Positions 1 through 64,000 of a stretch of DNA of 64,000 nt are shown here, in pieces. This stretch comes from Amoebophrya sp. A120 (lineage: Eukaryota > Protista > Dinoflagellata). A program made the position numbers and the translations under genes. The notes under the pieces are model-generated. The model was not told the origin of the DNA, searched no databases, and saw nothing but the letters and a program-made list of their open reading frames with translations. The stretch lies in the NCBI GenBank assembly GCA_905178155.1, contig CAJINV010000016.1:1687102-1751101 (forward strand), written 5' to 3'. Position 1 is the stretch's first letter; every line of letters begins with the position of its first letter.

Positions 1-3000
1 TCGTCCCAGAGGATGACAGCACGACAGGATCATGGAAAGCATTCTTCATTTCGATCGATGCAGTTGCAGCTACTGTGATACCCAAGAAGTTCTGGTGGTG
101 GGACGATGTTGCCGCAGCAGCAGCTGCAGAACTACCCGATGCTGGCGCGCTGCTTTGTGTACTAGTCTTCGCATGAATTATATCGCAAGAAAAAAGTGTT
201 ACAGTTACACATTGTGTTGCAGGCCAAGCAAGACAGACAAGCTCTGTCATGCCGGATATGCATCGGAGCCTCCTTTCATAGGTATTTTCCCGTAGGATTT
301 CTGCATTGCAAGTTTTCTCTCTCATGCAGAGAAATTTGTGTTCGCTGAATTGACAACAAATGTGTAACTGTAACACTTTTTTCGTTCGATAAATTACCCT
401 CGGCGCGACCGGGCTGTCCGGTAAAACCAAAACCTTCTTCTATCGTTTTCAAAAACGTCCCCGCCCCATAGTTGTAATGCAATTCTGCATGCTGCAAATG
501 TTTCTCATTCGGAGCCCCATGAGAAGCGTTTTCTAGTCGTGATTTGGAATTTGTCATGCTCCAATCAGCATGGTGTGCTAGATCTGTGATGCTGCTCAGC
601 TAGCTCAAACAGCACTACACTACGAGTCCATGTTTGTCATGCAAAACAGCCAAAACTTGTGGATTTGTCTAGCCGATTCCCCATCTTGACTATGGGGTGG
701 GTACGTTTTTACATATGATATCTTCGGCGTTGGTGTGGTTTTCATCACAACGGGTTGTTTTTTGGAACTCTTCGTCCCTTCGCCTTCGAGCAAATCCGGT
801 GTGACAACTACGTCGTTGAAGATCAATTTTTCGTCCGAGTTGTGGATCAAAACGGTCTTGCAGGTCGTGGTCAACGGGTCCGGAGAAGATTTCGTCACGG
901 TTAACAAATCGTCTGCGGAGAAACAATCTGTTGTTCCCAGGGGGCTCGATTTCGTGCAGTCCAACGGACTGGCTTTGGTGGAAATCGAAGCGCCCAGTGG
1001 GCTGGCTTTGATCGTCGAGTTCTTACGGGAGATGAATTTTTTCGTCGCCGTGGTATTCAGCTGCAGTTGTTCTGGGTCCGATTGCATGGCTTCCTGCTTG
1101 CCTGGTGCAGTAGTACTAGTCGTGGTCCTCGTGTTGTTTGCTGTAGTGGTGCTCGTGCACGACGGTGGTCCTGCTCCAGCTGGTGGCGCACTGACGGACT
1201 TTTGCGTCACTGGGTAGTTGCTCTCGGTCTCGTCGATGCGATTTCGTCCGCACGACTCCAGAAGTTCACTCGATGATTTTCCACCACAAGAACCCTGTTC
1301 CTGCTTTGGCGATTCGATGATTTCCTCGTCCGTGGTCTGATTCAAACTCGTATAGGATTGTTGCGACGGCGATTTGTCATGCGAATCTACTTGCGAAACC
1401 GGAGATTTATCGTCGGAACTACAAGCGCCGGAAGATTCCTGCGACGGTGAAGATTTGCCGGCGTCCGATTGCGAAGAAGATGCTGCGGATAACTCCGCCG
1501 CTTCTCCTCGCCCGGAGGATGGGGAAATCAGATTGCTTTGATGTTCCGATGAGGCGGCGTTGCTGCTTGCGGCAGCTCCGGTAGTCTTTTTTGTTGCAAC
1601 TGCCGTCGTGTTCAGTGCAGCCGTCTTTGATTTCTTCAGATCGGAGGCTCTTTGCTCACTAGTTTTCTTCTTGCTGGTGGTCGTAGTTCCCGCCGACGTA
1701 GCCGCTGTGTTATTTGTTGACGAGCGTTTGGTCGTAGAAGTTGTAGTAGTCCCAGTTGCAGCTGAATTGGAGGTTGCTTTCCGATTTGTAGTCGTCGACG
1801 CTCCGGATTTATGCGACGGTGGCGCCGCGAGGACGGCACTGGTACTCGCCGAACCAGATCCAGTTTTCTTCGACTTTGAAGCTGCATTACTAACCAGCCG
1901 TCCGCTCTTCCGCATTTTCTCCTTCTCCATCTGAATTTTCGTGTAGTCTTTTCGTTCCACTACCTTCGGCGACTCTTTTTTTCCAAAACTAGCGTCCATC
2001 ACTTGAATGTGCTGCTTTAGCTGGTGCAGCGACGGGTCGTTTGATTTGGCGACCTGAAAAAAACGACGTCAAAAGCACAAATTGTTGTCATGGTAAAAAA
2101 CGGGTGGGAATAGGAAAACCTAAATCCTAAAACCAATCATGTGAAACATGCATATAAACGCAGTCCCATCATTTCTCAACGTTGTGGTCGTCTTATCTAC
2201 ATGCATCAAATGTAACCAGCAACCAGACCTATACCTTCTCCCTCAACGCTTTCATTCTCGGATCGCTGCTTTGTGCGATTTTCATGTCCAGCGGACTGGG
2301 CTCGACGAAGGAATCTCCCCCCTTCTGCTTGATAAAATCCACGCTGTTTGTATGCATTGCAAAAGCATCGTACTAGTACAAATCGCATGACAAAATTTAT
2401 CAGAAAGAAAATTGGAATTTGTAATGCAGATTTGGGTAGGAAACCAGATTTGTCATGCATACCTGCAATTCATACGAGTACGATACTTTTGCAGTGGATA
2501 GTTTGTTGACAAGGACAACGGGTTCCCGTTCTTCTTCAGCAACTTCTGCAGTTCCGTCGGGGAGATCGTGTTCAGGCACACGTTGGTCGTTTGCTTGATC
2601 AATTTCTGTTGGTCCAAAGATTGCGACAACTGCTTGATGATTCCCGTGTTCGGCGGTGTGACAGTGCACAACCCCCTCTGTCCCTCATTTGTAATGCAAA
2701 ATACCAAATCCACCCTTGGCCTCTTGGCACTTTTGCATGACAAGTTCTGGCAGCCCAAATAGCGCTACACTCTCGTGCAAATTTGTGATGCAAAGCCGGC
2801 ACTCTTGCTGATGCTTGTATTGCCGTTCATGCCATACAAAAAAAAAGGGAGGGGGAGTTGTGCACTGTCATAGTCGGGGGGATGCCCGTAACACTCGCCG
2901 CTTTCGGATTGTTCGGTTGCTTCTTCTTCATCGACTCCGCCTTCTTCGGACTGGAATTCTCGTCCGAGTCCTCCTTCGATTTCGGTGGCGGCGGTGGCGG

Positions 3001-4390
3001 CGCGTGCTTCTGGACAGGCGGCGGGACCATGGGGTGGGCCTGAGGTACGGTAGTCAGTGGGTTGATAGCTGCTGATGTGTCGACGGCTCCTCCTGCCGCG
3101 CTTGATGATGAATCGGCTTGATGTTGCGCGGCTGCAGCTGCTGCACCCTGACCGCCGACACCAGTGTTGCTGGCTTGGGAGTGAGAGGAATACGTGCGGG
3201 TAGCGGAAAGAGCAGCAGCCGTTGAAGCTGCTGCTCCTGCGTGGTACTGGCTGTGGTAATAGGCGGAAGCTGCGGCAGTAGATCCTGTGGTGGCGTTTAT
3301 TGCGTAGTCACCTCCCGCTGTGCCGTACTGATGTAGTCCACCTCCGCTTGTTCCCCCGTGAAGATCACCTCCGTAGTAACTGCCGTACGCCGCTGCAGCT
3401 GCGCCGTTACCACCTCCGTAGTGAAGATCACCACCTCCATAATTGCCGCTGGTGTGGTCATGATGATGTACAGCAGCTGCAGTACTGTACAAGCCTGTAT
3501 TCGTGTTGTAGTAGGAGTTGTGATAAGAACCACCTCCTGTTGTTCCTTTCGTGATCGGCCCCGTGTTGACCGCGTGATGTCCACCTCCGTAGTTGTACCC
3601 CTTACTCGACACTCCAGCCACGTTACAACCGTAGCCATAGTAGTCGTGGTTGTTGTAACCAGCTGCGCCTTTCCCAGCGGAATTGTTGTATGATGCGGAA
3701 GTAGAGGCCCACTTCATCCCACCACCTGCTCCGGAGTTGTATTTACTTCCACCGCCTTTGCTGGAGGTCCTCGTCGTGGTTGCAACGGGGGCGGCGGGCA
3801 TTGTTACAGCAGATGCAGCTCCGGCGGTTGTAGATGCTGCAATTGTTTCGCCAGTGGCAGCTGCCCCCGCGGTGGCAACTTTGCTGGCACCAACAGCATT
3901 CCCGCCGGCGGCCCTGGAGTAGAGTTGAAATGCGTGCAAGTTCAGTAACTGCTGCTGCAGCACAAGGGTTCTCTCGGCAAAGCTCTTATCAAGCTCAATT
4001 TGTGCTTGCAAGCGAGACGCAAAACCGCTCTGCTGGATTGATTCCAGGTTTCTTCTGACTGTCTCGTCTGTACCGAGCTCTGGCTCGTAATCGTAGTGCG
4101 TAAAATTTTATGCATTGCAAAAGTAGTATCGTACTCGTATAAATGCATTACATGCATTACAAACTTCCTCAGCATGGGAAACAAAATTTGTCATGCGGGT
4201 TTACCTTAGGGAAAAAATTTGTAATGCATGACTGCAATTACTACGAGTGCGATACTTTTGCACAGGATAAATTTCCACTCTTGATCATGCCACTCCTGGC
4301 ATTGATGATTTCTAGCTGATACAGCTTCTCTGCTGCAGAGAGCTTGGTAAAAGGCGGATCTCCGACTCTGTTGTAATTGCAGCGCTGCAT
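1..4390 (-). CDS. Large low-complexity (S/T/G/Y-rich) hypothetical protein, multi-exon, runs off the left edge
   Basis: ATG at 4390. Frame stays open after removing five TIR inserts (4109, 2657, 2351, 441, 181; each plus one 5-bp repeat) and a GT-AG intron at 2054-2234; joins ORFs 2827..4011 and 620..2002. No domain recognised. Confidence 0.7.
181..391. mobile_element. Introner, family G
   Basis: TIR TATCG..AAAAAAGTGTTACAGTTACACA / TGTGTAACTGTAACACTTTTTT..CGATA; direct repeat AATTA; removal gives ..APRVI|HAKTS.. Confidence 0.88.
441..720. mobile_element. Introner, family B
   Basis: TIR TATC..AAAAACGTCCCCGCCCCATAG / CTATGGGGTGGGTACGTTTTT..GATA; repeat TCTTC; removal gives ..TPK|KVLVLP.. Confidence 0.9.
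2351..2500. mobile_element. Introner, family A
   Basis: TIR TATGCATTGCAAAAGCATCGTACT / AGTACGATACTTTTGCAGTGGATA; repeat GTTTG; frame restored (..LSTN|SVDF..). Confidence 0.9.
2657..2872. mobile_element. Introner, family H (single copy)
   Basis: TIR TGTGACAGTGCACAAC / GTTGTGCACTGTCATA; repeat GGCGG/GTCGG (1 mismatch); frame restored (..GIPPT|NTGII..). Confidence 0.8.
4109..4269. mobile_element. Introner, family A
   Basis: Family A TIR; repeat AATTT; frame restored (..KSGNF|THYDY..). Confidence 0.9.
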
Positions 4391-5990
4391 AGTGTCAACG
4401 TGATTTAGGAAACTCAAAGAACTTCAAAACTGTCCAAAGAAAGTAGTGTACGAGGAGGCGTCGATAAAATAGCCAATGGCAGCTGTAGTACAGTAAGCAC
4501 GATGTGGTATGAAAGCTAGTTGTGTAGAAGGACGAGCACAAGCAGAACCAGTCTAAGTCAGAGTAACTGCTCTCCTCCTTCAAAAGCTGAAAGAAAGAAA
4601 ACTCGAAAAAAAGATGACTGTTATCTGGTTGATCTCAGTCGATGTGGACATCTGCGCGCTTTAGGGTAAGGTGGCTACTTTGCGGCAACTTTGAGCGATA
4701 GAAGGACGACAACATCTTCACATACAACTGCGAGATGGCGCACGTGGTCTTCTCCTGTATTTCTAAACTCACCACTCAAACTCATCTCATGCTCGAGCCC
4801 GAATCACTAGAGGCGAGATCTTCTGTCACATCAACAGATAGCATCGTCAAATTGAAATTGAAAGTGGGGGAATATACGCGAGGTTTGACGAGCACGATAA
4901 ACAGACCATCTTCAAAGGCAATCGCAATAAAACCGAGGAGAGGAATGAGTGAAAGCCGCATCGCAAAAATAAATACCCAGCATATCCGCTTCCCCCGCCG
5001 CTCGTCGAAGGCTGCGGTTGTGACGCCGAAGTCTTGAAGAGCAAGGGAGAGGGCGGTTTGTCTTCCAGTGTCGCGGCGGCGGCCGTAGTCGAACTGAATT
5101 TCGGCATTACAGGTTCACTTACATCACAACGCATTCTGTCATACAAGAAGACATATACTTTCAAACCGCAAACGTGCACGACAACATGCACACAACGAAA
5201 TAAGTAAACAACTCTCACTACCTCCCGCCGTTTTGAGCAACTCCTGCGTCAGACGCCATTCTTTGTCTACGCCGGACGACGGGCTGCTCGTCGTGCAGCT
5301 TCCGGTTGTTCTTCTTGTTCGCGGAACAAGCTACTACGACCACGATCCTGCTGCTAGGGCTACGCTGCGACCAGTCCACGACGCCCGGTGGTCATGTGTT
5401 TTCATGCAAGAACTGTCTCGTGGATTTCGATTTCAGTTGTTTTAACACAGCACAGACAGGCAGTTCCAGGACATCACCGTCGTGTGTTGCTCCGTAAAAA
5501 TAGACCCTCAACATCTCATCACCACTCGCTCTTTCGTTCTTGCTGCAGCAGTAGTGCAATTGCTCTCTTCGAATCCACCTCCAGATATTCTCGTCATCTG
5601 TCTCGACGGTTGTTCGTACTTACTCTCAGTCAATTCTTCTTCATTGCGCATCTCTAAACTTCTTCTGTTCCTTGCCTGTGTTCCTGAAGCAGATCTTTTC
5701 AGCGCGCTGCAGTTGGCACCCAAGCCCTGCAGTGAACAATCAGCGACGAGAAGGTCCGTCTCGTCACAAGTTGCACGTTGTGCTTCAAGAACAAAAAGGA
5801 CACGCGGCTGTGCTCTCACGACAAGATTCATCTGCGGAACCATACCGCGGAATGAGATGCTGTGCGAAGACCTTGAACAGTACTTTCGCGCCGTTCTTCT
5901 TACCGTTGTTGGAAATAGATGAATACACCCTCGTTGCGTAGTCTCTATCTTCTGTCACCGCGAAGAACGCAGCCTGCGTGCGCTGGTGCA

Positions 5991-6138
5991 TATCTTCCTG
6001 TGCAAAAGTATCGCACTCGCATTGCAATCATGCATTACAAGTTTCCTCGTTAAGTCAAATCCGCATTACAAATTTTATCTCTCACGCTGATGAAATTTGT
6101 AATGCATTTATGCGAGTGCGATACTTTTGCAATGCATA
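5991..6138. mobile_element. Introner, family A (host gene not resolved)
   Basis: TIR TATC..TGCAAAAGTATCGCACTCG / CGAGTGCGATACTTTTGCAATGCATA; repeat GTGCA; probably inside a short unrecognised minus-strand ORF. Confidence 0.8.
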
Positions 6139-6422
6139 GTGCAAGTGCGACGGCAACTGCACAGGAGGCTACGAACTACAAACGGGACAACAAGAGCGTT
6201 CGTAGAAGAAGATCATCATATGCGTCATGTCGTATGTTGCAGTTAATCTATCACATCATGCGCGCGTAGTTTCTCTTTATGTTTCATCGTTCTCGAGGTC
6301 ATGTGGTACCAAATGCAAATGTCACAGTACGACCACTAAGAAATTTAAATTTCATCAGATTTCTCATTCTATGTTAAACTGTCGGGAAGCACGTTGGACC
6401 ACCAGCATGATCCACAAGTCCT

Positions 6423-7296
6423 CTACGGCGGTTTCGCCACGTTTCCCGCGTCCCCGCTTGTAACGGCCGGCGCGCTGGAACTCTTCTTGGCTTGCGGCAA
6501 CACTGGTGTCATGGTTTGCAGGTGGTGGAAGCCCGGCTGTTCTTTTGGTTTTCTACTTCTCCTCCCACCTGCAAAAGAGAACAAGCCGCAGCAGCCACTG
6601 CTTCTCGACGTGCTGCCATGTGGTTCCCGCGATTTTATGCTCATTGCACTCGACGGATCTGCTCTGCTGTCACCGAGCTCCGCCGCGAGCGCCCGCAACT
6701 CGGCGTGGCCGAGCGTTTGGACGATAGCCGGGCGGAAACCCTCCATCATCTCAATACCGGAATTTGGCGAGGGCGGTTCGTTGGTCTCGTCTGCGATTGC
6801 CGTCTGCACCTTTTTCGACAGGTACTGGCGGTACCATTCTAAGACCCTCGAGTGGTACAGCTCGTGCACCGTGAAGAAGTCGGGAAAGGTGTAGCGCGCG
6901 ACAAGCTCCTCCAGGATGTGGTTGCCTGAGTGGTGGTGGGGGGTCATTTTTGATGGAGTTGTGCGAGGACGTTCATAGAACTTTCGTTTGCAACACAGGG
7001 TGTATAGCAACTGTATATGTAGTGAAAGTGAAAGAACATCAAACCAATAACCATAAGTACTTACCTCCCGCGCGCATCCACCTCAAGTGTTCGTTGCTCC
7101 AGTTGTCCAGTGCAGCAGACTTTACACGACTTATGTGCGTCCCGAAAGACCGGTGATGGCCGGAGCAGGAGGAACAGATCCAAATGCCGAGATTGAGCGA
7201 GCACCATTGCGGATTGTCTTGGAGACAGTCGAAACACTTCTGGTTCGCTTCGTTAGACTGGTAGACCTCGTCCAGGGTGGCCTGGATGATTGTCAT
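6423..7296 (-). CDS. ArfGAP-domain protein (ArfGAP1-like)
   Basis: Zn finger CFDC-x16-CSSC-SGHHRSFGTHISRVKS..LDNW..MRAGG in 7039..7296; GT donor at 7064; second exon in ORF 6423..7010 (acceptor not resolved). Confidence 0.85.
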
Positions 7297-7411
7297 TCGA
7301 GAACATATATAAATTTCAGGACATTAATTTTCATCAAGTTGCAGTCATGCAACACAAACTCATCATCGTAAAACGTAAATTTGCATGTGAAGATCGCATG
7401 ACAAACAACCC

Positions 7412-9582
7412 TTAATATACCAGGTTCGGATCGTCCGGTGAGTATTTGGAGACCAACAAAAAGAAGTCCCGATAGTTCTTCATCAGCGATTTCTCGTGCG
7501 CTTTCTCTGCCGCCTGCTTCATTTTTTTCACATCCACCTGATTGTCTTTCAAGAACAACCCGAACGACTTTGCGTCCTTCAAGTGCTTGGAGGGGTGTCT
7601 GCTCGTCGTGTCCTTCGACGAATCCGACCTGCTCGCGAGCCCGGAAGAGCCCATGGTCCGCAAAATTTTTGCCCCTAAGCTCATCTTTTTCGACTTACTT
7701 TCGTCGGTAGAGGGTGCGGAGCTATCGCGGGAGGACGTTCGTTCCTCGACCGACGATATGGATTGCAAAAATGTCTGGGTCTGGAAGAATGCAACCTGTG
7801 ATGCATGTTGCGCATCATACAAAAATCTGTGTTGCGTGACTTGCAAAAGGTGCTCATTTCTGGCCATGCTGCGGGGGCATTTCTTATGCAGAACAGCAGG
7901 CATCACAAAGGGGCTGCAGCTCCTGTGATGCTAGGTCCTGCATTCCAGACTTAGTGGAGCTTGGAAAAACTGCATGACAAATCTCGGAATCTTCCAGACC
8001 CAGACATTTTTACATTTGATAGACGAGATTGTCTCCTGCGTCGCTTCCTTCTTCGGCAGGGGGGCAGAAGAGCCGATGTCCCGTGTTACCGTCGCCCCGT
8101 AGTTGTTAGAAGCACTTGCGGGAACTGCAGCTGCTGCTGTTGTACTAACCCCTGGCGGCCCGCTCGAACTAAGCGCCGTTGTATATGGCGTTCTCAAGCG
8201 TTACATTCTCAACTGTTACATGATTTGTCATGCAAAATCACAAGTAGAATTGATACGAACAAGCTGCTCCGCATGACAAATTCTCGAAGAGCCAAACAGG
8301 CTGAGAATCTGTGCCAAATCTGTCATGCTAGACGCGCAAGGTCACCCCTTTGACTTTTGCCATTCTTGCATCACAAATTCATGCAACAGCTGAGAATGTA
8401 ACAGTTGAGAACGCCATATTGTAGTACAACCCCTAGTAGCGGTCGCTTCGGAGAACGAGAAGGTAGAACTCCCCTCCTGTTTTGCGTTGCCCTCTGCGCT
8501 GAAGTCCGGCTGGATTGCTGTTAGACCTCCAGAGAGTTCCTGGTCTTTGGAGGTAGAACGCTGCTCGCGACCCGTCGGATACAACCGATTGGCACTGTCC
8601 GTGCTCGCTTGGTGCGCCAACGCAGCGGATGTCGTCGTTTTCTTCCCGCTTCCAAGAATCGTCGAACTAGTCGCACTGCCGGGCGTGAACCCGACGTTCG
8701 TGGCAAAGGACCGGGTGCGGAAGGTGCGGAGTTTGGCGTAGTCGGAGCTCTTTTTGATGCTGTATGGCGTTCTCAAACGTTACACTCTCAACTGTTACAT
8801 GGATTTGTCATGCAAAAGCAACTTCAGCCGGCACATGATCGAGCTGCTTCGCATGACAAATTTCGGAAGGGCTAAACAGCATCTAAATCTGCGCCAAACT
8901 TGTAATGCAAAAGGCGCAATCTTCCTCCTTTCACTTGTTTTGCCAGTCTTGCATTACAAATCCATGTAACAGTTGAGAATGTAACATTTGAGAACTCCAT
9001 ATGCTGGGATACTCGGTTCGGGAAGAAACCGAAGTGCCACTGGTGCGGTTGTTGTAGGCGACATTTTCGAGATCGTCGTCGTATGTGGCGGAGCCCTGCG
9101 CCCCGAGTGGTTTGTGAGCGCGACCTGCAAACGTCGCCGCAGCGGTCTGCGACTGTCGAATCGGTGGCGGGTTTTCGCTACCCCAACGCATCCTGTCGTT
9201 TCGCGTTTCTTCACCGTCGGTAACATTTTCGTCGTCGTTGACAGAACCTGCGATCAACATGTGCTGGGGTTTATTATTTTTCGGCTCCCAGCACATTCAG
9301 GATCCGAAGGAAGTAGTAATGGATACTATTGGCTACCGGCGGTCATGCTGAAAAGCATTCCTGTTTCTGTATGTTCATTTCCCAAACAGTTCCTAATCCA
9401 CACTGAAGATACACACAATATTTCTCCGTACCCCCTGCCTCCCATCGCGTCCCATCTCGTGTTGGTGAGGCCGTGGTGAACTGCCTCTGGTCGTCGATTT
9501 GCTCGGTATGACGGGAATGCTCCAGGTCGTCGTTCACCGCCGCTGCTGCGAAAGGATCGTCCATTGCCATCAGAAAGACCAT
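7412..9582 (-). CDS. Hypothetical S/T-rich protein, multi-exon
   Basis: ORFs 8931..9296, 8342..8776, 7931..8197 and 7412..7906 join in frame after removing inserts at 8763, 8184 and 7757; 5' end uncertain. Confidence 0.6.
7757..8021. mobile_element. Introner, family D
   Basis: TIR TAT..TGCAAAAATGTCTGGGTCTGGAAGA / TCTTCCAGACCCAGACATTTTTACA..ATA; repeat GACGA; frame restored. Confidence 0.9.
8184..8418. mobile_element. Introner, family C
   Basis: ~39-bp TIR TATGGCGTTCTCAA..GTTACATTCTCA.CTGTTACATG; repeat TTGTA; frame restored. Confidence 0.92.
8763..9001. mobile_element. Introner, family C
   Basis: Family C TIR; repeat TGCTG; frame restored (..YPS|IKKSS..). Confidence 0.9.
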
Positions 9583-10524
9583 GATGCTGCGTTTCTTACT
9601 TGAGAATCGACAGGTAGGTCGCTGGCCGCTGCAAACAGGCTGCGCCTGGCGATGTTGATGAACAATAATATAGACCAGTATACTCTTACCCGTGTTCTCA
9701 CAACTTCGACAGAGGCAACTCACACTCACGCCCTCCTGTAGTTGCGGCGGCGCTTCTGGTAGCTACTTCTTCCAAGACAATGTAATGAGGGTGAAGAAGT
9801 AGATTTGCGATGCTTCAATACTCTGTGACCACTCAACAGGCTTCCATGCGGTTTTCGTGATAAAAGCCGTAAGACTTTGCATCAGCATGAACTACGATTG
9901 TTCAGAAACTCAAACTTTATCAATCCATCCTTGAAGAAACAAGGCCGGGGTCTCCAAGACACTCCTGGTGCCTTGTTTCGTTTCTCACCGATGTTATGGT
10001 GCCCTGATGGATAAACGGACCCAGACCTAATTACCACTTCACAGAATCATCATCATGATTTATCCTGCACAAAATCAAAACTTTTGTGGGCGGGGAGCTA
10101 ACGCAGCGCGCCTTTCTTGCGTTGTCAGTTACAACACCTACAACACGCTCGACACACTGAATGCTACATTTCAACAATACACATCGACACAGGAACATGA
10201 GCAAACACAAGAAGCTGCCGGCCTATATTGTTTTTTGTAGGACCACCTACGAGATGAACGAGTCATGGGTAGTTGGCAGGAACGACCGGGCCGGACGCCG
10301 AGAGCTGCCTGCTTCAGGAGCGAGTCCCTTACAATCTCATTTACAGACAAAGAAGTCAATTTATTGCAATACGACGACGGCGCCCGCTCGCACGCACCAC
10401 AAGGGGGCGGCAGCAGCTCAACTTGAGGGCCGCGCCGGATCAGACAATATGCGCTTACTGACATAACACGGGGGCCCCATTCCTCCTGGCGCATCGAAAT
10501 ACACCTGAAAGCAAAATCCATGGA

Positions 10525-11640
10525 CGAGTGAGAGCCCGGCGCCCCGCGGCTACATACGATACCCGCGCACCGGGCTGGCGCGCAGCTAGGCAGCCAGCCA
10601 GGGCCTCAAGCACCGGTCCGGAGGGGCCAAGGGGCGCCCGCGCAGCAGCCTACGGCTGGCCGGCCCCGGGGGAAGGCGGCCGCGCCGGATGCAGGTGGGC
10701 CCCGTGTCAATGAATGAGGCACGCGGGCCGGCCGCCCGCGCGCCACAACCTTGCGGGCGCGCCCGCGGGGTTTTGGCAACACAGGAAGGGAAGCGCCGGG
10801 GCGGGGGCCAGAGTAGCGGGGGTGGTAGGTGGCGTGGGTCTCCGTAGCGCTCTCGCTCGACCGGAGCATCCCAGCGAGATGCATGAGCTCTGGGTATACC
10901 TTGAGGATGGTCTCCCCACCCGCTGAGGACGCGGGTGCTATCGTCGCCTTGGCCCACTTCTCCCTTTCCGCCATCACCTTTCCAGCGATGACTTACCTTC
11001 AGGGGATCCTGGGGCGGGCCTGTCGCTCTTCTTTTTCGGCCGTCTGCACATTGCCTCCGGGCCTCATGCATGGGGCCCGGTTTCTGCGGAATGGATGTCG
11101 TGGGGCTCTATGGCCGGCTCCCGGCCGGGTGCCCCCAGAAGGCGCCAGCCCCGAGCGATGGAAGGGCCGCGGCCCGGCCGCCCGCCCCGCGCGCCCCGGG
11201 AAGGCGGACGGCGCTCGCGCGCCACCGACCGCCGGCGCGCGCGCCAAGCGGGGCGCGGCCCGGCCTGCTGCGGCGGGCGCCGGCCATCACAGGCCCCGAG
11301 AACCCAAACCCTCGCCACTGATTACAATCACGCGCGGGCCCCCCTCGGTAAATGCCGCCAAGCCCCCGCCCGGCCTCCGAGCCCATTCCAAGGCAACGCG
11401 GCCCGCCGCCCTCCTGGGCGCACCTGTTGGGCGCCCGGGCGTTCCCCGGGGCGCCGCCTTTTCCCATGCTACGGGCCTCCACGAATTTCCACCCCGGGGC
11501 CATGCGCTTCAGTCACGGCGCTTCGATTTTCAGGCCGATCACGAACATAGGAGGCGGGCCGTCGCGGTGGGCGCGCATCGGTCTAGTTTGCTAAGACCTT
11601 GCGTCACTCCGCGAACCGCTCGCGATGTCTCTGCACCATC
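10525..11640. other. GC-rich intergenic island of unknown nature, possibly a repeat or transposon remnant
   Basis: Abrupt shift to much higher GC than the flanks; only R/P/A/G-rich ORFs; no termini identified. Confidence 0.35.
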
Positions 11641-12051
11641 GGGATAAAGTGGAAGCAGTATACACAAAAACAGAACTGGGAGCGTGCTTCTCATGTTTGT
11701 TGAACAACACCGCCGAAGTTGCTATGAACACTGAGTAGATCACTCCAACTATATTTGAAATCGTGTTTTACACTTCGATCCTTGCCGCTTTCGTGGCGGC
11801 GCTTTCGTTGCGGCGCAGAAGTCGTTTCTCTCTTTTTTCGTCCGCAGAGATAAAGGTGTATAGTACTAGTAGTTGTACGGGTATACAGATTCCCCTTACA
11901 TCGCTTTTCGCTACACAAACACAACAAGTCGCAAGTTACAGCGGCACGAATCAAGTCCCGTTTCAGCAACTCCAACTGACAACATTCACGGCAAATGATG
12001 ATGTCCGACAGTGCGTAAAAAGCGTCGTGGTCGACCAAACTCGCCTTTTCT

Positions 12052-13745
12052 TCACAAATCCGTGGATTTAAAGTCCACATTGCCATCGACCTGCCCACCA
12101 GTCGCTTTCATCAAGAGATCCGTTTCGTTCTGTGTGGTTTCCTTCAAAACTAACTTCTCTCCGGGTTCGAAAGCAGGCATCCCTCGGAACGGACACCCGT
12201 CGCAGCGGAAATCGTCGCCGAGTGCGCAGTTTCCGCACTTCGATTCGACCTGATAAAGAATTTATTTTTTGGGATGAATTTTTATGCAATTCATTGACCA
12301 GTAGTTTTCGACATAGGACGAAGACCATCTTCAGGCTCGTCAGGCACCAACAGCAGTGCTACATGTATTTGTACTTCCATTTGCTGGTGTTTATGTAGCT
12401 TGAGACAAAACTAAAACTGTCCACACTCAAACAGGAGCCGACAAGTTGTTGTACCTGCCCGGTCCGGAGCATCTCATTCGCTTTTTCCACGCCGTGCTTC
12501 TTTTCCAACTCCCCTCGTCCGCAACTGCAGTTCGCGCAAGCCTTCTTCTTGTCGCCCGGCTTCGGCGGCGCACACACCTTCGCCTTCGTTCTGGCAAGCT
12601 GTTTGTTGAACTTCCGCATTTCCGTCTGGCGCCACTTGATTATCGCGTCTAAATCCGTCGTTCGTTTCGACACGAACGCTTTCGTCTTACCAGTCAGATT
12701 CACGACCTGGTTAGAAGAAGTAGTGCTAGTGTTCGTTGGTGAAGTTGTACTCGAGCCGTATTCAGCATTCGCCCCCGTGCCAAGTTCTTGCTCCGAATGA
12801 GTACTGCTGCTTGAACTGCTGGAAGCGGACGTGGTTTGCTCCGGTGTGGCTAGAGCTACAGAAGTGTCGGTATTATCTGACCCCGAAAATGCTTTTACCA
12901 ACGACACCGTTCCGAAATTTCTCGGCTTCTCCAAGGTTAGTTGCAAGACCGAGTATTCCTTTGCGGTGGCGACCGCAGTCCAGTGCTTCAGCTGGAAACC
13001 GGCGTACACTGCTTCCGTCTCGATGTCAAAAAGCTGCTCGCGGGTCGAGTCCATGGCGGTCTGGGTTGTGGATGTGATGAATCCGAATCAGAAGTCGCGG
13101 CTCTACTACATTTTTCTAGCGCAGATGAAATAAACAAAGTCCGTCCTGAAGACACACGTGGCGTCTCACTCTCAGTGGTCCTTGTGCTATCATCAATCTT
13201 CAAGAACTTCGAAACTCTTCAGGCAAGAAAAGCATACTAGAATAAAAATCTCTGCTTACCTCTATTGTCAACGTGCCGCTTTCCCTGAGCGCCAGAAAGA
13301 GTTCCCTCAAAATTCCGGACCCCGTCCGCCCGACCGCGTTTTGCTGGTAACAGCAGAGCAAAATTTCGCTGCAGGTGTTCTCCAGTGTCTTCCCGCAGAC
13401 CCCGCTCTCCAGCGCCTCGGTCACTTCAAACAGCAACGCTTTCTGTACAAACCCACCGTGAAACTTCACGTAGGAGCTAGCTTTTTGACTCCCTTTGATG
13501 TCGCCGCGGACGTAGAGGGCAAGTTTTAGTGCGCTGGTCATGGAGGAGTTTTTAGAGCTGGAACTGGACGATGATGTCGCAGAAGAAGAACTGGTGATTG
13601 GCGAGAGGAAGCTCGAAAAGGGCGCTCCCGTCCCATGGCAAATGTCGATGGGCACCACGGTTTCGCTTGAGAACGAGTCGCCCAACCACTTCGCCCGGAG
13701 CTGGTGGTAGGCGAACCCGAGGTTGTCTAGGACTTGGGCGGTCAT
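12052..13745 (-). CDS. DRE2: Anamorsin / Dre2 (CIAPIN1) Fe-S cluster assembly protein
   Basis: C-terminal motifs [12 protein letters not shown] and [30 protein letters not shown]; GT-AG introns at 13061-13259 and 12250-12454; stop TGA at 12052. Confidence 0.9.
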
Positions 13746-15441
13746 TTTTTTGCTTTGATGTTTCTTGTCGTGGGGGGATAGTGAAGGAAGGTCGTGAAAG
13801 TGAAAGGACTTGTGGGCTTTCGTAACTCTAAAAGGGAAGAGGGGTACAACTTCTACTTCAGGTAGATGAAACTAGAAATAAAAGGTTTCTACATCAGGGT
13901 CGGTGCTACTTAGTTACACAGGGCGGGCACTGTTGGGCGGGATATAATTCAAAGAAATTTTGAATTTAGCACGCTAGCAAATACTATAGATAGACAGCTC
14001 TGCAGATGTGCTGCGAATTCATTTAAAGCAATGCCAATTGATCCTCAAATCCTATTATCATCTGTGCTCGATCCTCGATGCTTCGGACAGGCTGATCCAC
14101 GACTTCTTTGGATGTCACTCAGGCAAAGGGGCACTAGGGTGGGGATTTTTTTTCTTTGGGTCCTCGAAAAAACGGCTCGCTTTCCTTCAGACTCTTGTAT
14201 ATTTCTATAGAGGAAAGACTCTAGTACGACAACGACTTTGCCAAACAGCACTTTTGATTCTTCCTATGCTAGAGCTGGCGCCAGAACATCTTGCTTTCAA
14301 CTGCGACAACAGTCCATCTTTGTTTTCCGATCTGGCCTCGTTGCTGTAGAGCGGCGCGACCTCGAACAGAAATGAAGCGCAGTTGTTTCCATTTCTTGTG
14401 ATTTTCAAAAACTGTTGATTCTCCTTTTGACAAGAGGAAAATGTTGAAGAGATATTAATTCGATCGAGTTATTTTTTCGTCGTGTTTTGCTCCTGCTTCC
14501 CATCGCCCCCTCCACATCTTCGCGATCGCTATCGAAACAACATAGGAAGAGGACCATCGTCCCTTTCAACAACTCGATCGTGCTTGATGATGAAACTAAA
14601 TCTGATTCCCTTACTTAAATCCTAAAAATTATCATTCGGATAGAGCGGTTTCGGCTTTTTCTCATCCCGGGCATTGTGTTCATAGACATAACAACAGGCG
14701 AATAGGTAGAACGAGGATAAAAAGCAGCAATCGAGGTCGAGGCCTCTCATGCCTGGGGTACGTACGTAGTTGGCATAGATACCGGGAGGATGCCGAGTGT
14801 AAAAAAAGATTCTTCATGTGATCCTGCAGTACGGTGGCGTTGTCGGTTTGCTGAAGGTAAAACCGTGACAACATCCTCAATTTAATCACAACAACATGCT
14901 AAGAATCTGGATCTGTAAAAACAAGTAAAGTTTTACCTTACAAAACATCTAAATCCTGCGTCCCTTATTGATGCGCGGATTTTCTTCCTGTTGAGTGATT
15001 CCTTAAAACCTTTTCTGAAACTTTCTTTTTCAAGGTGAAATGTGATGTGATAATCTGTGAATCTAGGTTTCCTGTAAAACGAGGGTTGTCCGATGGACTC
15101 TTGAAATCGAATACCAGCCAAGAGCAAACACTCCTTACAGTAGTGCTCGTCTTCTGCATTGAAGAACGGAAAATAAATGAATCTTACGGGGTGTGAAGAT
15201 TTGAGATGAAATTTGGTGTAAGTAGTCAAAGAAATCGTAAAGTTTTTTCGTTTTGATGTTCTAGACATTATGCATCATACGTCTTTGGTACATCTACACA
15301 CGGATTGTGTTTTTTTTTTCGCTTTTTCAATTCGTCTGTCTTAAAAGTCCATTTTTGGACTTACCTACCATCATGCGCGTTGTCAGAAGTCGCTATTACT
15401 TGTTCCCGCATGACCACAAGTTGTAGTACCCCGCCTCTGCC

Positions 15442-18400
15442 TTACTTCCAGCACGCGCCGTCACCCCACAAGTGGATCGGGGTGTGGTGGACAAAGTACC
15501 AGATCAGTTGGCACACGAGCCCGCCCTTCTTCGCGTCGACGATCGAAGCTTCCAAAAACTCCTTCAGGATGACACTCGTCCAGCCCCACAGAAACAGCAT
15601 TCCGGACCTATTGAGAGGAAAAATCCCCCCTCCCCATATCGAAAAGGTTTGTTTCCGAAAATTTGTCTTGCTGATTTGAGACCACAAATCGCGTCTGTCT
15701 TGCAAGAAGACAAGGGCAGATGCAGAAGCTTTCGCCATATTATGGAAGCGCTTTGTCATGCTGTTGGGCCTAAAGGGGAGCCGCTTGCCATGCTGAACAA
15801 CTAGACGCATACGCCCCTACCTAGCCTGGGGGCCTGACTGCAATGCTTTCCTGCAATACAAAGCTGATTTGTGTACTCAAATCCAGCATCAGAAATTTCG
15901 TTTTGATATGGGGAGGGGGTATTTTTCCTTTTGATAGGACCCGGGGGTGCTGTTGGCGCCGAGCACGAAGCAGGCGTCCTTCGGCCCCAGGGAGGTGGCG
16001 AACATACCGGTATGAATTGCAAAAGTATCGTACTCGTATAAATGCATGACAAATTTCCTCAGCATGAGAAATAAAATTTGTAATGCTGATTTACCTCAAG
16101 AAAAATATTTGTAATGCATGATTGCAATACGAGTACGATACTTTTGCACTGCATAACCGGCACCCCACGGCCACCACGTGTCCATCATCTTAGACGGGAC
16201 GCACAGGGAGAACAGACCTGTAGACCAGTGTTTGCGTTTGGATTGAATTGATGGAAAGGGATAATAAATTACATGACAAAGAACAGTCACAGTCATTCGA
16301 ATTTACGCATCACAAATTTTTCTAGTACCGCCCGGGTCGCCGTGGGCCTGGTAGTCCAGAGACTTGACATTCACGGCAGCATGGTGTGCCTGTTCCTCGC
16401 CCGGATAGGAGATCTTCGGAATTGGCGGGATACCTGGTTGTGAACGTTGTCAATGTTGGCGTTGTGTTTGTGCATGACAAAGTCGTGCCGCGTAATCTAA
16501 TAGGCTTTGTTCGCTTTGAGCATGACAAATTTTTTCATCGAGATGATCAATTTGTGATGCAAAAAAGCAGCAACAAAACCATCTACCCTTGCCACCCGGC
16601 ACCCAGTCGTTTGGCCCGCCGACGCAGCCGAAGTTGCAGTCGCCCACCGCGTATCCTGTGCAAAAGTATCGCACTCGTATATTAAATGCAAGTCTTGCAT
16701 TACAAATCTTTTTCTTAAAGGTAAATCCGCATTACAAATTTTATCTCTCATGCTGAGGAAATTTGTAATGCATTTATACGACGAGTGCGATGCTTTTGCA
16801 ATGCATACCGCGAACACCGTCCCCTTGCCCCACGGCTTGCCGTCCTTCGTGGTAACCTGCAGCTTCTTGTTCACCAAAATCCAGCCGCCGCCGCCCGGAC
16901 CTTGATTTGTTATTTCCGATCGAAATATATGATCCGTCAAAAGACATCCTCAGTCGTAGGGTGAGAATCAAATTATGGTGGATCCAAAAATATGCATGCA
17001 TCATCCAATTTTTCGCAAGACAAATTGAAATTCTATTGAGATTGACCAGTTGCAGAAAATAAAAAAACTCTTTCTATTATACCCTTATCCGACAACGTTT
17101 CCTTTGGCATGAAGTAGTTGCTCGCCTTCACGCCCATGCAGATGTAGGTCTCGTCTGCGCCGTTGGGGAGGCCGATTTTTTTCCAAAACTCGGGTGAGTT
17201 CGGCTCGTACTTGACGCCGTAGACCGTGTTGATACCCTTACTTCTCATGTACTTGTCGCAGTAGCTGGGTTTTGAGTTAATTCAGTTTTATGTATCACAA
17301 GCACGCAAACGCATCAGCATCGTCTTTGTTCCTGCAACACAAGTAAAATCATTTAGAGTGAACAAAACATGAAAGAAGAAGAACCATCATTCGATACTTC
17401 TGTGCATCCACGGGGAGGGGTCCGAGGCAGTTTGGCAAGAAATCGATGATCGTCAGTTGCAGTGAGGTATCCAGTGCAAAAGCATCGTACTCGTATTGCA
17501 ATCATGCATTACAAATATTTTTCTTAGAGGTAAATCACCATTACAAATTTCATTTCTCATGCTGAGGAAATTTGTAATGCATTCATACGAGTACGATGCT
17601 TTTGCAGTTCATATGAGGGGAAGAAGTACTGCAGCTCTGTGGCCCACTCGACTCCGATGAATCCCGCACCGCAGACGAGGATCTTCGCGTTTTTTTCCGC
17701 CAAGCCCTTGATTTTGTTGTACTCCTCCCAGATGTGGCGGCGGCGACCCTCGATGGTGCGCTCGTCCAAGTGCTTCCAGTTGGAGTGCGGCCGGGCCTCC
17801 TCGTAGATGGTCGGGAACCACAGCGACTCACCCCACTTGTGCAGAAAGTTGAAGTTGCCTGAGATGTCGTTGGAATTGTTTTGTTCCTTGCATCACAAAT
17901 GTAGTCCTAGTCTCGCTGTTTTTGCATGAGAAATAGGAGCAGAGTGCGAAAATCAAAATGCTCATGATGCGGATTATGCATCACAAACTCTTCATCCAAA
18001 AAAAAAATACATCCGGAGCAGATGATGCAGTAGTCGAATGCCAGTTCTTCCGGCGTCTTCTTTATGCAAAGAAAAAAGTTTCACAGTATACACATTGTGT
18101 TGCAGGCCAAGCAAAACAAACAAGCTCTGTCATGCCAGGCAGGCATAGGATTAGGAGCCTTTTTTCAAACGTGTTCTTTCTACTCTTCTCATCTCTGCAT
18201 TACAAATTTTCTCTCTTTTTTTGCGTGAGGAGCGAATTTGTATTTGTGTTGCTAAGTGGACAACATGACAACAGGTGTGAATAAACTGTAAGACTTGTTT
18301 CTTTGCATATCCTTCCATCTCGGCTTGATCATGGCCGTGCACTTGTCGCCATCGATGCCCTTTACCTCACCCCAGATGAACTTCACGCCCACCTTTTTCT

Positions 18401-19164
18401 CGATGACACCCTGCAGCGAAAAGGAGAGGGCATCGAAGTGGGAGGGCTTCACGAACGCCCGCAGGATACCTTCGATTTATTTATGTTTCGAGAGGATCAT
18501 TTTTGTTGATTTTGTATAGTTAAAGCACGCATGATAAAGCACGTGGACGTGTCTAAAGGGAGTTCAGCATGACAAACAACCACTCTTAGTACCGGGTGTG
18601 TATTCGAAGAAGTCCTTGGCATCGACGATGGTTACGTCGAAAGCCCACTTATCCTGAGCAAAAGCGTCTCCACCCTATAGTTGTCATGCAGATTTGCATC
18701 TACAGGAACACCTGTAATGCGCATCCGCATGATGAGAGCAGGAATTTGTAGCCGTGATCTGGGATTTGTAATGCTGTAAACCGCATAAGCAGGCATGTCT
18801 CTGATGCGGCTGTCGTTGCTGACCAGCACTACACTGCAGATGGAAACCTGTCATGCACAACTCCCAAAAGTTGGGGATTTGTCTAGCAGATATCCCATCT
18901 CGACTGTGGGGTGGGGACGTTTTTACTGAGGATACCACTTGAGATCTTTCGCGGCGAGAATTCCGGAGAAACCACCTCCAACGATAAGCACCCGATATCC
19001 TGTGCAAAAGTATCGTACTCGCAGTAATCGCAATCATGCATTACAAATCTCCCTCTTAGCCGAAATCCGCATTACAAATTCCATTTTTCATGCTGAGGGA
19101 ATTTGTCATGCGATTTATACTAGTACGATGCTTTTGCATTGCATACACGACGATTTCCGCCCAT
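15442..19164 (-). CDS. FAD/NAD(P)H-dependent oxidoreductase, AIFM2/AMID-like (pyridine nucleotide-disulphide oxidoreductase fold)
   Basis: Reconstructed MGGNRRVLIVGGGFSG..VTIVDAKDFFEYTPGILR..FDYCIICSG..ILVCGAGFIGVEWATEL..VFAVGDC; 7 TIR inserts plus about 6 conventional introns. Confidence 0.88.
15609..15936. mobile_element. Introner, family E
   Basis: TIR TAT..GGAAAAATCCCCCCTCCCCATATC / GATATGGGGAGGGGGTATTTTTCC..ATA; repeat GGACC; frame restored; the only copy that can be read GT-AG. Confidence 0.9.
16011..16155. mobile_element. Introner, family A
   Basis: Repeat ACCGG; removal gives WWPWGAG|MFATSLGP. Confidence 0.92.
16652..16807. mobile_element. Introner, family A (opposite orientation to 16011)
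   Basis: Repeat CCGCG; removal restores the conserved VFA|VGD motif. Confidence 0.92.
17468..17613. mobile_element. Introner, family A
   Basis: Repeat TGAGG; removal gives YFFPS|LQLTIID. Confidence 0.92.
18063..18309. mobile_element. Introner, family G
   Basis: Similar to 181-391; TIR TATGCAAAGAAA / TTTCTTTGCATA; repeat TTCTT/TCCTT; frame restored. Confidence 0.82.
18650..18934. mobile_element. Introner, family B
   Basis: Repeat CCACT; removal gives KDLKW|AFDVTIVD. Confidence 0.9.
18996..19145. mobile_element. Introner, family A
   Basis: Repeat CCCGA/CACGA; removal gives MGGNRR|VLIVGGG. Confidence 0.88.
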
Positions 19165-21103
19165 CTTGTTATGCTGAGTTTGCAGCAACGAGTCGTGCCA
19201 AAAGGATACTTACACAAGTGGTGCTTTATTGGTCACAAGATCTTCCACTTGCTTCGTTCCAAACTCGTACTACGAGCCTGCTACACTTCCGAGTGTATCT
19301 TTTTTGTACCGATCTACTATGGACAGAGAGTTTTGGTTTTTATCGTATCATACAAATAGAACGTGGACGTCTTCGAAAAAAATAGGTGTGTTTGACAGAA
19401 TGCGCGACGTTATTTTTATCGGTGGTACTTCTTGCTGAAGCAGCCACTTCACAGGAAACACAGCAGGTACTATAGAGGATTTATTTCTTGTTGTTGAAAC
19501 ATACAACTTTTGAAGATGCTTGTTGTGACAAAAAAACTCGGTCGAGATGGTGAAGTCCAGTGACTACTGTCACTTTCTTTTGGTCGTGAACGTGATGGGG
19601 ATTGAAGGGGTGGAAATCAGTAAACTAGGGCGGGGAGAACAAATCTTCTATCGTGAAACACCAAATGGCTGGTCGGTGGAAATTCGCAAGGAAATTAAAG
19701 GCAGAATATGTGCAGAGTTGTTCTTGGGCACCAGTGAGAACAGCGTCTTCGTCTCTCGGACTGACTTCATCGTTTGGACAGTACCACTTCTACTACAGGA
19801 GCCTCTGCCGAGTGGACGGCATGCACTTTATGTTATTGCTTCATTGCGGCATTTTCGTATAGGTACTGCAGTCGTGAGGAGCCGTGCGCAAAGGAAAATG
19901 CATGAAAAAAAAGACCGATGAAAGGATAATTGATTTGTAATTTTTGTAGTACAACATTTCTCAGCAGGGCCAGACTAGGGGCCGCAGGCTTTGGAAAAAG
20001 CACGCCTGATATAGGGCTGTTGTATGTATATGTATCGATCTCCGTAGCAGAACCAACAAACAAGGTGGTGACGTGGTGTTGCAAAAAAAAAAACTCCTCT
20101 AGTCCGCCTCTCCTTCTTTGGCTGGAACACAAATTCTGTATCTGACAAAGATCCAGGCAACAGCCGGCAACCACCTGCTCGGGCTGCACAACTAGAATCA
20201 GTTTTCAAAGTTGTATCAAAAGCGGAAATTCTCTTTTGTGTGTGCTCGTGCTACTTTGTTAAATTGTTAATATGGTAACTCTCTCCCGATGTGATTTATT
20301 TTAGTGCGCTTAAAACCAAACTTCAATTTTTTTTTCTGATGCTTTTGTCGCTTAATTTTGTTTCAGATTTCCTCTTCTCGTGTGAACGAGAGAAAACAAG
20401 ACCTTCTTGGTGAGACACAATAGGGTTTTGGTTCGCTCTTGATTCTAAAGTCGCTGTCACACTCACATACACATTTGTGATGCTGATGATGTTGAGGTAC
20501 TACTAGAACTAGTCACAAAAGTTGGCTGACTATAACATTACGGCGTAACTTCTAAATTTCCAAGAACTACATTTTGTCACACGTACGAAGTTCAAGCTCT
20601 ACAAACTCTTCAACTTTTTGAAATAAAACTGAACCCCTTTTTGGGGCGTGTGTGAGACTTTCGATTCATCGTTGCGAGACAAACCGAAGGATAGTTCTTG
20701 TGAGCTCCAGAGTACGCAGTCCACAGTCCGTTCAAAAAACAGACTAAGATTAGAGACGTTCGTGTCGCTTAAGCTTAAAAGTGATGTGCTGACTACCTTT
20801 TCCGCGATACGCTTGATATTCTGTTTTCCATCGGGTTTAAAATTTCAAGAACCGAGAATAAATAACGGTGCTGGTAAAATCTACGTATAGCAGGTTGAGT
20901 ACAACAATTTGGAGAAACACAGAATACCATCCTTGGGGTGAAGGCTCGAAAAATATCGTCGATAAGCAACATACACACAAACACTACGGGTAGCATTTGC
21001 GAATTTTCTTCGACCTTTCTCTTCACTAAAGATAGCAGAAGAGTTCTTTATTCTGTGACAGAACAGAGGCGCGTGAAAGCACGGCTTGAGTACGGCACAC
21101 CGG

Positions 21104-24100
21104 TCAGGAACTACTACCCGGAGCTGGTGCGTTCGCGCCCGGCTCCCCGCCTCCATCAGCCGAAGTTGTAGACGGCTCGTTCACATTGCCCCCCACGATT
21201 TTACTCGACGTGACTTTGTATCTCGGACCGGTTCTGGTCTTGCCGAAGGGGTAATTACTTTTGTCGTGTTTTCCTTTGCCCTTCTTCTTTCCCTCCTTGT
21301 CTTTCCCGCCCTTTCCGGTAGTACCTGCTTTTGATGTTGTTTTTGCCTTCCCCCCTGCTGCTGTCGTAGCAGAAGTACTCCCTCCTTCATTGTCCTGCTT
21401 GCCACTCTGTTCTTTGGTTGCATCCTCCTTGTTGTTCGTCGCGGGTGCAATTTCATCTGTTGTGTCCCCATCTTTCCCCTTGCCCTTTTTCTTCTTCGAT
21501 TTCCCTCTCTTCCGCCCCGGCCCGGCACCTTTGCCTCTATCTTCGTCAAGAACATCCTCGTCGTTCTGGTCCGCGGTAGTAGAGGTTTTATCCGTCATCT
21601 TGCTGTAACTTGCCTTGCTGTTTTTGTCCCCGCCCTTGGAGGATGAGTTCATCTTTCCTGCGCCCTTTGATGTGCTGTTTGTCGGGTTATAGTTGTTGCG
21701 GTAGTTGCGCGCCTTGTTGTCCGCTTTATTGTCACTGCTAAACAAATCCTCGCCGTTGACGAAAAAGCCCCAGTTGGGCTTCTCCCGTACCACGTCATTG
21801 AACTTCGGGTCCGCCAGGGCGTGGGGGCGGAAGAGGATATCTTCCTTCACCAGAACCTCCTTAGTTCCGCTTTGGCGCGGCTTGCTGCTCGCGGCCGAGG
21901 GGGTATTGATGGTCTCCTGTCCGGATTTCGGAACTTCCGTTTTCTGGTCGTCGGAATTCGTGGGGAGGGACTGCGCGGTAGAAACCATGTTGTTGATAAT
22001 GCTGAACAAATCCTCCTTGCGGTACCTGAATGGTGAAGTAGTACGGCAATAAATCATTGACAATTTGAAAAAGTAGGTACTTAAAGGGCTTCCTGTATCA
22101 TCAAGATCAAGCACGATAGTATCGCAACGAACTATACAAAAAAGCAAAATCGCGCCAACATCCGAAAAGGCAGCACGATCAACACGAAGGAAAACTTCTA
22201 TTCAAGTACCTTCTAAATTCGTGCGTGAAGCCCGCCAGCTCAGGTGCGATGGCGTCTTGCTCGATTTCCCCGGTCAACGGGCGAACAGGAGGGTTGTAAC
22301 CGTATTTCCCACCTGCACCTCCCTTGGCGGATGAAGAACCTCCTGCGAAAAAATTGGCACCACCTGGACCTCCTTTGCTGTTCGTCCAGTTAGAAGTGCT
22401 CATTTTTGCGCCGCTGCTGGCCGTTGCGGTGCCGTAATTGTTGAAGCCGGTATTGAATGCGTCGTACATGCCTGCGCCGCCGGTTGGAGCTTGCTGTTAT
22501 GCATTGCAAAAGTATCGTACTAGTATAAATCGCATGAGAAATTTCCTCAGAAAGGAAAATGGTTTTTATCATGCTGATCTACCTTAGGAATCAGATTTGT
22601 CATGCATATCTGCGATTAGTACGAGTACGATGCTTTTGCATTTGATAGCTGTTCCTGCATGTTGAAGCCCGTGCCCTGCTGATGCATTTGCGCTTGTTGT
22701 GCGTCGGTGGGGAGGAAGAAATTTCCCTGCTCGTCCAGACCTACTGAGGTTTGGGGATACCTGGAAAATATTGCGATAAAACATGCAGCTGTTGCACTTG
22801 TTGCATCAAAGAAATCATGCATGAAATGCAATCCCAGTCACGCACGAGCATGACAGAGTTGATGTACGAGTACGAGGCAACAGTATTATAGCAGAACGAT
22901 TTTGATTTTCAAATCGTCTTCATCGCCGGACAACACAAAGAACGAGAAGAAACTCAATACCATTTCTGTCCCCCGTCCGGCGACCACATGACTAGGCCCG
23001 TGTTTGGGTCGTACATCATGGGGGTGCTGGTGTTCCCTGCTTCGTCCATAGTGCCGTACTCTTGTCCGTCCATTCCCCCGGGAGATTGCCCCGCCGCGCC
23101 GCCCATATTATCGCCACCGGAAAACATGGCGCCGGGCGATTGCGCGTCGAAGCTGTAGCGCTGCATCAAGTGGTATTACAATGAAAAATGCCCCCTCCCC
23201 ACATCAAAGCGGAAACTTGTGATGCAGATTCGTGGCCACAAATCAGCTTTGTGATGCTAGAAGGCAAAAGGTGCGGACTGTAGTGCTGTCTAGCGTAGGA
23301 AAGCCTTGCAGCTCCAGGATGACAGGAGGCAACTGGAAGTGGGAAACAGCATGGCAGATTGCCTGCAATTTAGGCCGCAGCTTCGTCTCTTGGCCTTCTA
23401 GCAATACAATTCGATTTGTGTACTCAAATACAGCATCACAAATTCGCGCATCTCCCGTTTCCGATATGGGGAGGGGGGATTTTTCTTTTTGATAAGTAGT
23501 TCGGGTCGTTTAGCATGGGTTCGTCATAGGGTGTATCGTATTTAAAAACGTCCCCACCCCATAGCTGTAATGCAAATCTGCATGCTAAAAATGTTTCTCA
23601 TGCGGAGCCCCATGAGAGGCATCTTTTAGTCGTGTTTTCAAATTTTCTATGCTCCAATCAGCATGATATACTAGATCTGTAATGCTGCTGAGCTACCTCA
23701 AACAGCACTACACTACGAGTCCAAATTTGTCATGCAAAACAGCCAAAGCTTGTGGATTTGTCTAGCCGATTCCCCATCTTGACTATGGTGTGGGGACGTT
23801 TTTACACAGGATAGGGTGGCACCCAGGTCCCCGCAGTCTGGCTGTTTGCGGGCACCCAGGACCCGTCGGGCATGATGAAGCCACCGTTGCTGTACTGCGG
23901 CTGGTAGTTTGGCACCACGTTGTACGCGTTGCTGGTGTTCAAGATGCCGTCCTGAATGTTGCTGTAATTCAGGTTGGAATTGCTCAGCTGGTCGGAGGTG
24001 GCGTCCAGATTATTCGTGAACAACCGGTCGCGCTGCGACGTGCTGGTTGGGGACTGTTGCAGATTGATGTTGTTGGTCTTCTTCAGCGAGGTGCTCTATC

Positions 24101-24971
24101 AAAATGAAAAATCCCCCCTCCCCATATCGAAATGGAAATCTGTGATGCAGGATTTGTGTACACAAATCGGATCTGTCTTGCGGTGGAGGACTGCAGACAG
24201 ATACAAAGCCCGGAAAAGGGTGGCTTGGGGTAGGTACTTAGCATGGCAGACGTTTGCCCTAGTAGCGTAGCAGCAATACAAATCGCCTGCGAAATGCAGC
24301 GGAAGCCCTGGCTTTGCTCTCTTGCAAGACAGACTCGATTTGTGACCACAAATCAGCATCACAAATTTTGAAAAGCACGCCTTTTCGATACATATGGGGA
24401 GGGGGGATTTTTCCTCACAATATGCTCAAGCCCATCACCACGTTGGCCTGATTCTCCGCGGTGGGCGATTGCGCGGTGTTCACCACGTCGGCGGTGTAGG
24501 ACCTGTCGTGGGGGGGTTTACTTTGGAAGGTGGAATCTAAGGAGGAGCCCTTGGATTTTGATTGTTTTGCTTTTGGTTTCCTTTTCCAGGGCTCGAGCAT
24601 GACAACATGCACCAAGAAAGCCAGGTGCGGGATCAGGATCTTCATATGCTGGTTCATCTGCTCGCGGTATTGGTAAAAACATATCCGTGTTCTTGTAGTA
24701 GTTCGCACAATTTGATTTTCTCTACAACTTGTTCTCACCTGTCTCCTAGTATGTCTAAGCTCGGCAGCGTTTGCGGCAGGATTTCCCGCACACTGTCCCG
24801 CAATTCTGGCACCATCATTTTCCCGGCCCCAGACGCCGGCTCGCCGTCGAGCAGGCCGTTTAGATTGAGATTTTTGTTTCCGCGGTTGTGCGCCGAGGGG
24901 GAGGTGGCCGGACTGTTACCTCCGACGTTGGTCGTGCGGTTGCGATTACCGTTCTGCTCCAAGGTAGCCAA
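21104..24971 (-). CDS. Low-complexity G/N/K-rich hypothetical protein; may be the C-terminal part of the upstream LARP4-like gene
   Basis: ORFs 24415..24738, 23802..24023, 22954..23169, 22179..22469 and 21104..22147 linked by four TIR inserts and probable GT-AG introns. Confidence 0.55.
22498..22647. mobile_element. Introner, family A
   Basis: Repeat GCTGT; frame restored. Confidence 0.9.
23174..23494. mobile_element. Introner, family E
   Basis: Repeat AGTGG/AGTAG; frame restored. Confidence 0.85.
23534..23813. mobile_element. Introner, family B
   Basis: Repeat GGGTG; frame restored (WVPP|YDEP). Confidence 0.9.
24097..24422. mobile_element. Introner, family E (inverted relative to 15609 and 23174)
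   Basis: Repeat TGCTC; frame restored. Confidence 0.88.
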
Positions 24972-25555
24972 CGTGAGCGGCGTTAAGGAGGAGAGAACCT
25001 GTTTTTTTAGGCATGGGAAGAAGTTGATATTTCATGTTTCTCATGCAATTTTTATGCGATTCGTAATGCCAATATCGAGGATTCATTTCAAGGTAAATCG
25101 CTCGCACTAATACGTCTATTACTATTCGTGAAGACACTTACCTCCTCAGTCGCCGTGCTCGTGCCGCCGCTTGCTTGTCAGGGTATGGGCTTCAAAACAA
25201 GTCTCTGTCTCCATCAGCACTTCTTAGTCATAATCTGCCACATCATCATACATGAGTCTTTCATGACTAAGGCACAATGACATGGTACATCAAGCTCCTG
25301 CTCCACGATATATTTTGCAATAAGTAGATACTCCGCGTAGCCGCGCCAGCATGGCATATTCACTGCGCGGCCATTTGCCATTCTTTCAACATATGCAGCT
25401 TGTTCACAACGCGTGCCCCCCCGCATGTGCTAGTCTTGTCGGGAAGAGAAATTTCATCAATGAACAAGTGTTAAATGCTGATGATGGAAGAGAAATTTTG
25501 CGTGTCATACCCGAAATGGAAAGTCCGTTAGCGGGGAACAGCGGGGAAAAGTAGG

Positions 25556-26903
25556 TTTGCTGCACTTGGTGAAAAGACTGCACCACGTGGTGACTCCGCA
25601 TGTTGGCCCGAATTTTCTTGCTATCGTCCCAGGGACACGTTCGGTTTCGCAACTGCAGCGCGGCGGAAATGGCGTCCTCGGGGTTGTAAAACCGGACGTA
25701 CCTAGGGTAGAGATGCTGAGTCTCAACATGTGAAATTCAAGTACCGCTACAACCATGCTTATGCAAACCAATGTGAAAATACAAACTCAACCTTGAGAAG
25801 CAGAATGAAAGATTAAGAAACTGTAACTGGAACTGGCGCAACTCAGAAAAAAAAAGAACTTTCCAATACCACACTCTGGTTCTGTTGAGCGTGTTATGCG
25901 TGCCGCCCCAGAAGGCCAGCGTGGGCGCTACCGCAGTAGAAGATGCTTTTCCAGTGTCGTCTTTCGTCCCCGAAGTAGATGTTGTTGCCTGGTTATTTTT
26001 TGTGCTTTTGCTTTTCCCCTCCACATTGCCGCCGTTCGCAGTGTCGCCGGCCTCTACTTCTGCGGAAGATGAGGACGCTCTCCCACCCGCAGATGACGTG
26101 GAGCCCGGCTCTACTGCCTGTTTGTTTATTTTCGTACTTCTACTCGCAGTTCCACCCCCGCCACCCACACCAGCTTGGTTCGCTATCATCCGACTGAGTG
26201 AATCCTTGGAGACGATGGTGAATCCGATCTCCTCAAACAGGCCTGCTAGCACATTCTTGCTGGTTCTCAGCGGGATGTCGTGGAGCAGCAGCGTGTCTCG
26301 GCGCAGCTCCACCTTCAGCGCTATCCGCTTGCTCGTCGGGTCGTAGGCAATCACGTTTTCCTGCGCCAGTTCTTCTAACGCCTTGGAAACCTGGCCCTGA
26401 AACTCCTCACTATGGTTCGAAACCCGCCCCCGGGTGGACTTGTTATTTCTGGTGGTTGAATTTGCATTTATTCCACTGCGCGTTGTGTTGTAATTCCTTG
26501 CTGTAGAGCTGCTGCTGTTCCCACTTTCCTCGTTCTGCGAGATCACCATCTTGTACTGCGAGTTCGCATCTGATTCCGATAGTAAAGCCCCCGCAGCTGC
26601 ACCGGAAGACATTACGCCCCCCGGCTCGGTCTTCACGTCCTCGCTGTTGGTGCGCTCCGTGCGGACCTCGAAGTTGTTGTGCGGGTTGAGGGTTTCCACA
26701 TCGTCCCCGTCATCGGTTTTGTCCTTGTCCGCCACCTTGTCGCAGACAAAGTCGAAGTGCAGGCCCAGCATGGGGTCGAGGTTCTCCGTAATGGAGTCAT
26801 CGTGCTGGAGATTGCTGTGGGAAAACAGGTTGCGCAGAAAGTCCGTGACAGCGGTGTCGCTGTTGTTCTGCTGCTGCTGCTGCTGCTGGGTACCATCCGA
26901 CAT
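25556..26903 (-). CDS. La-motif plus RRM RNA-binding protein, LARP4-like
   Basis: FLRNLFSHSNLQHD resembles the La motif; TLLLHDIP and spliced VWYVRFYNPEDAISAALQLR..KKIRANMR resemble the LARP4 RRM; both ends uncertain. Confidence 0.6.
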
Positions 26904-29131
26904 CCTGCTGACACAACTTCGATAATTCTGAAGTAGGTCACTCAGAACTTAGAACAGCAGTTGCCTCGGTTTGCTTTTGCCCGTCGGATATTACAGCCGC
27001 TACTCGGTTGTGGTAACTTTGTCGGCAGCCGCAGTCGCGCCCGGTTATCGTGGTTCTTGTCCTCTTTCACCAAAAAAACCAACACTGCAGTTCCTCCGGC
27101 ACGAGCACAAGTAGGACTATTTGTCTACTCTACTTATGTTGGACGCAAGTACGAGTGCTGCAGCTTCTTGATCTTGCCCTCGGTGCTCCTTGGGGCAGTT
27201 ACTAGTACTGCAACAGCTGTTATTGTGATTGCAGTGCTGCAGCTGTCGTGAAACCAAGCCAGGTTTCGGACGACCCGGCCGCTACGGGTCTTCGCGCATT
27301 CTTTTTACGGTTGCACACTAGGATCTACGTCGCCATGGCCAAGGGAGTGAGTACGGCATTCGCGTGCCTTGAAGCGAATTCTCCTAGCTAATGTATTTTT
27401 TCGATCGCAATCGGAGAAATATATCGTGACCCTAGCTCCTCTACTTGTTGATACGATTCTTCGGACCGACACCGATTCATTTTCATTTTTTAGAAGCGCT
27501 GTAACACATTATTCCGAGTAGAGTTGTAAAGAAACCACGTTACTTTGTGTCGTCGTGATAAGAAAATTCCCAAATAAAAAATTAATAAAAATGAAGCGAT
27601 GACAAGCTAAATAAAGGTCGACGTCGAACTACTTGAGTAACTATGTACTTCAACAAATTGACAAAATAAATCAAAACGTATGTACTAACTTAGCGTTGTC
27701 AGTTTCTCCTTTTATTTCGCTGCTGGTCGAGGAGAAACAGCTCCGTTTGAAAGGAAAAACAGCTGCAGTTTCCTAGCCGTCTAGGTCGCCGGGTGACAAC
27801 GACTTCTACGTTTTCACAGGAGCCTCAGGATCGTGTTCAACTCTCCGGCGGAAGTAGATCGCAGGATTGAGATTCTGACCTTGTACCAAATTGATACTTG
27901 CAGTGTAGTTTGTTCATTCGCTTTCGCTACTAAGCTAAAGAAGATCTTTTGACAAGAGTCAGACTTTAACCGAGAAAAGGCTAATGCTTCAGGTCATGAT
28001 AAAATCAGCAGGTACCTTGCTGCATGTGGTTTTCGTCTTTGATATGTAATCATTGCCAGCTGTAGTACAAGAACGCGGTAGCAACTGCCGAATAGGGATA
28101 CCTTACATTACTTACACTTACAAACGACCGCGTTACCACCCCTCTGCAACGACAGATATTTCGTCACTGCAATAAATAGTTTTGGATCGTGTTCTTCCGA
28201 CCAGTAAAATTATCTTGGAATTGTCTGATTAGTACTAAAGATACCTCTCATCTCCTCTCTTGCCTTGCGGCCGCGCGTGAGGCCCTCGTCCATCTTCTGC
28301 ACGCTTACCAGCGGCAGATTTTGCGCTATAATCGAGGCTCAACACTTAGTCGCTGACGTGATACGATGATCCGCACTCTCGCGGGCCAGGTGTCTAGAAC
28401 TAGAACTTTAACTACAACTACTTGTTAGGGTGCAAAATAAAACTATCTCAAGAACCAGCCAAATTCTACTATTGATCTCGCCTCTTCAGCAACCCACACT
28501 CTCATTTCGACATCATCTTTCGCGTTATAAAGATACTTATCAAAAATCATCGGCAAAAACTACAAATGCCATAATAATTTTGGCGGTACACAGACAAAGG
28601 CGAACACACACAGATTTTTACCACACAGACGGCGCCCAAACAAGCTGCCAGAAAGCCAGAAGAGGGATGCAGCCTGAAAACAAAATACACCTTTCATACA
28701 AGCTTCGTCCAGATCCAGTTGTCGGCACGTGGCATCAAATAAGTAAAACTCAGACAGTAAGAAACAAATCCTGTTCATGTTATTATATCAAATGACATCC
28801 TTTTTTCACAGTACAGTAAGTACCCTATTGGACATTGCTTTAGGCGCAGACTCAACACGGACCTAGTACAACAGATTGCTGTAGGCGGAAGACCTAGTAC
28901 TTACTTCCTTTTTATTAGAACGTGATGACTTGAGCTTTTCCTTTGCCGCTCGATGTCCATTAAGTTGACGACGCCAAGTAGAATAAAATGACTAACATAT
29001 GACTATGCTTCGCCATCACAACAGCTCTGTGCTATTAAGTATTTATGAAATGACACAGAGCTGGCACGGAGCTTTCGCTCTCTTCGTAGTTCAGGCCAAA
29101 CAAGCAAGGTAGAGCAGAAGGGATGTGATTT

Positions 29132-32100
29132 TCAAACCGGATGCGCCTCAGCAGCTTCTGGCGGCAGACTGATGGCACGGGCGTGTTGACAATGCCACCT
29201 GTCGTCTTGGTTTTGTCCCATCTCATACTCGAGGTAATATGCTGACCGACAATTCCCGTTCTTCGCCAACATACAACAGCCACCATTCATTTTGTCGTAC
29301 TTCATTTTCGCAGTGTTCCACTCCGGCGACGGTGTCAACAGCCATATGGACCGGCTGAGTTTCAGCCACGTGCGTTTAGGGATGGATTTCTCGACTTGAA
29401 ACAGCGTCTCCAAAGCGGGAGAATCAACATTCGGATCGATGCTCTCCGCGCTTGAAACCTGATCGGGCGGAAGGGGAAGGCTGGCGTCGTGCAGAAAAAA
29501 ATTTGCGTCCAGAACGCCGGCGTGAATCTATCCTGTGCAAAAGCGTCTCAGTGAACATGCCACTTTGAATCAAGGGGATGAGGCGGAAGCCTGACTCACC
29601 ATCTTTTGCGTCTTCAGAACTCATCTGTTTTCTGTAGCAACTCTACTTTTGTCGTTTTTTGTAGTGATGCAACAAAGTCGGTAAACAAGACCACCCTCAA
29701 GTCTGTATCGCCGTAAATTGTGCGCGGCATGCCCATGCGGCATCAATTCTACAAGGGGCCGCCTCCGTGTATTCGCCTTCTACGAAGGAAGGTCGTCTTG
29801 TCGAAAAATGAAAACGACTTTATCACATGTACACCATCTTCGTTATAGGAAACTTACATCGTCGTCACTGCGGCAAGGCCAGGCCATGCTGACGATTTGC
29901 TGCCTACTCCTGTATGATTCCGAATGCAAATGACTTCGACGACTTTACGCCTGATAGAGTGACGACGACCACAATTTTGTCCCTCAGCCTGTAGTCGAAC
30001 ACGGGGTTGCCCGGTATCGTGTAAGTGCGTCGATTCGTATCCTTAGTCTGGCTGGAAATTCCCAGCTCCAGTTTATCACGGATGAAAAAGCAACGCTTAT
30101 CGCCCAATGTGGCGCAACACCATATTTTCTTTTGCATGCAGGTAAGGCTAAAAATGAGACATGAACATGTAAAACATAAACAATACCAAACTCGAAATAT
30201 GAATACATCTCATGACAATCAATGACTTCTCCGTGGTGAATATGATAGATACCTAAATGAAGACAAGGTATTTTTAAGCGACTTGAATTCGAATTGCGAT
30301 CCCGATCGCCGAGCCCGAAGACTGCAACACAATAAAATATGGTGGGGCAGGTTCAGATGGACCTACAGAGCGTCTTCTGAATCTGATACAGCTTCTGCAC
30401 AAAAAAATCGTGGGAGGTTTTTCCCGCTAGCTTCTCGGACCCTCTGGGCCCGAACTTGACACCATCGTTGCTGTTCCAGCTGGCATGCACTTCGTTCCAT
30501 TTTTCCCTCCCGGCCTGCGCGTCATAAAATGCTGCGTCGAGGTTGCCGCTCATGAAAAAATCGTTGAGGAATCGAATATTCTGGCATGACTCGCTCAAGA
30601 CTTGCAATCTCAAGCGGTGCAACATGAAATCAAATTCAAATCAAGAGAAAGAGCTTTGCGGAAGAAAATCAGTATGGACATGGACGATTACATTGTTACA
30701 CGGTGTCACTAGCTACAGTTTTATACATCATGCCCAACTAAGCACTACTCTTTGTCTTGCTCAAAATTGTTCGTATAAATATAATGTTAATGCATAAATT
30801 AGCCGTAGCCGTGGGCTCCGTCCCTGCTTGTAATTAGAAGGAAGTTCAACGTCCCTACATTGCAACGCTTGCCACTGCAAAATTTCTGCTTGTCATACCT
30901 TGTGGTGCGAGCTTCTGTCCCAGTCGGAAGACACAGTACCTTTATTTTCCTCTCCCCAGACGGCTTCTTCATTCGAATGAGTTTTGGCTTTCCCACTTTC
31001 GCACACCGGCTCTCCCCCAGGCGTTTTAATCTTCCACACCCCGCCATCGCACTTTTGGAAACGTTCTGCTTTGATTTCCCGCAATTCAGGAACTAAGAAG
31101 ATCTGCGGAACAATCCTAGGTACGCCGTCGCGTCCTCCGTTGTCGTCTGAAAATACACCCATGCCTTCCAACAATATGCAAGGCAACAAAAAGCTTAGTT
31201 AGTAGTGAAAGTTTGCATCGACGCAGAACATGCAACAAGAGTAGAGCCACGCTTGCCTTAATGCAGCACCACCGAGATGGCCTTTGCTCTCCATGACCGT
31301 TGTGGGTATCCGAAAGGCAATTTATTTCCTTGTCACACTCATGCAAAGCCAAGTTGGCACGTACATTGTTCAAGCGGACCCTCATCGAAATCCCTTGACG
31401 CCGTCGCCGCAAGCAATTTCTGACATAAAAGGAAATCTACGGGCCAACTTGTCATCTAGTCATTTCATGATGAAGCTCACACTAACACAGCTCGTTGCCT
31501 GAAATAAATAAAGCGTCGAGAGTTTGCATAGACCGCAACAGTGGGGAACAGAGGAAGACCACTTTCTTGAAAATGGACTCACGCCACATAGACTCATCTT
31601 GCTTGAAGGAGGGGTCGTTCATTTCTTTCCGGAGCTCTGCTTTCACATGTTCGTTCAGCGTCTCTCCAATTCTTTTTGCCGATTCTTCAACACCTGGCCT
31701 AACCATCATCCAATGCAAAGATATCGTCTTCTATTTTTGCGCGGGAGGCCAAGCTACAAAACTATGCACAGAGACACAGCACCGCCAACATACAATTTGC
31801 TGATCATGTAAGTAGTCTCCTCATCCGTGCCAACAAGACTCAGTATTGTTTCTGCTCCTCGACGTCAGCAGCGGAATGATATGCCGATGGCACGCAGTTC
31901 CTCGAAAGGAACTGTGGGCTGTTGCTATTCGATTTTGCGTTTGGAACCTGAAGCTGCATCGCGCTTCTTCAATTGAAATCAAACAAAACTGGTTGAAGAT
32001 ACTTCTCTCTAAAATGAAGGCACCATATCAAACAGCTCTGGCTTTTTTCTGTGGCAGACCTCGAGATGAGACAAGAAGAATGTTAGTCTGTGCATTGGAT

Positions 32101-32304
32101 AGGCGGCGGGTCGAAGTCCAGTCGTTTCTTTCCGTCCGCCATTTCTATCTCGTCTTTCGAAAATCGGTTAGAGGTGCGCATCACAAGAATTTGCTTTGGT
32201 GGCGTGTCCGCAGACTGTTCGTCCGGTTTCGCCGATGGTTCTGGCTGCTGGAGGTGCCTTCCAATTTCCGAACTCCCTGGTGGCTGGTGCTGCGCATCCC
32301 CCAA
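29132..32304 (-). CDS. Divergent histidine-phosphatase (PGM-like) superfamily protein; exon structure unresolved
   Basis: Motifs in the expected order: ILVMRTSNR..DPP, FLCSPLLRSMQTL, NLALHE, IVVVVTLSGV. Confidence 0.4.
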
Positions 32305-32513
32305 GTATGGAATGCAAATCGTTAATCAGGACGACGACCACGAGCGACACGAGATAAAAGAGTGTAAAGAAAAAAACAGGCGGATGCTTTTATTTGCTTT
32401 TACCGATGCAAACGAAACATAGAGCGTCAGCGTTTAGGCCAACACCCTCTACTTCCGATAATTTAGGCGGCGACGAACTTTTGGATACCCTTGGCTTGTC
32501 AACGTTGTTGGCT

Positions 32514-34382
32514 TTAGAAAGAAAAACGCTCCACGTGACCGGCGTGGTCGTATACATAGCATTGATTTGCAGTGCGTAGACCTGGCTTGCTGCTGCTGGT
32601 AGCAGCAGAACCGCGTTGAGGAGCAGATTGAGGAAAAGGCGACTTCTGTTCTTCCTCGGTGGCCGGTTTTAAAGGAGTCGTCACGGGACTCCTGCGGTCA
32701 CCCCTTTCAGAACCAGCACCAGCTTCAGCAGCTAATGCTCCTTCTGCCGGGTGCACAGGTGGAGGTTGTGGCCCACCGGCGGTGAGCCACCACGCTGCAG
32801 CAGGGTGCGTATTCCCTGTGACAGTGTTTGCTGCTGGTTGTTGCCCCACAAGTTGAGAATCATCATGATCTTCAGAAGGCGCTGGCGCTTGGGCTTGCTG
32901 GTCTTCCTCACGAGGACGAGGACGATCACGCCCCGGAATGTCTATAACCTCTTCAGGGCCGGAAGCAAACGGAACATGTTTAGCAGCCACAACTTTGCCT
33001 TTTGCTTTTGTACCCTTTCCTGGGGAGGGAGCCCCGCCAGCGTCACTTGTTCCGGCAGGTGCTGGGGGTGGCGTCAGAGAAGCTTTTGGAGCATCTTCGG
33101 GATCTCCACGAAGAGCAGAGTCCCCAGACGGCGGTGAGGAAAGAAGATTCGCCGATTGCCTAGCTCCTGCTCCGGCAGCACCATGCTGCAGTGGTGCGGA
33201 AGGTAGTGTCGTAGACGTACTACTTCCTGCGGGTGGCTCTTGACCAGCACCAGCAGCTGCATTCGCGGCGTCCGCGGAAGCGTCAGCAGGCGCAGCTGGC
33301 GGCGGAGAAGCTTTTTTGGGATGAGGAGCAGCACTTCCTGCTTTTTGCGGCACTGTGGACAGATCATGATCCACCGATTGCAGAGCACCATGCTGCGCTG
33401 CCGCACTTTGCTGGTCAGCACCTCCACCACCAGGCTTCTGGGAACGTGGGGTCGTACTTGTAGCCGCTGGAGGTCCAGCACCTTGATGACCAGCACCAGC
33501 AGAAGCAGCTCCAGTCGCCCCGCCCGGTGGCAGAACTGGAAAAGGACCACCTCCGCCAAGCCGTTGTACCGGCGCGGAGGACGCCAGTTTTGATGGCGGG
33601 CGCTCTTGCAGACGCTCCTGCGGCGCTGGATGCCGTGGATCGTTACCTGCTGGAGGTTCTTGCGCATTTTGACTTTTAGCTGTGCGCGTGTAATTCGGCG
33701 CTCCTTCGCTACCACCATCACCACCGCAACAACCGCCTCCTGTTCCCTGACCAAAGGCTTCCGCTTGCTTGGCTGACCGAGGCGCCAACGTGTCTTTCTG
33801 CAGGACGGACGACACAGGAGGGGAAGGATCGTCTGCGGGATCTTCCAACAAAAATCCCCATTGTTTTTCATCGGGACTGCTGTCTTCACATTTATTCGCC
33901 TCCAATGGGGTGCCGTCGCATGCGAAACAGCCGAGTTCGAAGCCGCCATCGCTGTTGTGCTCGGGCTGGTCGGTGTTCTTGATCGTGTCCGTGGGGCTCG
34001 TCGTGTCCATGACATTCCTCATGCTGTCCGTTTGCACGGCAAGGACGACGAACGAGGACCCTTGATCGGTTTCGCCCGTGATCAAATTTTTACCGAGGAA
34101 CGACAAGGGGGCCAGCAGCTTAAGCGGGTAGGAACTGACGACGTAGTTCTTGCGGCAACCACGGCGCAACACGCGCGGTGCGCAGAAGATGCTGAAAAAC
34201 ATTCGGCCGGAAGTTCTTGTTGATGTGCCGCGTAGGCAGCTTGCGACTTTCCCTTTTGCGAAGTTGTTCCCCGGATAGCGTTTTGCAGGAATCCGAACCG
34301 TCCTTGTCTCCACCACGGCGGCGATCGCTGTCGTGTGCCGCCCGCCAGGCGTGCCCATGCTGCTCGTCGTGCCACAGTACAT
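32514..34382 (-). CDS. P/A/G/S-rich hypothetical protein
   Basis: 622-codon uninterrupted ORF, co-oriented with its neighbours; no domain recognised. Confidence 0.5.
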   Translation of the reverse strand: MYCGTTSSMGTPGGRHTTAIAAVVETRTVRIPAKRYPGNNFAKGKVASCLRGTSTRTSGRMFFSIFCAPRVLRRGCRKNYVVSSYPLKLLAPLSFLGKNLITGETDQGSSFVVLAVQTDSMRNVMDTTSPTDTIKNTDQPEHNSDGGFELGCFACDGTPLEANKCEDSSPDEKQWGFLLEDPADDPSPPVSSVLQKDTLAPRSAKQAEAFGQGTGGGCCGGDGGSEGAPNYTRTAKSQNAQEPPAGNDPRHPAPQERLQERPPSKLASSAPVQRLGGGGPFPVLPPGGATGAASAGAGHQGAGPPAATSTTPRSQKPGGGGADQQSAAAQHGALQSVDHDLSTVPQKAGSAAPHPKKASPPPAAPADASADAANAAAGAGQEPPAGSSTSTTLPSAPLQHGAAGAGARQSANLLSSPPSGDSALRGDPEDAPKASLTPPPAPAGTSDAGGAPSPGKGTKAKGKVVAAKHVPFASGPEEVIDIPGRDRPRPREEDQQAQAPAPSEDHDDSQLVGQQPAANTVTGNTHPAAAWWLTAGGPQPPPVHPAEGALAAEAGAGSERGDRRSPVTTPLKPATEEEQKSPFPQSAPQRGSAATSSSKPGLRTANQCYVYDHAGHVERFSF

Positions 34383-35615
34383 TGGTTGAAGAAGAAGATG
34401 AGCAGTCTCTTGTAGTTTTTTCCTCTAGCTATTTTTGTTCACGCGAGTTTACTGCGGCGGTCGCTGGGTGGATGATAAATAAACCTTGTTTGCAATCACT
34501 CCGTAAAAGAAGAGAGTACTGCTGATCTCGGCAGCAAAGACGAACCCCAACGCTGGGTCGTTCTATCTTTACAAGAAGTCGTGTCACAAAGGGGGGTTGT
34601 GGTTGTTTGACTCGTGGGTCGGAGTCGTAGAAATTAATAATTGTGGGTCGCAAAAAATACAGGAAAGAGGACAAACCTGTTCTGTTTGCATGTAATATTC
34701 TAGGCTTGTACGACAAGAGCTCTCCGTTGCTTGCTGCTAATCATGTACGTCTGCGGCATTGCCAACAAGCAAAAAAAAAGCCAAGAACGAAACCGCCATG
34801 CAAACGAAGACTCTCACGAGCACCAGCCTCGCAGGCTCCATAATATCAAAAAGACAGGAACGAAACTAGCAGCGCAGCCTCGACCACCGAATCAAGGATT
34901 ATATATGCGCTTTCACGACTGACATCTTCGAAGCCGACCGACATGCTCGAAGTCTATTTTGTTCTGTGGACGAGACAAACAGACACGACGACAGAGCATC
35001 TTTTTATTGCTGATAATGTCCTGCGCGTACAGACTCGCACGATGACCGAAACAGGGTTGGTTCCTTCAAACTCAGTGGAACGAGAATTATTTTCTTGAAA
35101 ATCAGAGCAGTGGACGCAGAAGTGCTAGTGGTATTTTTGTGTTCGAGGACTTCATCACGAAACAGCACCGATACGACACCACGAACGAGCATTTGTGGCA
35201 TAGAATCCGAGCTCCACAAGGGGGATCGACGTGGTCGGTGCAGACCATGAATGCGAAGCGACGAGAAGTTGTTTGGAGCGACAGGGCATGACTACGGGAG
35301 GGACGACGACTGAAACGAAAAACTGTAGAATCGTTTTTCTAGAAGATCTGGAAGCGAGGACGAGTCAAACAAACAACGGAGTGCTGAAGATGTGGTACCT
35401 CCTCTGAATTTCTTTTCTGCGCTTCTCCTTCGGCTTGATAGATTCTGCGACAGTGCAAGAAGAAGCCATACCCATAAATATCAACAATATCATTCGTGAA
35501 TTATTTTTCATCTTCTCCACTCTGTTGTTCTACGAACTTACTACGTCTACTGTTACTGTATTAAAGCAATATAGCGCTTCTACGGACCTCATAGTGCGTA
35601 GATCCGCTTTTCAAT

Positions 35616-35648
35616 AGAAGTGGCTGTATGTAACATACAGCCACTTCT
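35616..35648. repeat. Perfect 16-bp inverted repeat with a 1-nt spacer
   Basis: AGAAGTGGCTGTATGT-A-ACATACAGCCACTTCT. Confidence 0.9.
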
Positions 35649-35768
35649 CTGCATTTGTCCATCAATTTTCCGTCGCAGCAGTGGTCATTAACTGATGCAT
35701 TCTTTACGACGACGTCGACGCCGCTTCTGTATCGCTGTCATCCGCATCCCCCTTGCTCCGGCAACACA

Positions 35769-37034
35769 TCATGTAGAAGATGATACCTCGCAAGTTTGTT
35801 TATTGATTCCTTCTTGCTCTTTTTGTGCATGGCAAACAGAATTTCTCATGCGAAAACACGACCACAAATAGCAAGAGCTGCAACACAAAGAACAACAATT
35901 TGTAGTGTGCAACAAAAGAACAGTACCTCCCACAAACCCCGCTGGTGACATGAGATAGGACATGTACGACCCCTGCGTCCCGACCGCCGCCCCGCCGGCT
36001 GGCGCCATTCCGTTATTCATGCCCATCCCGTTGTTCATGCCCATCCCGTTGTTCATGCCCATTCCGTTATTCATGCCCATTCCGTTGTTATTCATATTCT
36101 GGTTCTGCCCGTTTCCATTATTATTCTGCCCCCCGCCCGCATTGTTGTTTCCACCTGTATTGTTGTTTCCTCCACCTCCGCCCGCATTGTTATTGCCTGT
36201 CGTGGTGCCTCCACCGGCGTTGCCGCCCGACTGCCCTCCAGCTCCACCTGCGTCCGCACCACCACCTGCACCTTCCCCTTCCGCAAAAGACGATAAAATC
36301 GAGTGAGGATTTTTTCGCAGCCGCAGACGCCCAGCAGGAACATCAAGACCATGGCTCTGCTCACCATTTTCAGGGTTCAGAAAAACGTGGAGGAGTTTCT
36401 GTCCTGTTGTTTTCATGCCGGTGATTTGGAGTGCTGGTTCTACTTGGCCGCCAAGCGTCAACCTAGGCAGATGGCAGCTCTTAAGTAGACCAAGACCATG
36501 ATGATCAACTACATTTTCCGCGAAGCTGAGGAAACTCGTTGACGAGGAGGCTGCTGCGTGGGCAGACGGAGAAGAGGATGAACTACTGCAAGAGCCCGCT
36601 CCTTTTCTCATTTGTTGTTGTTCCCCACGACTGGAGGTGGAAACGAAAGCAGCTGTGTCGTCGCAGTCATGCCGTTGTCTGCTGAAGAAGGATGTGATGA
36701 ATTTCTGGTCGTGGTAGAGAAGCTTGTTGTCGTTGCGTGAAGAAGACGATGCACTACAAGAGGAAGCCCCCAGTCCTGCAGGAAAAAGTTCTTGGTGGTG
36801 GTGCCGAGTGGTGGCTGGTTGCACACCAGCCGCATGATGGTGATCCAACACCGTCTGCTGAACCTGTTCCCACAAACGAGCACCTGTCATCTTATATTCT
36901 ACCAGACTATTTTCTTGAGGTTTCTTACGTTTACCCTTTTTTTTGTAGCAGCTTGTTCCAGCTGCTATGTATCCTATATCCTTGCTGTGTGTTACCCTTA
37001 CTATTTCCTGTTGCCCTTTACCGCGAAGTAGCAC
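35769..37034 (-). CDS. Hypothetical G/N/M-rich protein
   Basis: 421-codon ORF with GGNNN and NNGMGM repeats; 3' part probably spliced. Confidence 0.5.
   Translation of the reverse strand: MLLRGKGQQEIVRVTHSKDIGYIAAGTSCYKKKGKRKKPQENSLVEYKMTGARLWEQVQQTVLDHHHAAGVQPATTRHHHQELFPAGLGASSCSASSSSRNDNKLLYHDQKFITSFFSRQRHDCDDTAAFVSTSSRGEQQQMRKGAGSCSSSSSSPSAHAAASSSTSFLSFAENVVDHHGLGLLKSCHLPRLTLGGQVEPALQITGMKTTGQKLLHVFLNPENGEQSHGLDVPAGRLRLRKNPHSILSSFAEGEGAGGGADAGGAGGQSGGNAGGGTTTGNNNAGGGGGNNNTGGNNNAGGGQNNNGNGQNQNMNNNGMGMNNGMGMNNGMGMNNGMGMNNGMAPAGGAAVGTQGSYMSYLMSPAGFVGGTVLLLHTTNCCSLCCSSCYLWSCFRMRNSVCHAQKEQEGINKQTCEVSSST
36005..36095. repeat. Coding 18-bp tandem repeat encoding (NNGMGM)x4-5
   Basis: Unit CCCATYCCGTTRTTCATG repeated. 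Confidence 0.85.
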
Positions 37035-37686
37035 AAATCTGTCTGCGACCTAGTTCCTTGTTCCAGGCATAAGTAGACTGACTGGATCGCAATTCCCAGG
37101 GTCATAAGACGAGTCCGAAGCGAGCACTTCGATCATCATGCAGTTTTACGAGACACGACGACAACAGGCATGATCTTTTTTTATACTCCGGACGACCACG
37201 AAAATTTCGATGACGATAGCGAAGCGATTGCGATGCATAGAGACCACGACCACGAGGTGGTGCACTCTATTCGCTCTTTGGGACTGCGACTTATTGCTTA
37301 CACATGGAGATGAAAAACGAAAACGAAAGCCATAGAAATCCATCTTACGAGCGAGAGGCGACACAAGTATTTCGTATGAAGAGTCTTCCGGCAGAAGTTT
37401 CTCAGTCACCGGCAGGTCAACACCCGAACAATGCCCGTCCGCGACAAGCTTCGGTAATGAAGATCGTGCCCGCGACACCAGGCTGATGTCGTACGCCGTG
37501 CAAAAATCACAAGCCTTTGCTCATTTCGAGTCATCAAGCTTATTCTTTATTCTCGTTCCCCTTGAGGACGTGCGGATCCCACGTCCCTCTCCTTCCGCAA
37601 GAATCCTCGCGCAGATCAACATAGAGCGTGAACTTCATACAAAAAATCTCTTTATGCAAAGAACGTCCTCTTTCTTCTATCTGCAA

Positions 37687-40600
37687 CTAGTATCCCCCAT
37701 GCTCTTCCTGCAGTTCCCGCAAAACCAACTTTGCCTCCTCCCGCTCCGGGCCGTTGGTATCGAGCAAGGCCTTTGCGTACTCGGCACACTCCGGGATTTT
37801 GTTGATTTTGCGGCAATACTGCATCAGAAACCGCAACGCCTCCACGGCTTCTAGTGAAAGGGACTGCGGAATACCCGTGAAAGCGTCGCCTTCCGTATCG
37901 GTGAGGAAGAAAACTACACTTGAGTGAGGTCATCTTTACTTCGGTTCATTTTTGGTGCTGTGAAGACCAGACGACAATCATGATTGATGTTGGACAGCGT
38001 GTCAATTATGCATGGAGTAGAGTGAGCAGCAACACACTCAAGTATAAGTTTCTTTTGGGGATATTGAAGCAAAAGCTGGTAGTATTCCGCGGCGATGGAC
38101 TCCGAGTTTTGATCTTCGGCTGTTGTACGGTGATTTGTGTTGCACAAGATTGCATGCGAAGAACCATTTGTCTCGCAGGACGATCGAGATGTAGTTGATG
38201 GTAAACGTAAAGTGAGTACTACTAGCTGTGTGAAGAATAATACGAGCGAACAAAAAAGTAGCTAGCCCTCAAAAATTTTATATACCATGCAGCCTCGCCA
38301 ACTTTGGCAGCGCCAAATTCTCGCTGTCCCCGCACTTGTGCGCCCTCTCGAAGCAGGTTATGGCTTGTTTCAGCAGGTTCAAATTCTCGTAGCACCCGGC
38401 CAGCGCGTTCCACATGCGGCTGTCCTTCGGCCGCAGCCGCATCGCTTGCAGGTAGTAGTAACACGCGTAGCTGTACAGGTTCAGGAGTTCGTACACTTGG
38501 CCGATCCCATACCAAGCCCGGTAATCGCGCTTGTTGATCAGCAACGCTTGTCGGTAAGCATCCACGGCCAAGGCACTGTTCTTCATTTCCATGAACTCGT
38601 GGCCCATCAAAATGTACCCGGGGACGAACTGCCGGTTGATCTGGAGGGCGCGGTGAAAATAGGACACCGCTTTTTCGTGCTCGCCTTTGAGGGAGAAAAA
38701 ATTCCCGATGATGCAGCAGGCTTCGGGCGTGTATTTGGAAGACTTGATCACTTGCTTCGCCAGGTGCCCCAGGGCGGGGGAGTTGTCCTTTACATAAAGG
38801 ATGTTGCTGTACCTGGTTTTGTTTGGTAATGGTAATCATGTCGATGCAGTATTAATCATATCCTTGCATTTGCCCCGCATTTTTTCCATTTTTGTTCCTA
38901 TTGAGTTCTTTTGCACTGATCCTGATACTCCTGAAACATCATGAAAAACATAGAAAAATACGTGTCCAAGGATTCCATCTTGTGCGGATCCAGTAAGCGC
39001 ATGCGTTCGAAGTTCTCCAGGCTCGCATATCGTATTCAAAAACGTCCCCACCCCAGAGTTGTCATGCTAGTCTTGCATGCTGAAAATGTTTGTCATGCGA
39101 AGCCCCATGAGAAGCATTTTTCAGTCGTGTCTTGGAGTTTGTCATGCTCCAATCAGCATGATATACTAGAGCTGTGATGCTGCTCAGATAGCTCAAACAG
39201 CTCTACACTACGAGTCGAAATTTGTCATGCAAAACAGCCAAACCTTGTGGATTTGTCTAGCCGAATCCCCATCTTGACTATGGGGTGGGGACGTTTTCAC
39301 ATAGGATATCGCATCGTACTCTTTCATGTTGTACAGCGTGATGGCATATCAAATGCAAAAATGTCTGGGTCTGGAAGATTGCTGGGTTTGTCATGCAGAT
39401 TTTCCATGACCCAAACAGTCTGGCACGCACGGCCTAGCATGACAGATTCTGCGAGATCTCTATCATGCCTTTCCTGCATCAGAAATTGCCTCTAAACTTG
39501 TTCAAAAGTGGACAACTTTTGGTAATCATGCAACACAAATTTTTTCACGATCCAGATGTAGCATGACAAGTTACTCTCTTCCAGACCCAGACATATTTGC
39601 AATGCATATGGCAATTTGGGACAGGAGGTAACTGGACTCAAAAAACCGCTCCTCGAGCAAGTAGTGGTAAATTTCTTTATGGGCTTGAAAAAACAACGAT
39701 CTGGAGTAGCCGAAAACGAATTTGTTTTCGTAGTTTGTTCACTGGGACGTCTAAAGAAAAAGATTAGATGAGTGCTAGGGGTGAGCAGTACTAGTACAAC
39801 TTGGGATCGATATAATCATGACCACAGCTGTAGCAAACCGCGTGAACATCATGCGCCGCACGTGCACGCGCATCTCCTCGATGTTCTTTCCATGCAGATC
39901 TAGACTGAATTCCACCGCAACTGCAAAAGAAAAATCTCCGAGGACAAACCTCCGCGGCAACAACTCCAGAAGAATTTTTCCCCTATGATACTCCAGCGCT
40001 TGGTCGTAGTGCTGTAGGTCCAGGCTCAACGCTGCTTGAAAGAAGAATTTCACCCAGGAAGTGTTCTTCTGCACCGCTTCAGAGACGGAGCTCGAAACGG
40101 CTCGGACTCCCGTCGTTGCTGGTGCTCCGGCCTGGTGTTCCTCTTCATCGCTCAGACAGGTTTGCAGATAGTCCAGCCAGCAGCTCCAATTCCACGGGAA
40201 CTTTTTCAGCGAGCTCGCAAAAGCTTCCCGTATGGCGTTCTCAAACGTTACATCCTCAGCCGTTACATGATTTGTCATGCAAAACTACCATGAGCCACCA
40301 GACGGTCAAGCTACGTCGCATGACAAATTCACGAAGGGCTAAACAGCGCCTAAAACTGTGCCAAATTTGTGATGCGAGAGTTGCAAGCTTGTCCCTTTCA
40401 CTGCTGCGGCTCTTGCATCACAAATCCATGTAACAGTTGAGAATGTAACAGCTGAGAACGCCATATCCCGGGCTTTTTGCGTTTGCTGCAGTTGCTTCAA
40501 CACCAGCCCGCGGAGGTAGAGGCAGTGCGGGTCTTCGCTTGGGTGGGGTGTGCTTGATGTACTGCTTGTGTTTATGCCAGCCTTGCTTGCCGATTCACCT

Positions 40601-42819
40601 ACTACCGGCTGGCTTGGCGCAAGCAAAAACCCGAGATGCTCCTCGATGGTTTCCAATTCTTTGTTTTTGATCAGCAGCTTCGCGCTCGGCTCCGATTCGT
40701 TAATCTCCTGCTCCTTCCTTTGTTCGCCAATAAGGTAAAGGCTGTAGTACTTCAGAAACACTCCTTTCGCCGTCAATCTCGACTGCGGCTTTACGTTCGC
40801 GAGCAGGCTGTGCGCGCGCTGGTACTGCCGGAGTTCGAAGTGGGAACGCGCAACCGTCAGCGTGCGCTGGATTCTTCTTTCGTCTTCGGGTCGGTGCATC
40901 TTCACGTTGGGGCCGCGTTTGCAGGACGAGGAGGAATTATTTCCAAAACGATCCCCCTGTCCGGCATTGTTTCCAAAACCGTTCGGCGGATCGACACGAG
41001 AACTCGAACTGCTACCCCCAAAGCCTCCCCCCGCGGCAGATGGTGGTCCTCCGGCGGCCCACAAGAAGGAGGCAGAACTGCAGTTCTCCTCCCCCCCTGC
41101 CGCCTCCACTGCGCCCTGCTCGACGGACGCCGCGAGCTCCGCAGCCCACTGCGCCGCGCGGTAGAGCCCGCGGTCCCGCAGCTCCTCCACTGCGGCATCG
41201 AGTTCCGCGAGGATTTGCGACGCGGGCGGTAGGCTGTTGGCGATCAAAGGTTCCTGGCTGGTTTCCTCATTTTCGACACTGGACATCATGCCCGCGCAAT
41301 GGTCGTGCATTCCGCTTGTCGACCCCCGGCGCATTTGTTCCACTTGCACGTCCATGTCTGCGGAGCATATCCTATGTAAAAGCGTCCCGCCCACCCCGTA
41401 GTCCAGAAGATGTGGAATCGGCTAGACAAGTCCACAAGTTTTGGCTGTTTTGCATGACAAATTTGGACTCGCAGTGTAGTGCTATTTGAGGTAATTCAGC
41501 AGCATGACAGATCTAGTATATCATGCTGAAGCTGATTGGCGCATTATAAAATCCAAAACAGGACTGGAAAATGCTTCTCATGGGGCTCCGCATGACAAAC
41601 ATTTTGAGCATGCAGATTTGCATGACAACTCTGGGGTGGGGACGTTTTTCCACAGGATAAAGCAGTCCTGTTGCTCTTCGAAAGACATCATGTCGTTATC
41701 CAGGTGATCCTCGTCGTCTTGGAACACCGAATTTGAGTTCTTGTTGTGCATATTAAGCAATCCCGAAGATGAAGATGACCCGCCCGCGAACTTCTGGTCG
41801 TCTCTACTATTTCCAGCTGCAAGTCGCAGCCGTTCCTCTGAATTGGACGAGTTCTGCCCGCCAAACAGGGGGGAATGGGTCCTCGGGTAGTTGTTGTTTC
41901 TGTAGTTTCTGTTGCCAGTTCCACTTGTACCGGGGTCGGCCGTGCCATTATTGTTTCTGGAAAACATATTACCCGCGTTTGATGTAGTTCCATTTGTATT
42001 TTTCCCTGCTCCAAAGGCGGGAGCTGCCCCGGGCCCGCTGGTTACAACTATCGACGTTGGTCCAGAGGTTGCACCACCCTGCTGCAGCCCTCGCGAGGCG
42101 GAGGACGGCGGTGGTCCACCTCGGTGCGCGGGCCCGCCTTCCGCGGCAGAGGCAGCCGACGAGCTCTGGTTGAAGGCCGGCAGCGGGGTGAAAATCTGCG
42201 CGTCTTCCACGAAACTCGGCCTCCCGGGGCCCATACAGGAGGAAGCGGTGGAGAATCGCACGTTGGTGGACGCGAGATTGCGCTGGTGGATGGTCAGCAG
42301 ATCGCCGTCATTATCGGAGGTAGGGAGGTTGTTCTGCTGGTGTGAAGGAGGTTCTTGTCCTACAGAATTCCTAGTACCGCCCGCAGGAGCCGCTGGCGGA
42401 CCACCACCATTGCCGGCAAACGAATTTCTAGTACTTGCTCCCTGGTTTAACATCAGTGTTCCCGACGTGGTCGAGCCTCCTGCTTGCAGCTGCGCAGCGG
42501 CTGCGCTCGTAGTACTGCCAGGAGGTGCGAACGATGTGCGGATCATGTGTTGAGCTGCTGCCGCGCCGGGGGCCAGACTAGTTCGCAGGTTCATTTGCTG
42601 CGTGAAATTGTTGTGTAAGAAAGATGATGATGAAGAAGAACTTGCATTGGCGGTAGGAGCACCCGGCTGCGACGAGGAAGAGGCGGCAGCGGACGTTCCC
42701 GCTGGCCCGGCTTGAAGATGTTGTCCAACATGCTCGTTAGCTGCGCCGACAGACGCTGCTCCTCCTGCTACAGGCGGGGCGCCGCCTGAAAAGGAGCTAC
42801 TAGACGGTCGTGGATCCAT
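37687..42819 (-). CDS. CDC23: Anaphase-promoting complex subunit 8 (CDC23) with a long low-complexity N-terminal extension
   Basis: [109 protein letters not shown]; four TIR inserts plus GT-AG introns. Confidence 0.93.
39028..39308. mobile_element. Introner, family B
   Basis: Repeat TCGCA; frame restored (EYDA|SLENF). Confidence 0.92.
39347..39608. mobile_element. Introner, family D (inverted relative to 7757)
   Basis: Repeat TGGCA; frame restored (SQIA|ITLYN). Confidence 0.92.
40231..40465. mobile_element. Introner, family C
   Basis: Repeat TCCCG; frame restored (QKAR|EAFAS). Confidence 0.92.
41368..41659. mobile_element. Introner, family B (inverted orientation)
   Basis: Body is the reverse complement of 441-720; repeat GAGCA/AAGCA; frame restored. 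Confidence 0.88.
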
Positions 42820-43153
42820 CTTCTTCTCCGTTTTAATGATCAAGAAAAGTGCGCATGTTTTTCTTATGGTTATGGATCTTCAACATTATGGAAATGGAAT
42901 CGTGTTGCAATATCCGCGCGTCGAAGCAGAAGACGGACAAATTCGTTCGGTATTACTTAAATTACTTTCTCCATCTGTGACATTTTTCGGATGATCATGC
43001 TGGGCACGACTTCAAAATAAATGACCACATCTGCATCCGCGCTCGTTACATAGGAGGATGGATCATAGAATGCTCCTGCTAGCTAGAGCCGGACTAATCT
43101 TTATTTGGAAGATAGATACGGCACAAGGAGCCTACCAGGCCCGCGACGACTGC

Positions 43154-43205
43154 TGAGCCACATCTAGCACGAGGACGGGTGAGCCACAGCTAGCGCGAGG
43201 ACAGG
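43154..43205. repeat. Two imperfect 26-bp tandem copies in intergenic DNA
   Basis: TGAGCCACATCTAGCACGAGGACGGG / TGAGCCACAGCTAGCGCGAGGACAGG. Confidence 0.7.
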
Positions 43206-43788
43206 CCTAATCTCAGTTTGCAAGCATGTGAGCCACCTTACTCGAAAACAACAAACGAACCGACCGCGAGCACATCACTCGGAAAAAGATCACCAAAAGC
43301 GACAATAAAGCAAGGTGAAAAGACCATCAGCTTTTAACACGTTTCACCAGAACACACACCAGATGCAGCACCTATCCATAGAGAAACATAAGGTGCTTCG
43401 TTCAAGAAAAAAAAACACGGCTGTGGTCGGGCCTTACGACGGCGCTCCTGCAGTGCACGCGGAACAGAGACAGATAACACACCACACCCACGCGTGGTCG
43501 CTCCTTGGTCGAACAGTAACTGCTGCTTCTCTAGCTGATATGGTGCTTTTTGAAATCCGTAGGGCAGTGAAACGTGAAAACTCACCTGGGCACTTGCAAC
43601 TGGTGCAGCTGTGAGCGAAAGTTCAACTCGTCTCAAATTCTACGGGCGCCATAACAATCCGGCATCAGCTTCAGGACCAGCATCTTCTCTCTCATCTGCA
43701 ACAAATAATCTGGATCTGCATTTTTTTCATGTCATCTTTCAAGCTTTTCCCGGTGCTCACCACCCTGACCCTTCCGCTTCTCCGCGTC

Positions 43789-46700
43789 CTACTTCTTCTC
43801 CTTGTCGATCAACCTGATTGCGATCGCGGAGGTGTCATCGGACCCCCCGCTGGTTGCGACGTAGTACACTTTTTTCGCGGTTTCGCACACTTGACTCGCG
43901 GACGGCAGGGTTGCGTAGAAGGACGAGTGCGTGTGCTCGTTTGTGTAGTCAAACACGCCGTCACTGCCGAGCACCAGATACCGCAGGTTCTGGGCGGAAA
44001 ACTCGAAGAAGTCGGGCTCGATACTGTGTCCCAACGTGAAGCTCATCACGTCGCCAAACCCGCGGGCCAGGTTCAGGCCCCCGCGGAGCTGCGAGTAGCT
44101 CCCGCGGGACCACAGCCGGGTTCCGTTGCCGCGAAAGGGCATGGGGCTGGGGCGCTGCTTCCACCGGGTCTTCTGCCACTCCTGTTCCCGGAAGGACGCG
44201 CGCTGCCGGGAAATGTTTGCGATGGCTCGCTCCAGGGGGGAGGGCGCAGGCAGGGAAGATGGGGATGAACTGGCGCAAGTCGTGGAGGTCTTTGTTACTG
44301 GTGTCGGGTCGCCGTTCTTGGGTGAGACGGACATCGATTTGCGAGCGGCTTCATCTGCAGCTTGTAGTGGTAGTTCATTTTCCTTGATTTGTTCTTCACT
44401 ACCACCGGCTGACTGCTGCTGAACAACGGCCCCTGTAGTTTGTAGTTGCTCTTCTACTTGTCGCGGTTCATCTGCACCTGCTCCACCTTCCACTTCCTGC
44501 GCAGCAGCTCCTTCTGTTTTCGTGTCTCCCAACGCCAATTTTTGGTTGGAGAAATGACTCGATGTTGTGCCTTTCGCAGCAGATAATTCGGTTGTATCAA
44601 GCTGCAATCCGTTCATCTTCTCGTGGTCTCTACTACTTCCAACAGCCAACGCCCTTCTTCCGTACCGGTCATCGGCGAAGAGTGCAGCCAAATCCACGAC
44701 CCCTTCCACCGATCCCGCCTTCGCCAGTGCGTTTCCTATGTAAAAACGTCCCCACCCAGTACTTGTATATGCAAATCATCTGCATGCTGAGAATGTTCCT
44801 CAAGCGCAGCCCCATGAGAGGCATTTTCTGGCGGTTTTTCGGAATGTGTAATGCTCCAATCAGCATGATGCGCTAGATCTGTGACGCTGCTGATCAAGCA
44901 AACAGGGTTGCACTACGAGGCCAGAATTGTCATGCGCAACAGCCAAAGCTGGCTGATCTGTCTAGCAGATTTCCCATCTTGACCATGGAGTGGGGACATT
45001 TTTGCGCAGGATAGTGCGGCGAAGTAATTCTTTTCAAACCAGGCGATTTCGCAGTCAATCTGGTTGCACTTCTATTGTGTGGAAAAATCCCGTCCCCCCT
45101 CCCCTCAATAAAAAATGAAGTTTATGATGCTGGATTTGCGTACACAAACCAGACTTCATCTCTTGCAAAAGGTGCTTTGCGGCATTCTCTGCGCGTGTTT
45201 GGGCACTATGCAGAAGGCTAGCAGTTACGTATGGCAAACAGGTTTGCAGTAGTCGAAAGCGCGTGACAGACTGGCGGTGGAATGCGCCACATGGCTCCCA
45301 TTACCCTATAGGCAAGACAAAGCCGATCTGTGGCCACAAATCAGCATCACAAATTTCCATTTTTATATGGAGAGTGGGGACTTTTTCATTTTGATAACTT
45401 CTCCGGCAGGTAATTCGGCCAGGACCACCCGGTTTGGTGGTACAGTTTGAAATTGTTCGCGGGGATCTGCGGATTGATGATCGCGTTGTTTCTCCGGATC
45501 CGCTTCGCCTCCCGATAGTGGTCGATCGCGTGGTCAATCGTGATCCGCTGCAGAATGCAGTACTTACTCGCGTTAGTCATTGGATCTGGATTGTTTGCGG
45601 CTCCTCCTGTGGTACTACTGTCCGACGCGTGCTTCGCCTTGACCTTAATCGGCGGGTGCGGGCTCGTGGAGAGTTTGGTGTTGTAGGTGTGCATTGCAAA
45701 TATGTCTGGATCTGGAAGGATGCAAATTTTTGTCATGCTGTTTTCCCATGACCCAGAAAGCCTGGCATGCATGGTCTAGCCTTACAGGTTTTGCTAAGCT
45801 GCGTCGAAGACGACGTCGATGCCTAATCCGCATGACAAATCGCCTATTATTTATTCGGTGACAATGACAAAGTGCGCATTAACTCTTGTTGTCTATACAT
45901 GAGAGATTTTTGTGTGTCGTGAGATGCGCATCACAAATTCCGTCTTTCCAGACCCAAACATATTTGCGGCTCATAGTAGGGCGTAGTTAACAACGTCGTG
46001 GTGATCAGATGGTTGGTGTAATGGAGCAAACATTTTTTGTACACGTCCGGCTCCTCCGCCCGGTCGTGTCTGATGTCTCCGCAGTCTGCGGTCTTCGACG
46101 TACTCCCCGGCGCGACGTCCCCCGTCGTGTAGAAGAAGGAAAAGTTGTCCGGCTCGTTGTCGCGGTAGAATTGGTGCAACTGCGCCTCGTCCGGGATAAA
46201 TCCGCCATCGTAGAAGCGTTTTTGGTTTAAACTCTGCTTTTCCGCCTGTTTCTTCTTCTCCGAGGGGTTCGGCTTGTTTTTCTTCTTCATCAGCGCTCGG
46301 CCCGTGTTGGAGGAAAACAATTTGTCGCTGTCGTTGTACATTGTATAAAGGAAGCGCCGAAAGTTGTCCGCGGAATCTTGGAAGTAACTGAAGCTCGTGC
46401 ACCTTTCGACGTAGTGCTCCGTCTATCAAATGCAAAAATGTCTGGGTCTGAAAGAGTGTAAAAACTTGTCATGCAGGTTTTCCATGACTCGTGAGGTCTG
46501 GAATGCGGGACCTAGCATGACAGAGTCTGTGAGGTCTCTCTCTCTGCCAATGCCATGCCTATCCTGCATGAGAAACTCCCTCCAAACTTGGTCGAAAGTG
46601 GAATGCTTTTGGCACTCATGCAACAGAGATTTCTGCATGATTCAGATTTTGCTTGACAAGTTGCAATCTTCCAGACCCAGACATTTTTACAATCCATACC

Positions 46701-49700
46701 GTCGTGACGGTGTCTTTTTTCCCGTCCTTGTTCACTGTCTGCGCTAGAGAATCGTGGAAGTCATCGAGCTCGGTGAGCAGAACCCGGAGCGGAGGCGGTG
46801 CCGGCGGGGCCTTCATTGTGGGGGAGGTCACGACCGGCGTGGCTGTTGTACTAGTACTACCGGAGGTGGAGTCATTCTCCGCCGCTGGTACTGGTGCTCC
46901 TGCCGTGGAAGCTCCTTTCGCATCTGCAGCCCCCGTGTGGTCTGAAGCAGAGGCGGAATCTCCGCCACCGGAAGAAGTCGAGGCCGTGGTCCCGTTGGCA
47001 ATCTCTGAAGAAATTGCTCCGGGTCGTACCCAGTGTGCGTCAGAACGGCCTGCTCGTAGTCCAGAAGCCTCTCCCATAATAGCATCCCCGTCGCCGTCGG
47101 TTGTTGCTGCTGGCCCCTTGATGTCCAAAAAGTCTTCACTCTGGTCAATTTCCATTTCGACAACAGCTGCGTTAGTATCGTCAAAAGATGTAAGTGCAGA
47201 CGAGGCGACACTTCGTTCCAGCGCTTCCGCGTCCAAAGGTGACAAAGCAGCACTTGCGTAGCTTTTCCCCCTAGATGTTGAACCCTCGTGCCTCTGCTGC
47301 GACGGCTTCCGCGGTCTCTGCCCGATCACCACCGCATTTTGGTCCACTTTTCGCTTCTTCGAGGGTGGCGGCGGAGGCGGGGCGGGCGCTCGGGCTTTCG
47401 TCTTCGGACCAGCTGCACTTGTCATCTTCCCCGACGGAACCGGCGGCGGGGCGGACTTATTTTTGCTACTTCCAGTTGCGGCACTCGAAGAAGCCGAGCT
47501 TTTGTTCTTCACTAGAAGCGTGTCGCGGTCGCCGAAGATCGCCTCCTTCTTGCTTTTTTCCAACTCTAGTCGCTCCTTGTTTTTCTCGATCCCCTCGGCC
47601 ACCTGCACAGCATTGGGTGGGGGCGGAGGCGCGGCCCGGGCGGCTCGCGGCGGAGGCGGCGGCTTGAGATCTTCAATCGGGATACTAGTAGAACCACCGC
47701 CAGTACTGTTAGTTGTGGTCCCGGTGGTCGTTGCAGCAGGAGGCGCGTGCCCTTTTCCCACATTTGATGTTCCACCGTACTTAGAAACCGATTTTCCGAA
47801 CAACACCTGGTCTGCCTTCTTTTCATCGTTTCCAGGAGAAATAATTGACGTTCGTTTCAGAGACAACGCAGAAGATGACACCACGGTAGCTCCTGCGGGA
47901 CGAGGAGGTGACACCAGCGTTTTCCTTTTCCACACAATTTTCCCGCCCTGTCGCTCCAGCAGGTCGCACTGCTTCTCCATGAGCAGGTCCCCGCGGGCAC
48001 AGAGCTTCGCGTCGTTTCCCACCGGGTGGAACGCCCCGTCCGAGTGGTAGAACGCTGGCGTTCTGCCCGGTTTTTCCGCTTTCAAATTGTACAAAACTTT
48101 CCGGTACAGACCCGGCTTGTCCGGTAAGTTCAGCGAGTACCGCAAAATCCCCGGGTCTGCTTCGAACACGGAGAGTAGCCGCGTGTTCGCGCCGCCGCAG
48201 AAGTCCAACCAGGAGGGCTGACAACCGCCGCCCTCGTAGATTTGCAACAGATTCGTCGACAACTGCTTGCTGAAAAAATTGTCTCTGCCAGCACCTCCTA
48301 TCGTGGTTGCTGCAACCATTGGCGCTGAAGAAGGGGCAGTTCCGGCAGCACCAGCCAGAGCAGTTGTGTTGCTCGGCGTATTGCTAGAAGTTGTACCATT
48401 ATTCACCTTTGTAGAACTAGTACTAGCACCGCCTACAAGCCGAACTGCTCCAGTTTTCGAGCTCGACGCCATTTTATTTGCTCGTTTAGAGGATGGATTC
48501 ATTGCACCTTGCGCACTTTGTTCCGCAGCGGCCGTGTTGTTGTTCGCAAGGGCCGCTTTCGTTTTCGGATTCACATTCGGATGAACCTGTCGCCCGTTTA
48601 AAATCGCCAGTACCACGTCCTGCCACAACCCTGACGGCCTGCTCGCGGACATGGTTTTCCCGTCGAGCGAGGGCGTTTTGGTCAGGAACACCGTCTCGTA
48701 CTCTGGGTTATCAAAACAAAGAAAGTCGTTCAATTTATCAACGTAGGAGTTGGAATCCAAATCACCTTCAAGCAGTTGTTGCCCACCCGGGAGGTTCTTC
48801 TTGTCTTTCACGTCTACTGTCGACTTCGAAGCTCCTGCTGTTCTCGCACTACTAGACGAGCCTGAAGATGATGTTCTCTTGCCCAGTGGAAAGGTTTCCA
48901 CGAGCTTCAAGAACTCCAGAAATTTCGCCCGCTGCATGTCAATCCCCAAGATGAACTTCGATAGGGGATTTCGGACCTTCACGAAGGGAAAGTAGTGGGT
49001 TTGCTCCACCGCTTTCAGGGTTTCCAATGTCAGCCCGTCGTTGTCAAGCGGGCTCTGGTGAAAGTTGTTCTCTCTGTGCGCTTCGAGGAGATTTTGCAGG
49101 ACGAAGAGCTGCGTTTCGGTCAGTTGGGACTGGCTTTCGTAACTGATCTTCAATCGGCCGCCGTTGTTCAAGTTCAGGCTGGTATTCGTAGTTTCACCGT
49201 TTTTCGTCTTTCGTGCAAGGGTTGTAATGTCTTGACGTCCACCTCCCTCCTTTTCCGACCGTACCGAATTCTCCGAGCTGGCGGGGGAAGGAGCGGATTC
49301 TCGTTGCAGCTCCTGCTCATCTGCCTTTTTATCTTCGGTTGGCATGATCATGTTGATCTTCGTCTCTTGTGGCCCTCCTCCGTCCGCTTTCCTCTTCTCC
49401 GGCACTAACAGCTCGCCTTTTTTCCCCACCAAGCACCGCGAGTTCTCCACATGGTGCCCCGCGGTTTTCACGTAGCACTGTCGCCGCGCCACGTCGTCCC
49501 CCGCCATGTAGTTACTTTCATCCGCGGCGCCACTGATGTCTTTGATCATGCACAGTGCGCTGTCCCCACTGTTCCACACCCGCACCCGGTCTTTGGTCAC
49601 GTTCCACACACCGTAGACGAACGTGCACCCGGAATGCAGGGCTTTGAGCCCCAACCGACAGATCATCCGGATATGGAAGCGTCAGGATTGAAATCGTCAA

Positions 49701-52700
49701 AGTTGAAATAATTTCTCATGCATAAACTGCAAGGCATGGAATGCCTGTCTTGCCGGGATGGCAAGTGAGGCCGACTGTCAGCCTGTTTAGGGTTTGGAAT
49801 AGAGCTGCTAAAGTAGCATGACAAAAGCCTTCTTCTGTCCCTAAACAACATGACAAACTGAATCTAGACGGTGCCGAAATTTGTCATGCACCGCTTGGAA
49901 ATTGGGCTTCCCACTGGTATCGATTTTCTGCATTACAACTTATTTCAACTCTGACGATTTCAAACCTGACGCTTCCATACCGGATCTGGATCAGGTAGAT
50001 GTCCCGCATTTTGTGCAGGTTTTCCTTGTCGGAGAAAAACGTCAGCAATTCGTTCCGGACGAACTGCGAGCACTCCCTCCCGTCGATCCCGTGACCGTCG
50101 AAGACGCCGAACTTGATGCAGTACTCGTTGTTAATGTAGCCGTAGTATGCTCTGCACAAGTATCGTACTCGTACTACTTGCAAACATGCATGACAAATTC
50201 TCTTCCTAAGGTAAAACAGCATTACAAATTGCATTTGTCGTGCTGAGCTAATTTGTAATGCAATTTGTACTACTACGATACTTTTGCAATGCATACGTAG
50301 TCGAAAAGGAGCGCGTCTTGGTTCTCCTTGCTGATAGAAAAGGAGCGCTCGCCCTTCGAGTTCTGAATCGTGTCCATGGAAGCTTGGATCTTATCTGTGA
50401 TAGAAGAAGTTCATTTGCATCTTTTTTGCAGACGGACACGGAGACGTACAGGTAAAAATGGTATGAGCAACAACTTTAACTTTATCGCAAGTCATAACTT
50501 GTCGACGGAAGACGGGACCAGCACGTGAACATCAACGTCGTGATGTCAAGGTACCAGATTCGTAGTCGAAACAATTAGAATTACAATTACAAGAACAAAC
50601 AAAACAATTAAACTCTATTAATTTATACAATCCGCCAAGACTTGTTCCAACTGCGTGGGATTTTTGCTCTTCATCGGTCTTCCCTCCCCGTCCGGTCGCA
50701 ATTCTTCAAACACCCCGACGGGCAAGTGTTTTTTCGTTGCGAAGTAGATGTCGGGCAAAATCTCTTCGAGCTTCATCCGCCGCTGCAGCGCTTCGTTCTA
50801 TCGTATTTAAAAACGTCCCCACCCCAGAGCTGTAATGCAAATCTGCATGCTCAGAATGTTTCTCATGCGGATCCCCATGAGAAGCATTTTCTAGTCGTGT
50901 TCTGCAATTTGTCATGCTCCAATCTGCGTGATGTACTAGATCTGTGATGCTGCTGATCTAGCTCAAACAGCACTACGCTAAGAGTCCAAATTTGTCATGC
51001 AAAACAGCCAAAACGTGTGGACTTGTCTAGCCGATTCCCCATCTTGACTATGGGGTGGGGATGTTTTTACTCAGAATACGTTCCCCGGCATGTTCATCAG
51101 ATCATTCCGCAGAATGATGTTGGAGCAGCAGAACTTGTGCAGAGCGGACCAGAAGTGCTCGTCAAAGTAATTGTTGAAAAAGGTGTCCGGCAGATCCTTA
51201 AAGGCAAAGAACCCATTCGACATGGCGAACACGAAATAATCGCGCAGAATCATCGACAACTTTTCCAAATAGTCGACGCGCGCGGTGAGCCAGCTGCAAC
51301 TGAAGAACAAAATATCCGCAGCGGCGTGGACGTCGTCCCGCGGCGGAAGCTCGAGGACTTTGCTGTCCAGCCGCCGGATCTCCAGCTCGTACCACCGCGT
51401 TTCCAACCGGTAGGCGGTGAGTTTCGTGATGTAGTTGAGAATCCTCAGACTGTCGTGGTCTAGGGTGTAATTCGCGAAAAACTTGCAACAGGTCACCAGG
51501 AACTTCCAGCTGGTGTGGAGCAGTTGCGCGTTTAAGTCGGGGAGTTTTCCCGTTTTGTCATCGACGTCGGAAATGTCGTCGTAGATATGCTCGTCGAAGG
51601 CTTCTTCAACATTATCAAATGCAAAAATGTCTGGGTCTGGAAGAATCTAACTTGTCATGCTAAATCTAAATCATTCAAAAATCTGTGTTGCATGATTACC
51701 AAAAGCTGTCCACTTTTGACCTAGTCGAGAGGCAGTTTCTCATGCAGGATAGGCATGATAGAACTCTCACAGAATCTGTCATGCTATGTCCTACATACCA
51801 GACCTCATGGGTCATGGAAAACCTGCATGACAAGTCTGCATTCTTCCAGACCCAGACATTTTTACATTTGATAAACATCTGTGAGAAACAACTCACTTTC
51901 CGCGTTGAGGTTCCGCGTTCGAGCGGCAAAAGCCGAGGCGTTGTTCTCGGGCAAGGCTGCTTTCGGAAGCGGTTTGTTCCTGGCATCCAGAAGCGAGTCT
52001 AGAACCTTCGTCGGCCAGGAAGACGTCCGGGGGCTGGTGGGTTTCGTAGTCGCAGTGCTGGCGCCAGGGTTGCAGGAGCCCCCAGGGGTAGTGGTCGCTT
52101 TGCTATTCGAAGGTCTTCTTGCTGTTTGTTCTGCAGTGCTGCCCGAGGTGGCATTTTTTAACTGATGTTCTGTCGCCACACTACCACCACCAGCTGTCAT
52201 CAGCTCCGCGTTGTGGTATTTTTCCTCGTCCAGCGATTCGATGTTCACTTCCACAAACACCTTCACGCGCCGCATTTCCCGCATCAGTTTCTTTTGCGTC
52301 TTGATTGCGTGGGGGAGGGTGAACCCCACTTCGGCCCGCAACAGCCGCGTCAGCCGCTTGTCACACTCAACCCCGGTCGTGTGCAACTCGTGCGGCGCGC
52401 GGAGGACGGCGGCGTGGGGATGTCATGCATCGCAAAAGTATCGCACTCGTTGTACTAATCGCAATCATGCAAGACAAATCGCCTTCCCAAGCTAAATCAG
52501 CATGGCAAATTCCATTTGTCATGCTGCGCCAATTTGTATTGCGCTTACTACTAGAAGTACAAGTACGATACTTCTGCATTGCATAGCTGGGCGAACTTGT
52601 GGACGTAAACATCCATGATTTCGATCAAAATCTCCTCCATGAAAAACGTGTCCGTGCGCAAAACCGGAATGGGGTACCCCTCGACAAAGTAGTTGCTCTT

Positions 52701-55693
52701 GGTACTAGGTCCTCCCTCTTCAGCGTTTCCACTTGATGTTGCCCTATGCCTATCCGTAGTACTGGAAGGTGCAGCAGCTCGATCATTCCCACGACCCATG
52801 GCCGCGCGAGCAGCAGCTGCTGATACAACAGCAGCATCAGCTCCACTTTTCTTTTTCCGTCCGAGCTCCCTCGCAGGTATTCTGGGGCGCCTGATCTTCG
52901 TCTTAGTGCCATTTTTGTTTTTCCTGCTGCTGCTGTTTTTGTTGTAATTGTAGCTGTTGCCGTTCAACATGTGGTTCCCAGCCGAGGACGAAGAAGATCC
53001 AGCAGCAGCGTCGTAGTAGTAATACTGCGGCTTCGCCTCCTTTCCGTCTTCGTCAAACCCCAACAGCATCCACTCGGTAAATTCCACCAGCTCCTCAACA
53101 TCGACAATTTGGTTGCGGATGATATCGACCAGCAGCCGCATCCGGAGATTGTCAAGCTTCTTCACGTTGATGTCGTCCACTTCTTGCGGCGCCTGCGCAA
53201 CAACATCAGGAGCGGCACTCGCACTGGTAGCTGCATCAGACTTGGTCAACATATCAACATCTTTTTCTACTTTGCTGTCTGCCACCTCAGCTTCTCGACC
53301 TGTAGTCCTATCTCCATCTGGCGCAGTTGATGCTGTTGTTGTGTCCTCACTATCCAATTTCAATTCAAAATATTGTTTTTTCATGAACTCGAGCTGCTTC
53401 TTCCGGTTATCCCAGTACCGTTGCCGGGCCGAGTCGATGGGGTCCAGGGACTTCTTCCGTTTTGCCGGGTTATTTTCCTCGTCGCTGGAAGTCAATCCGA
53501 GAGAAGATTTCCGGTCCCGCGAGATGCTGCGCTCGTTACCGTCATCCTCGTAGACGTTCGACTTAGTGATAGTGTCGTTGACTGTTGATGTTGACCCATC
53601 AAAGCTGCGAATGCGAGAAATGTTGTCGAGATTATCTCTGCTTCCAGGGTCGTTCACATCGAAGAAATGCCTGGAAGCTGTGCCAGTTCCGGAGTACAGC
53701 AGCGCACCATTGGGCGACTGCTCCTTGTCAGCTTGCTGTTGGGCTGGTGGTTCTTGCTGGGTGGAGGTACTATCAGTATCACCGTCGTTGGATTTTTGGT
53801 TGGGTTTGTTTTGATGAGGTAGACTAACATCGGGCTTTTTCTCATCTGCTACACCACCCTTTCCATCTTCTGCGGAGGTTCCAGTTTTCCTGCTCTTCTT
53901 GTTCCGCGGTGTGTGGAGGTTCTGAATCACCTGTGGATCATCTTCCTGCTCATCCTTGCTGGCGACGCTTTTACCAGCACTGTCACCAGCCTTTTCTTCT
54001 CTTTCCTTCCGCTTCTGTTCCGATTTCAATTTTTCTTTTTCCTTCCGCTTCTGCTCCTTATCAAAAGGAAAAACGTCCCCACCCCAGAGCTGTCATGTGG
54101 TTTGCAATGACAAGGACATCTGTGATGCGCATACCCCTGGTAGACATTTCCAATCGTGTTTTGAAATTTGTGATGCTGTGAACAGGATAAGCAGATAGAT
54201 CTGTGATGCGGCTGCGCTTGCTAATCTGCATTACACTACGGAGGGCAACTTGTCATGCGTGACTCCCAAAACTCCTAGGTTTGTGTTGCAAAGTCCCCAG
54301 CTTGACTATGGGGTGGGGACGTTTTTACACAGGATACTCCTGCTGCTGCATTCTCTCCTTGATGAGATCATAATCCACATCGCCAAAAAGCACATCCTCG
54401 GTCGCCGTGCGATTGGCGGGAAAGAAGCGGGACGACGCGGAGGTTGAAAATGTTGATCCTGCACTACTGTTTTGTTCGGAGCTGCTGCTACTACCCTCGA
54501 CGTTGACCGCACTTGTAGTGGTTGCGCTGTCGCTAGTATTTCTGTCGCTCCTGCTTCTTGGACTTTCCATAGAAGTGCTCTCCTTTGGAGTTGGAGTTCC
54601 TGGGCTTCTATCAAAATAGAAGTCCTCTGGGGATGAACTGCCAATGCCCCGGTTGAGATCATTATACCCAGCAACATCTTGCTGATGAATGGAACTTCGG
54701 GAAGATGACTGCTCGTTCAAATTTCGATACTGCATTTCTTTTTATGAACTGCAAAAGTGAAAAGTATCGCATTCGTATAAATGCATTACAAATTTCTACA
54801 GCATGAGAAATAAAATTTGTAATGCGAAATTGCCTTAAGAAAAGGATTTGTAATGCATGATTGCAATACGAGTACGATACTTTTGCACAGGATACTATCT
54901 TCGACGGACTGACGTTGAGAAGATCCAGCGAGGCCAGATTATGGCGTTCTCAAACGTTACATTCTCAGCTGTTACATGATTTGTCATGCAAAATCACAGT
55001 TAGAATTGATACGATCAAGCTGCTTCGCATGACAAATTCTCGAAGAGCCAAACACGCTGAGAATCTGTGCCATATCTGTCATGCTAGACGCGCAAGGTCA
55101 CCCCTTTGACTTTTGCCATTCTTGCATCACAAATTCATGTAACAGCTGAGAATGTAACAGTTGAGAACGCCATACAGATCGGCTTCGCCGTTGGGACTTA
55201 CTTTTGATGTTCGTGTTCCGATGGTTCCGTTATTATTTTTCGTCCCATTTATTTTGCCGAAATTCACCGCAGAAGAGGAGGAGGACGCAGCGGAGGTGCC
55301 GATCAATACGCCGTTCACGACCCGATTGGCTCCGGCGGTCGGATTTGTAGACGATGTTGTAGTGGTACCAGTTGTACCGCGTGGGGTCAACAATCCACCT
55401 GATGCATTTCTACTACTGCTCGTCCCCGCGGCCGCGCCAGACGGTGGACCTGCTCCAGCCGTACCCTTATTGCTCACAACTCCCCCTCGAGGTCCGCCAA
55501 CCACGCCTCTCTGCGAGGCCAAGTTCGCCGCCGCGACAGCACCGACGGACGCAGGCACGGCTGCTGTCGTCGATGTGCCGCGTGGCATCACAAGTTGCCC
55601 TCCGACGAAGAAACTGTTGCTGGCGCCGGAAGAACTGTTGCTCATATTCAGGGCGTATTTGTTCTTTTTGGAAGCCATCTTGTCTTCTTGCAC
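43789..55693 (-). CDS. Giant PP2C/PPM-family protein phosphatase (~2,870 aa reconstructed)
   Basis: KENQDA, FGVFDGHG, SGCT, VWNSGDS, LNLARGFGD, YLVLGSDGVFD, SDDTSAIAI in order; removing 12 TIR inserts (plus repeats) and GT-AG intron 50395-50628 leaves 8,616 nt in one frame by my count. Confidence 0.85.
44732..45013. mobile_element. Introner, family B
   Basis: Repeat GTGCG; left tip is TTT instead of TAT; frame restored. Confidence 0.85.
45073..45396. mobile_element. Introner, family E
   Basis: Repeat ACTTC; frame restored. Confidence 0.85.
45688..45975. mobile_element. Introner, family D
   Basis: Repeat GTAGG; left tip TGT; frame restored. Confidence 0.85.
46424..46698. mobile_element. Introner, family D
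   Basis: Repeat CCGTC; frame restored. Confidence 0.9.
49672..49979. mobile_element. Introner, family F (single copy)
   Basis: TIR TATGGAAGCGTCAGGATTGAAATCGTCA / TGACGATTTCAAACCTGACGCTTCCATA; repeat CCGGA; frame restored (IQIR|MICR). Confidence 0.9.
50146..50295. mobile_element. Introner, family A
   Basis: Repeat CGTAG; joins NQDALLFDY|GYIN..FGVFDGHG. Confidence 0.9.
50799..51078. mobile_element. Introner, family B
   Basis: Repeat CGTTC; frame restored. Confidence 0.9.
51613..51873. mobile_element. Introner, family D
   Basis: Repeat AACAT; frame restored. Confidence 0.9.
52424..52585. mobile_element. Introner, family A (degenerate)
   Basis: Left tip CAT; repeat GATGT/GCTGG (2 mismatches); removing element plus 5 bp restores the frame. 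Confidence 0.75.
54059..54336. mobile_element. Introner, family B (divergent body, family-E-like left tip)
   Basis: Repeat CTCCT; frame restored. Confidence 0.88.
54743..54894. mobile_element. Introner, family A
   Basis: Repeat degenerate (CTTTT/CTATC); removing element plus 5 bp restores the frame. Confidence 0.8.
54940..55174. mobile_element. Introner, family C
   Basis: Repeat CAGAT; 9 differences from the 8184-8418 copy by eye; frame restored. Confidence 0.93.
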
Positions 55694-56810
55694 AAATAAA
55701 AATTACCGAAAAATTTTCAATCTTGGGATATTCTTCGCTTCAGATAAACGACAAATCCAGGATCGAAATCTGAAAAAACTAGCGAGATCTTCTAGTATGG
55801 GAGGTACTATACTACTTCACTAAACATATCATAAATAATCATGCGACATATGCTTCGAACTGAAGCAAACAACACGACTCAACCATTCGTTGCAGCTTCT
55901 TGTGTAAACTACAAGGTGAGAGTGAGTGGAAGAGCGCTTGGAGGCTTTTTCAAAATCCAATTGAAGACAAATCCCAGATCAGCATCAGAGTTTTGGTGCC
56001 TGAAGAAATCAAATCAAAAATCTCTTTTGATGAAAAAGCAAGCTGCATGAAACTAGCACCATGAATCATGCGAGATTGTTCCCCGTAAATGTGCGATTGG
56101 AAGATTCTTCGACACAGTTGGATGCATGCAGCATGTGCCAGCGGATATTTGGAACAATTGACGAGACCCAGTTCGCGATCTTTCACCGGCCGAGGAAAAT
56201 TGTTCCTGGGGTCACAAAGCCGGATGGAAAGAGTCGAGTGGAGAATCACATCATCGGTGGGAAAATTTTCAGACTAAGAAAAGGATCAAACGCCAGTGGA
56301 CGCACGTTGCGCAGTGGAGGAGCAGGAACATGAAAGAACTATCATATGCGGCGGTGCAGTCATGCGCAAACGCTTGCGCACGCTTTGCCAGTGCAGTGCG
56401 TTCCATTTCTGAACTGCAATTGAGGTCATGACTTCAGAACCAATAACCATTCCGGTCCTCGTCGTCTTTCAGAAATATACTCGAAGTAGGGAAAGCTACA
56501 CCGCAGTGATTTGAAGAGCAAAGTTGATGGCGCCACGAGGGATGAAAAGGATTCAAATCGCGATATTCTAGATTTACAGCGAGCAAGATTGGAAGGTTTT
56601 TTCTTGTAGACTCTCATCAAAGTATTCATCAGCCGAAGTTACAGTGTCTTTTTCGATCTATCAAAATCAATGAAAAGTGTGATGAACAATGTAGTTTTTC
56701 ACTTTATCTAGGCAATGGATTTCCCAGGACAAAGTTTCAATACAATCACGTCGACATCCCAGAAAGGGTGCTTCTTCTACCGCATGGCTCTAGAAGTGGT
56801 CGGAATCGTT

Positions 56811-59800
56811 TCATTTTTTCGAACCTACAACTTCGCTCGCATCCTGCGAAAATGATTCCTCTTGTTCGTCCTGAGCTGCCTTTTCCCGCGCTAGTCTCTC
56901 TGCCTCTTGCTGCTCCCTGTACTCTTGGATGAACGATTTCGTCCGAATCACCACGGGCACCTGCGTCGTCGTGTGGTCGTCGTCATTTGCCAGCAATGTG
57001 ACGGACAGACGGTTCTTTGAGGTGTGAATGTCCTTGGCAAACCGCTTCTCCACATACCCCATGGCCATGCTCTTCCCGGTTACGTTACTGAACGCTCCGC
57101 TAGTGGTGTACCCGATTATTCGTTCTTCACATTCACTTGATGTGGAGTTGCGGTTGTCATCTCGATCTCGCCCATGCGGCCCTGCTACGTCGTCGAAATA
57201 GCTCGTTTTTACCCAAATCGGCTCGCCGCCGACGCAATGTGACAGCTGTTCCGCGTCTGCGACCTCGCTGCGCGAAGAGGAAAACGTCGAGGAGAGACTG
57301 GCGAGAGCGGTCACAGGCGAGGGCGTCGCGGTGGAAGTTGTGGAGGTTCTGGTGCTCGTGAGATCTTCCGCAACTGTATCGTCCTTCCCTATCTCTCCAC
57401 TGATTCTGGCTCCTGATCCTGCATCTCCGCTATCTGTCGTGCTAGTACCTCGTTGGCCATCAGAAAGAACGGAACTCGCGTCATTTTCCGATGCACCTAC
57501 TTCTTCCTCGCCAATCAACACCTCGAGCAGGACGAGTCGCATAGAGGAAGGTTCCTTTGTGGTCTCCAGCCTTTCATCCGCTTGTCGATTCTTGTCTTCA
57601 TCCTGGGGGGAAGTAGATGTCGGTTGTCGCCGTGATTCTCTAGTTGTTTTCTTTGAGTGTGGTCCTTCTTTCGCCGTTTTTCTTTTGTCTTTCGAGTTCG
57701 AATTCACCTCCCTCAGTAACGCGTCCCTTCCACAAAAGTCTGGCGGCTTTCCCGCAAGGATACTATACAACTCACCGTCTAGATCGTTTACCTCGCTCTC
57801 CGAAAACACCCCTGCTTCTATCGCGGAGTAGTCGCGCGTCAACTCCGCGCCAATTCTCGCCTTTGCGGATTCCAAGCGCAGTTCCTCCAATGTGTTTTGC
57901 CCGATTTCCTGCAACTCCGGAATGGACGCAAGGAGGTACTGGTACAAACCCAACACCTCCTTGCTGTTTATGGATTGCAAATATGTCTGGGTCTGGAAGA
58001 TTGCAAGTTGTCATGCATTTTCTGCATGACCCATGATGCCTGTAATGCATGACCTAGCATCACTGATTTTTAGAGGACTTCCTGATGCCTATAATTTCGC
58101 ATGAGAAATGCCCTCTCGTCCACGTAACACCAACTGGGCTCCAGTTGCTGGTCACGCAATACAAATTTTTTTCGAATCCAGAGACAGCATCACAAGTTGC
58201 ATCCTTCCAGACATCCAGGGATATTTGCAGTTCGATACTGTTCACGTGAAATTCAAACGCCTCTTCAGAGCCGTACGCATTATTCTCCGGCGGCAGCCGC
58301 ACCACCCGACAGAGCGAGTTTATCAACTGTAAAAGTTTGGGTCTGGAAGATTCTGAGACTTGTCATGCACGTGTTGCGTGAGCCATGATGTCTGTGATGC
58401 ATGCCCTATCATCACAGATTTTTTGAGGGCTTCTCGATGCCTATTCGGCATGACAAATGCCCTCTTCGCGTAGGAAAAAACGCTTCCTTTGCTGCTCATG
58501 CAATACAGATTTTCATTTTTTTGGAATCCAAATGCAGCATCACAAGCTGCATTCTTCAGGACCCAGACATTTTTGCATTTGATAGAGTTGTTGATCGTGA
58601 TAAACCGGTAGGAGTTTTCCTCCCACTGGGGTCCTGCTGCCTCATCGGCGAACAGGTCGCGAATGTGCTTGGCCAGCGCCGGCCGCGCTTCCCTTCCCGT
58701 CACAAGAAGGACTGAGAATGTCGCCACCGACACGCTCGGCGGGGGAGCGGGGGCGCAGTCGGACGTTGAGGCTCCTTCAGCTTCCTCCTGCATCACAAAT
58801 GCTTGCTCGACCAACGCGGAGTAATCCTGTCCAAACCGCTCTATCGGGGAGGTGAGGTAGAAAGTGTTGCTTGTTTGCACGTTCTGGTAATCGGAATTGG
58901 TACTTCCCCCGCCGCCGCCAGTGGATGCCGCCACAACTGTCGACGTCGCGCTGTCTACGTGCATCACCTGGAACTCCGACAGAATGCCCCCGGTGGTCGG
59001 GGACAGCAGGTAGCCGTGTTCCACGGTGTTGTTGGTAATTTGTACGGCGGGAGATGTTGGTCGGCTGCCTTTTTCTGTGTGATGTTCGTTTTCGCCGTTG
59101 TGGTCCCTACCAATATTTGTCGTCGTGTTTGGAGCACGCCTCGGTTTTCTTGAGTTGGAATCTTCAATACCTTCGAAGTGGTCCACGTTATCTTCATTCA
59201 TCTTCACCACCGGAATCCGGCAAGTGAGCATTCTATCCAGAAACTGTTCCGCACACACCCCTTTGACCTCAAACGCCGCCCGCGGCAGGTAGGCCAGCGC
59301 GACGCCCTTCCGGACCGCCACCGCCTCGGCGGTGGAACCTCGCTTGCGAAAGATCGACACCGCTTTCTGCACCAGCGCGCCGGCGCCGGTGGCCGGAGCG
59401 GCCCCAGACCCGGAAAAGGACTCGACAAACTGCCCCGAGGCGTCTAACACGGCGTTTCGCTTCTGCACGAGAAATTGGAGCAGTTCCTGGTTTGCGACCG
59501 TTGCGTCATTGCAGAAACTGCGGGAGATCGCGGTGCAGGTGTTCTTTGAAGAATTCGCTCCCGTGCTGAAACTGCCGCTCGTGTTCGAATTGGAATCCTG
59601 AGCTCCGCTCACGTCGCCCCCAACGGCGCTCAGCAGCTTCGACGCGGTCTGCTGACTTTGTTCAACTGTGCAATGAAAAAGTATCGCAGTTGTAACAGCT
59701 TAAAATTTTCCATATGGATCTGCAAATTTATTCTATTTCGAAAGGCTGCATGAAGATGCGAATTTATAAAAATCTGGTTTCCTTTTCGGGAAAAGTTGAA

Positions 59801-62800
59801 GTCGCTCTGTCATGCATGAGCATGAGCATTATCATGATTGCAAAAATTAGTACCAGCAGCACTGCGATACAGTTTTGCACTACACCATATCGACTGTGCT
59901 GTACCAAAACCGGACGCCCTCCTGGATTTTCTCTGGTGAAAGCGAGTTCGCGAACCGTCTCGGATCCACTTCGTCGAGCTCGTATGGCGGCTCGTTGTGC
60001 AGGATGAAATGCGCCAAGTAGTTCCCCAGGCCCGCGCACCGCGCGACCGAGAGACTGCCGTTTGCCGTTGCGAGCCAGTAGTTTTTTCGCCACGCGCTGC
60101 GACGGGCTGGGGCGAAGTTGGTGTTCGACGTGTTGGCAGCGGTTGTACTGGTGGAGCTAGATGAACTAAAGCAGGCTTTGGCAATGTCAGCCGAGCCGGG
60201 AAAGATGCCGGAAGACGCGGTCGCGTATGACGAGTTTGGGCTGCCGGAAGACCCACCGGCACCAGACGTGCCACTGCTGTCCGTTTCCAAACCTGCAGAG
60301 GCGGCGCTAGTTATTCCAAACGCCCCACCAGAAGAAAGAACAGAAGTCCCTCCAATACTTCTCGGTTGTTGTATCGCGACCGGGCCGACCAGCGGAAGTG
60401 CGTCCAGTGCGTGCACGATCGGGGCATTCACCACTTCTTTTATCCCCACCCCACCCAGCAGGGGCATCAGCTTGCTGGCGGCCTCCATGTGCGGGAAAAG
60501 TCGATCGATGTTTGCGTCGTAGCGGTAGTACTGTGGGTAGTTGAAGCAGTTGGTCGCGCTCGCCGGGGTTGAGAAGACCACGTCGCGTTCCGCGGGTGCC
60601 AGGATGAAGCTGTGACTGGATGAAAATTGCTCGTCTACCTGGTACAGGGAGAAGGACCCCCCAATGTCCTGAACGATGGGGACTACAAGCGGGTCGTCCT
60701 GGGGCGTGGGGGAAGTTGATGTAGTCGGGGCCTCGTCGGTATTTGTACTCAGAAGTTCAAGTTCTTCTTTTTCCAAAACGGGATTTTCCTCGTCGCGAAA
60801 ACCGGTAGATGATGAACTACCTGCAGAGGTCGTGGTACCGGAGGTTTCACTACTACTACTTTCAGGGTGTCTTACAGCTGCACCATTTGTAGTTTTTTGG
60901 TTCACGTCACCGTCACGTGCTCCAGCTGCTGCGCCCTCATTTTGTTCATCCCGTATCATCTTTCTTGTAACATCTTCGTCCTTTGAAGTGGCGGCCATGC
61001 TCGCTGTGTGTGACGATGATGTCAAGGTCTCCCGCGAAGAAGTAGCTGCGGGTGCTGGAACAACTGCGGAGTCAGCAGTTCCTGCTGTTGTATCGGTGCT
61101 GGTCGCGGAGATGATCTTCGGCTCCGTTTCATCGGCAACTGGAGGTGGTGTATGCTGTGCAAAAGTATCGTACTACTCGTATAAATGCATTTTTCTCAGC
61201 ATGAGAAATGAAATTTGTAATGCAGATTTGCCTTAAGAAAAAGATTTGTATTTGTAATGCAAGACTTGCATTTATACGAATACGATACTTTTGCACAGGA
61301 TATGGTGGAGGAGACGACGATGTTTTACTTTGTGAAGCCACAGCGGTTTTGATTTCGTCCATCATCAAGTATTGGTGCTGCATCACCGCCACAGGTACTT
61401 CCACGTTGGCCAGCATGCCGACTTCCCGTGCGTTTAGCCCCGCGGCGTTTACCACATGGTCACACACCACAACCTGCTCGCGCACCGTGCCGCCGTTCTG
61501 CCACTCCACCGTCACCTCCCACTTGAAATCGGACTTGCGCTGGTTCGGCTTTATCCAGTGCAAAAATATGATGATCGTACATACAAATACAAATTGCAAC
61601 ACAATTTTTTTATTTTGTCACAAAGCAAAGTGAAAATGATTCTCATGCGGTATGCGGTGCCGTCGGCGTGATTTGAAATATTTATATATATGAGTACGTC
61701 GACACATCAACTTTTATTGCAGTGGGTAGTTTCCACCACAGTGCAGTTCTCGAAAATGAGATTTCTCTCTTCACGACTGATGTGCTGTTCTTCTTCACCG
61801 CTGCCGGTCGGTGAGATCTTGACATTCTTGTTGCCTAAACGGTTTATCTCCCGTACCATCGCCGTTCCAAAAGCCCTAGCGTCCACGCGTCCCGCGTCGG
61901 GGTAGTGCAGCACGATGTTCTGCGAGTTTTCCAAATCTAGTATGCATTGCAAAAGTATCGCACTCGTATAAATGCATTACAAATTTCCTCAGCATGGCAA
62001 ATAAAATTTGTAATGCGCATTTATCTTAAGAAAAAAATTTGTAATGCATGACTGCGATTACTACGAGTACGATACTTTTGCAATTCATATCTAGAAACGG
62101 ATATCAAATGCTACGGAAATTATTTCAATTCTTCGATCTCACCCTACACCAACTGGTGACAACTCTTGTACGTGTACGAGCGTTGTTGAGAAATGGCACG
62201 CCCGGTGTGTTTATTGTGGCTTATTTGAAAAGCTCTGCAGTGAAGCGGATGACGGCGATTATGCTCATCTACATCCTCATTTTCTCCAGCTGCATACATT
62301 CAAATTGATAAACATGACCTATGTAAAAACCCATTGTTCTGGCCACAAAAAAGGCCGGTTGCCGTGTCTCGAGCGGCTTGCACCAAAATAAGATGAATTT
62401 CCGCTAGGATAAGCAACTGCTGCAGTTCCGGAAGGGAATAGTTGGCATTCGATGCTGGTGAGGGAGCCGTCGTGGAGCCTCCAGACGGAGCCGTCGTGCT
62501 TGTTGGAGACGTCGCGGCACCTCCACTTGCTGATCCTGGTAAAGGCGACAGTAGCGGTTCGAAGCTACTTTCTTTTGCTGACGTGGAAGGCATCGCCTGA
62601 AGATCTTGGTACTCGTGTACCTTCGCCAGGCCGACCTGTATCCAATGCAAAAACCACCTCCCCACCCCATAGTCAAGCTGGGGATGATTTGGCTACGCAA
62701 AGAAAGAGCCAGCATCGATCTTTTGGCTGTCGCGCGTGACAAGTTTGGGCGAGCCCAAACGTGTCATCGCGTTTCACTTTTCTAGCTGCATCGCAAATCG

Positions 62801-63868
62801 ATACCCTGGTGCTGATTCCAGAAGGATGACAAACGTCCAGACAGCATTAGAGAATGCTCCTCATGGGGCTCTACATCATCATCATCATGTAGCGGACACC
62901 CGCACCCAGCGCCACAGGTCAAGGATCCCCTCCCCGGGGGGTGGGCGAGGAAGCACTTTCGGCGACCTCATCATACAAAAGCCGAGCGCTACCACGGCAA
63001 GTCGCCCCAACACACATGACAAACATTCGAAGCTTGCGGATTTGCATGACAACAATGAGGTAGGGAGGTACAGGTTTTTCCTCAGCATAATCTGGTAGTG
63101 CGCCTCATCCGACTTCGCTTGGGGCAGGATTTTCAAGCAGCCGGCACTTCGTCTCGAATGAGAAGTGGCTGTGGAGGAGACAGAGGAGGCAGATGTTGTA
63201 GTTGAAGACAGCGAGGACTGTGGCGATGTAGTTGAAGTCATCAAAGCAGGATTTTGATTTGCAATTTCAGCAACAGATTTTTCATCCGCACTGCCATTTT
63301 GTTCACGTTCTTCTTCCCCGTCGGTAGTTACCACGGCTTTTATCTTCGGCGAAGTGTTCGCTCTCTCCACCACGTCGCTTTTGTTCCCCAACATCCCAAG
63401 CTCGCGCGCCAGCTCACACGTTTCCTTGTGCCACCGGTACAGGTTTCCGCGCATCCCACTGCCGCCCGAGTTGGTGCCGTACTGGCAAAAGGCCGTGCCG
63501 ACAAACCCCGCGGAGTGCCACGTGGACCCGGAAAACAGCTCCGCCTTTTCGAACAAAATCGCGGACCGGTTTATTTCATGTTGGTCCGGTTTGATGTTGT
63601 ACTTGTGGTCGTCTCCGAGGTCCTCGCGTTTCATCTTATTTGTGAGCTGGTACAGTAGAGATACGCCGGTGATGCCACCGCCGATGATGACAACCGAAGC
63701 CTCGCGCGGAATCGTCGAGGTGCTTGCAGCAGTCAAGATCTTTGTGCTGTTTGCGGTGGAACTACCCGCGTCTGCCGTCCTGCTTAAAAGTGTAGTTGAC
63801 CACGAGTTCGGACCGGAAGACGAGCCTGTTTGAACGTTGGTCGAAGGCGGAGTAGTATGAGAGTGCAC
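56811..63868 (-). CDS. Dimethylglycine/sarcosine dehydrogenase-like flavoprotein (DAO-type FAD domain plus GcvT domains); 5' end may lie beyond the window
   Basis: VVIIGGGITGVSLLYQL, LFEK.EL.SGSTWHSAG, VVNAAGLNAREVG, MQHQYL, VVNAPI..DALPLVGP, EVDPRRF, LRLE, IGYTTSGAFS..GKSMAMGYV. Confidence 0.85.
57969..58237. mobile_element. Introner, family D
   Basis: Repeat CTGTT; frame restored. Confidence 0.88.
58321..58584. mobile_element. Introner, family D
   Basis: Repeat GAGTT; frame restored. Confidence 0.88.
59667..59889. mobile_element. Introner, degenerate family-A-like
   Basis: Residual TIR GTATCGCAGT / ACTGCGATAC; repeat TCAAC/TCGAC; frame restored. Confidence 0.7.
61151..61302. mobile_element. 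Introner, family A
   Basis: Repeat TGGTG; frame restored. Confidence 0.9.
61941..62089. mobile_element. Introner, family A
   Basis: Repeat TCTAG; removal gives YPFL|DLEN. Confidence 0.92.
62639..63089. mobile_element. Introner, family B (inverted, with a ~140-bp nested insert)
   Basis: Repeat ACCTG/ATCTG; frame restored (HYQ|IGLAK). Confidence 0.8.
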
Positions 63869-64000
63869 AACTCCCCTTCGCCGTCATTTGCCTGGCATGG
63901 AAAGCAATACAAACACCAACACAGGTGTATGCTGTGCATGACAAGTTCTTCATACGCTGAGTGTAGTACCGACTGTTTAAGCTTCGAAACTTTGTAATGC

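What the first reader, a model, noticed from the sequence alone, without database searches (positions are those of the whole stretch)
181..63089. 42 TIR elements from 8 families interrupt exons and must be precisely removed as non-GT-AG introns
Seen: 42 inserts (A x14, B x9, C x4, D x7, E x4, F x1, G x2, H x1; 145-451 bp) with terminal inverted repeats and a 5-bp flanking direct repeat that differs at every site. For 41, deleting the element plus one repeat copy restores the ORF, including conserved motifs of CDC23, PP2C and two flavoproteins. Sliding the boundaries through the repeat gives GT-AG in only one case (15609). Established: inverted-repeat introner elements forming non-canonical introns are reported in Amoebophrya genomes, and as far as I know their removal mechanism is unresolved. 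Inference: these are non-autonomous DNA transposons removed by a splicing route that ignores GT/AG and runs in parallel with normal introns.
Basis: partly seen in the sequence, partly recalled or inferred. Interest (0 to 1): 0.92.

Follow-up and report, generated by a model that had tools for sequence, protein, structure and literature searches.

The report
Transposon introns with hidden splice signal
These are the already published mini-transposon introns of the marine parasite Amoebophrya A120: transcripts lack each tested insert plus exactly five bases, and copies whose flanking repeats have drifted point to a likely fixed cut position with conserved U-A and A bases, which suggests a relaxed spliceosome likely removes them.

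Summary
I count 43 complete TAT…ATA elements plus 3 older ones. Two proteins annotated in Amoebophrya sp. A120 map letter for letter, so these are the introner elements of Farhat et al. 2021 (PMC7789003): already known. Removal of element plus exactly 5 nt is seen in transcript contigs for 10 elements (one sample) and in annotated proteins for 14, with no exception. What I did not find in print: that paper calls the borders unknown, but 9 copies with non-identical repeats all fit one register, cutting 1 nt before the element and 4 nt after it. In that register, U+2 is kept in 307 of 307 oriented elements and A+3 in 306, against 20 changes at the mirror positions of the 3' end (p 2e-5). An A at -7 is kept in 306. 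All 10 canonical donors seen start GTA. So the route does not simply ignore splice signals. A relaxed spliceosome guided by the hairpin is my best reading (0.6); euglenid-like cut-and-ligate is the rival (0.28). No transposase was found. The scan noted similar single introns in two other dinoflagellates (unchecked notes).

The parts
181..391 (-). Element, family G; exact repeat. For every element the inferred intron runs from start-4 to end+1 on the + strand
   Evidence: ORF opens
441..720 (-). Element, family B
2351..2500 (-). Element, family A
2657..2872 (-). Element, family H; repeat differs at position 4, 3' end ACA; register unresolved
4109..4269 (-). Element, family A
5991..6138 (-). Element, family A; no convincing reading frame across it
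7757..8021 (-). Element, family D
8184..8418 (-). Element, family E
8763..9001 (-). Element, family E
15609..15936 (-). Element, family C; the only one that can slide to GT-AG
   Evidence: RNA joint skips 333 = 328+5
16011..16155 (-). Element, family A
   Evidence: RNA joint skips 150
16652..16807 (-). Element, family A
   Evidence: RNA joint skips 161
17468..17613 (-). Element, family A
   Evidence: RNA joint skips 151
18063..18309 (-). Element, family G; drifted repeat, position 4 kept from the 5' copy
   Evidence: RNA joint skips 252, only 1 ambiguous base
18650..18934 (-). Element, family B
   Evidence: RNA joint skips 290
18996..19145 (-). Element, family A; drifted repeat, position 4 kept from the 5' copy
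   Evidence: RNA joint skips 155, 2 ambiguous bases
22498..22647 (-). Element, family A
   Evidence: RNA joint skips 155
23174..23494 (-). Element, family C; drifted repeat, position 2 kept from the 5' copy
   Evidence: contig piece ends at 23167; 32 contig letters span 643 genomic bases = 326+285 removed
23534..23813 (-). Element, family B
   Evidence: same arithmetic
24097..24422 (-). Element, family C
   Evidence: contig piece stops at its edge, 24091; other side not shown
37896..38063 (-).
   Evidence: gap 173 = 168+5 in P0002
39028..39308 (-). Element, family B, in CDC23
   Evidence: gap 286 in P0002
39347..39608 (-). Element, family D, in CDC23
   Evidence: gap 267 in P0002
39678..39990 (-). 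Extra old element; repeat 2 of 5; positions 1-2 kept from the 5' copy
   Evidence: gap 318 = 313+5 in P0002
40231..40465 (-). Element, family E, in CDC23
   Evidence: gap 240 in P0002; contig piece starts at 40466
41368..41659 (-). Element, family B; drifted repeat, position 5 kept from the 3' copy
   Evidence: contig piece starts at 41661, not 41660; P0002 has Ser, not Phe, gap 297
44732..45013 (-). Element, family B, 3' end AAA, in the PP2C-like gene
   Evidence: contig piece ends at 44725
45073..45396 (-). Element, family C
45688..45975 (-). Element, family D, 3' end ACA
46424..46698 (-). Element, family D
   Evidence: contig piece starts at 46699
49672..49979 (-). Element, family F
50146..50295 (-). 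Element, family A
50799..51078 (-). Element, family B
51613..51873 (-). Element, family D
52424..52585 (-). Element, family A; repeat differs at 1 and 4, 3' end ATG; register unresolved
54059..54336 (-). Element, family B
54743..54894 (-). Element, family A; repeat differs at 1 and 3; register unresolved
54940..55174 (-). Element, family E
57969..58237 (-). Element, family D
   Evidence: gap 274 in P0001; contig piece ends at 57963
58321..58584 (-). Element, family D
   Evidence: gap 269 in P0001
59667..59889 (-). Diverged A-like element, 3' end ACA; repeat mismatch is synonymous
   Evidence: gap 228 in P0001
61151..61302 (-). Element, family A
   Evidence: gap 157 in P0001
61552..61728 (-). 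Diverged A-like element, 5' end TAC; positions 1 and 4 kept from the 5' copy
   Evidence: gap 182 in P0001, Glu-Thr
61941..62089 (-). Element, family A
   Evidence: 473-base gap with 3 residues = 154+310+9 in P0001
62107..62411 (-). Extra old element, 3' end ATT, repeat no longer recognisable; position 4 from the 5' side, position 5 from the 3' side; leaves a 12-nt exon
62639..63089 (-). Element, long family B copy; position 4 kept from the 5' copy
   Evidence: gap 456 in P0001, Gln-Ile not Gln-Val
27746..28044 (-). Candidate old element, untested
29529..29956 (-). Candidate old element, untested
32306..32578 (-). Candidate old element, untested
63855..64000 (.). Family H element cut off by the window end
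15440..19220 (-). Host gene: pyridine nucleotide-disulphide oxidoreductase-like flavoprotein with 7 elements and 6 GT-AG introns (16218-16328, 16434-16586, 16901-17082, 17265-17397, 17859-18010, 18470-18592); gene ends approximate
   Evidence: weak Pyr_redox_2 hit below cut-off; joints; intron ends
37690..42819 (-). Host gene: CDC23/ANAPC8 with 6 elements and 2 GT-AG introns (38120-38285, 38813-38961)
43792..50410 (-). Host gene: 1654-codon ORF with 6 elements and a weak PP2C match
50621..55702 (-). Host gene: 1228-codon ORF with 6 elements, no family
56814..63454 (-). Host gene: DAO + GCV_T flavoprotein (P0001) with 8 elements

Best explanation
These are short inverted-repeat elements flanked by 5-bp target repeats, likely non-autonomous DNA transposons, that transcripts lack together with exactly five bases, and they are likely removed by a relaxed form of the host spliceosome that is predicted to use the element's hairpin plus a residual donor signal. 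Shown: element+5 removal and coexistence with GT-AG introns. Inferred from 9 copies with drifted repeats (about 0.85): one register, N|U-A-U…hairpin…A-U-A-N-N-N-N, where the 5' exon keeps four repeat bases and the 3' exon the fifth. Inferred from strand-specific conservation: U+2 and A+3 are read like the host's GUA donor with G+1 released, and the A at -7 is read for its own sake. Speculative: that A is the branch nucleotide, and the 3' cut is set by distance from the stem rather than by AG. Because both ends start TAT, an element offers this donor in either orientation and at any site, which would explain why insertions into exons are tolerated. Mobilisation by a DDE transposase encoded elsewhere is inferred; none was found.
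For: Removal: 8 element joints among the 15 joints shown all skip element+5, in four runs of one sample, beside 7 GT-AG introns; two more by arithmetic. Fourteen elements show gaps of element+5 in two annotated A120 proteins. Register: position 4 comes from the 5' copy at 18063 and 18996 (RNA) and at 61552, 62639 and 62107 (protein); positions 1-3 from the 5' copy at 23174, 39678, 37896; position 5 from the 3' copy at 41368 and 62107. Copies with 2 of 5 repeat identity are removed alike, so the repeat is not the guide. Asymmetry: 5' T-A kept in 245 of 245 (43 window, 202 from other contigs) against 18 changes at the mirror 3' positions, p 8e-6; third base changed 8 times at 5' against once at 3', p 0.04. 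With 62 more copies oriented by neighbours: 1 against 20 (p 2e-5) and 11 against 1 (p 0.006). All 10 canonical donors seen are GTA + T, C or G, and element donors vary the same way (TAT, TAC, TAG, TAA). Farhat Table S4: all nine top A120 non-canonical pairs have T second, and all nine A25 pairs start TT, where A25 repeats begin TTA. The spliceosome is nearly complete in A120, with U1 snRNA undetected. In the yeast P complex U6 A51 pairs with U+2, G-1 and A-2 dock on G+1 and the branch A, and Slu7 is dispensable below nine nucleotides. Orientation to the gene is about even (family A 57:50). The arms pair in 42 of 43 predicted folds.
Against: No lariat or excised RNA was observed; spliceosome involvement is inferred only. 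G+1, G-1 and A-2, which dock the 3' site in yeast, are absent (GT-AG in 7 of 245 in this register). The A at -7 is predicted paired in the stem in most folds (median probability 0.97), whereas a branch A is normally bulged (recalled), and no branch consensus precedes it; canonical acceptors here have no fixed A at -7. Only two copies bound the register from the 3' side, one by annotation alone, and only 62107 pins it by itself; a common register is assumed. Four of 13 drifted copies were uninformative. The RNA is one sample, contigs only, its RNA label a guess; annotated proteins are not independent of the genome. One exonic copy in L010 has TGT at its 5' end. The coding-strand caller was wrong on 2 of 40 confident window calls. 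G·U exceeds A·C in the stem (128 against 87, p 0.006), but one site gives 31 against 7 and the rest 97 against 80. Related copies are not independent. The NT pattern in Table S4 could come from the aligner.
Confidence: 0.6

Rival explanations
1. A dedicated non-spliceosomal nuclease and ligase cuts 1 nt before and 4 nt after the hairpin and releases a circle or linear RNA, as proposed for euglenid nonconventional introns; U+2, A+3 and A-7 are its recognition bases.
For: Fixed offsets from a stem, free terminal bases, either orientation; U1 snRNA undetected; euglenid introns are hairpin-bounded, slidable and excised as circles.
Against: The conserved bases equal positions +2 and +3 of the host's canonical donor, with the same tolerance at +4; the terminal pairs are often broken at the 3' side and positions 4-7 pair in only 32-55%; the euglenid CAG/CTG signature is absent.
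Confidence: 0.28
2. The elements are self-splicing RNAs or are excised by a factor of the transposon itself.
For: Strong folds (z -2.8 and -4.4); a conserved A seven bases from the 3' end recalls group II introns (recalled).
Against: Eight families of 145-451 nt share only short ends; no Rfam match in the window; old diverged copies are still removed.
Confidence: 0.05
3. The missing inserts are reverse-transcriptase jumps across hairpins between direct repeats, and real mRNAs keep them or the genes are dead.
For: A hairpin flanked by short direct repeats is the classic substrate for this artefact (recalled); only cDNA-type contigs were seen.
Against: ORFs over 1200 codons and CDC23 need removal; contigs of 4.7-5.2 kb lack every element listed at depth 23-61; copies with decayed repeats lose exactly +5; strand-specific conservation implies selection.
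Confidence: 0.02
4. The elements are cut out of the DNA in an expressed genome copy, like ciliate internal eliminated sequences.
For: Precise loss of element plus one repeat resembles precise DNA excision (recalled).
Against: Contigs of run X5 (type not on record, even depth like DNA) run from exons into elements at depth 38-46; the same contigs that lack elements lack GT-AG introns; constraints follow the transcribed strand. Only 15 of 1216 joints were shown.
Confidence: 0.01

Closest known systems
Introner elements / non-canonical introns of Amoebophrya sp. A120 (Farhat et al. 2021, PMC7789003; read: abstract, sections 10, 11, 16, passages, supplement legends and part 3 with Table S4; figures not visible)
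   Same: Same organism by two annotated proteins; inverted repeats starting TAT, seven looser bases, then A run; 3-5 nt direct repeats (5 bp in its Fig. S19 legend); RNA-supported non-canonical introns; MITE-like.
   Different: The paper finds no clear splice signature and calls the border variable or unknown. Here one register and strand-specific U+2, A+3 and A-7 are proposed.
Introner survey of Gozashti et al. 2025 (PMC12130899; read: passages, supplement legends, one of 33 parts of Dataset S2)
   Same: Lists 58 A120 families, many as TIR DNA elements of unknown superfamily; one family has TIRs and LTR-integrase-like ORFs.
   Different: Splice sites are listed as mixtures (gt, gc, ga, at, non-canonical) per family; no fixed register in the rows I saw.
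Euglenid nonconventional introns (PMC12501133, PMC11282704; passages)
   Same: Hairpin joins the ends, direct repeats make borders slidable, coexist with GT-AG introns, transposon origin proposed.
   Different: CAG at +4..+6 pairs CTG at -8..-6; here pairing starts at +2 and -5 with TAT/ATA; circles shown there, untested here.
Fritillaria non-canonical introns (PMC11282704, PMC13326754; passages)
   Same: MITE-derived introns handled by a changed U2 spliceosome.
   Different: Preferred ends AG-AC and AG-AT, U1 preserved; here the ends are free except U+2.
Micromonas and Aureococcus introners (as described in PMC11282704 and PMC7789003; passages)
   Same: Non-autonomous TIR elements whose target duplication supplies part of the intron.
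   Different: They end up with canonical splice sites.

Membership tests
Amoebophrya A120 introner elements | Occurs in Amoebophrya A120 | tested here: met
   P0001 and P0002, named A120 by their source, map exactly across all exons
Amoebophrya A120 introner elements | Inverted repeat starting TAT, about seven variable bases, then A run | tested here: met
   position table; paper section 11
Amoebophrya A120 introner elements | 3-5 nt direct repeat at the borders | tested here: met
   33 of 43 exact; 239 of 319 in other contigs have an exact 5-mer, none 6-10 (borders were chosen partly on that repeat)
Amoebophrya A120 introner elements | Repeated, and removed from RNA without GT-AG | tested here: met
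Non-autonomous TIR DNA transposon (MITE) | TIRs, constant-length target duplication, short, non-coding, many copies | tested here: met
   366 distinct copies in 162 loci
Non-autonomous TIR DNA transposon (MITE) | Autonomous partner with a transposase and the same ends | tested here: inconclusive
   two long copies (815, 1104 bp) have no Pfam match; only 0.5 Mb searched, no genome held
Non-autonomous TIR DNA transposon (MITE) | Empty orthologous site with one repeat copy | tested here: inconclusive
   no fetched locus was orthologous to the window
U2-type spliceosomal intron | GT-AG or GC-AG ends | tested here: not met
   GT-AG in 7 of 245 in the inferred register, 11 of 245 in any equivalent register
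U2-type spliceosomal intron | Donor U+2 and purine +3 | tested here: met
   307 of 307 U+2; 306 A and 1 G at +3, given the inferred register
U2-type spliceosomal intron | Lariat with a branch adenosine; snRNP dependence | not testable with these tools
   needs lariat reads or inhibition
U12-type intron | Extended RTATCCTT donor (recalled) and minor snRNAs | tested here: not met
   element position 4 is C 117, G 120 and later positions vary; minor snRNAs reported absent
Euglenid nonconventional intron | CAG +4..+6 paired with CTG -8..-6 | tested here: not met
   against the description
Euglenid nonconventional intron | Excision as circular RNA | not testable with these tools
   contigs of mRNA only

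The most novel reading that the evidence does not exclude
Amoebophrya A120 runs a spliceosome that has dropped G+1, the AG acceptor and U1 pairing. It splices N-U-A donors at a hairpin, branches at the first A of the terminal ATA and cuts a fixed six bases beyond it. Any transposon ending TAT…ATA with a 5-bp target repeat is then a perfect intron at any site and in either orientation, and strain A25 (TTA ends) reaches the same U+2/A+3 rule with different elements.
Probability: 0.35. Interest if true: 0.85.

Novelty: already known. Interest (0 to 1): 0.52.

Why it matters
The elements are published, so the window adds no new kind of system. But how about 65% of A120 introns are removed is open, partly because the repeats hid the borders. 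A fixed register turns that into sharp tests: where the branch should be, which three bases should be essential, and which annotated borders need moving. If the spliceosome does it, this shows which splice-site contacts can be given up and how a genome can make transposon insertions into exons harmless.

Tried and rejected
No genome is held, so no genome-wide test, transposase or snRNA search. The run search listed no holder on record as RNA. The joint table was swamped by X5. No protein was found for the 50621-55702 gene, so 52424 and 54743 stay unresolved; 2657 was not tested. No match in viral contigs. The metagenome scan stopped at 164 stretches of about 520; 162 loci were stored. Of 366 copies, 21 failed the border filter, 202 got a confident strand, 62 took it from neighbours, 86 had none and 16 were dropped. 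Sense and antisense folding energies do not differ (22 of 43). Repeat composition and mismatch direction show no drift to G or AG. Orientation-specific signals inside families were rejected. GT-AG use at 15609 cannot be excluded by RNA, since all five registers give the same mRNA. Not in print: searches and reading as listed showed no fixed register; a 2026 review (PMC13149111) has no mention of Amoebophrya. Roy et al. 2023 (Curr Biol) was seen only as a reference, its preprint only as a listing with 0 hits for Amoebophrya; Farhat Figs 3, S19-S25 and Gozashti Fig. S8 are pictures I could not see and may bear on the register.
Full report
Observation. Self-comparison showed dozens of short repeated segments. 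A scan for a 5-bp flanking repeat with complementary ends gave 28 strict hits against none in three shuffles. Relaxed scans and profiles gave 43 complete elements in eight families. They start TAT, have about seven loosely paired bases, an A run and a family-specific stem, and end ATA. All 43 repeats are different; 33 pairs are exact. The long ORFs and all Pfam-matched genes examined lie on the minus strand, and removing element+5 opens ORFs of up to 1654 codons. Exon pieces match ArfGap, ANAPC8/TPR, GCV_T_C and DAO, and weakly PP2C and Pyr_redox_2 (138 of 208 minus-strand stretches scanned).

Identity. Two of three protein searches each returned one protein named Amoebophrya sp. A120 by its source (one search found none). 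Both map exactly over all exons. Farhat et al. 2021 describe A120 introners starting TAT, seven looser bases and an A run, with 3-5 nt direct repeats, a 5-bp example, 65% non-canonical introns, and borders that are variable or unknown. The feature is therefore already known.

Removal. Contigs of four runs from one sample, labelled RNA by guess, were laid on 15000-24900. Of 21 joints, 15 were shown: 8 skip an element plus exactly 5 bases and 7 skip GT-AG introns, in all four runs. Two more elements follow by arithmetic (643 genomic bases against 32 contig letters). The eleventh is seen from one side only. The loss of GT-AG introns shows that these contigs are spliced. Contigs of run X5 run into the elements at even depth near 45, while summed depth on element bins reaches 216,769, which points to very many copies but is no copy number. 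So 24 elements were tested and none deviates.

Register. Identical repeats hide the cut; drifted ones reveal it. Of 13 drifted copies, 9 were informative. Repeat position 4 comes from the 5' copy at 18063 and 18996 (RNA) and at 61552, 62639 and 62107 (protein). Positions 1-3 come from the 5' copy at 23174 (RNA piece), 39678 and 37896 (protein). Position 5 comes from the 3' copy at 41368 (contig piece starts at 41661; Ser not Phe) and 62107. All fit one cut between repeat positions 4 and 5: the intron is one base, the element, then four bases. That the register is shared is an inference. Copies with 2 of 5 repeat identity or less follow it, so the repeat is not needed as a guide.

Hidden signal. 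A metagenome scan gave 162 loci holding the same families at 71-94% identity, with 366 distinct copies. A coding model oriented 202; neighbouring calls agreed in 115 of 116, and on the window, its own training set, 38 of 40 confident calls were right. Families lie both ways about equally. With the window's 43, the first two bases at the transcript 5' end were T-A in 245 of 245, whereas the mirror bases at the 3' end changed 18 times; the third base changed 8 times at the 5' end and once at the 3' end. Same-base contrasts argue against mutation bias: T+2 0 against T+4 8, A+3 0 against A-5 9. Sixty-two more copies added one 5' exception (TGT, apparently exonic), three 5' TAC and two 3' changes. 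In the register above these bases are U+2, A+3 and A-7. All 10 canonical donors seen read GTAT, GTAC or GTAG. The paper's commonest non-canonical pairs all have T second. For A25 its TTA start with TT donors would give the same U+2/A+3; that is my reading of the paper, untested.

Mechanism. The arms pair in 42 of 43 predicted folds (examples). G·U exceeds A·C in the stem, mostly at one site, which is modest evidence that pairing matters in RNA. In the yeast post-catalytic spliceosome U6 A51 pairs with U+2, while G-1 and A-2 dock on G+1 and the branch A, and short branch-to-acceptor distances need no Slu7 (passages of 10.1101/212811). The elements keep the base that U6 reads and lose those that dock the acceptor. 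A120 keeps nearly all spliceosomal proteins, with U1 snRNA undetected, and tunicates offer a precedent for a relaxed U2 spliceosome. I put this at 0.6. Against it: no lariat was seen, the -7 A is predicted paired, and there is no branch consensus. A euglenid-like nuclease and ligase gets 0.28. Self-splicing, reverse-transcriptase artefact and DNA excision get little.

Mobility. Constant 5-bp repeats, TIRs, no target preference and copies up to 96% alike fit non-autonomous DNA transposons. No transposase was found: two long copies have no Pfam match. Gozashti et al. 2025 report an A120 family with TIRs and integrase-like ORFs, a plausible but untested helper. A related strain from Karlodinium has mostly GT/AG introns and U1 (PMC12005148, passages).

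Verdict. Real, already known as a class and in this genome. The register and the strand-specific bases were not found in the papers I could search or read, though figures and one subscription paper were out of view. They make the open question directly testable. Two earlier scan notes describe single similar introns in other dinoflagellates; I did not check them. Interest 0.52.

Noticed in passing
window elements and introns, e.g. 16434-16586, 17859-18010: The motif TTGT[ACG]ATGC occurs 94 times in 10,189 element bases (both orientations), 7 times in 1,238 bases of eight GT-AG introns (6 on the sense strand) and 3 times in 24,463 exon bases. It may be a transposase site with some canonical introns being old elements, or an intron-binding signal.
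   Followed up: partly
element ends, positions 4-10: A small set of end variants recurs across families and at either end; positions 4-7 pair in only 32-55% while 11-14 pair in 92-97%. Ends may be exchanged as modules.
   Followed up: partly
window 62090-62106 and 23495-23533: Micro-exons of 12 and about 32 nt sit between adjacent elements and are kept in the annotated protein or in transcript contigs.
   Followed up: partly
window 10300-11650: A G+C-rich stretch (0.62 in 10001-12000) with no Pfam match in the frames scanned and no Rfam match; an unpaired element-like start lies at 10061.
   Followed up: partly
L010 505-1608 and L042 4650-5464: Long copies (1104 and 815 bp) with F-like and E-like ends, exact 5-bp repeats and G+C-rich interiors; no Pfam match.
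   Followed up: partly
window 5991-6138: A family A element with no convincing reading frame across it; possibly in an untranslated region.
   Followed up: partly
window 35616-35648: A 33-bp near-perfect palindrome with no flanking element.
   Followed up: no
window 12362-13087: Weak CIAPIN1/Dre2 match just below the Pfam cut-off.
   Followed up: no
245 oriented elements: Removed lengths modulo 3 are 75, 67, 103 (p 0.013), probably because family A is often 150+5 long; there is no excess of multiples of three.
   Followed up: no

Follow-up and report, generated by a model that had tools for sequence, protein, structure and literature searches.

Introner elements of Amoebophrya sp. A120 lie in both orientations within their host genes, with mirrored ends that decay directionally

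Introduction

The introner elements of Amoebophrya sp. A120 were described by Farhat 2021 (PMC7789003), in the text of which they carry TAT, seven variable nucleotides and AAA at their ends, are flanked by 3-5-nt direct repeats, form hairpins, have non-canonical borders and lie in co-oriented genes. That text proposes that the hairpin joins the two ends, and reports no clear splice signature. It also records U2, U4, U5 and U6 and 83 of 89 spliceosomal proteins as found in A120, with U1 undetected, and how this organism removes introns without GT-AG has been an open question since 2021. A TIR-flanked, integrase-like family has additionally been described in A120 (PMC12130899).

Comparable introns are known elsewhere. 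The TIR introners of Polarella glacialis and Aureococcus (Roy et al., bioRxiv 10.1101/2020.10.14.339549) share the target-site duplication (TSD) and the existence of either-orientation classes; their G(T/C/A) and AG sites come from the element itself or from its duplication, and their orientations are biased. Introns of Fritillaria borealis (PMC13326754, PMC11282704) are likewise derived from transposons with TIRs and TSDs, and are removed by a U2-type spliceosome working beyond GT-AG, with U1 kept and AG-AC and AG-AT as preferred ends. The nonconventional introns of Euglena (PMC12501133, PMC11282704) have inverted-repeat ends, sliding direct repeats and cuts offset from the stem; they carry CDG/CH'G with a purine after the cut, are excised as circles and are thought to be non-spliceosomal. 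Roughly 30,000 copies of the A120 introners are annotated, and AT5 and Kv retain GT-AG. Both the A120 elements and either-orientation introners in general are already known. Here we use the two orientations as a natural experiment, in which each end serves once as the 5' and once as the 3' terminus; bases that cannot change point to the donor and branch candidates.

Results

The window (the whole 64-kb stretch of DNA analysed) holds 42 TIR elements with TAT...ATA ends and 5-nt target duplications (Table 1), laid out as a 5-nt repeat, TAT(N7)AAA ... TTT(N7)ATA and the identical 5-nt repeat. Base counts across the window elements give the terminal inverted repeat as TAT, seven variable bases and at least three A, and the flanking repeat is perfect in 33/42, with one mismatch in seven and two mismatches in two. 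All 21 positions named in the original prediction are element starts, that at 52424 beginning CAT. With their TIRs, fixed-length TSD, lack of coding capacity and insertion in both orientations, the elements have the features of MITEs, or non-autonomous TIR DNA transposons; no cognate transposase was found within the 64-kb window, an Rfam search of window positions 1-40000 gave 0 matches, and so did a search for the family A motif in viral contigs. Together with these ends and direct repeats, their repetition in families and their removal from RNA with non-GT-AG borders make them very likely members of the published A120 introners. The element at 62639 is a diverged B carrying additional sequence, its interior matching 41368 at 49 bits in BLAST, and the orientations of family E are weakly assigned, with interior bit margins of 0-19.

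Table 1. Elements and host gene in the window, all listed on the minus strand
Feature	Position	Strand	Remark
Host gene, 458-aa FAD/NAD oxidoreductase (AIF-like)	15442..19164	-	7 introners + 6 GT-AG introns
A, orientation 1	2351..2500	-	
A, orientation 1	4109..4269	-	
A, orientation 2	5991..6138	-	little RNA depth over host context
A, orientation 1; repeat ACCGG	16011..16155	-	RNA joint skips 150 = 145+5
A, orientation 2; repeat CCGCG	16652..16807	-	RNA joint skips 161 = 156+5
A, orientation 2; 94% to 16011 reversed	17468..17613	-	
A, orientation 2; repeat copies differ at transcript position 4	18996..19145	-	
A, orientation 1	22498..22647	-	
A, orientation 2	50146..50295	-	
A, orientation 2, decayed: 3' end ATG, repeat with 2 mismatches	52424..52585	-	
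A, orientation 1; shares 1228-aa frame with 52424	54743..54894	-	
A, orientation 1	61151..61302	-	
A, orientation 1; duplicated repeat contains AG of canonical acceptor	61941..62089	-	
B, orientation 1	441..720	-	
B, orientation 1	18650..18934	-	
B, orientation 1	23534..23813	-	
B, orientation 1	39028..39308	-	
B, orientation 2; repeat copies differ at transcript position 5	41368..41659	-	
B, orientation 1; 3' end decayed to AAA	44732..45013	-	
B, orientation 1	50799..51078	-	
B, orientation 1	54059..54336	-	
B-like, diverged and lengthened, orientation 2	62639..63089	-	
D, minority orientation	7757..8021	-	RNA contig 706 nt, as predicted
D, minority orientation	51613..51873	-	
D, majority orientation	39347..39608	-	
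D, majority orientation; 3' end decayed to ACA	45688..45975	-	
D, majority orientation	46424..46698	-	
D, majority orientation	57969..58237	-	
D, majority orientation	58321..58584	-	
E, orientation 1	15609..15936	-	RNA joint skips 333 = 328+5
E, orientation 1	23174..23494	-	
E, orientation 2	24097..24422	-	
E, orientation 2 (weak call)	45073..45396	-	
F	8184..8418	-	
F	8763..9001	-	
F	40231..40465	-	
F; 96% to 8184	54940..55174	-	
C	181..391	-	
C; repeat copies differ at position 4	18063..18309	-	
H; 3' end decayed to ACA	2657..2872	-	
I	49672..49979	-	
Single element G; 3' end decayed to ACA	59667..59889	-	

The host genes had been said to lie all on the minus strand, and a codon model agrees, placing 36 of the 42 elements in minus-strand context and 0 in plus (margin >3), with 6 undecided. 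Deleting each element together with 5 nt restores minus-strand frames of 1654, 1292, 1228, 855, 550, 522, 376, 375 and 339 aa, which span 30/42 elements, and the 458-aa gene holds seven more; the long frames do not survive if 3, 4, 6 or 7 bases are taken out with the element in place of 5. For 5991 and 61941 an interruption of coding sequence is putative at most, for the reasons given in Table 1. The seven introners of the 458-aa gene come from families A (both orientations), B, C and E, and the protein is 86% identical to its homologue P0006, with no gap at any of the seven element junctions. Amongst the matches listed, A25 is the only named Amoebophrya (73%), and the organism's own spliced protein is absent among the 120 homologues listed.

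Removal is seen directly in one contig (depth 573) from run X4, a run that is guessed to be RNA; it passes over GT-AG introns as well, and its depth falls to zero in an intergenic bin. This contig has exact joints at 15609, 16011 and 16652, beside two GT-AG introns, such that a forward (16011) and a reversed (16652) copy of family A in the same gene are both skipped exactly, as element plus one duplication; removal in both orientations, as originally proposed, is thereby borne out. The length or edge of RNA contigs supports the removal of 7757, 8184, 8763 and 18996. RNA junction evidence covers positions 4600-24550, and to the right of 24.5 kb removal is read from reading frames. As for which copy of the repeat is kept, the RNA contig over 19145-19649 (0 other letters) retains the upstream copy at 18996, the upstream copy at 18063 yields the Glu found in the closest homologue, and wherever the copies can be distinguished the upstream duplicate survives in the mRNA over bases 1-4 at least. 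The codon consequences of 48 mismatched repeats do not reveal the kept copy, except at one locus (L054), where the downstream copy would give an in-frame stop. Repeats that differ at position 5 occur at 41368 in the window and in nine copies of the second assembly.

Family A had been reported to occur in both orientations in minus-strand genes, even within one gene, and our tallies for the window reproduce those given earlier (A 7:6, B 7:2, D 5:2, E 2:2). Orientation is real and no artefact of the inverted ends: elements match their own reverse complement at only 61-79%, and the identity of 16011 to 17468 is 94% when one of them is reversed, against 77% when both are read the same way. Beyond the window, the tally was 113:118 across 231 elements of eight families in a second assembly (p 0.79), host strand there being taken solely from codon-model calls, with one low-margin call (L148) flipped by eye. 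Family F is 4:0 in the window and 2:3 in the second assembly, and the tree of family A shows no clustering by orientation, with 47 changes against 45.3 after shuffling.

Conventional sites do not define these introns. Among 236 elements and six possible cut positions we found only 22 G(T/C/A)-AG fits, and 37/40 window elements have none; the GT/GC donor and AG acceptor of U2-type introns are, as a rule, missing. There is no base bias at any position of the duplication (n=179), no covariation between the first and last intron bases (repeat positions 4 and 5; p 0.14), and the bases preceding the terminal A form no usual branch consensus. The GT donors of the host that we assembled by hand in the window all read GTA (15/15), seven of them GTAT. 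In Table S4 of Farhat 2021 (PMC7789003), 9/9 of the commonest non-canonical A120 sites start N-T and 9/9 A25 sites start TT, A25 repeats beginning TTA, and these donors may partly reflect aligner placement of sliding junctions.

What the ends do show is a polar decay. Read in transcript sense, 289 copies carry 0, 2 and 7 changes at positions 1, 2 and 3 of the 5' end and 9, 9 and 0 at the mirror positions of the 3' end (Fisher p 4e-5). Neither the first U of the 5' end nor the A lying third from the 3' end changes in any copy, whilst their mirror positions vary. The second assembly alone, at margin >3, gives 0, 0, 5 vs 8, 5, 0 in 195 copies (p 1e-4); a strand vote at contig level weakens the table to 1, 2, 5 vs 7, 5, 0 (p 0.004). 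All five decayed ends in the window are on the 3' side. Hairpin pairing does not account for this pattern, which at positions 2 and 3 runs against G-U wobble: wobble would tolerate A2>G at the 5' end and A-3>G at the 3' end, and it is precisely those changes that are rare. Mutation within the elements has no general strand bias either (A>G in 80/2550, T>C in 96/2557). Two copies in coding context depart from the 5' rule with TGT, and both are preceded by a repeat G, which gives a normal GT donor; in a post hoc comparison, a G precedes 6/9 of the copies whose 5' end has changed, compared with 31% of all copies (p 0.03). The claim that strand-specific signals are unlikely is not supported: the TAT/ATA ends decay in a strongly polar manner relative to the host transcript. 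The sequence of the element is symmetric, but its use is directional, and the bases that are kept are donor-like and, putatively, branch-like, as for U2-type introns.

The original prediction had called for a symmetric signal, either the TIR hairpin or palindromically arranged motifs. Part of this holds: the signal is needed at both ends, and both orientations fold into a long end-to-end stem (z -10.3 and -7.5). The use of those ends, on the other hand, is polar. At stem position +21/-21 of family A, U-G exceeds C-A by 45 vs 7, as an RNA stem would show; with position 21 set aside, stems show no general excess of G-U over A-C (207:182), and folding is no stronger for the sense than for the antisense strands (p 0.18). 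Compensatory pairs between the arms are not in excess at any variable family A column, a comparison of low power in such highly conserved arms.

Discussion

We consider it probable that these introns are non-autonomous DNA transposons, removed either way round by a relaxed U2-type spliceosome that reads their mirrored ends directionally. Insertion duplicates 5 nt of exon, and the RNA loses the element and exactly one duplicate. The U-A at the 5' end would act as donor positions +2 and +3, the intron starting one base before TAT (N/UAU, the slash marking the cut) in a copy of the host's GUAU donors, with +1 left free. The intron would end 4 nt after ATA, and these two limits would therefore set the invariant A 7 nt before the 3' cut, or 8 nt if that cut, which we tentatively place between repeat bases 4 and 5, fell one base later. 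This A of the closing ATA is the predicted branch point, a role suggested by conservation and position; spacing from this A, and no AG, would determine the 3' site. As TAT/ATA would be dual-coded, the element would supply both signals in whichever orientation it inserts. The long stem probably helps to join the ends, yet would not be the reason why the last three bases are kept.

Could the stem itself direct removal? In a structure-guided, non-spliceosomal route, be it Euglena-like or by endonuclease and ligase as the prediction had suggested, cuts would be offset from the hairpin base and the polar bases would be contacts of the enzyme. The strong stems in both orientations fit such a route, as do the absence of GT-AG, the U1 undetected in the text of PMC7789003, the U-G excess at one stem position, and the precedent of Euglena introns, with inverted-repeat ends and staggered cuts (5'-N3CDG at one end, CH'GN5-6 before a cut followed by R at the other). 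However, the family A arms show no excess of compensatory pairs, neither the G-U counts away from position 21 nor the folding of sense strands speaks for an RNA stem, and the kept 5' bases are exactly the +2 U and +3 A of host spliceosomal donors; we judge this route unlikely, if worth keeping in mind. A spliceosome might also use the N/UA donor with its branch elsewhere, for instance at the internal CAT(G/T/C)ACAAA, leaving the 3' A as a protein-binding or ruler base. This motif is repeated internally in every family on both strands (within elements, 52 copies on one strand and 46 on the other) and is found in GT-AG introns too, and the terminal A has no usual branch context. Yet the motif is not better preserved near the 3' end, all five deletions of its first copy in family A are in copies with the motif on the 3' side, and 3' arms are more variable at positions 31-45, so this placement of the branch appears quite improbable.

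The remaining readings dispense with a new signal altogether. Cryptic GT/GC/GA-AG sites in or beside the elements would align them with the Polarella and Aureococcus introners, for which either orientation is already known, and 15609 can be read as GT-AG. But the RNA joints comprise exactly the element and 5 nt, the repeats are without base bias, and the few G(T/C/A)-AG fits leave out 16011 and 16652, which are nevertheless removed exactly; cryptic canonical sites, named in the prediction as what would overturn it, are largely ruled out and hardly credible as a general account. It is also very improbable that the elements are cut from the DNA, like ciliate IESs, or are absent from the expressed allele, such that no RNA splicing is needed. 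The loss of one of two direct repeats does resemble precise excision, X4 is a presumed RNA run, and joints in the DNA run have been partly counted. Against this, X4 skips GT-AG introns and is empty in the intergenic bin, DNA contigs of run X9, at the single-copy depth of 23-31, run from exons into elements, and the base constraints follow the direction of transcription.

Several features set the A120 elements apart from these comparable introns. Unlike the Polarella and Aureococcus introners, they need neither GT nor AG, their duplication is unbiased, with no splice site recruited from it, and their orientation is ~50:50. Unlike in Fritillaria, both terminal dinucleotides derive from arbitrary target bases. 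Unlike in Euglena, the kept bases are U-A and one A, compensatory pairing is not seen, and the ends have neither the CDG ... CH'G N5-6 motif nor a bias for a purine after the cut. In its text and that of its supplement, PMC7789003 does not treat orientation relative to the host strand or describe a polar N/UA ... A code, nor did we find a description of one in the literature searched.

What would such a code mean? It narrows the open splicing question in A120 to one predicted nucleotide. More tentatively, and nearly as likely as not, the A120 spliceosome would need neither G at +1 nor a 3' AG (and perhaps no U1): N/UA and a branch A 7 bases before the cut would suffice in any element that interrupts an exon, with the 3' site measured from the branch. 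If true, this would be the smallest signal that a spliceosome can use, and would show how a DNA transposon can do no harm wherever in an exon it lands, either way round. The palindrome of three bases at the transposon end would then be a complete intron signal, proof against orientation and target alike, and would account for recent intron gains in the tens of thousands, with the TTA ends of A25 standing as a second solution to the same code.

Results

Elements, host genes and orientation

Pattern and inverted-repeat scans delimit 42 elements in the window, of 145-451 nt and together 15.6% of its length. Their ends follow TAT(N7)AAA ... TTT(N7)ATA, exactly or nearly, and each is flanked by a 5-nt direct repeat (33 perfect, 7 with one mismatch, 2 with two). 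The host genes lie on the minus strand: removing the element plus 5 nt opens long frames across 30 of the 42 (1654, 1292, 1228, 855, 550, 522, 376, 375 and 339 aa), and other removal lengths break them. Seven further elements lie within the gene of a 458-aa AIF-like oxidoreductase, whose protein aligns with six homologues at 67-86% identity and is free of gaps at all the introner junctions. Other host genes carry ArfGAP, TPR, DAO and GCV_T_C domains, and A25 (73%) is the only named Amoebophrya among the protein matches listed.

Orientation is well defined, because the elements match their own reverse complements at only 61-79% identity in pairwise alignment; family E members and 62639 give weak calls. 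The original prediction, that one family occurs both ways within genes of a single strand and even within one gene, was borne out for every call by alignment in both directions, and both family A orientations occur within the AIF-like gene and likewise within the 1228-aa frame.

A motif scan of a metagenome collection (19 of 64 parts) found at least 156 loci with the element motif; those listed all lie on JACKZZ01 contigs and hold the window's families, with identities reaching 95%. Of 314 matches listed, 250 were kept; 15 touched the edge of a locus, and another 49 were removed because they were duplicates or had poorly resolved ends. Codon bias in the flanks was the sole basis for their host-strand call, which at a margin above 3 gives 36 minus and no plus among the 42 window elements, and that agrees with its own contig's majority in 149 of 155 confident cases among the matches listed. 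The claim thereby extends to all eight families; by contig vote the ratio is 113:118 (n = 231, p 0.79, matches listed). We found neither orientation clustering on the family A tree nor base preference in the repeats (n = 179, matches listed), and only 22 G[TCA]-AG readings among 236 x 6 possible cuts (elements including matches listed).

Element families and the two orientations relative to the host strand
Family	Copies in window	Orientations in window	Orientations in second assembly (195/250 listed copies)
A	13	7:6	58:64
B	9, including diverged 62639	7:2	6:5
C	2		3:5
D	7	5:2	14:12
E	4	2:2	6:4
F	4		2:3
H			4:3
I			1:5
Singles	3

Removal from RNA and position of the cut

Contigs of RNA and DNA runs were compared across positions 4600-24550 of the window, where run X4 is taken as RNA by guess; it skips GT-AG introns and has zero depth in an intergenic bin. 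A single X4 contig skips three elements, each with one repeat; another contig of this comparison has 706 nt, exactly as predicted with 7757 and 8184 removed, and the piece edges of RNA contigs are consistent with removal of 8763 and 18996. In the DNA run X9, single-copy contigs continue from exon into element (joints not all counted). The pattern is real, and RNA supports removal for one forward and one reversed family A copy. The RNA support all comes from left of 24.5 kb, and the raw-read runs X13 and X14 lack coverage of these genes.

At 18996, where transcript position 4 distinguishes the two repeat copies, the RNA contig has the upstream one; at 18063 the upstream copy encodes Glu, as in the closest homologue. 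Therefore the 5' cut falls at TAT or one base before, with the 3' cut 4-5 nt beyond ATA. This sets the intron off-centre relative to the hairpin. Sliding within the repeat, as at 15609, could account for the 'canonical' introns with repeats that have been described in A120.

Window coordinates of individual features
Position	Feature	Detail
15609	skipped in X4 contig	333 nt
16011	skipped in X4 contig	150 nt
16652	skipped in X4 contig	161 nt
15609-15936	also readable as GT-AG intron	by sliding within repeat
61936-62094	A element inside canonical acceptor	duplicated CTAGA contains AG; in-frame stop four codons upstream
7397, 16272, 16308, 16473, 16521, 17891, 17979, 18568	CAT(C/G/T)ACAA in GT-AG introns
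~10053, 29530, 37652, 61552	unpaired TIR-like ends	TAT-N7-AAAA
10400-11600	GC-rich (~62%)	almost no X4 RNA depth; 272-aa plus-strand frame; surroundings differ
11787-11886	X13 raw reads pile on 100-nt piece	poly(T) one side, adapter other; X13 covers little else

Polar decay of the element ends

When oriented along the transcript, 289 copies (42 from the window, 247 from the listed loci) depart from TAT 0, 2 and 7 times at 5' positions 1, 2 and 3, against 9, 9 and 0 times at the 3' mirror positions. The end-finding score gave equal weight to the two ends and to each of the three positions. Fisher's test gives p 4e-5 after reading frames led to the flip of one strand call with a low margin, and 6e-4 without it. 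The listed loci alone give 0, 0, 5 against 8, 5, 0 at a margin above 3 (p 1e-4), and 1, 2, 5 against 7, 5, 0 under a contig-level strand vote (p 0.004), where the extra case is L001, a locus whose local frame runs the opposite way. The end signal is symmetric in sequence and polar in use. Of the expectation that a symmetric signal would replace strand-specific ones, the symmetry holds for the sequence, whereas the decay shows strand-specific use.

Hairpin wobble does not account for this decay: it predicts 5' A2>G and 3' A-3>G, both rare, while A-C and C-A mismatches are common. Strand-biased mutation is rejected because a given base on one strand changes at a rate that varies by position, and because element interiors have near-equal A>G (80/2550) and T>C (96/2557).

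Internal motifs

Family A has a U-G excess at one stem position, +21/-21 (45 against 7, window and listed loci): the transcript-3' arm has G for A in 55/133 copies, against just 15/133 with the mirror change in the 5' arm (window and L001-L156), with no link to a clade. This asymmetry could come from tolerance of wobble, from selection or from a hot spot specific to one strand. The GCATTACAAA block, 35-45 nt from the left end of family A, is deleted in five copies, 61151, L023, L063, L065 and L066, each of which has the block's site towards the 3' end of the transcript; the block may count only when placed downstream of the donor. Mostly in one direction, the introner motif CAT(C/G/T)ACAA is also present within GT-AG introns, which may derive from old introners or have a splicing motif in common with them.

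Discussion

All 15 hand-assembled host donors are GTA, and the bases kept at the 5' ends of the elements match the U and A of donor positions +2 and +3, so that +1 would fall on the final base of the repeat's upstream copy. The two 5' TGT exceptions are both preceded by G, giving an ordinary GT donor, and G precedes 6 of the 9 copies whose 5' end has changed (31% expected, p 0.03, post hoc). We consider it probable, from the sequence pattern, that a relaxed U2-type spliceosome removes the elements, with donor N|UA and a predicted branch A in the closing ATA. This invariant A would lie 7 nt before the 3' cut, or 8 nt with the cut placed one base farther on; branch points typically lie at such a distance in species whose branch and acceptor signals are fused. 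The bases before it form no usual branch motif, and a spliceosome with its branch point elsewhere is conceivable, if improbable. Somewhat less doubtful, though still unlikely, is a structure-guided, non-spliceosomal route: both orientations fold strongly, and the U-G excess at +21/-21 of family A would suit an RNA stem. Arm positions 4-30 are kept equally at both ends, and compensatory pairs show no excess between the family A arms, whose strong conservation gives this count low power. As for the relaxed spliceosome, the nine commonest A120 non-canonical sites in Table S4 of PMC7789003 all begin N-T, and the nine commonest of A25, where repeats begin TTA, all begin TT.

The element class is already known: the window elements fit the A120 introners of PMC7789003, whose text uses 'orientation' of genes only, and whose Fig. 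3 logos and S19-S25 may show part of the pattern. Introners of Polarella and Aureococcus also occur in either orientation, but with G(T/C/A)-AG sites (10.1101/2020.10.14.339549). In the openly accessible literature, we found no account of the orientation or branch point of A120 introners (related literature: PMC9860276, PMC12130899, PMC12005148, PMC11453091, PMC12501133, PMC11282704, PMC13326754). What is new is that both orientations are used equally without GT or AG, and that the element ends carry a polar, testable code.
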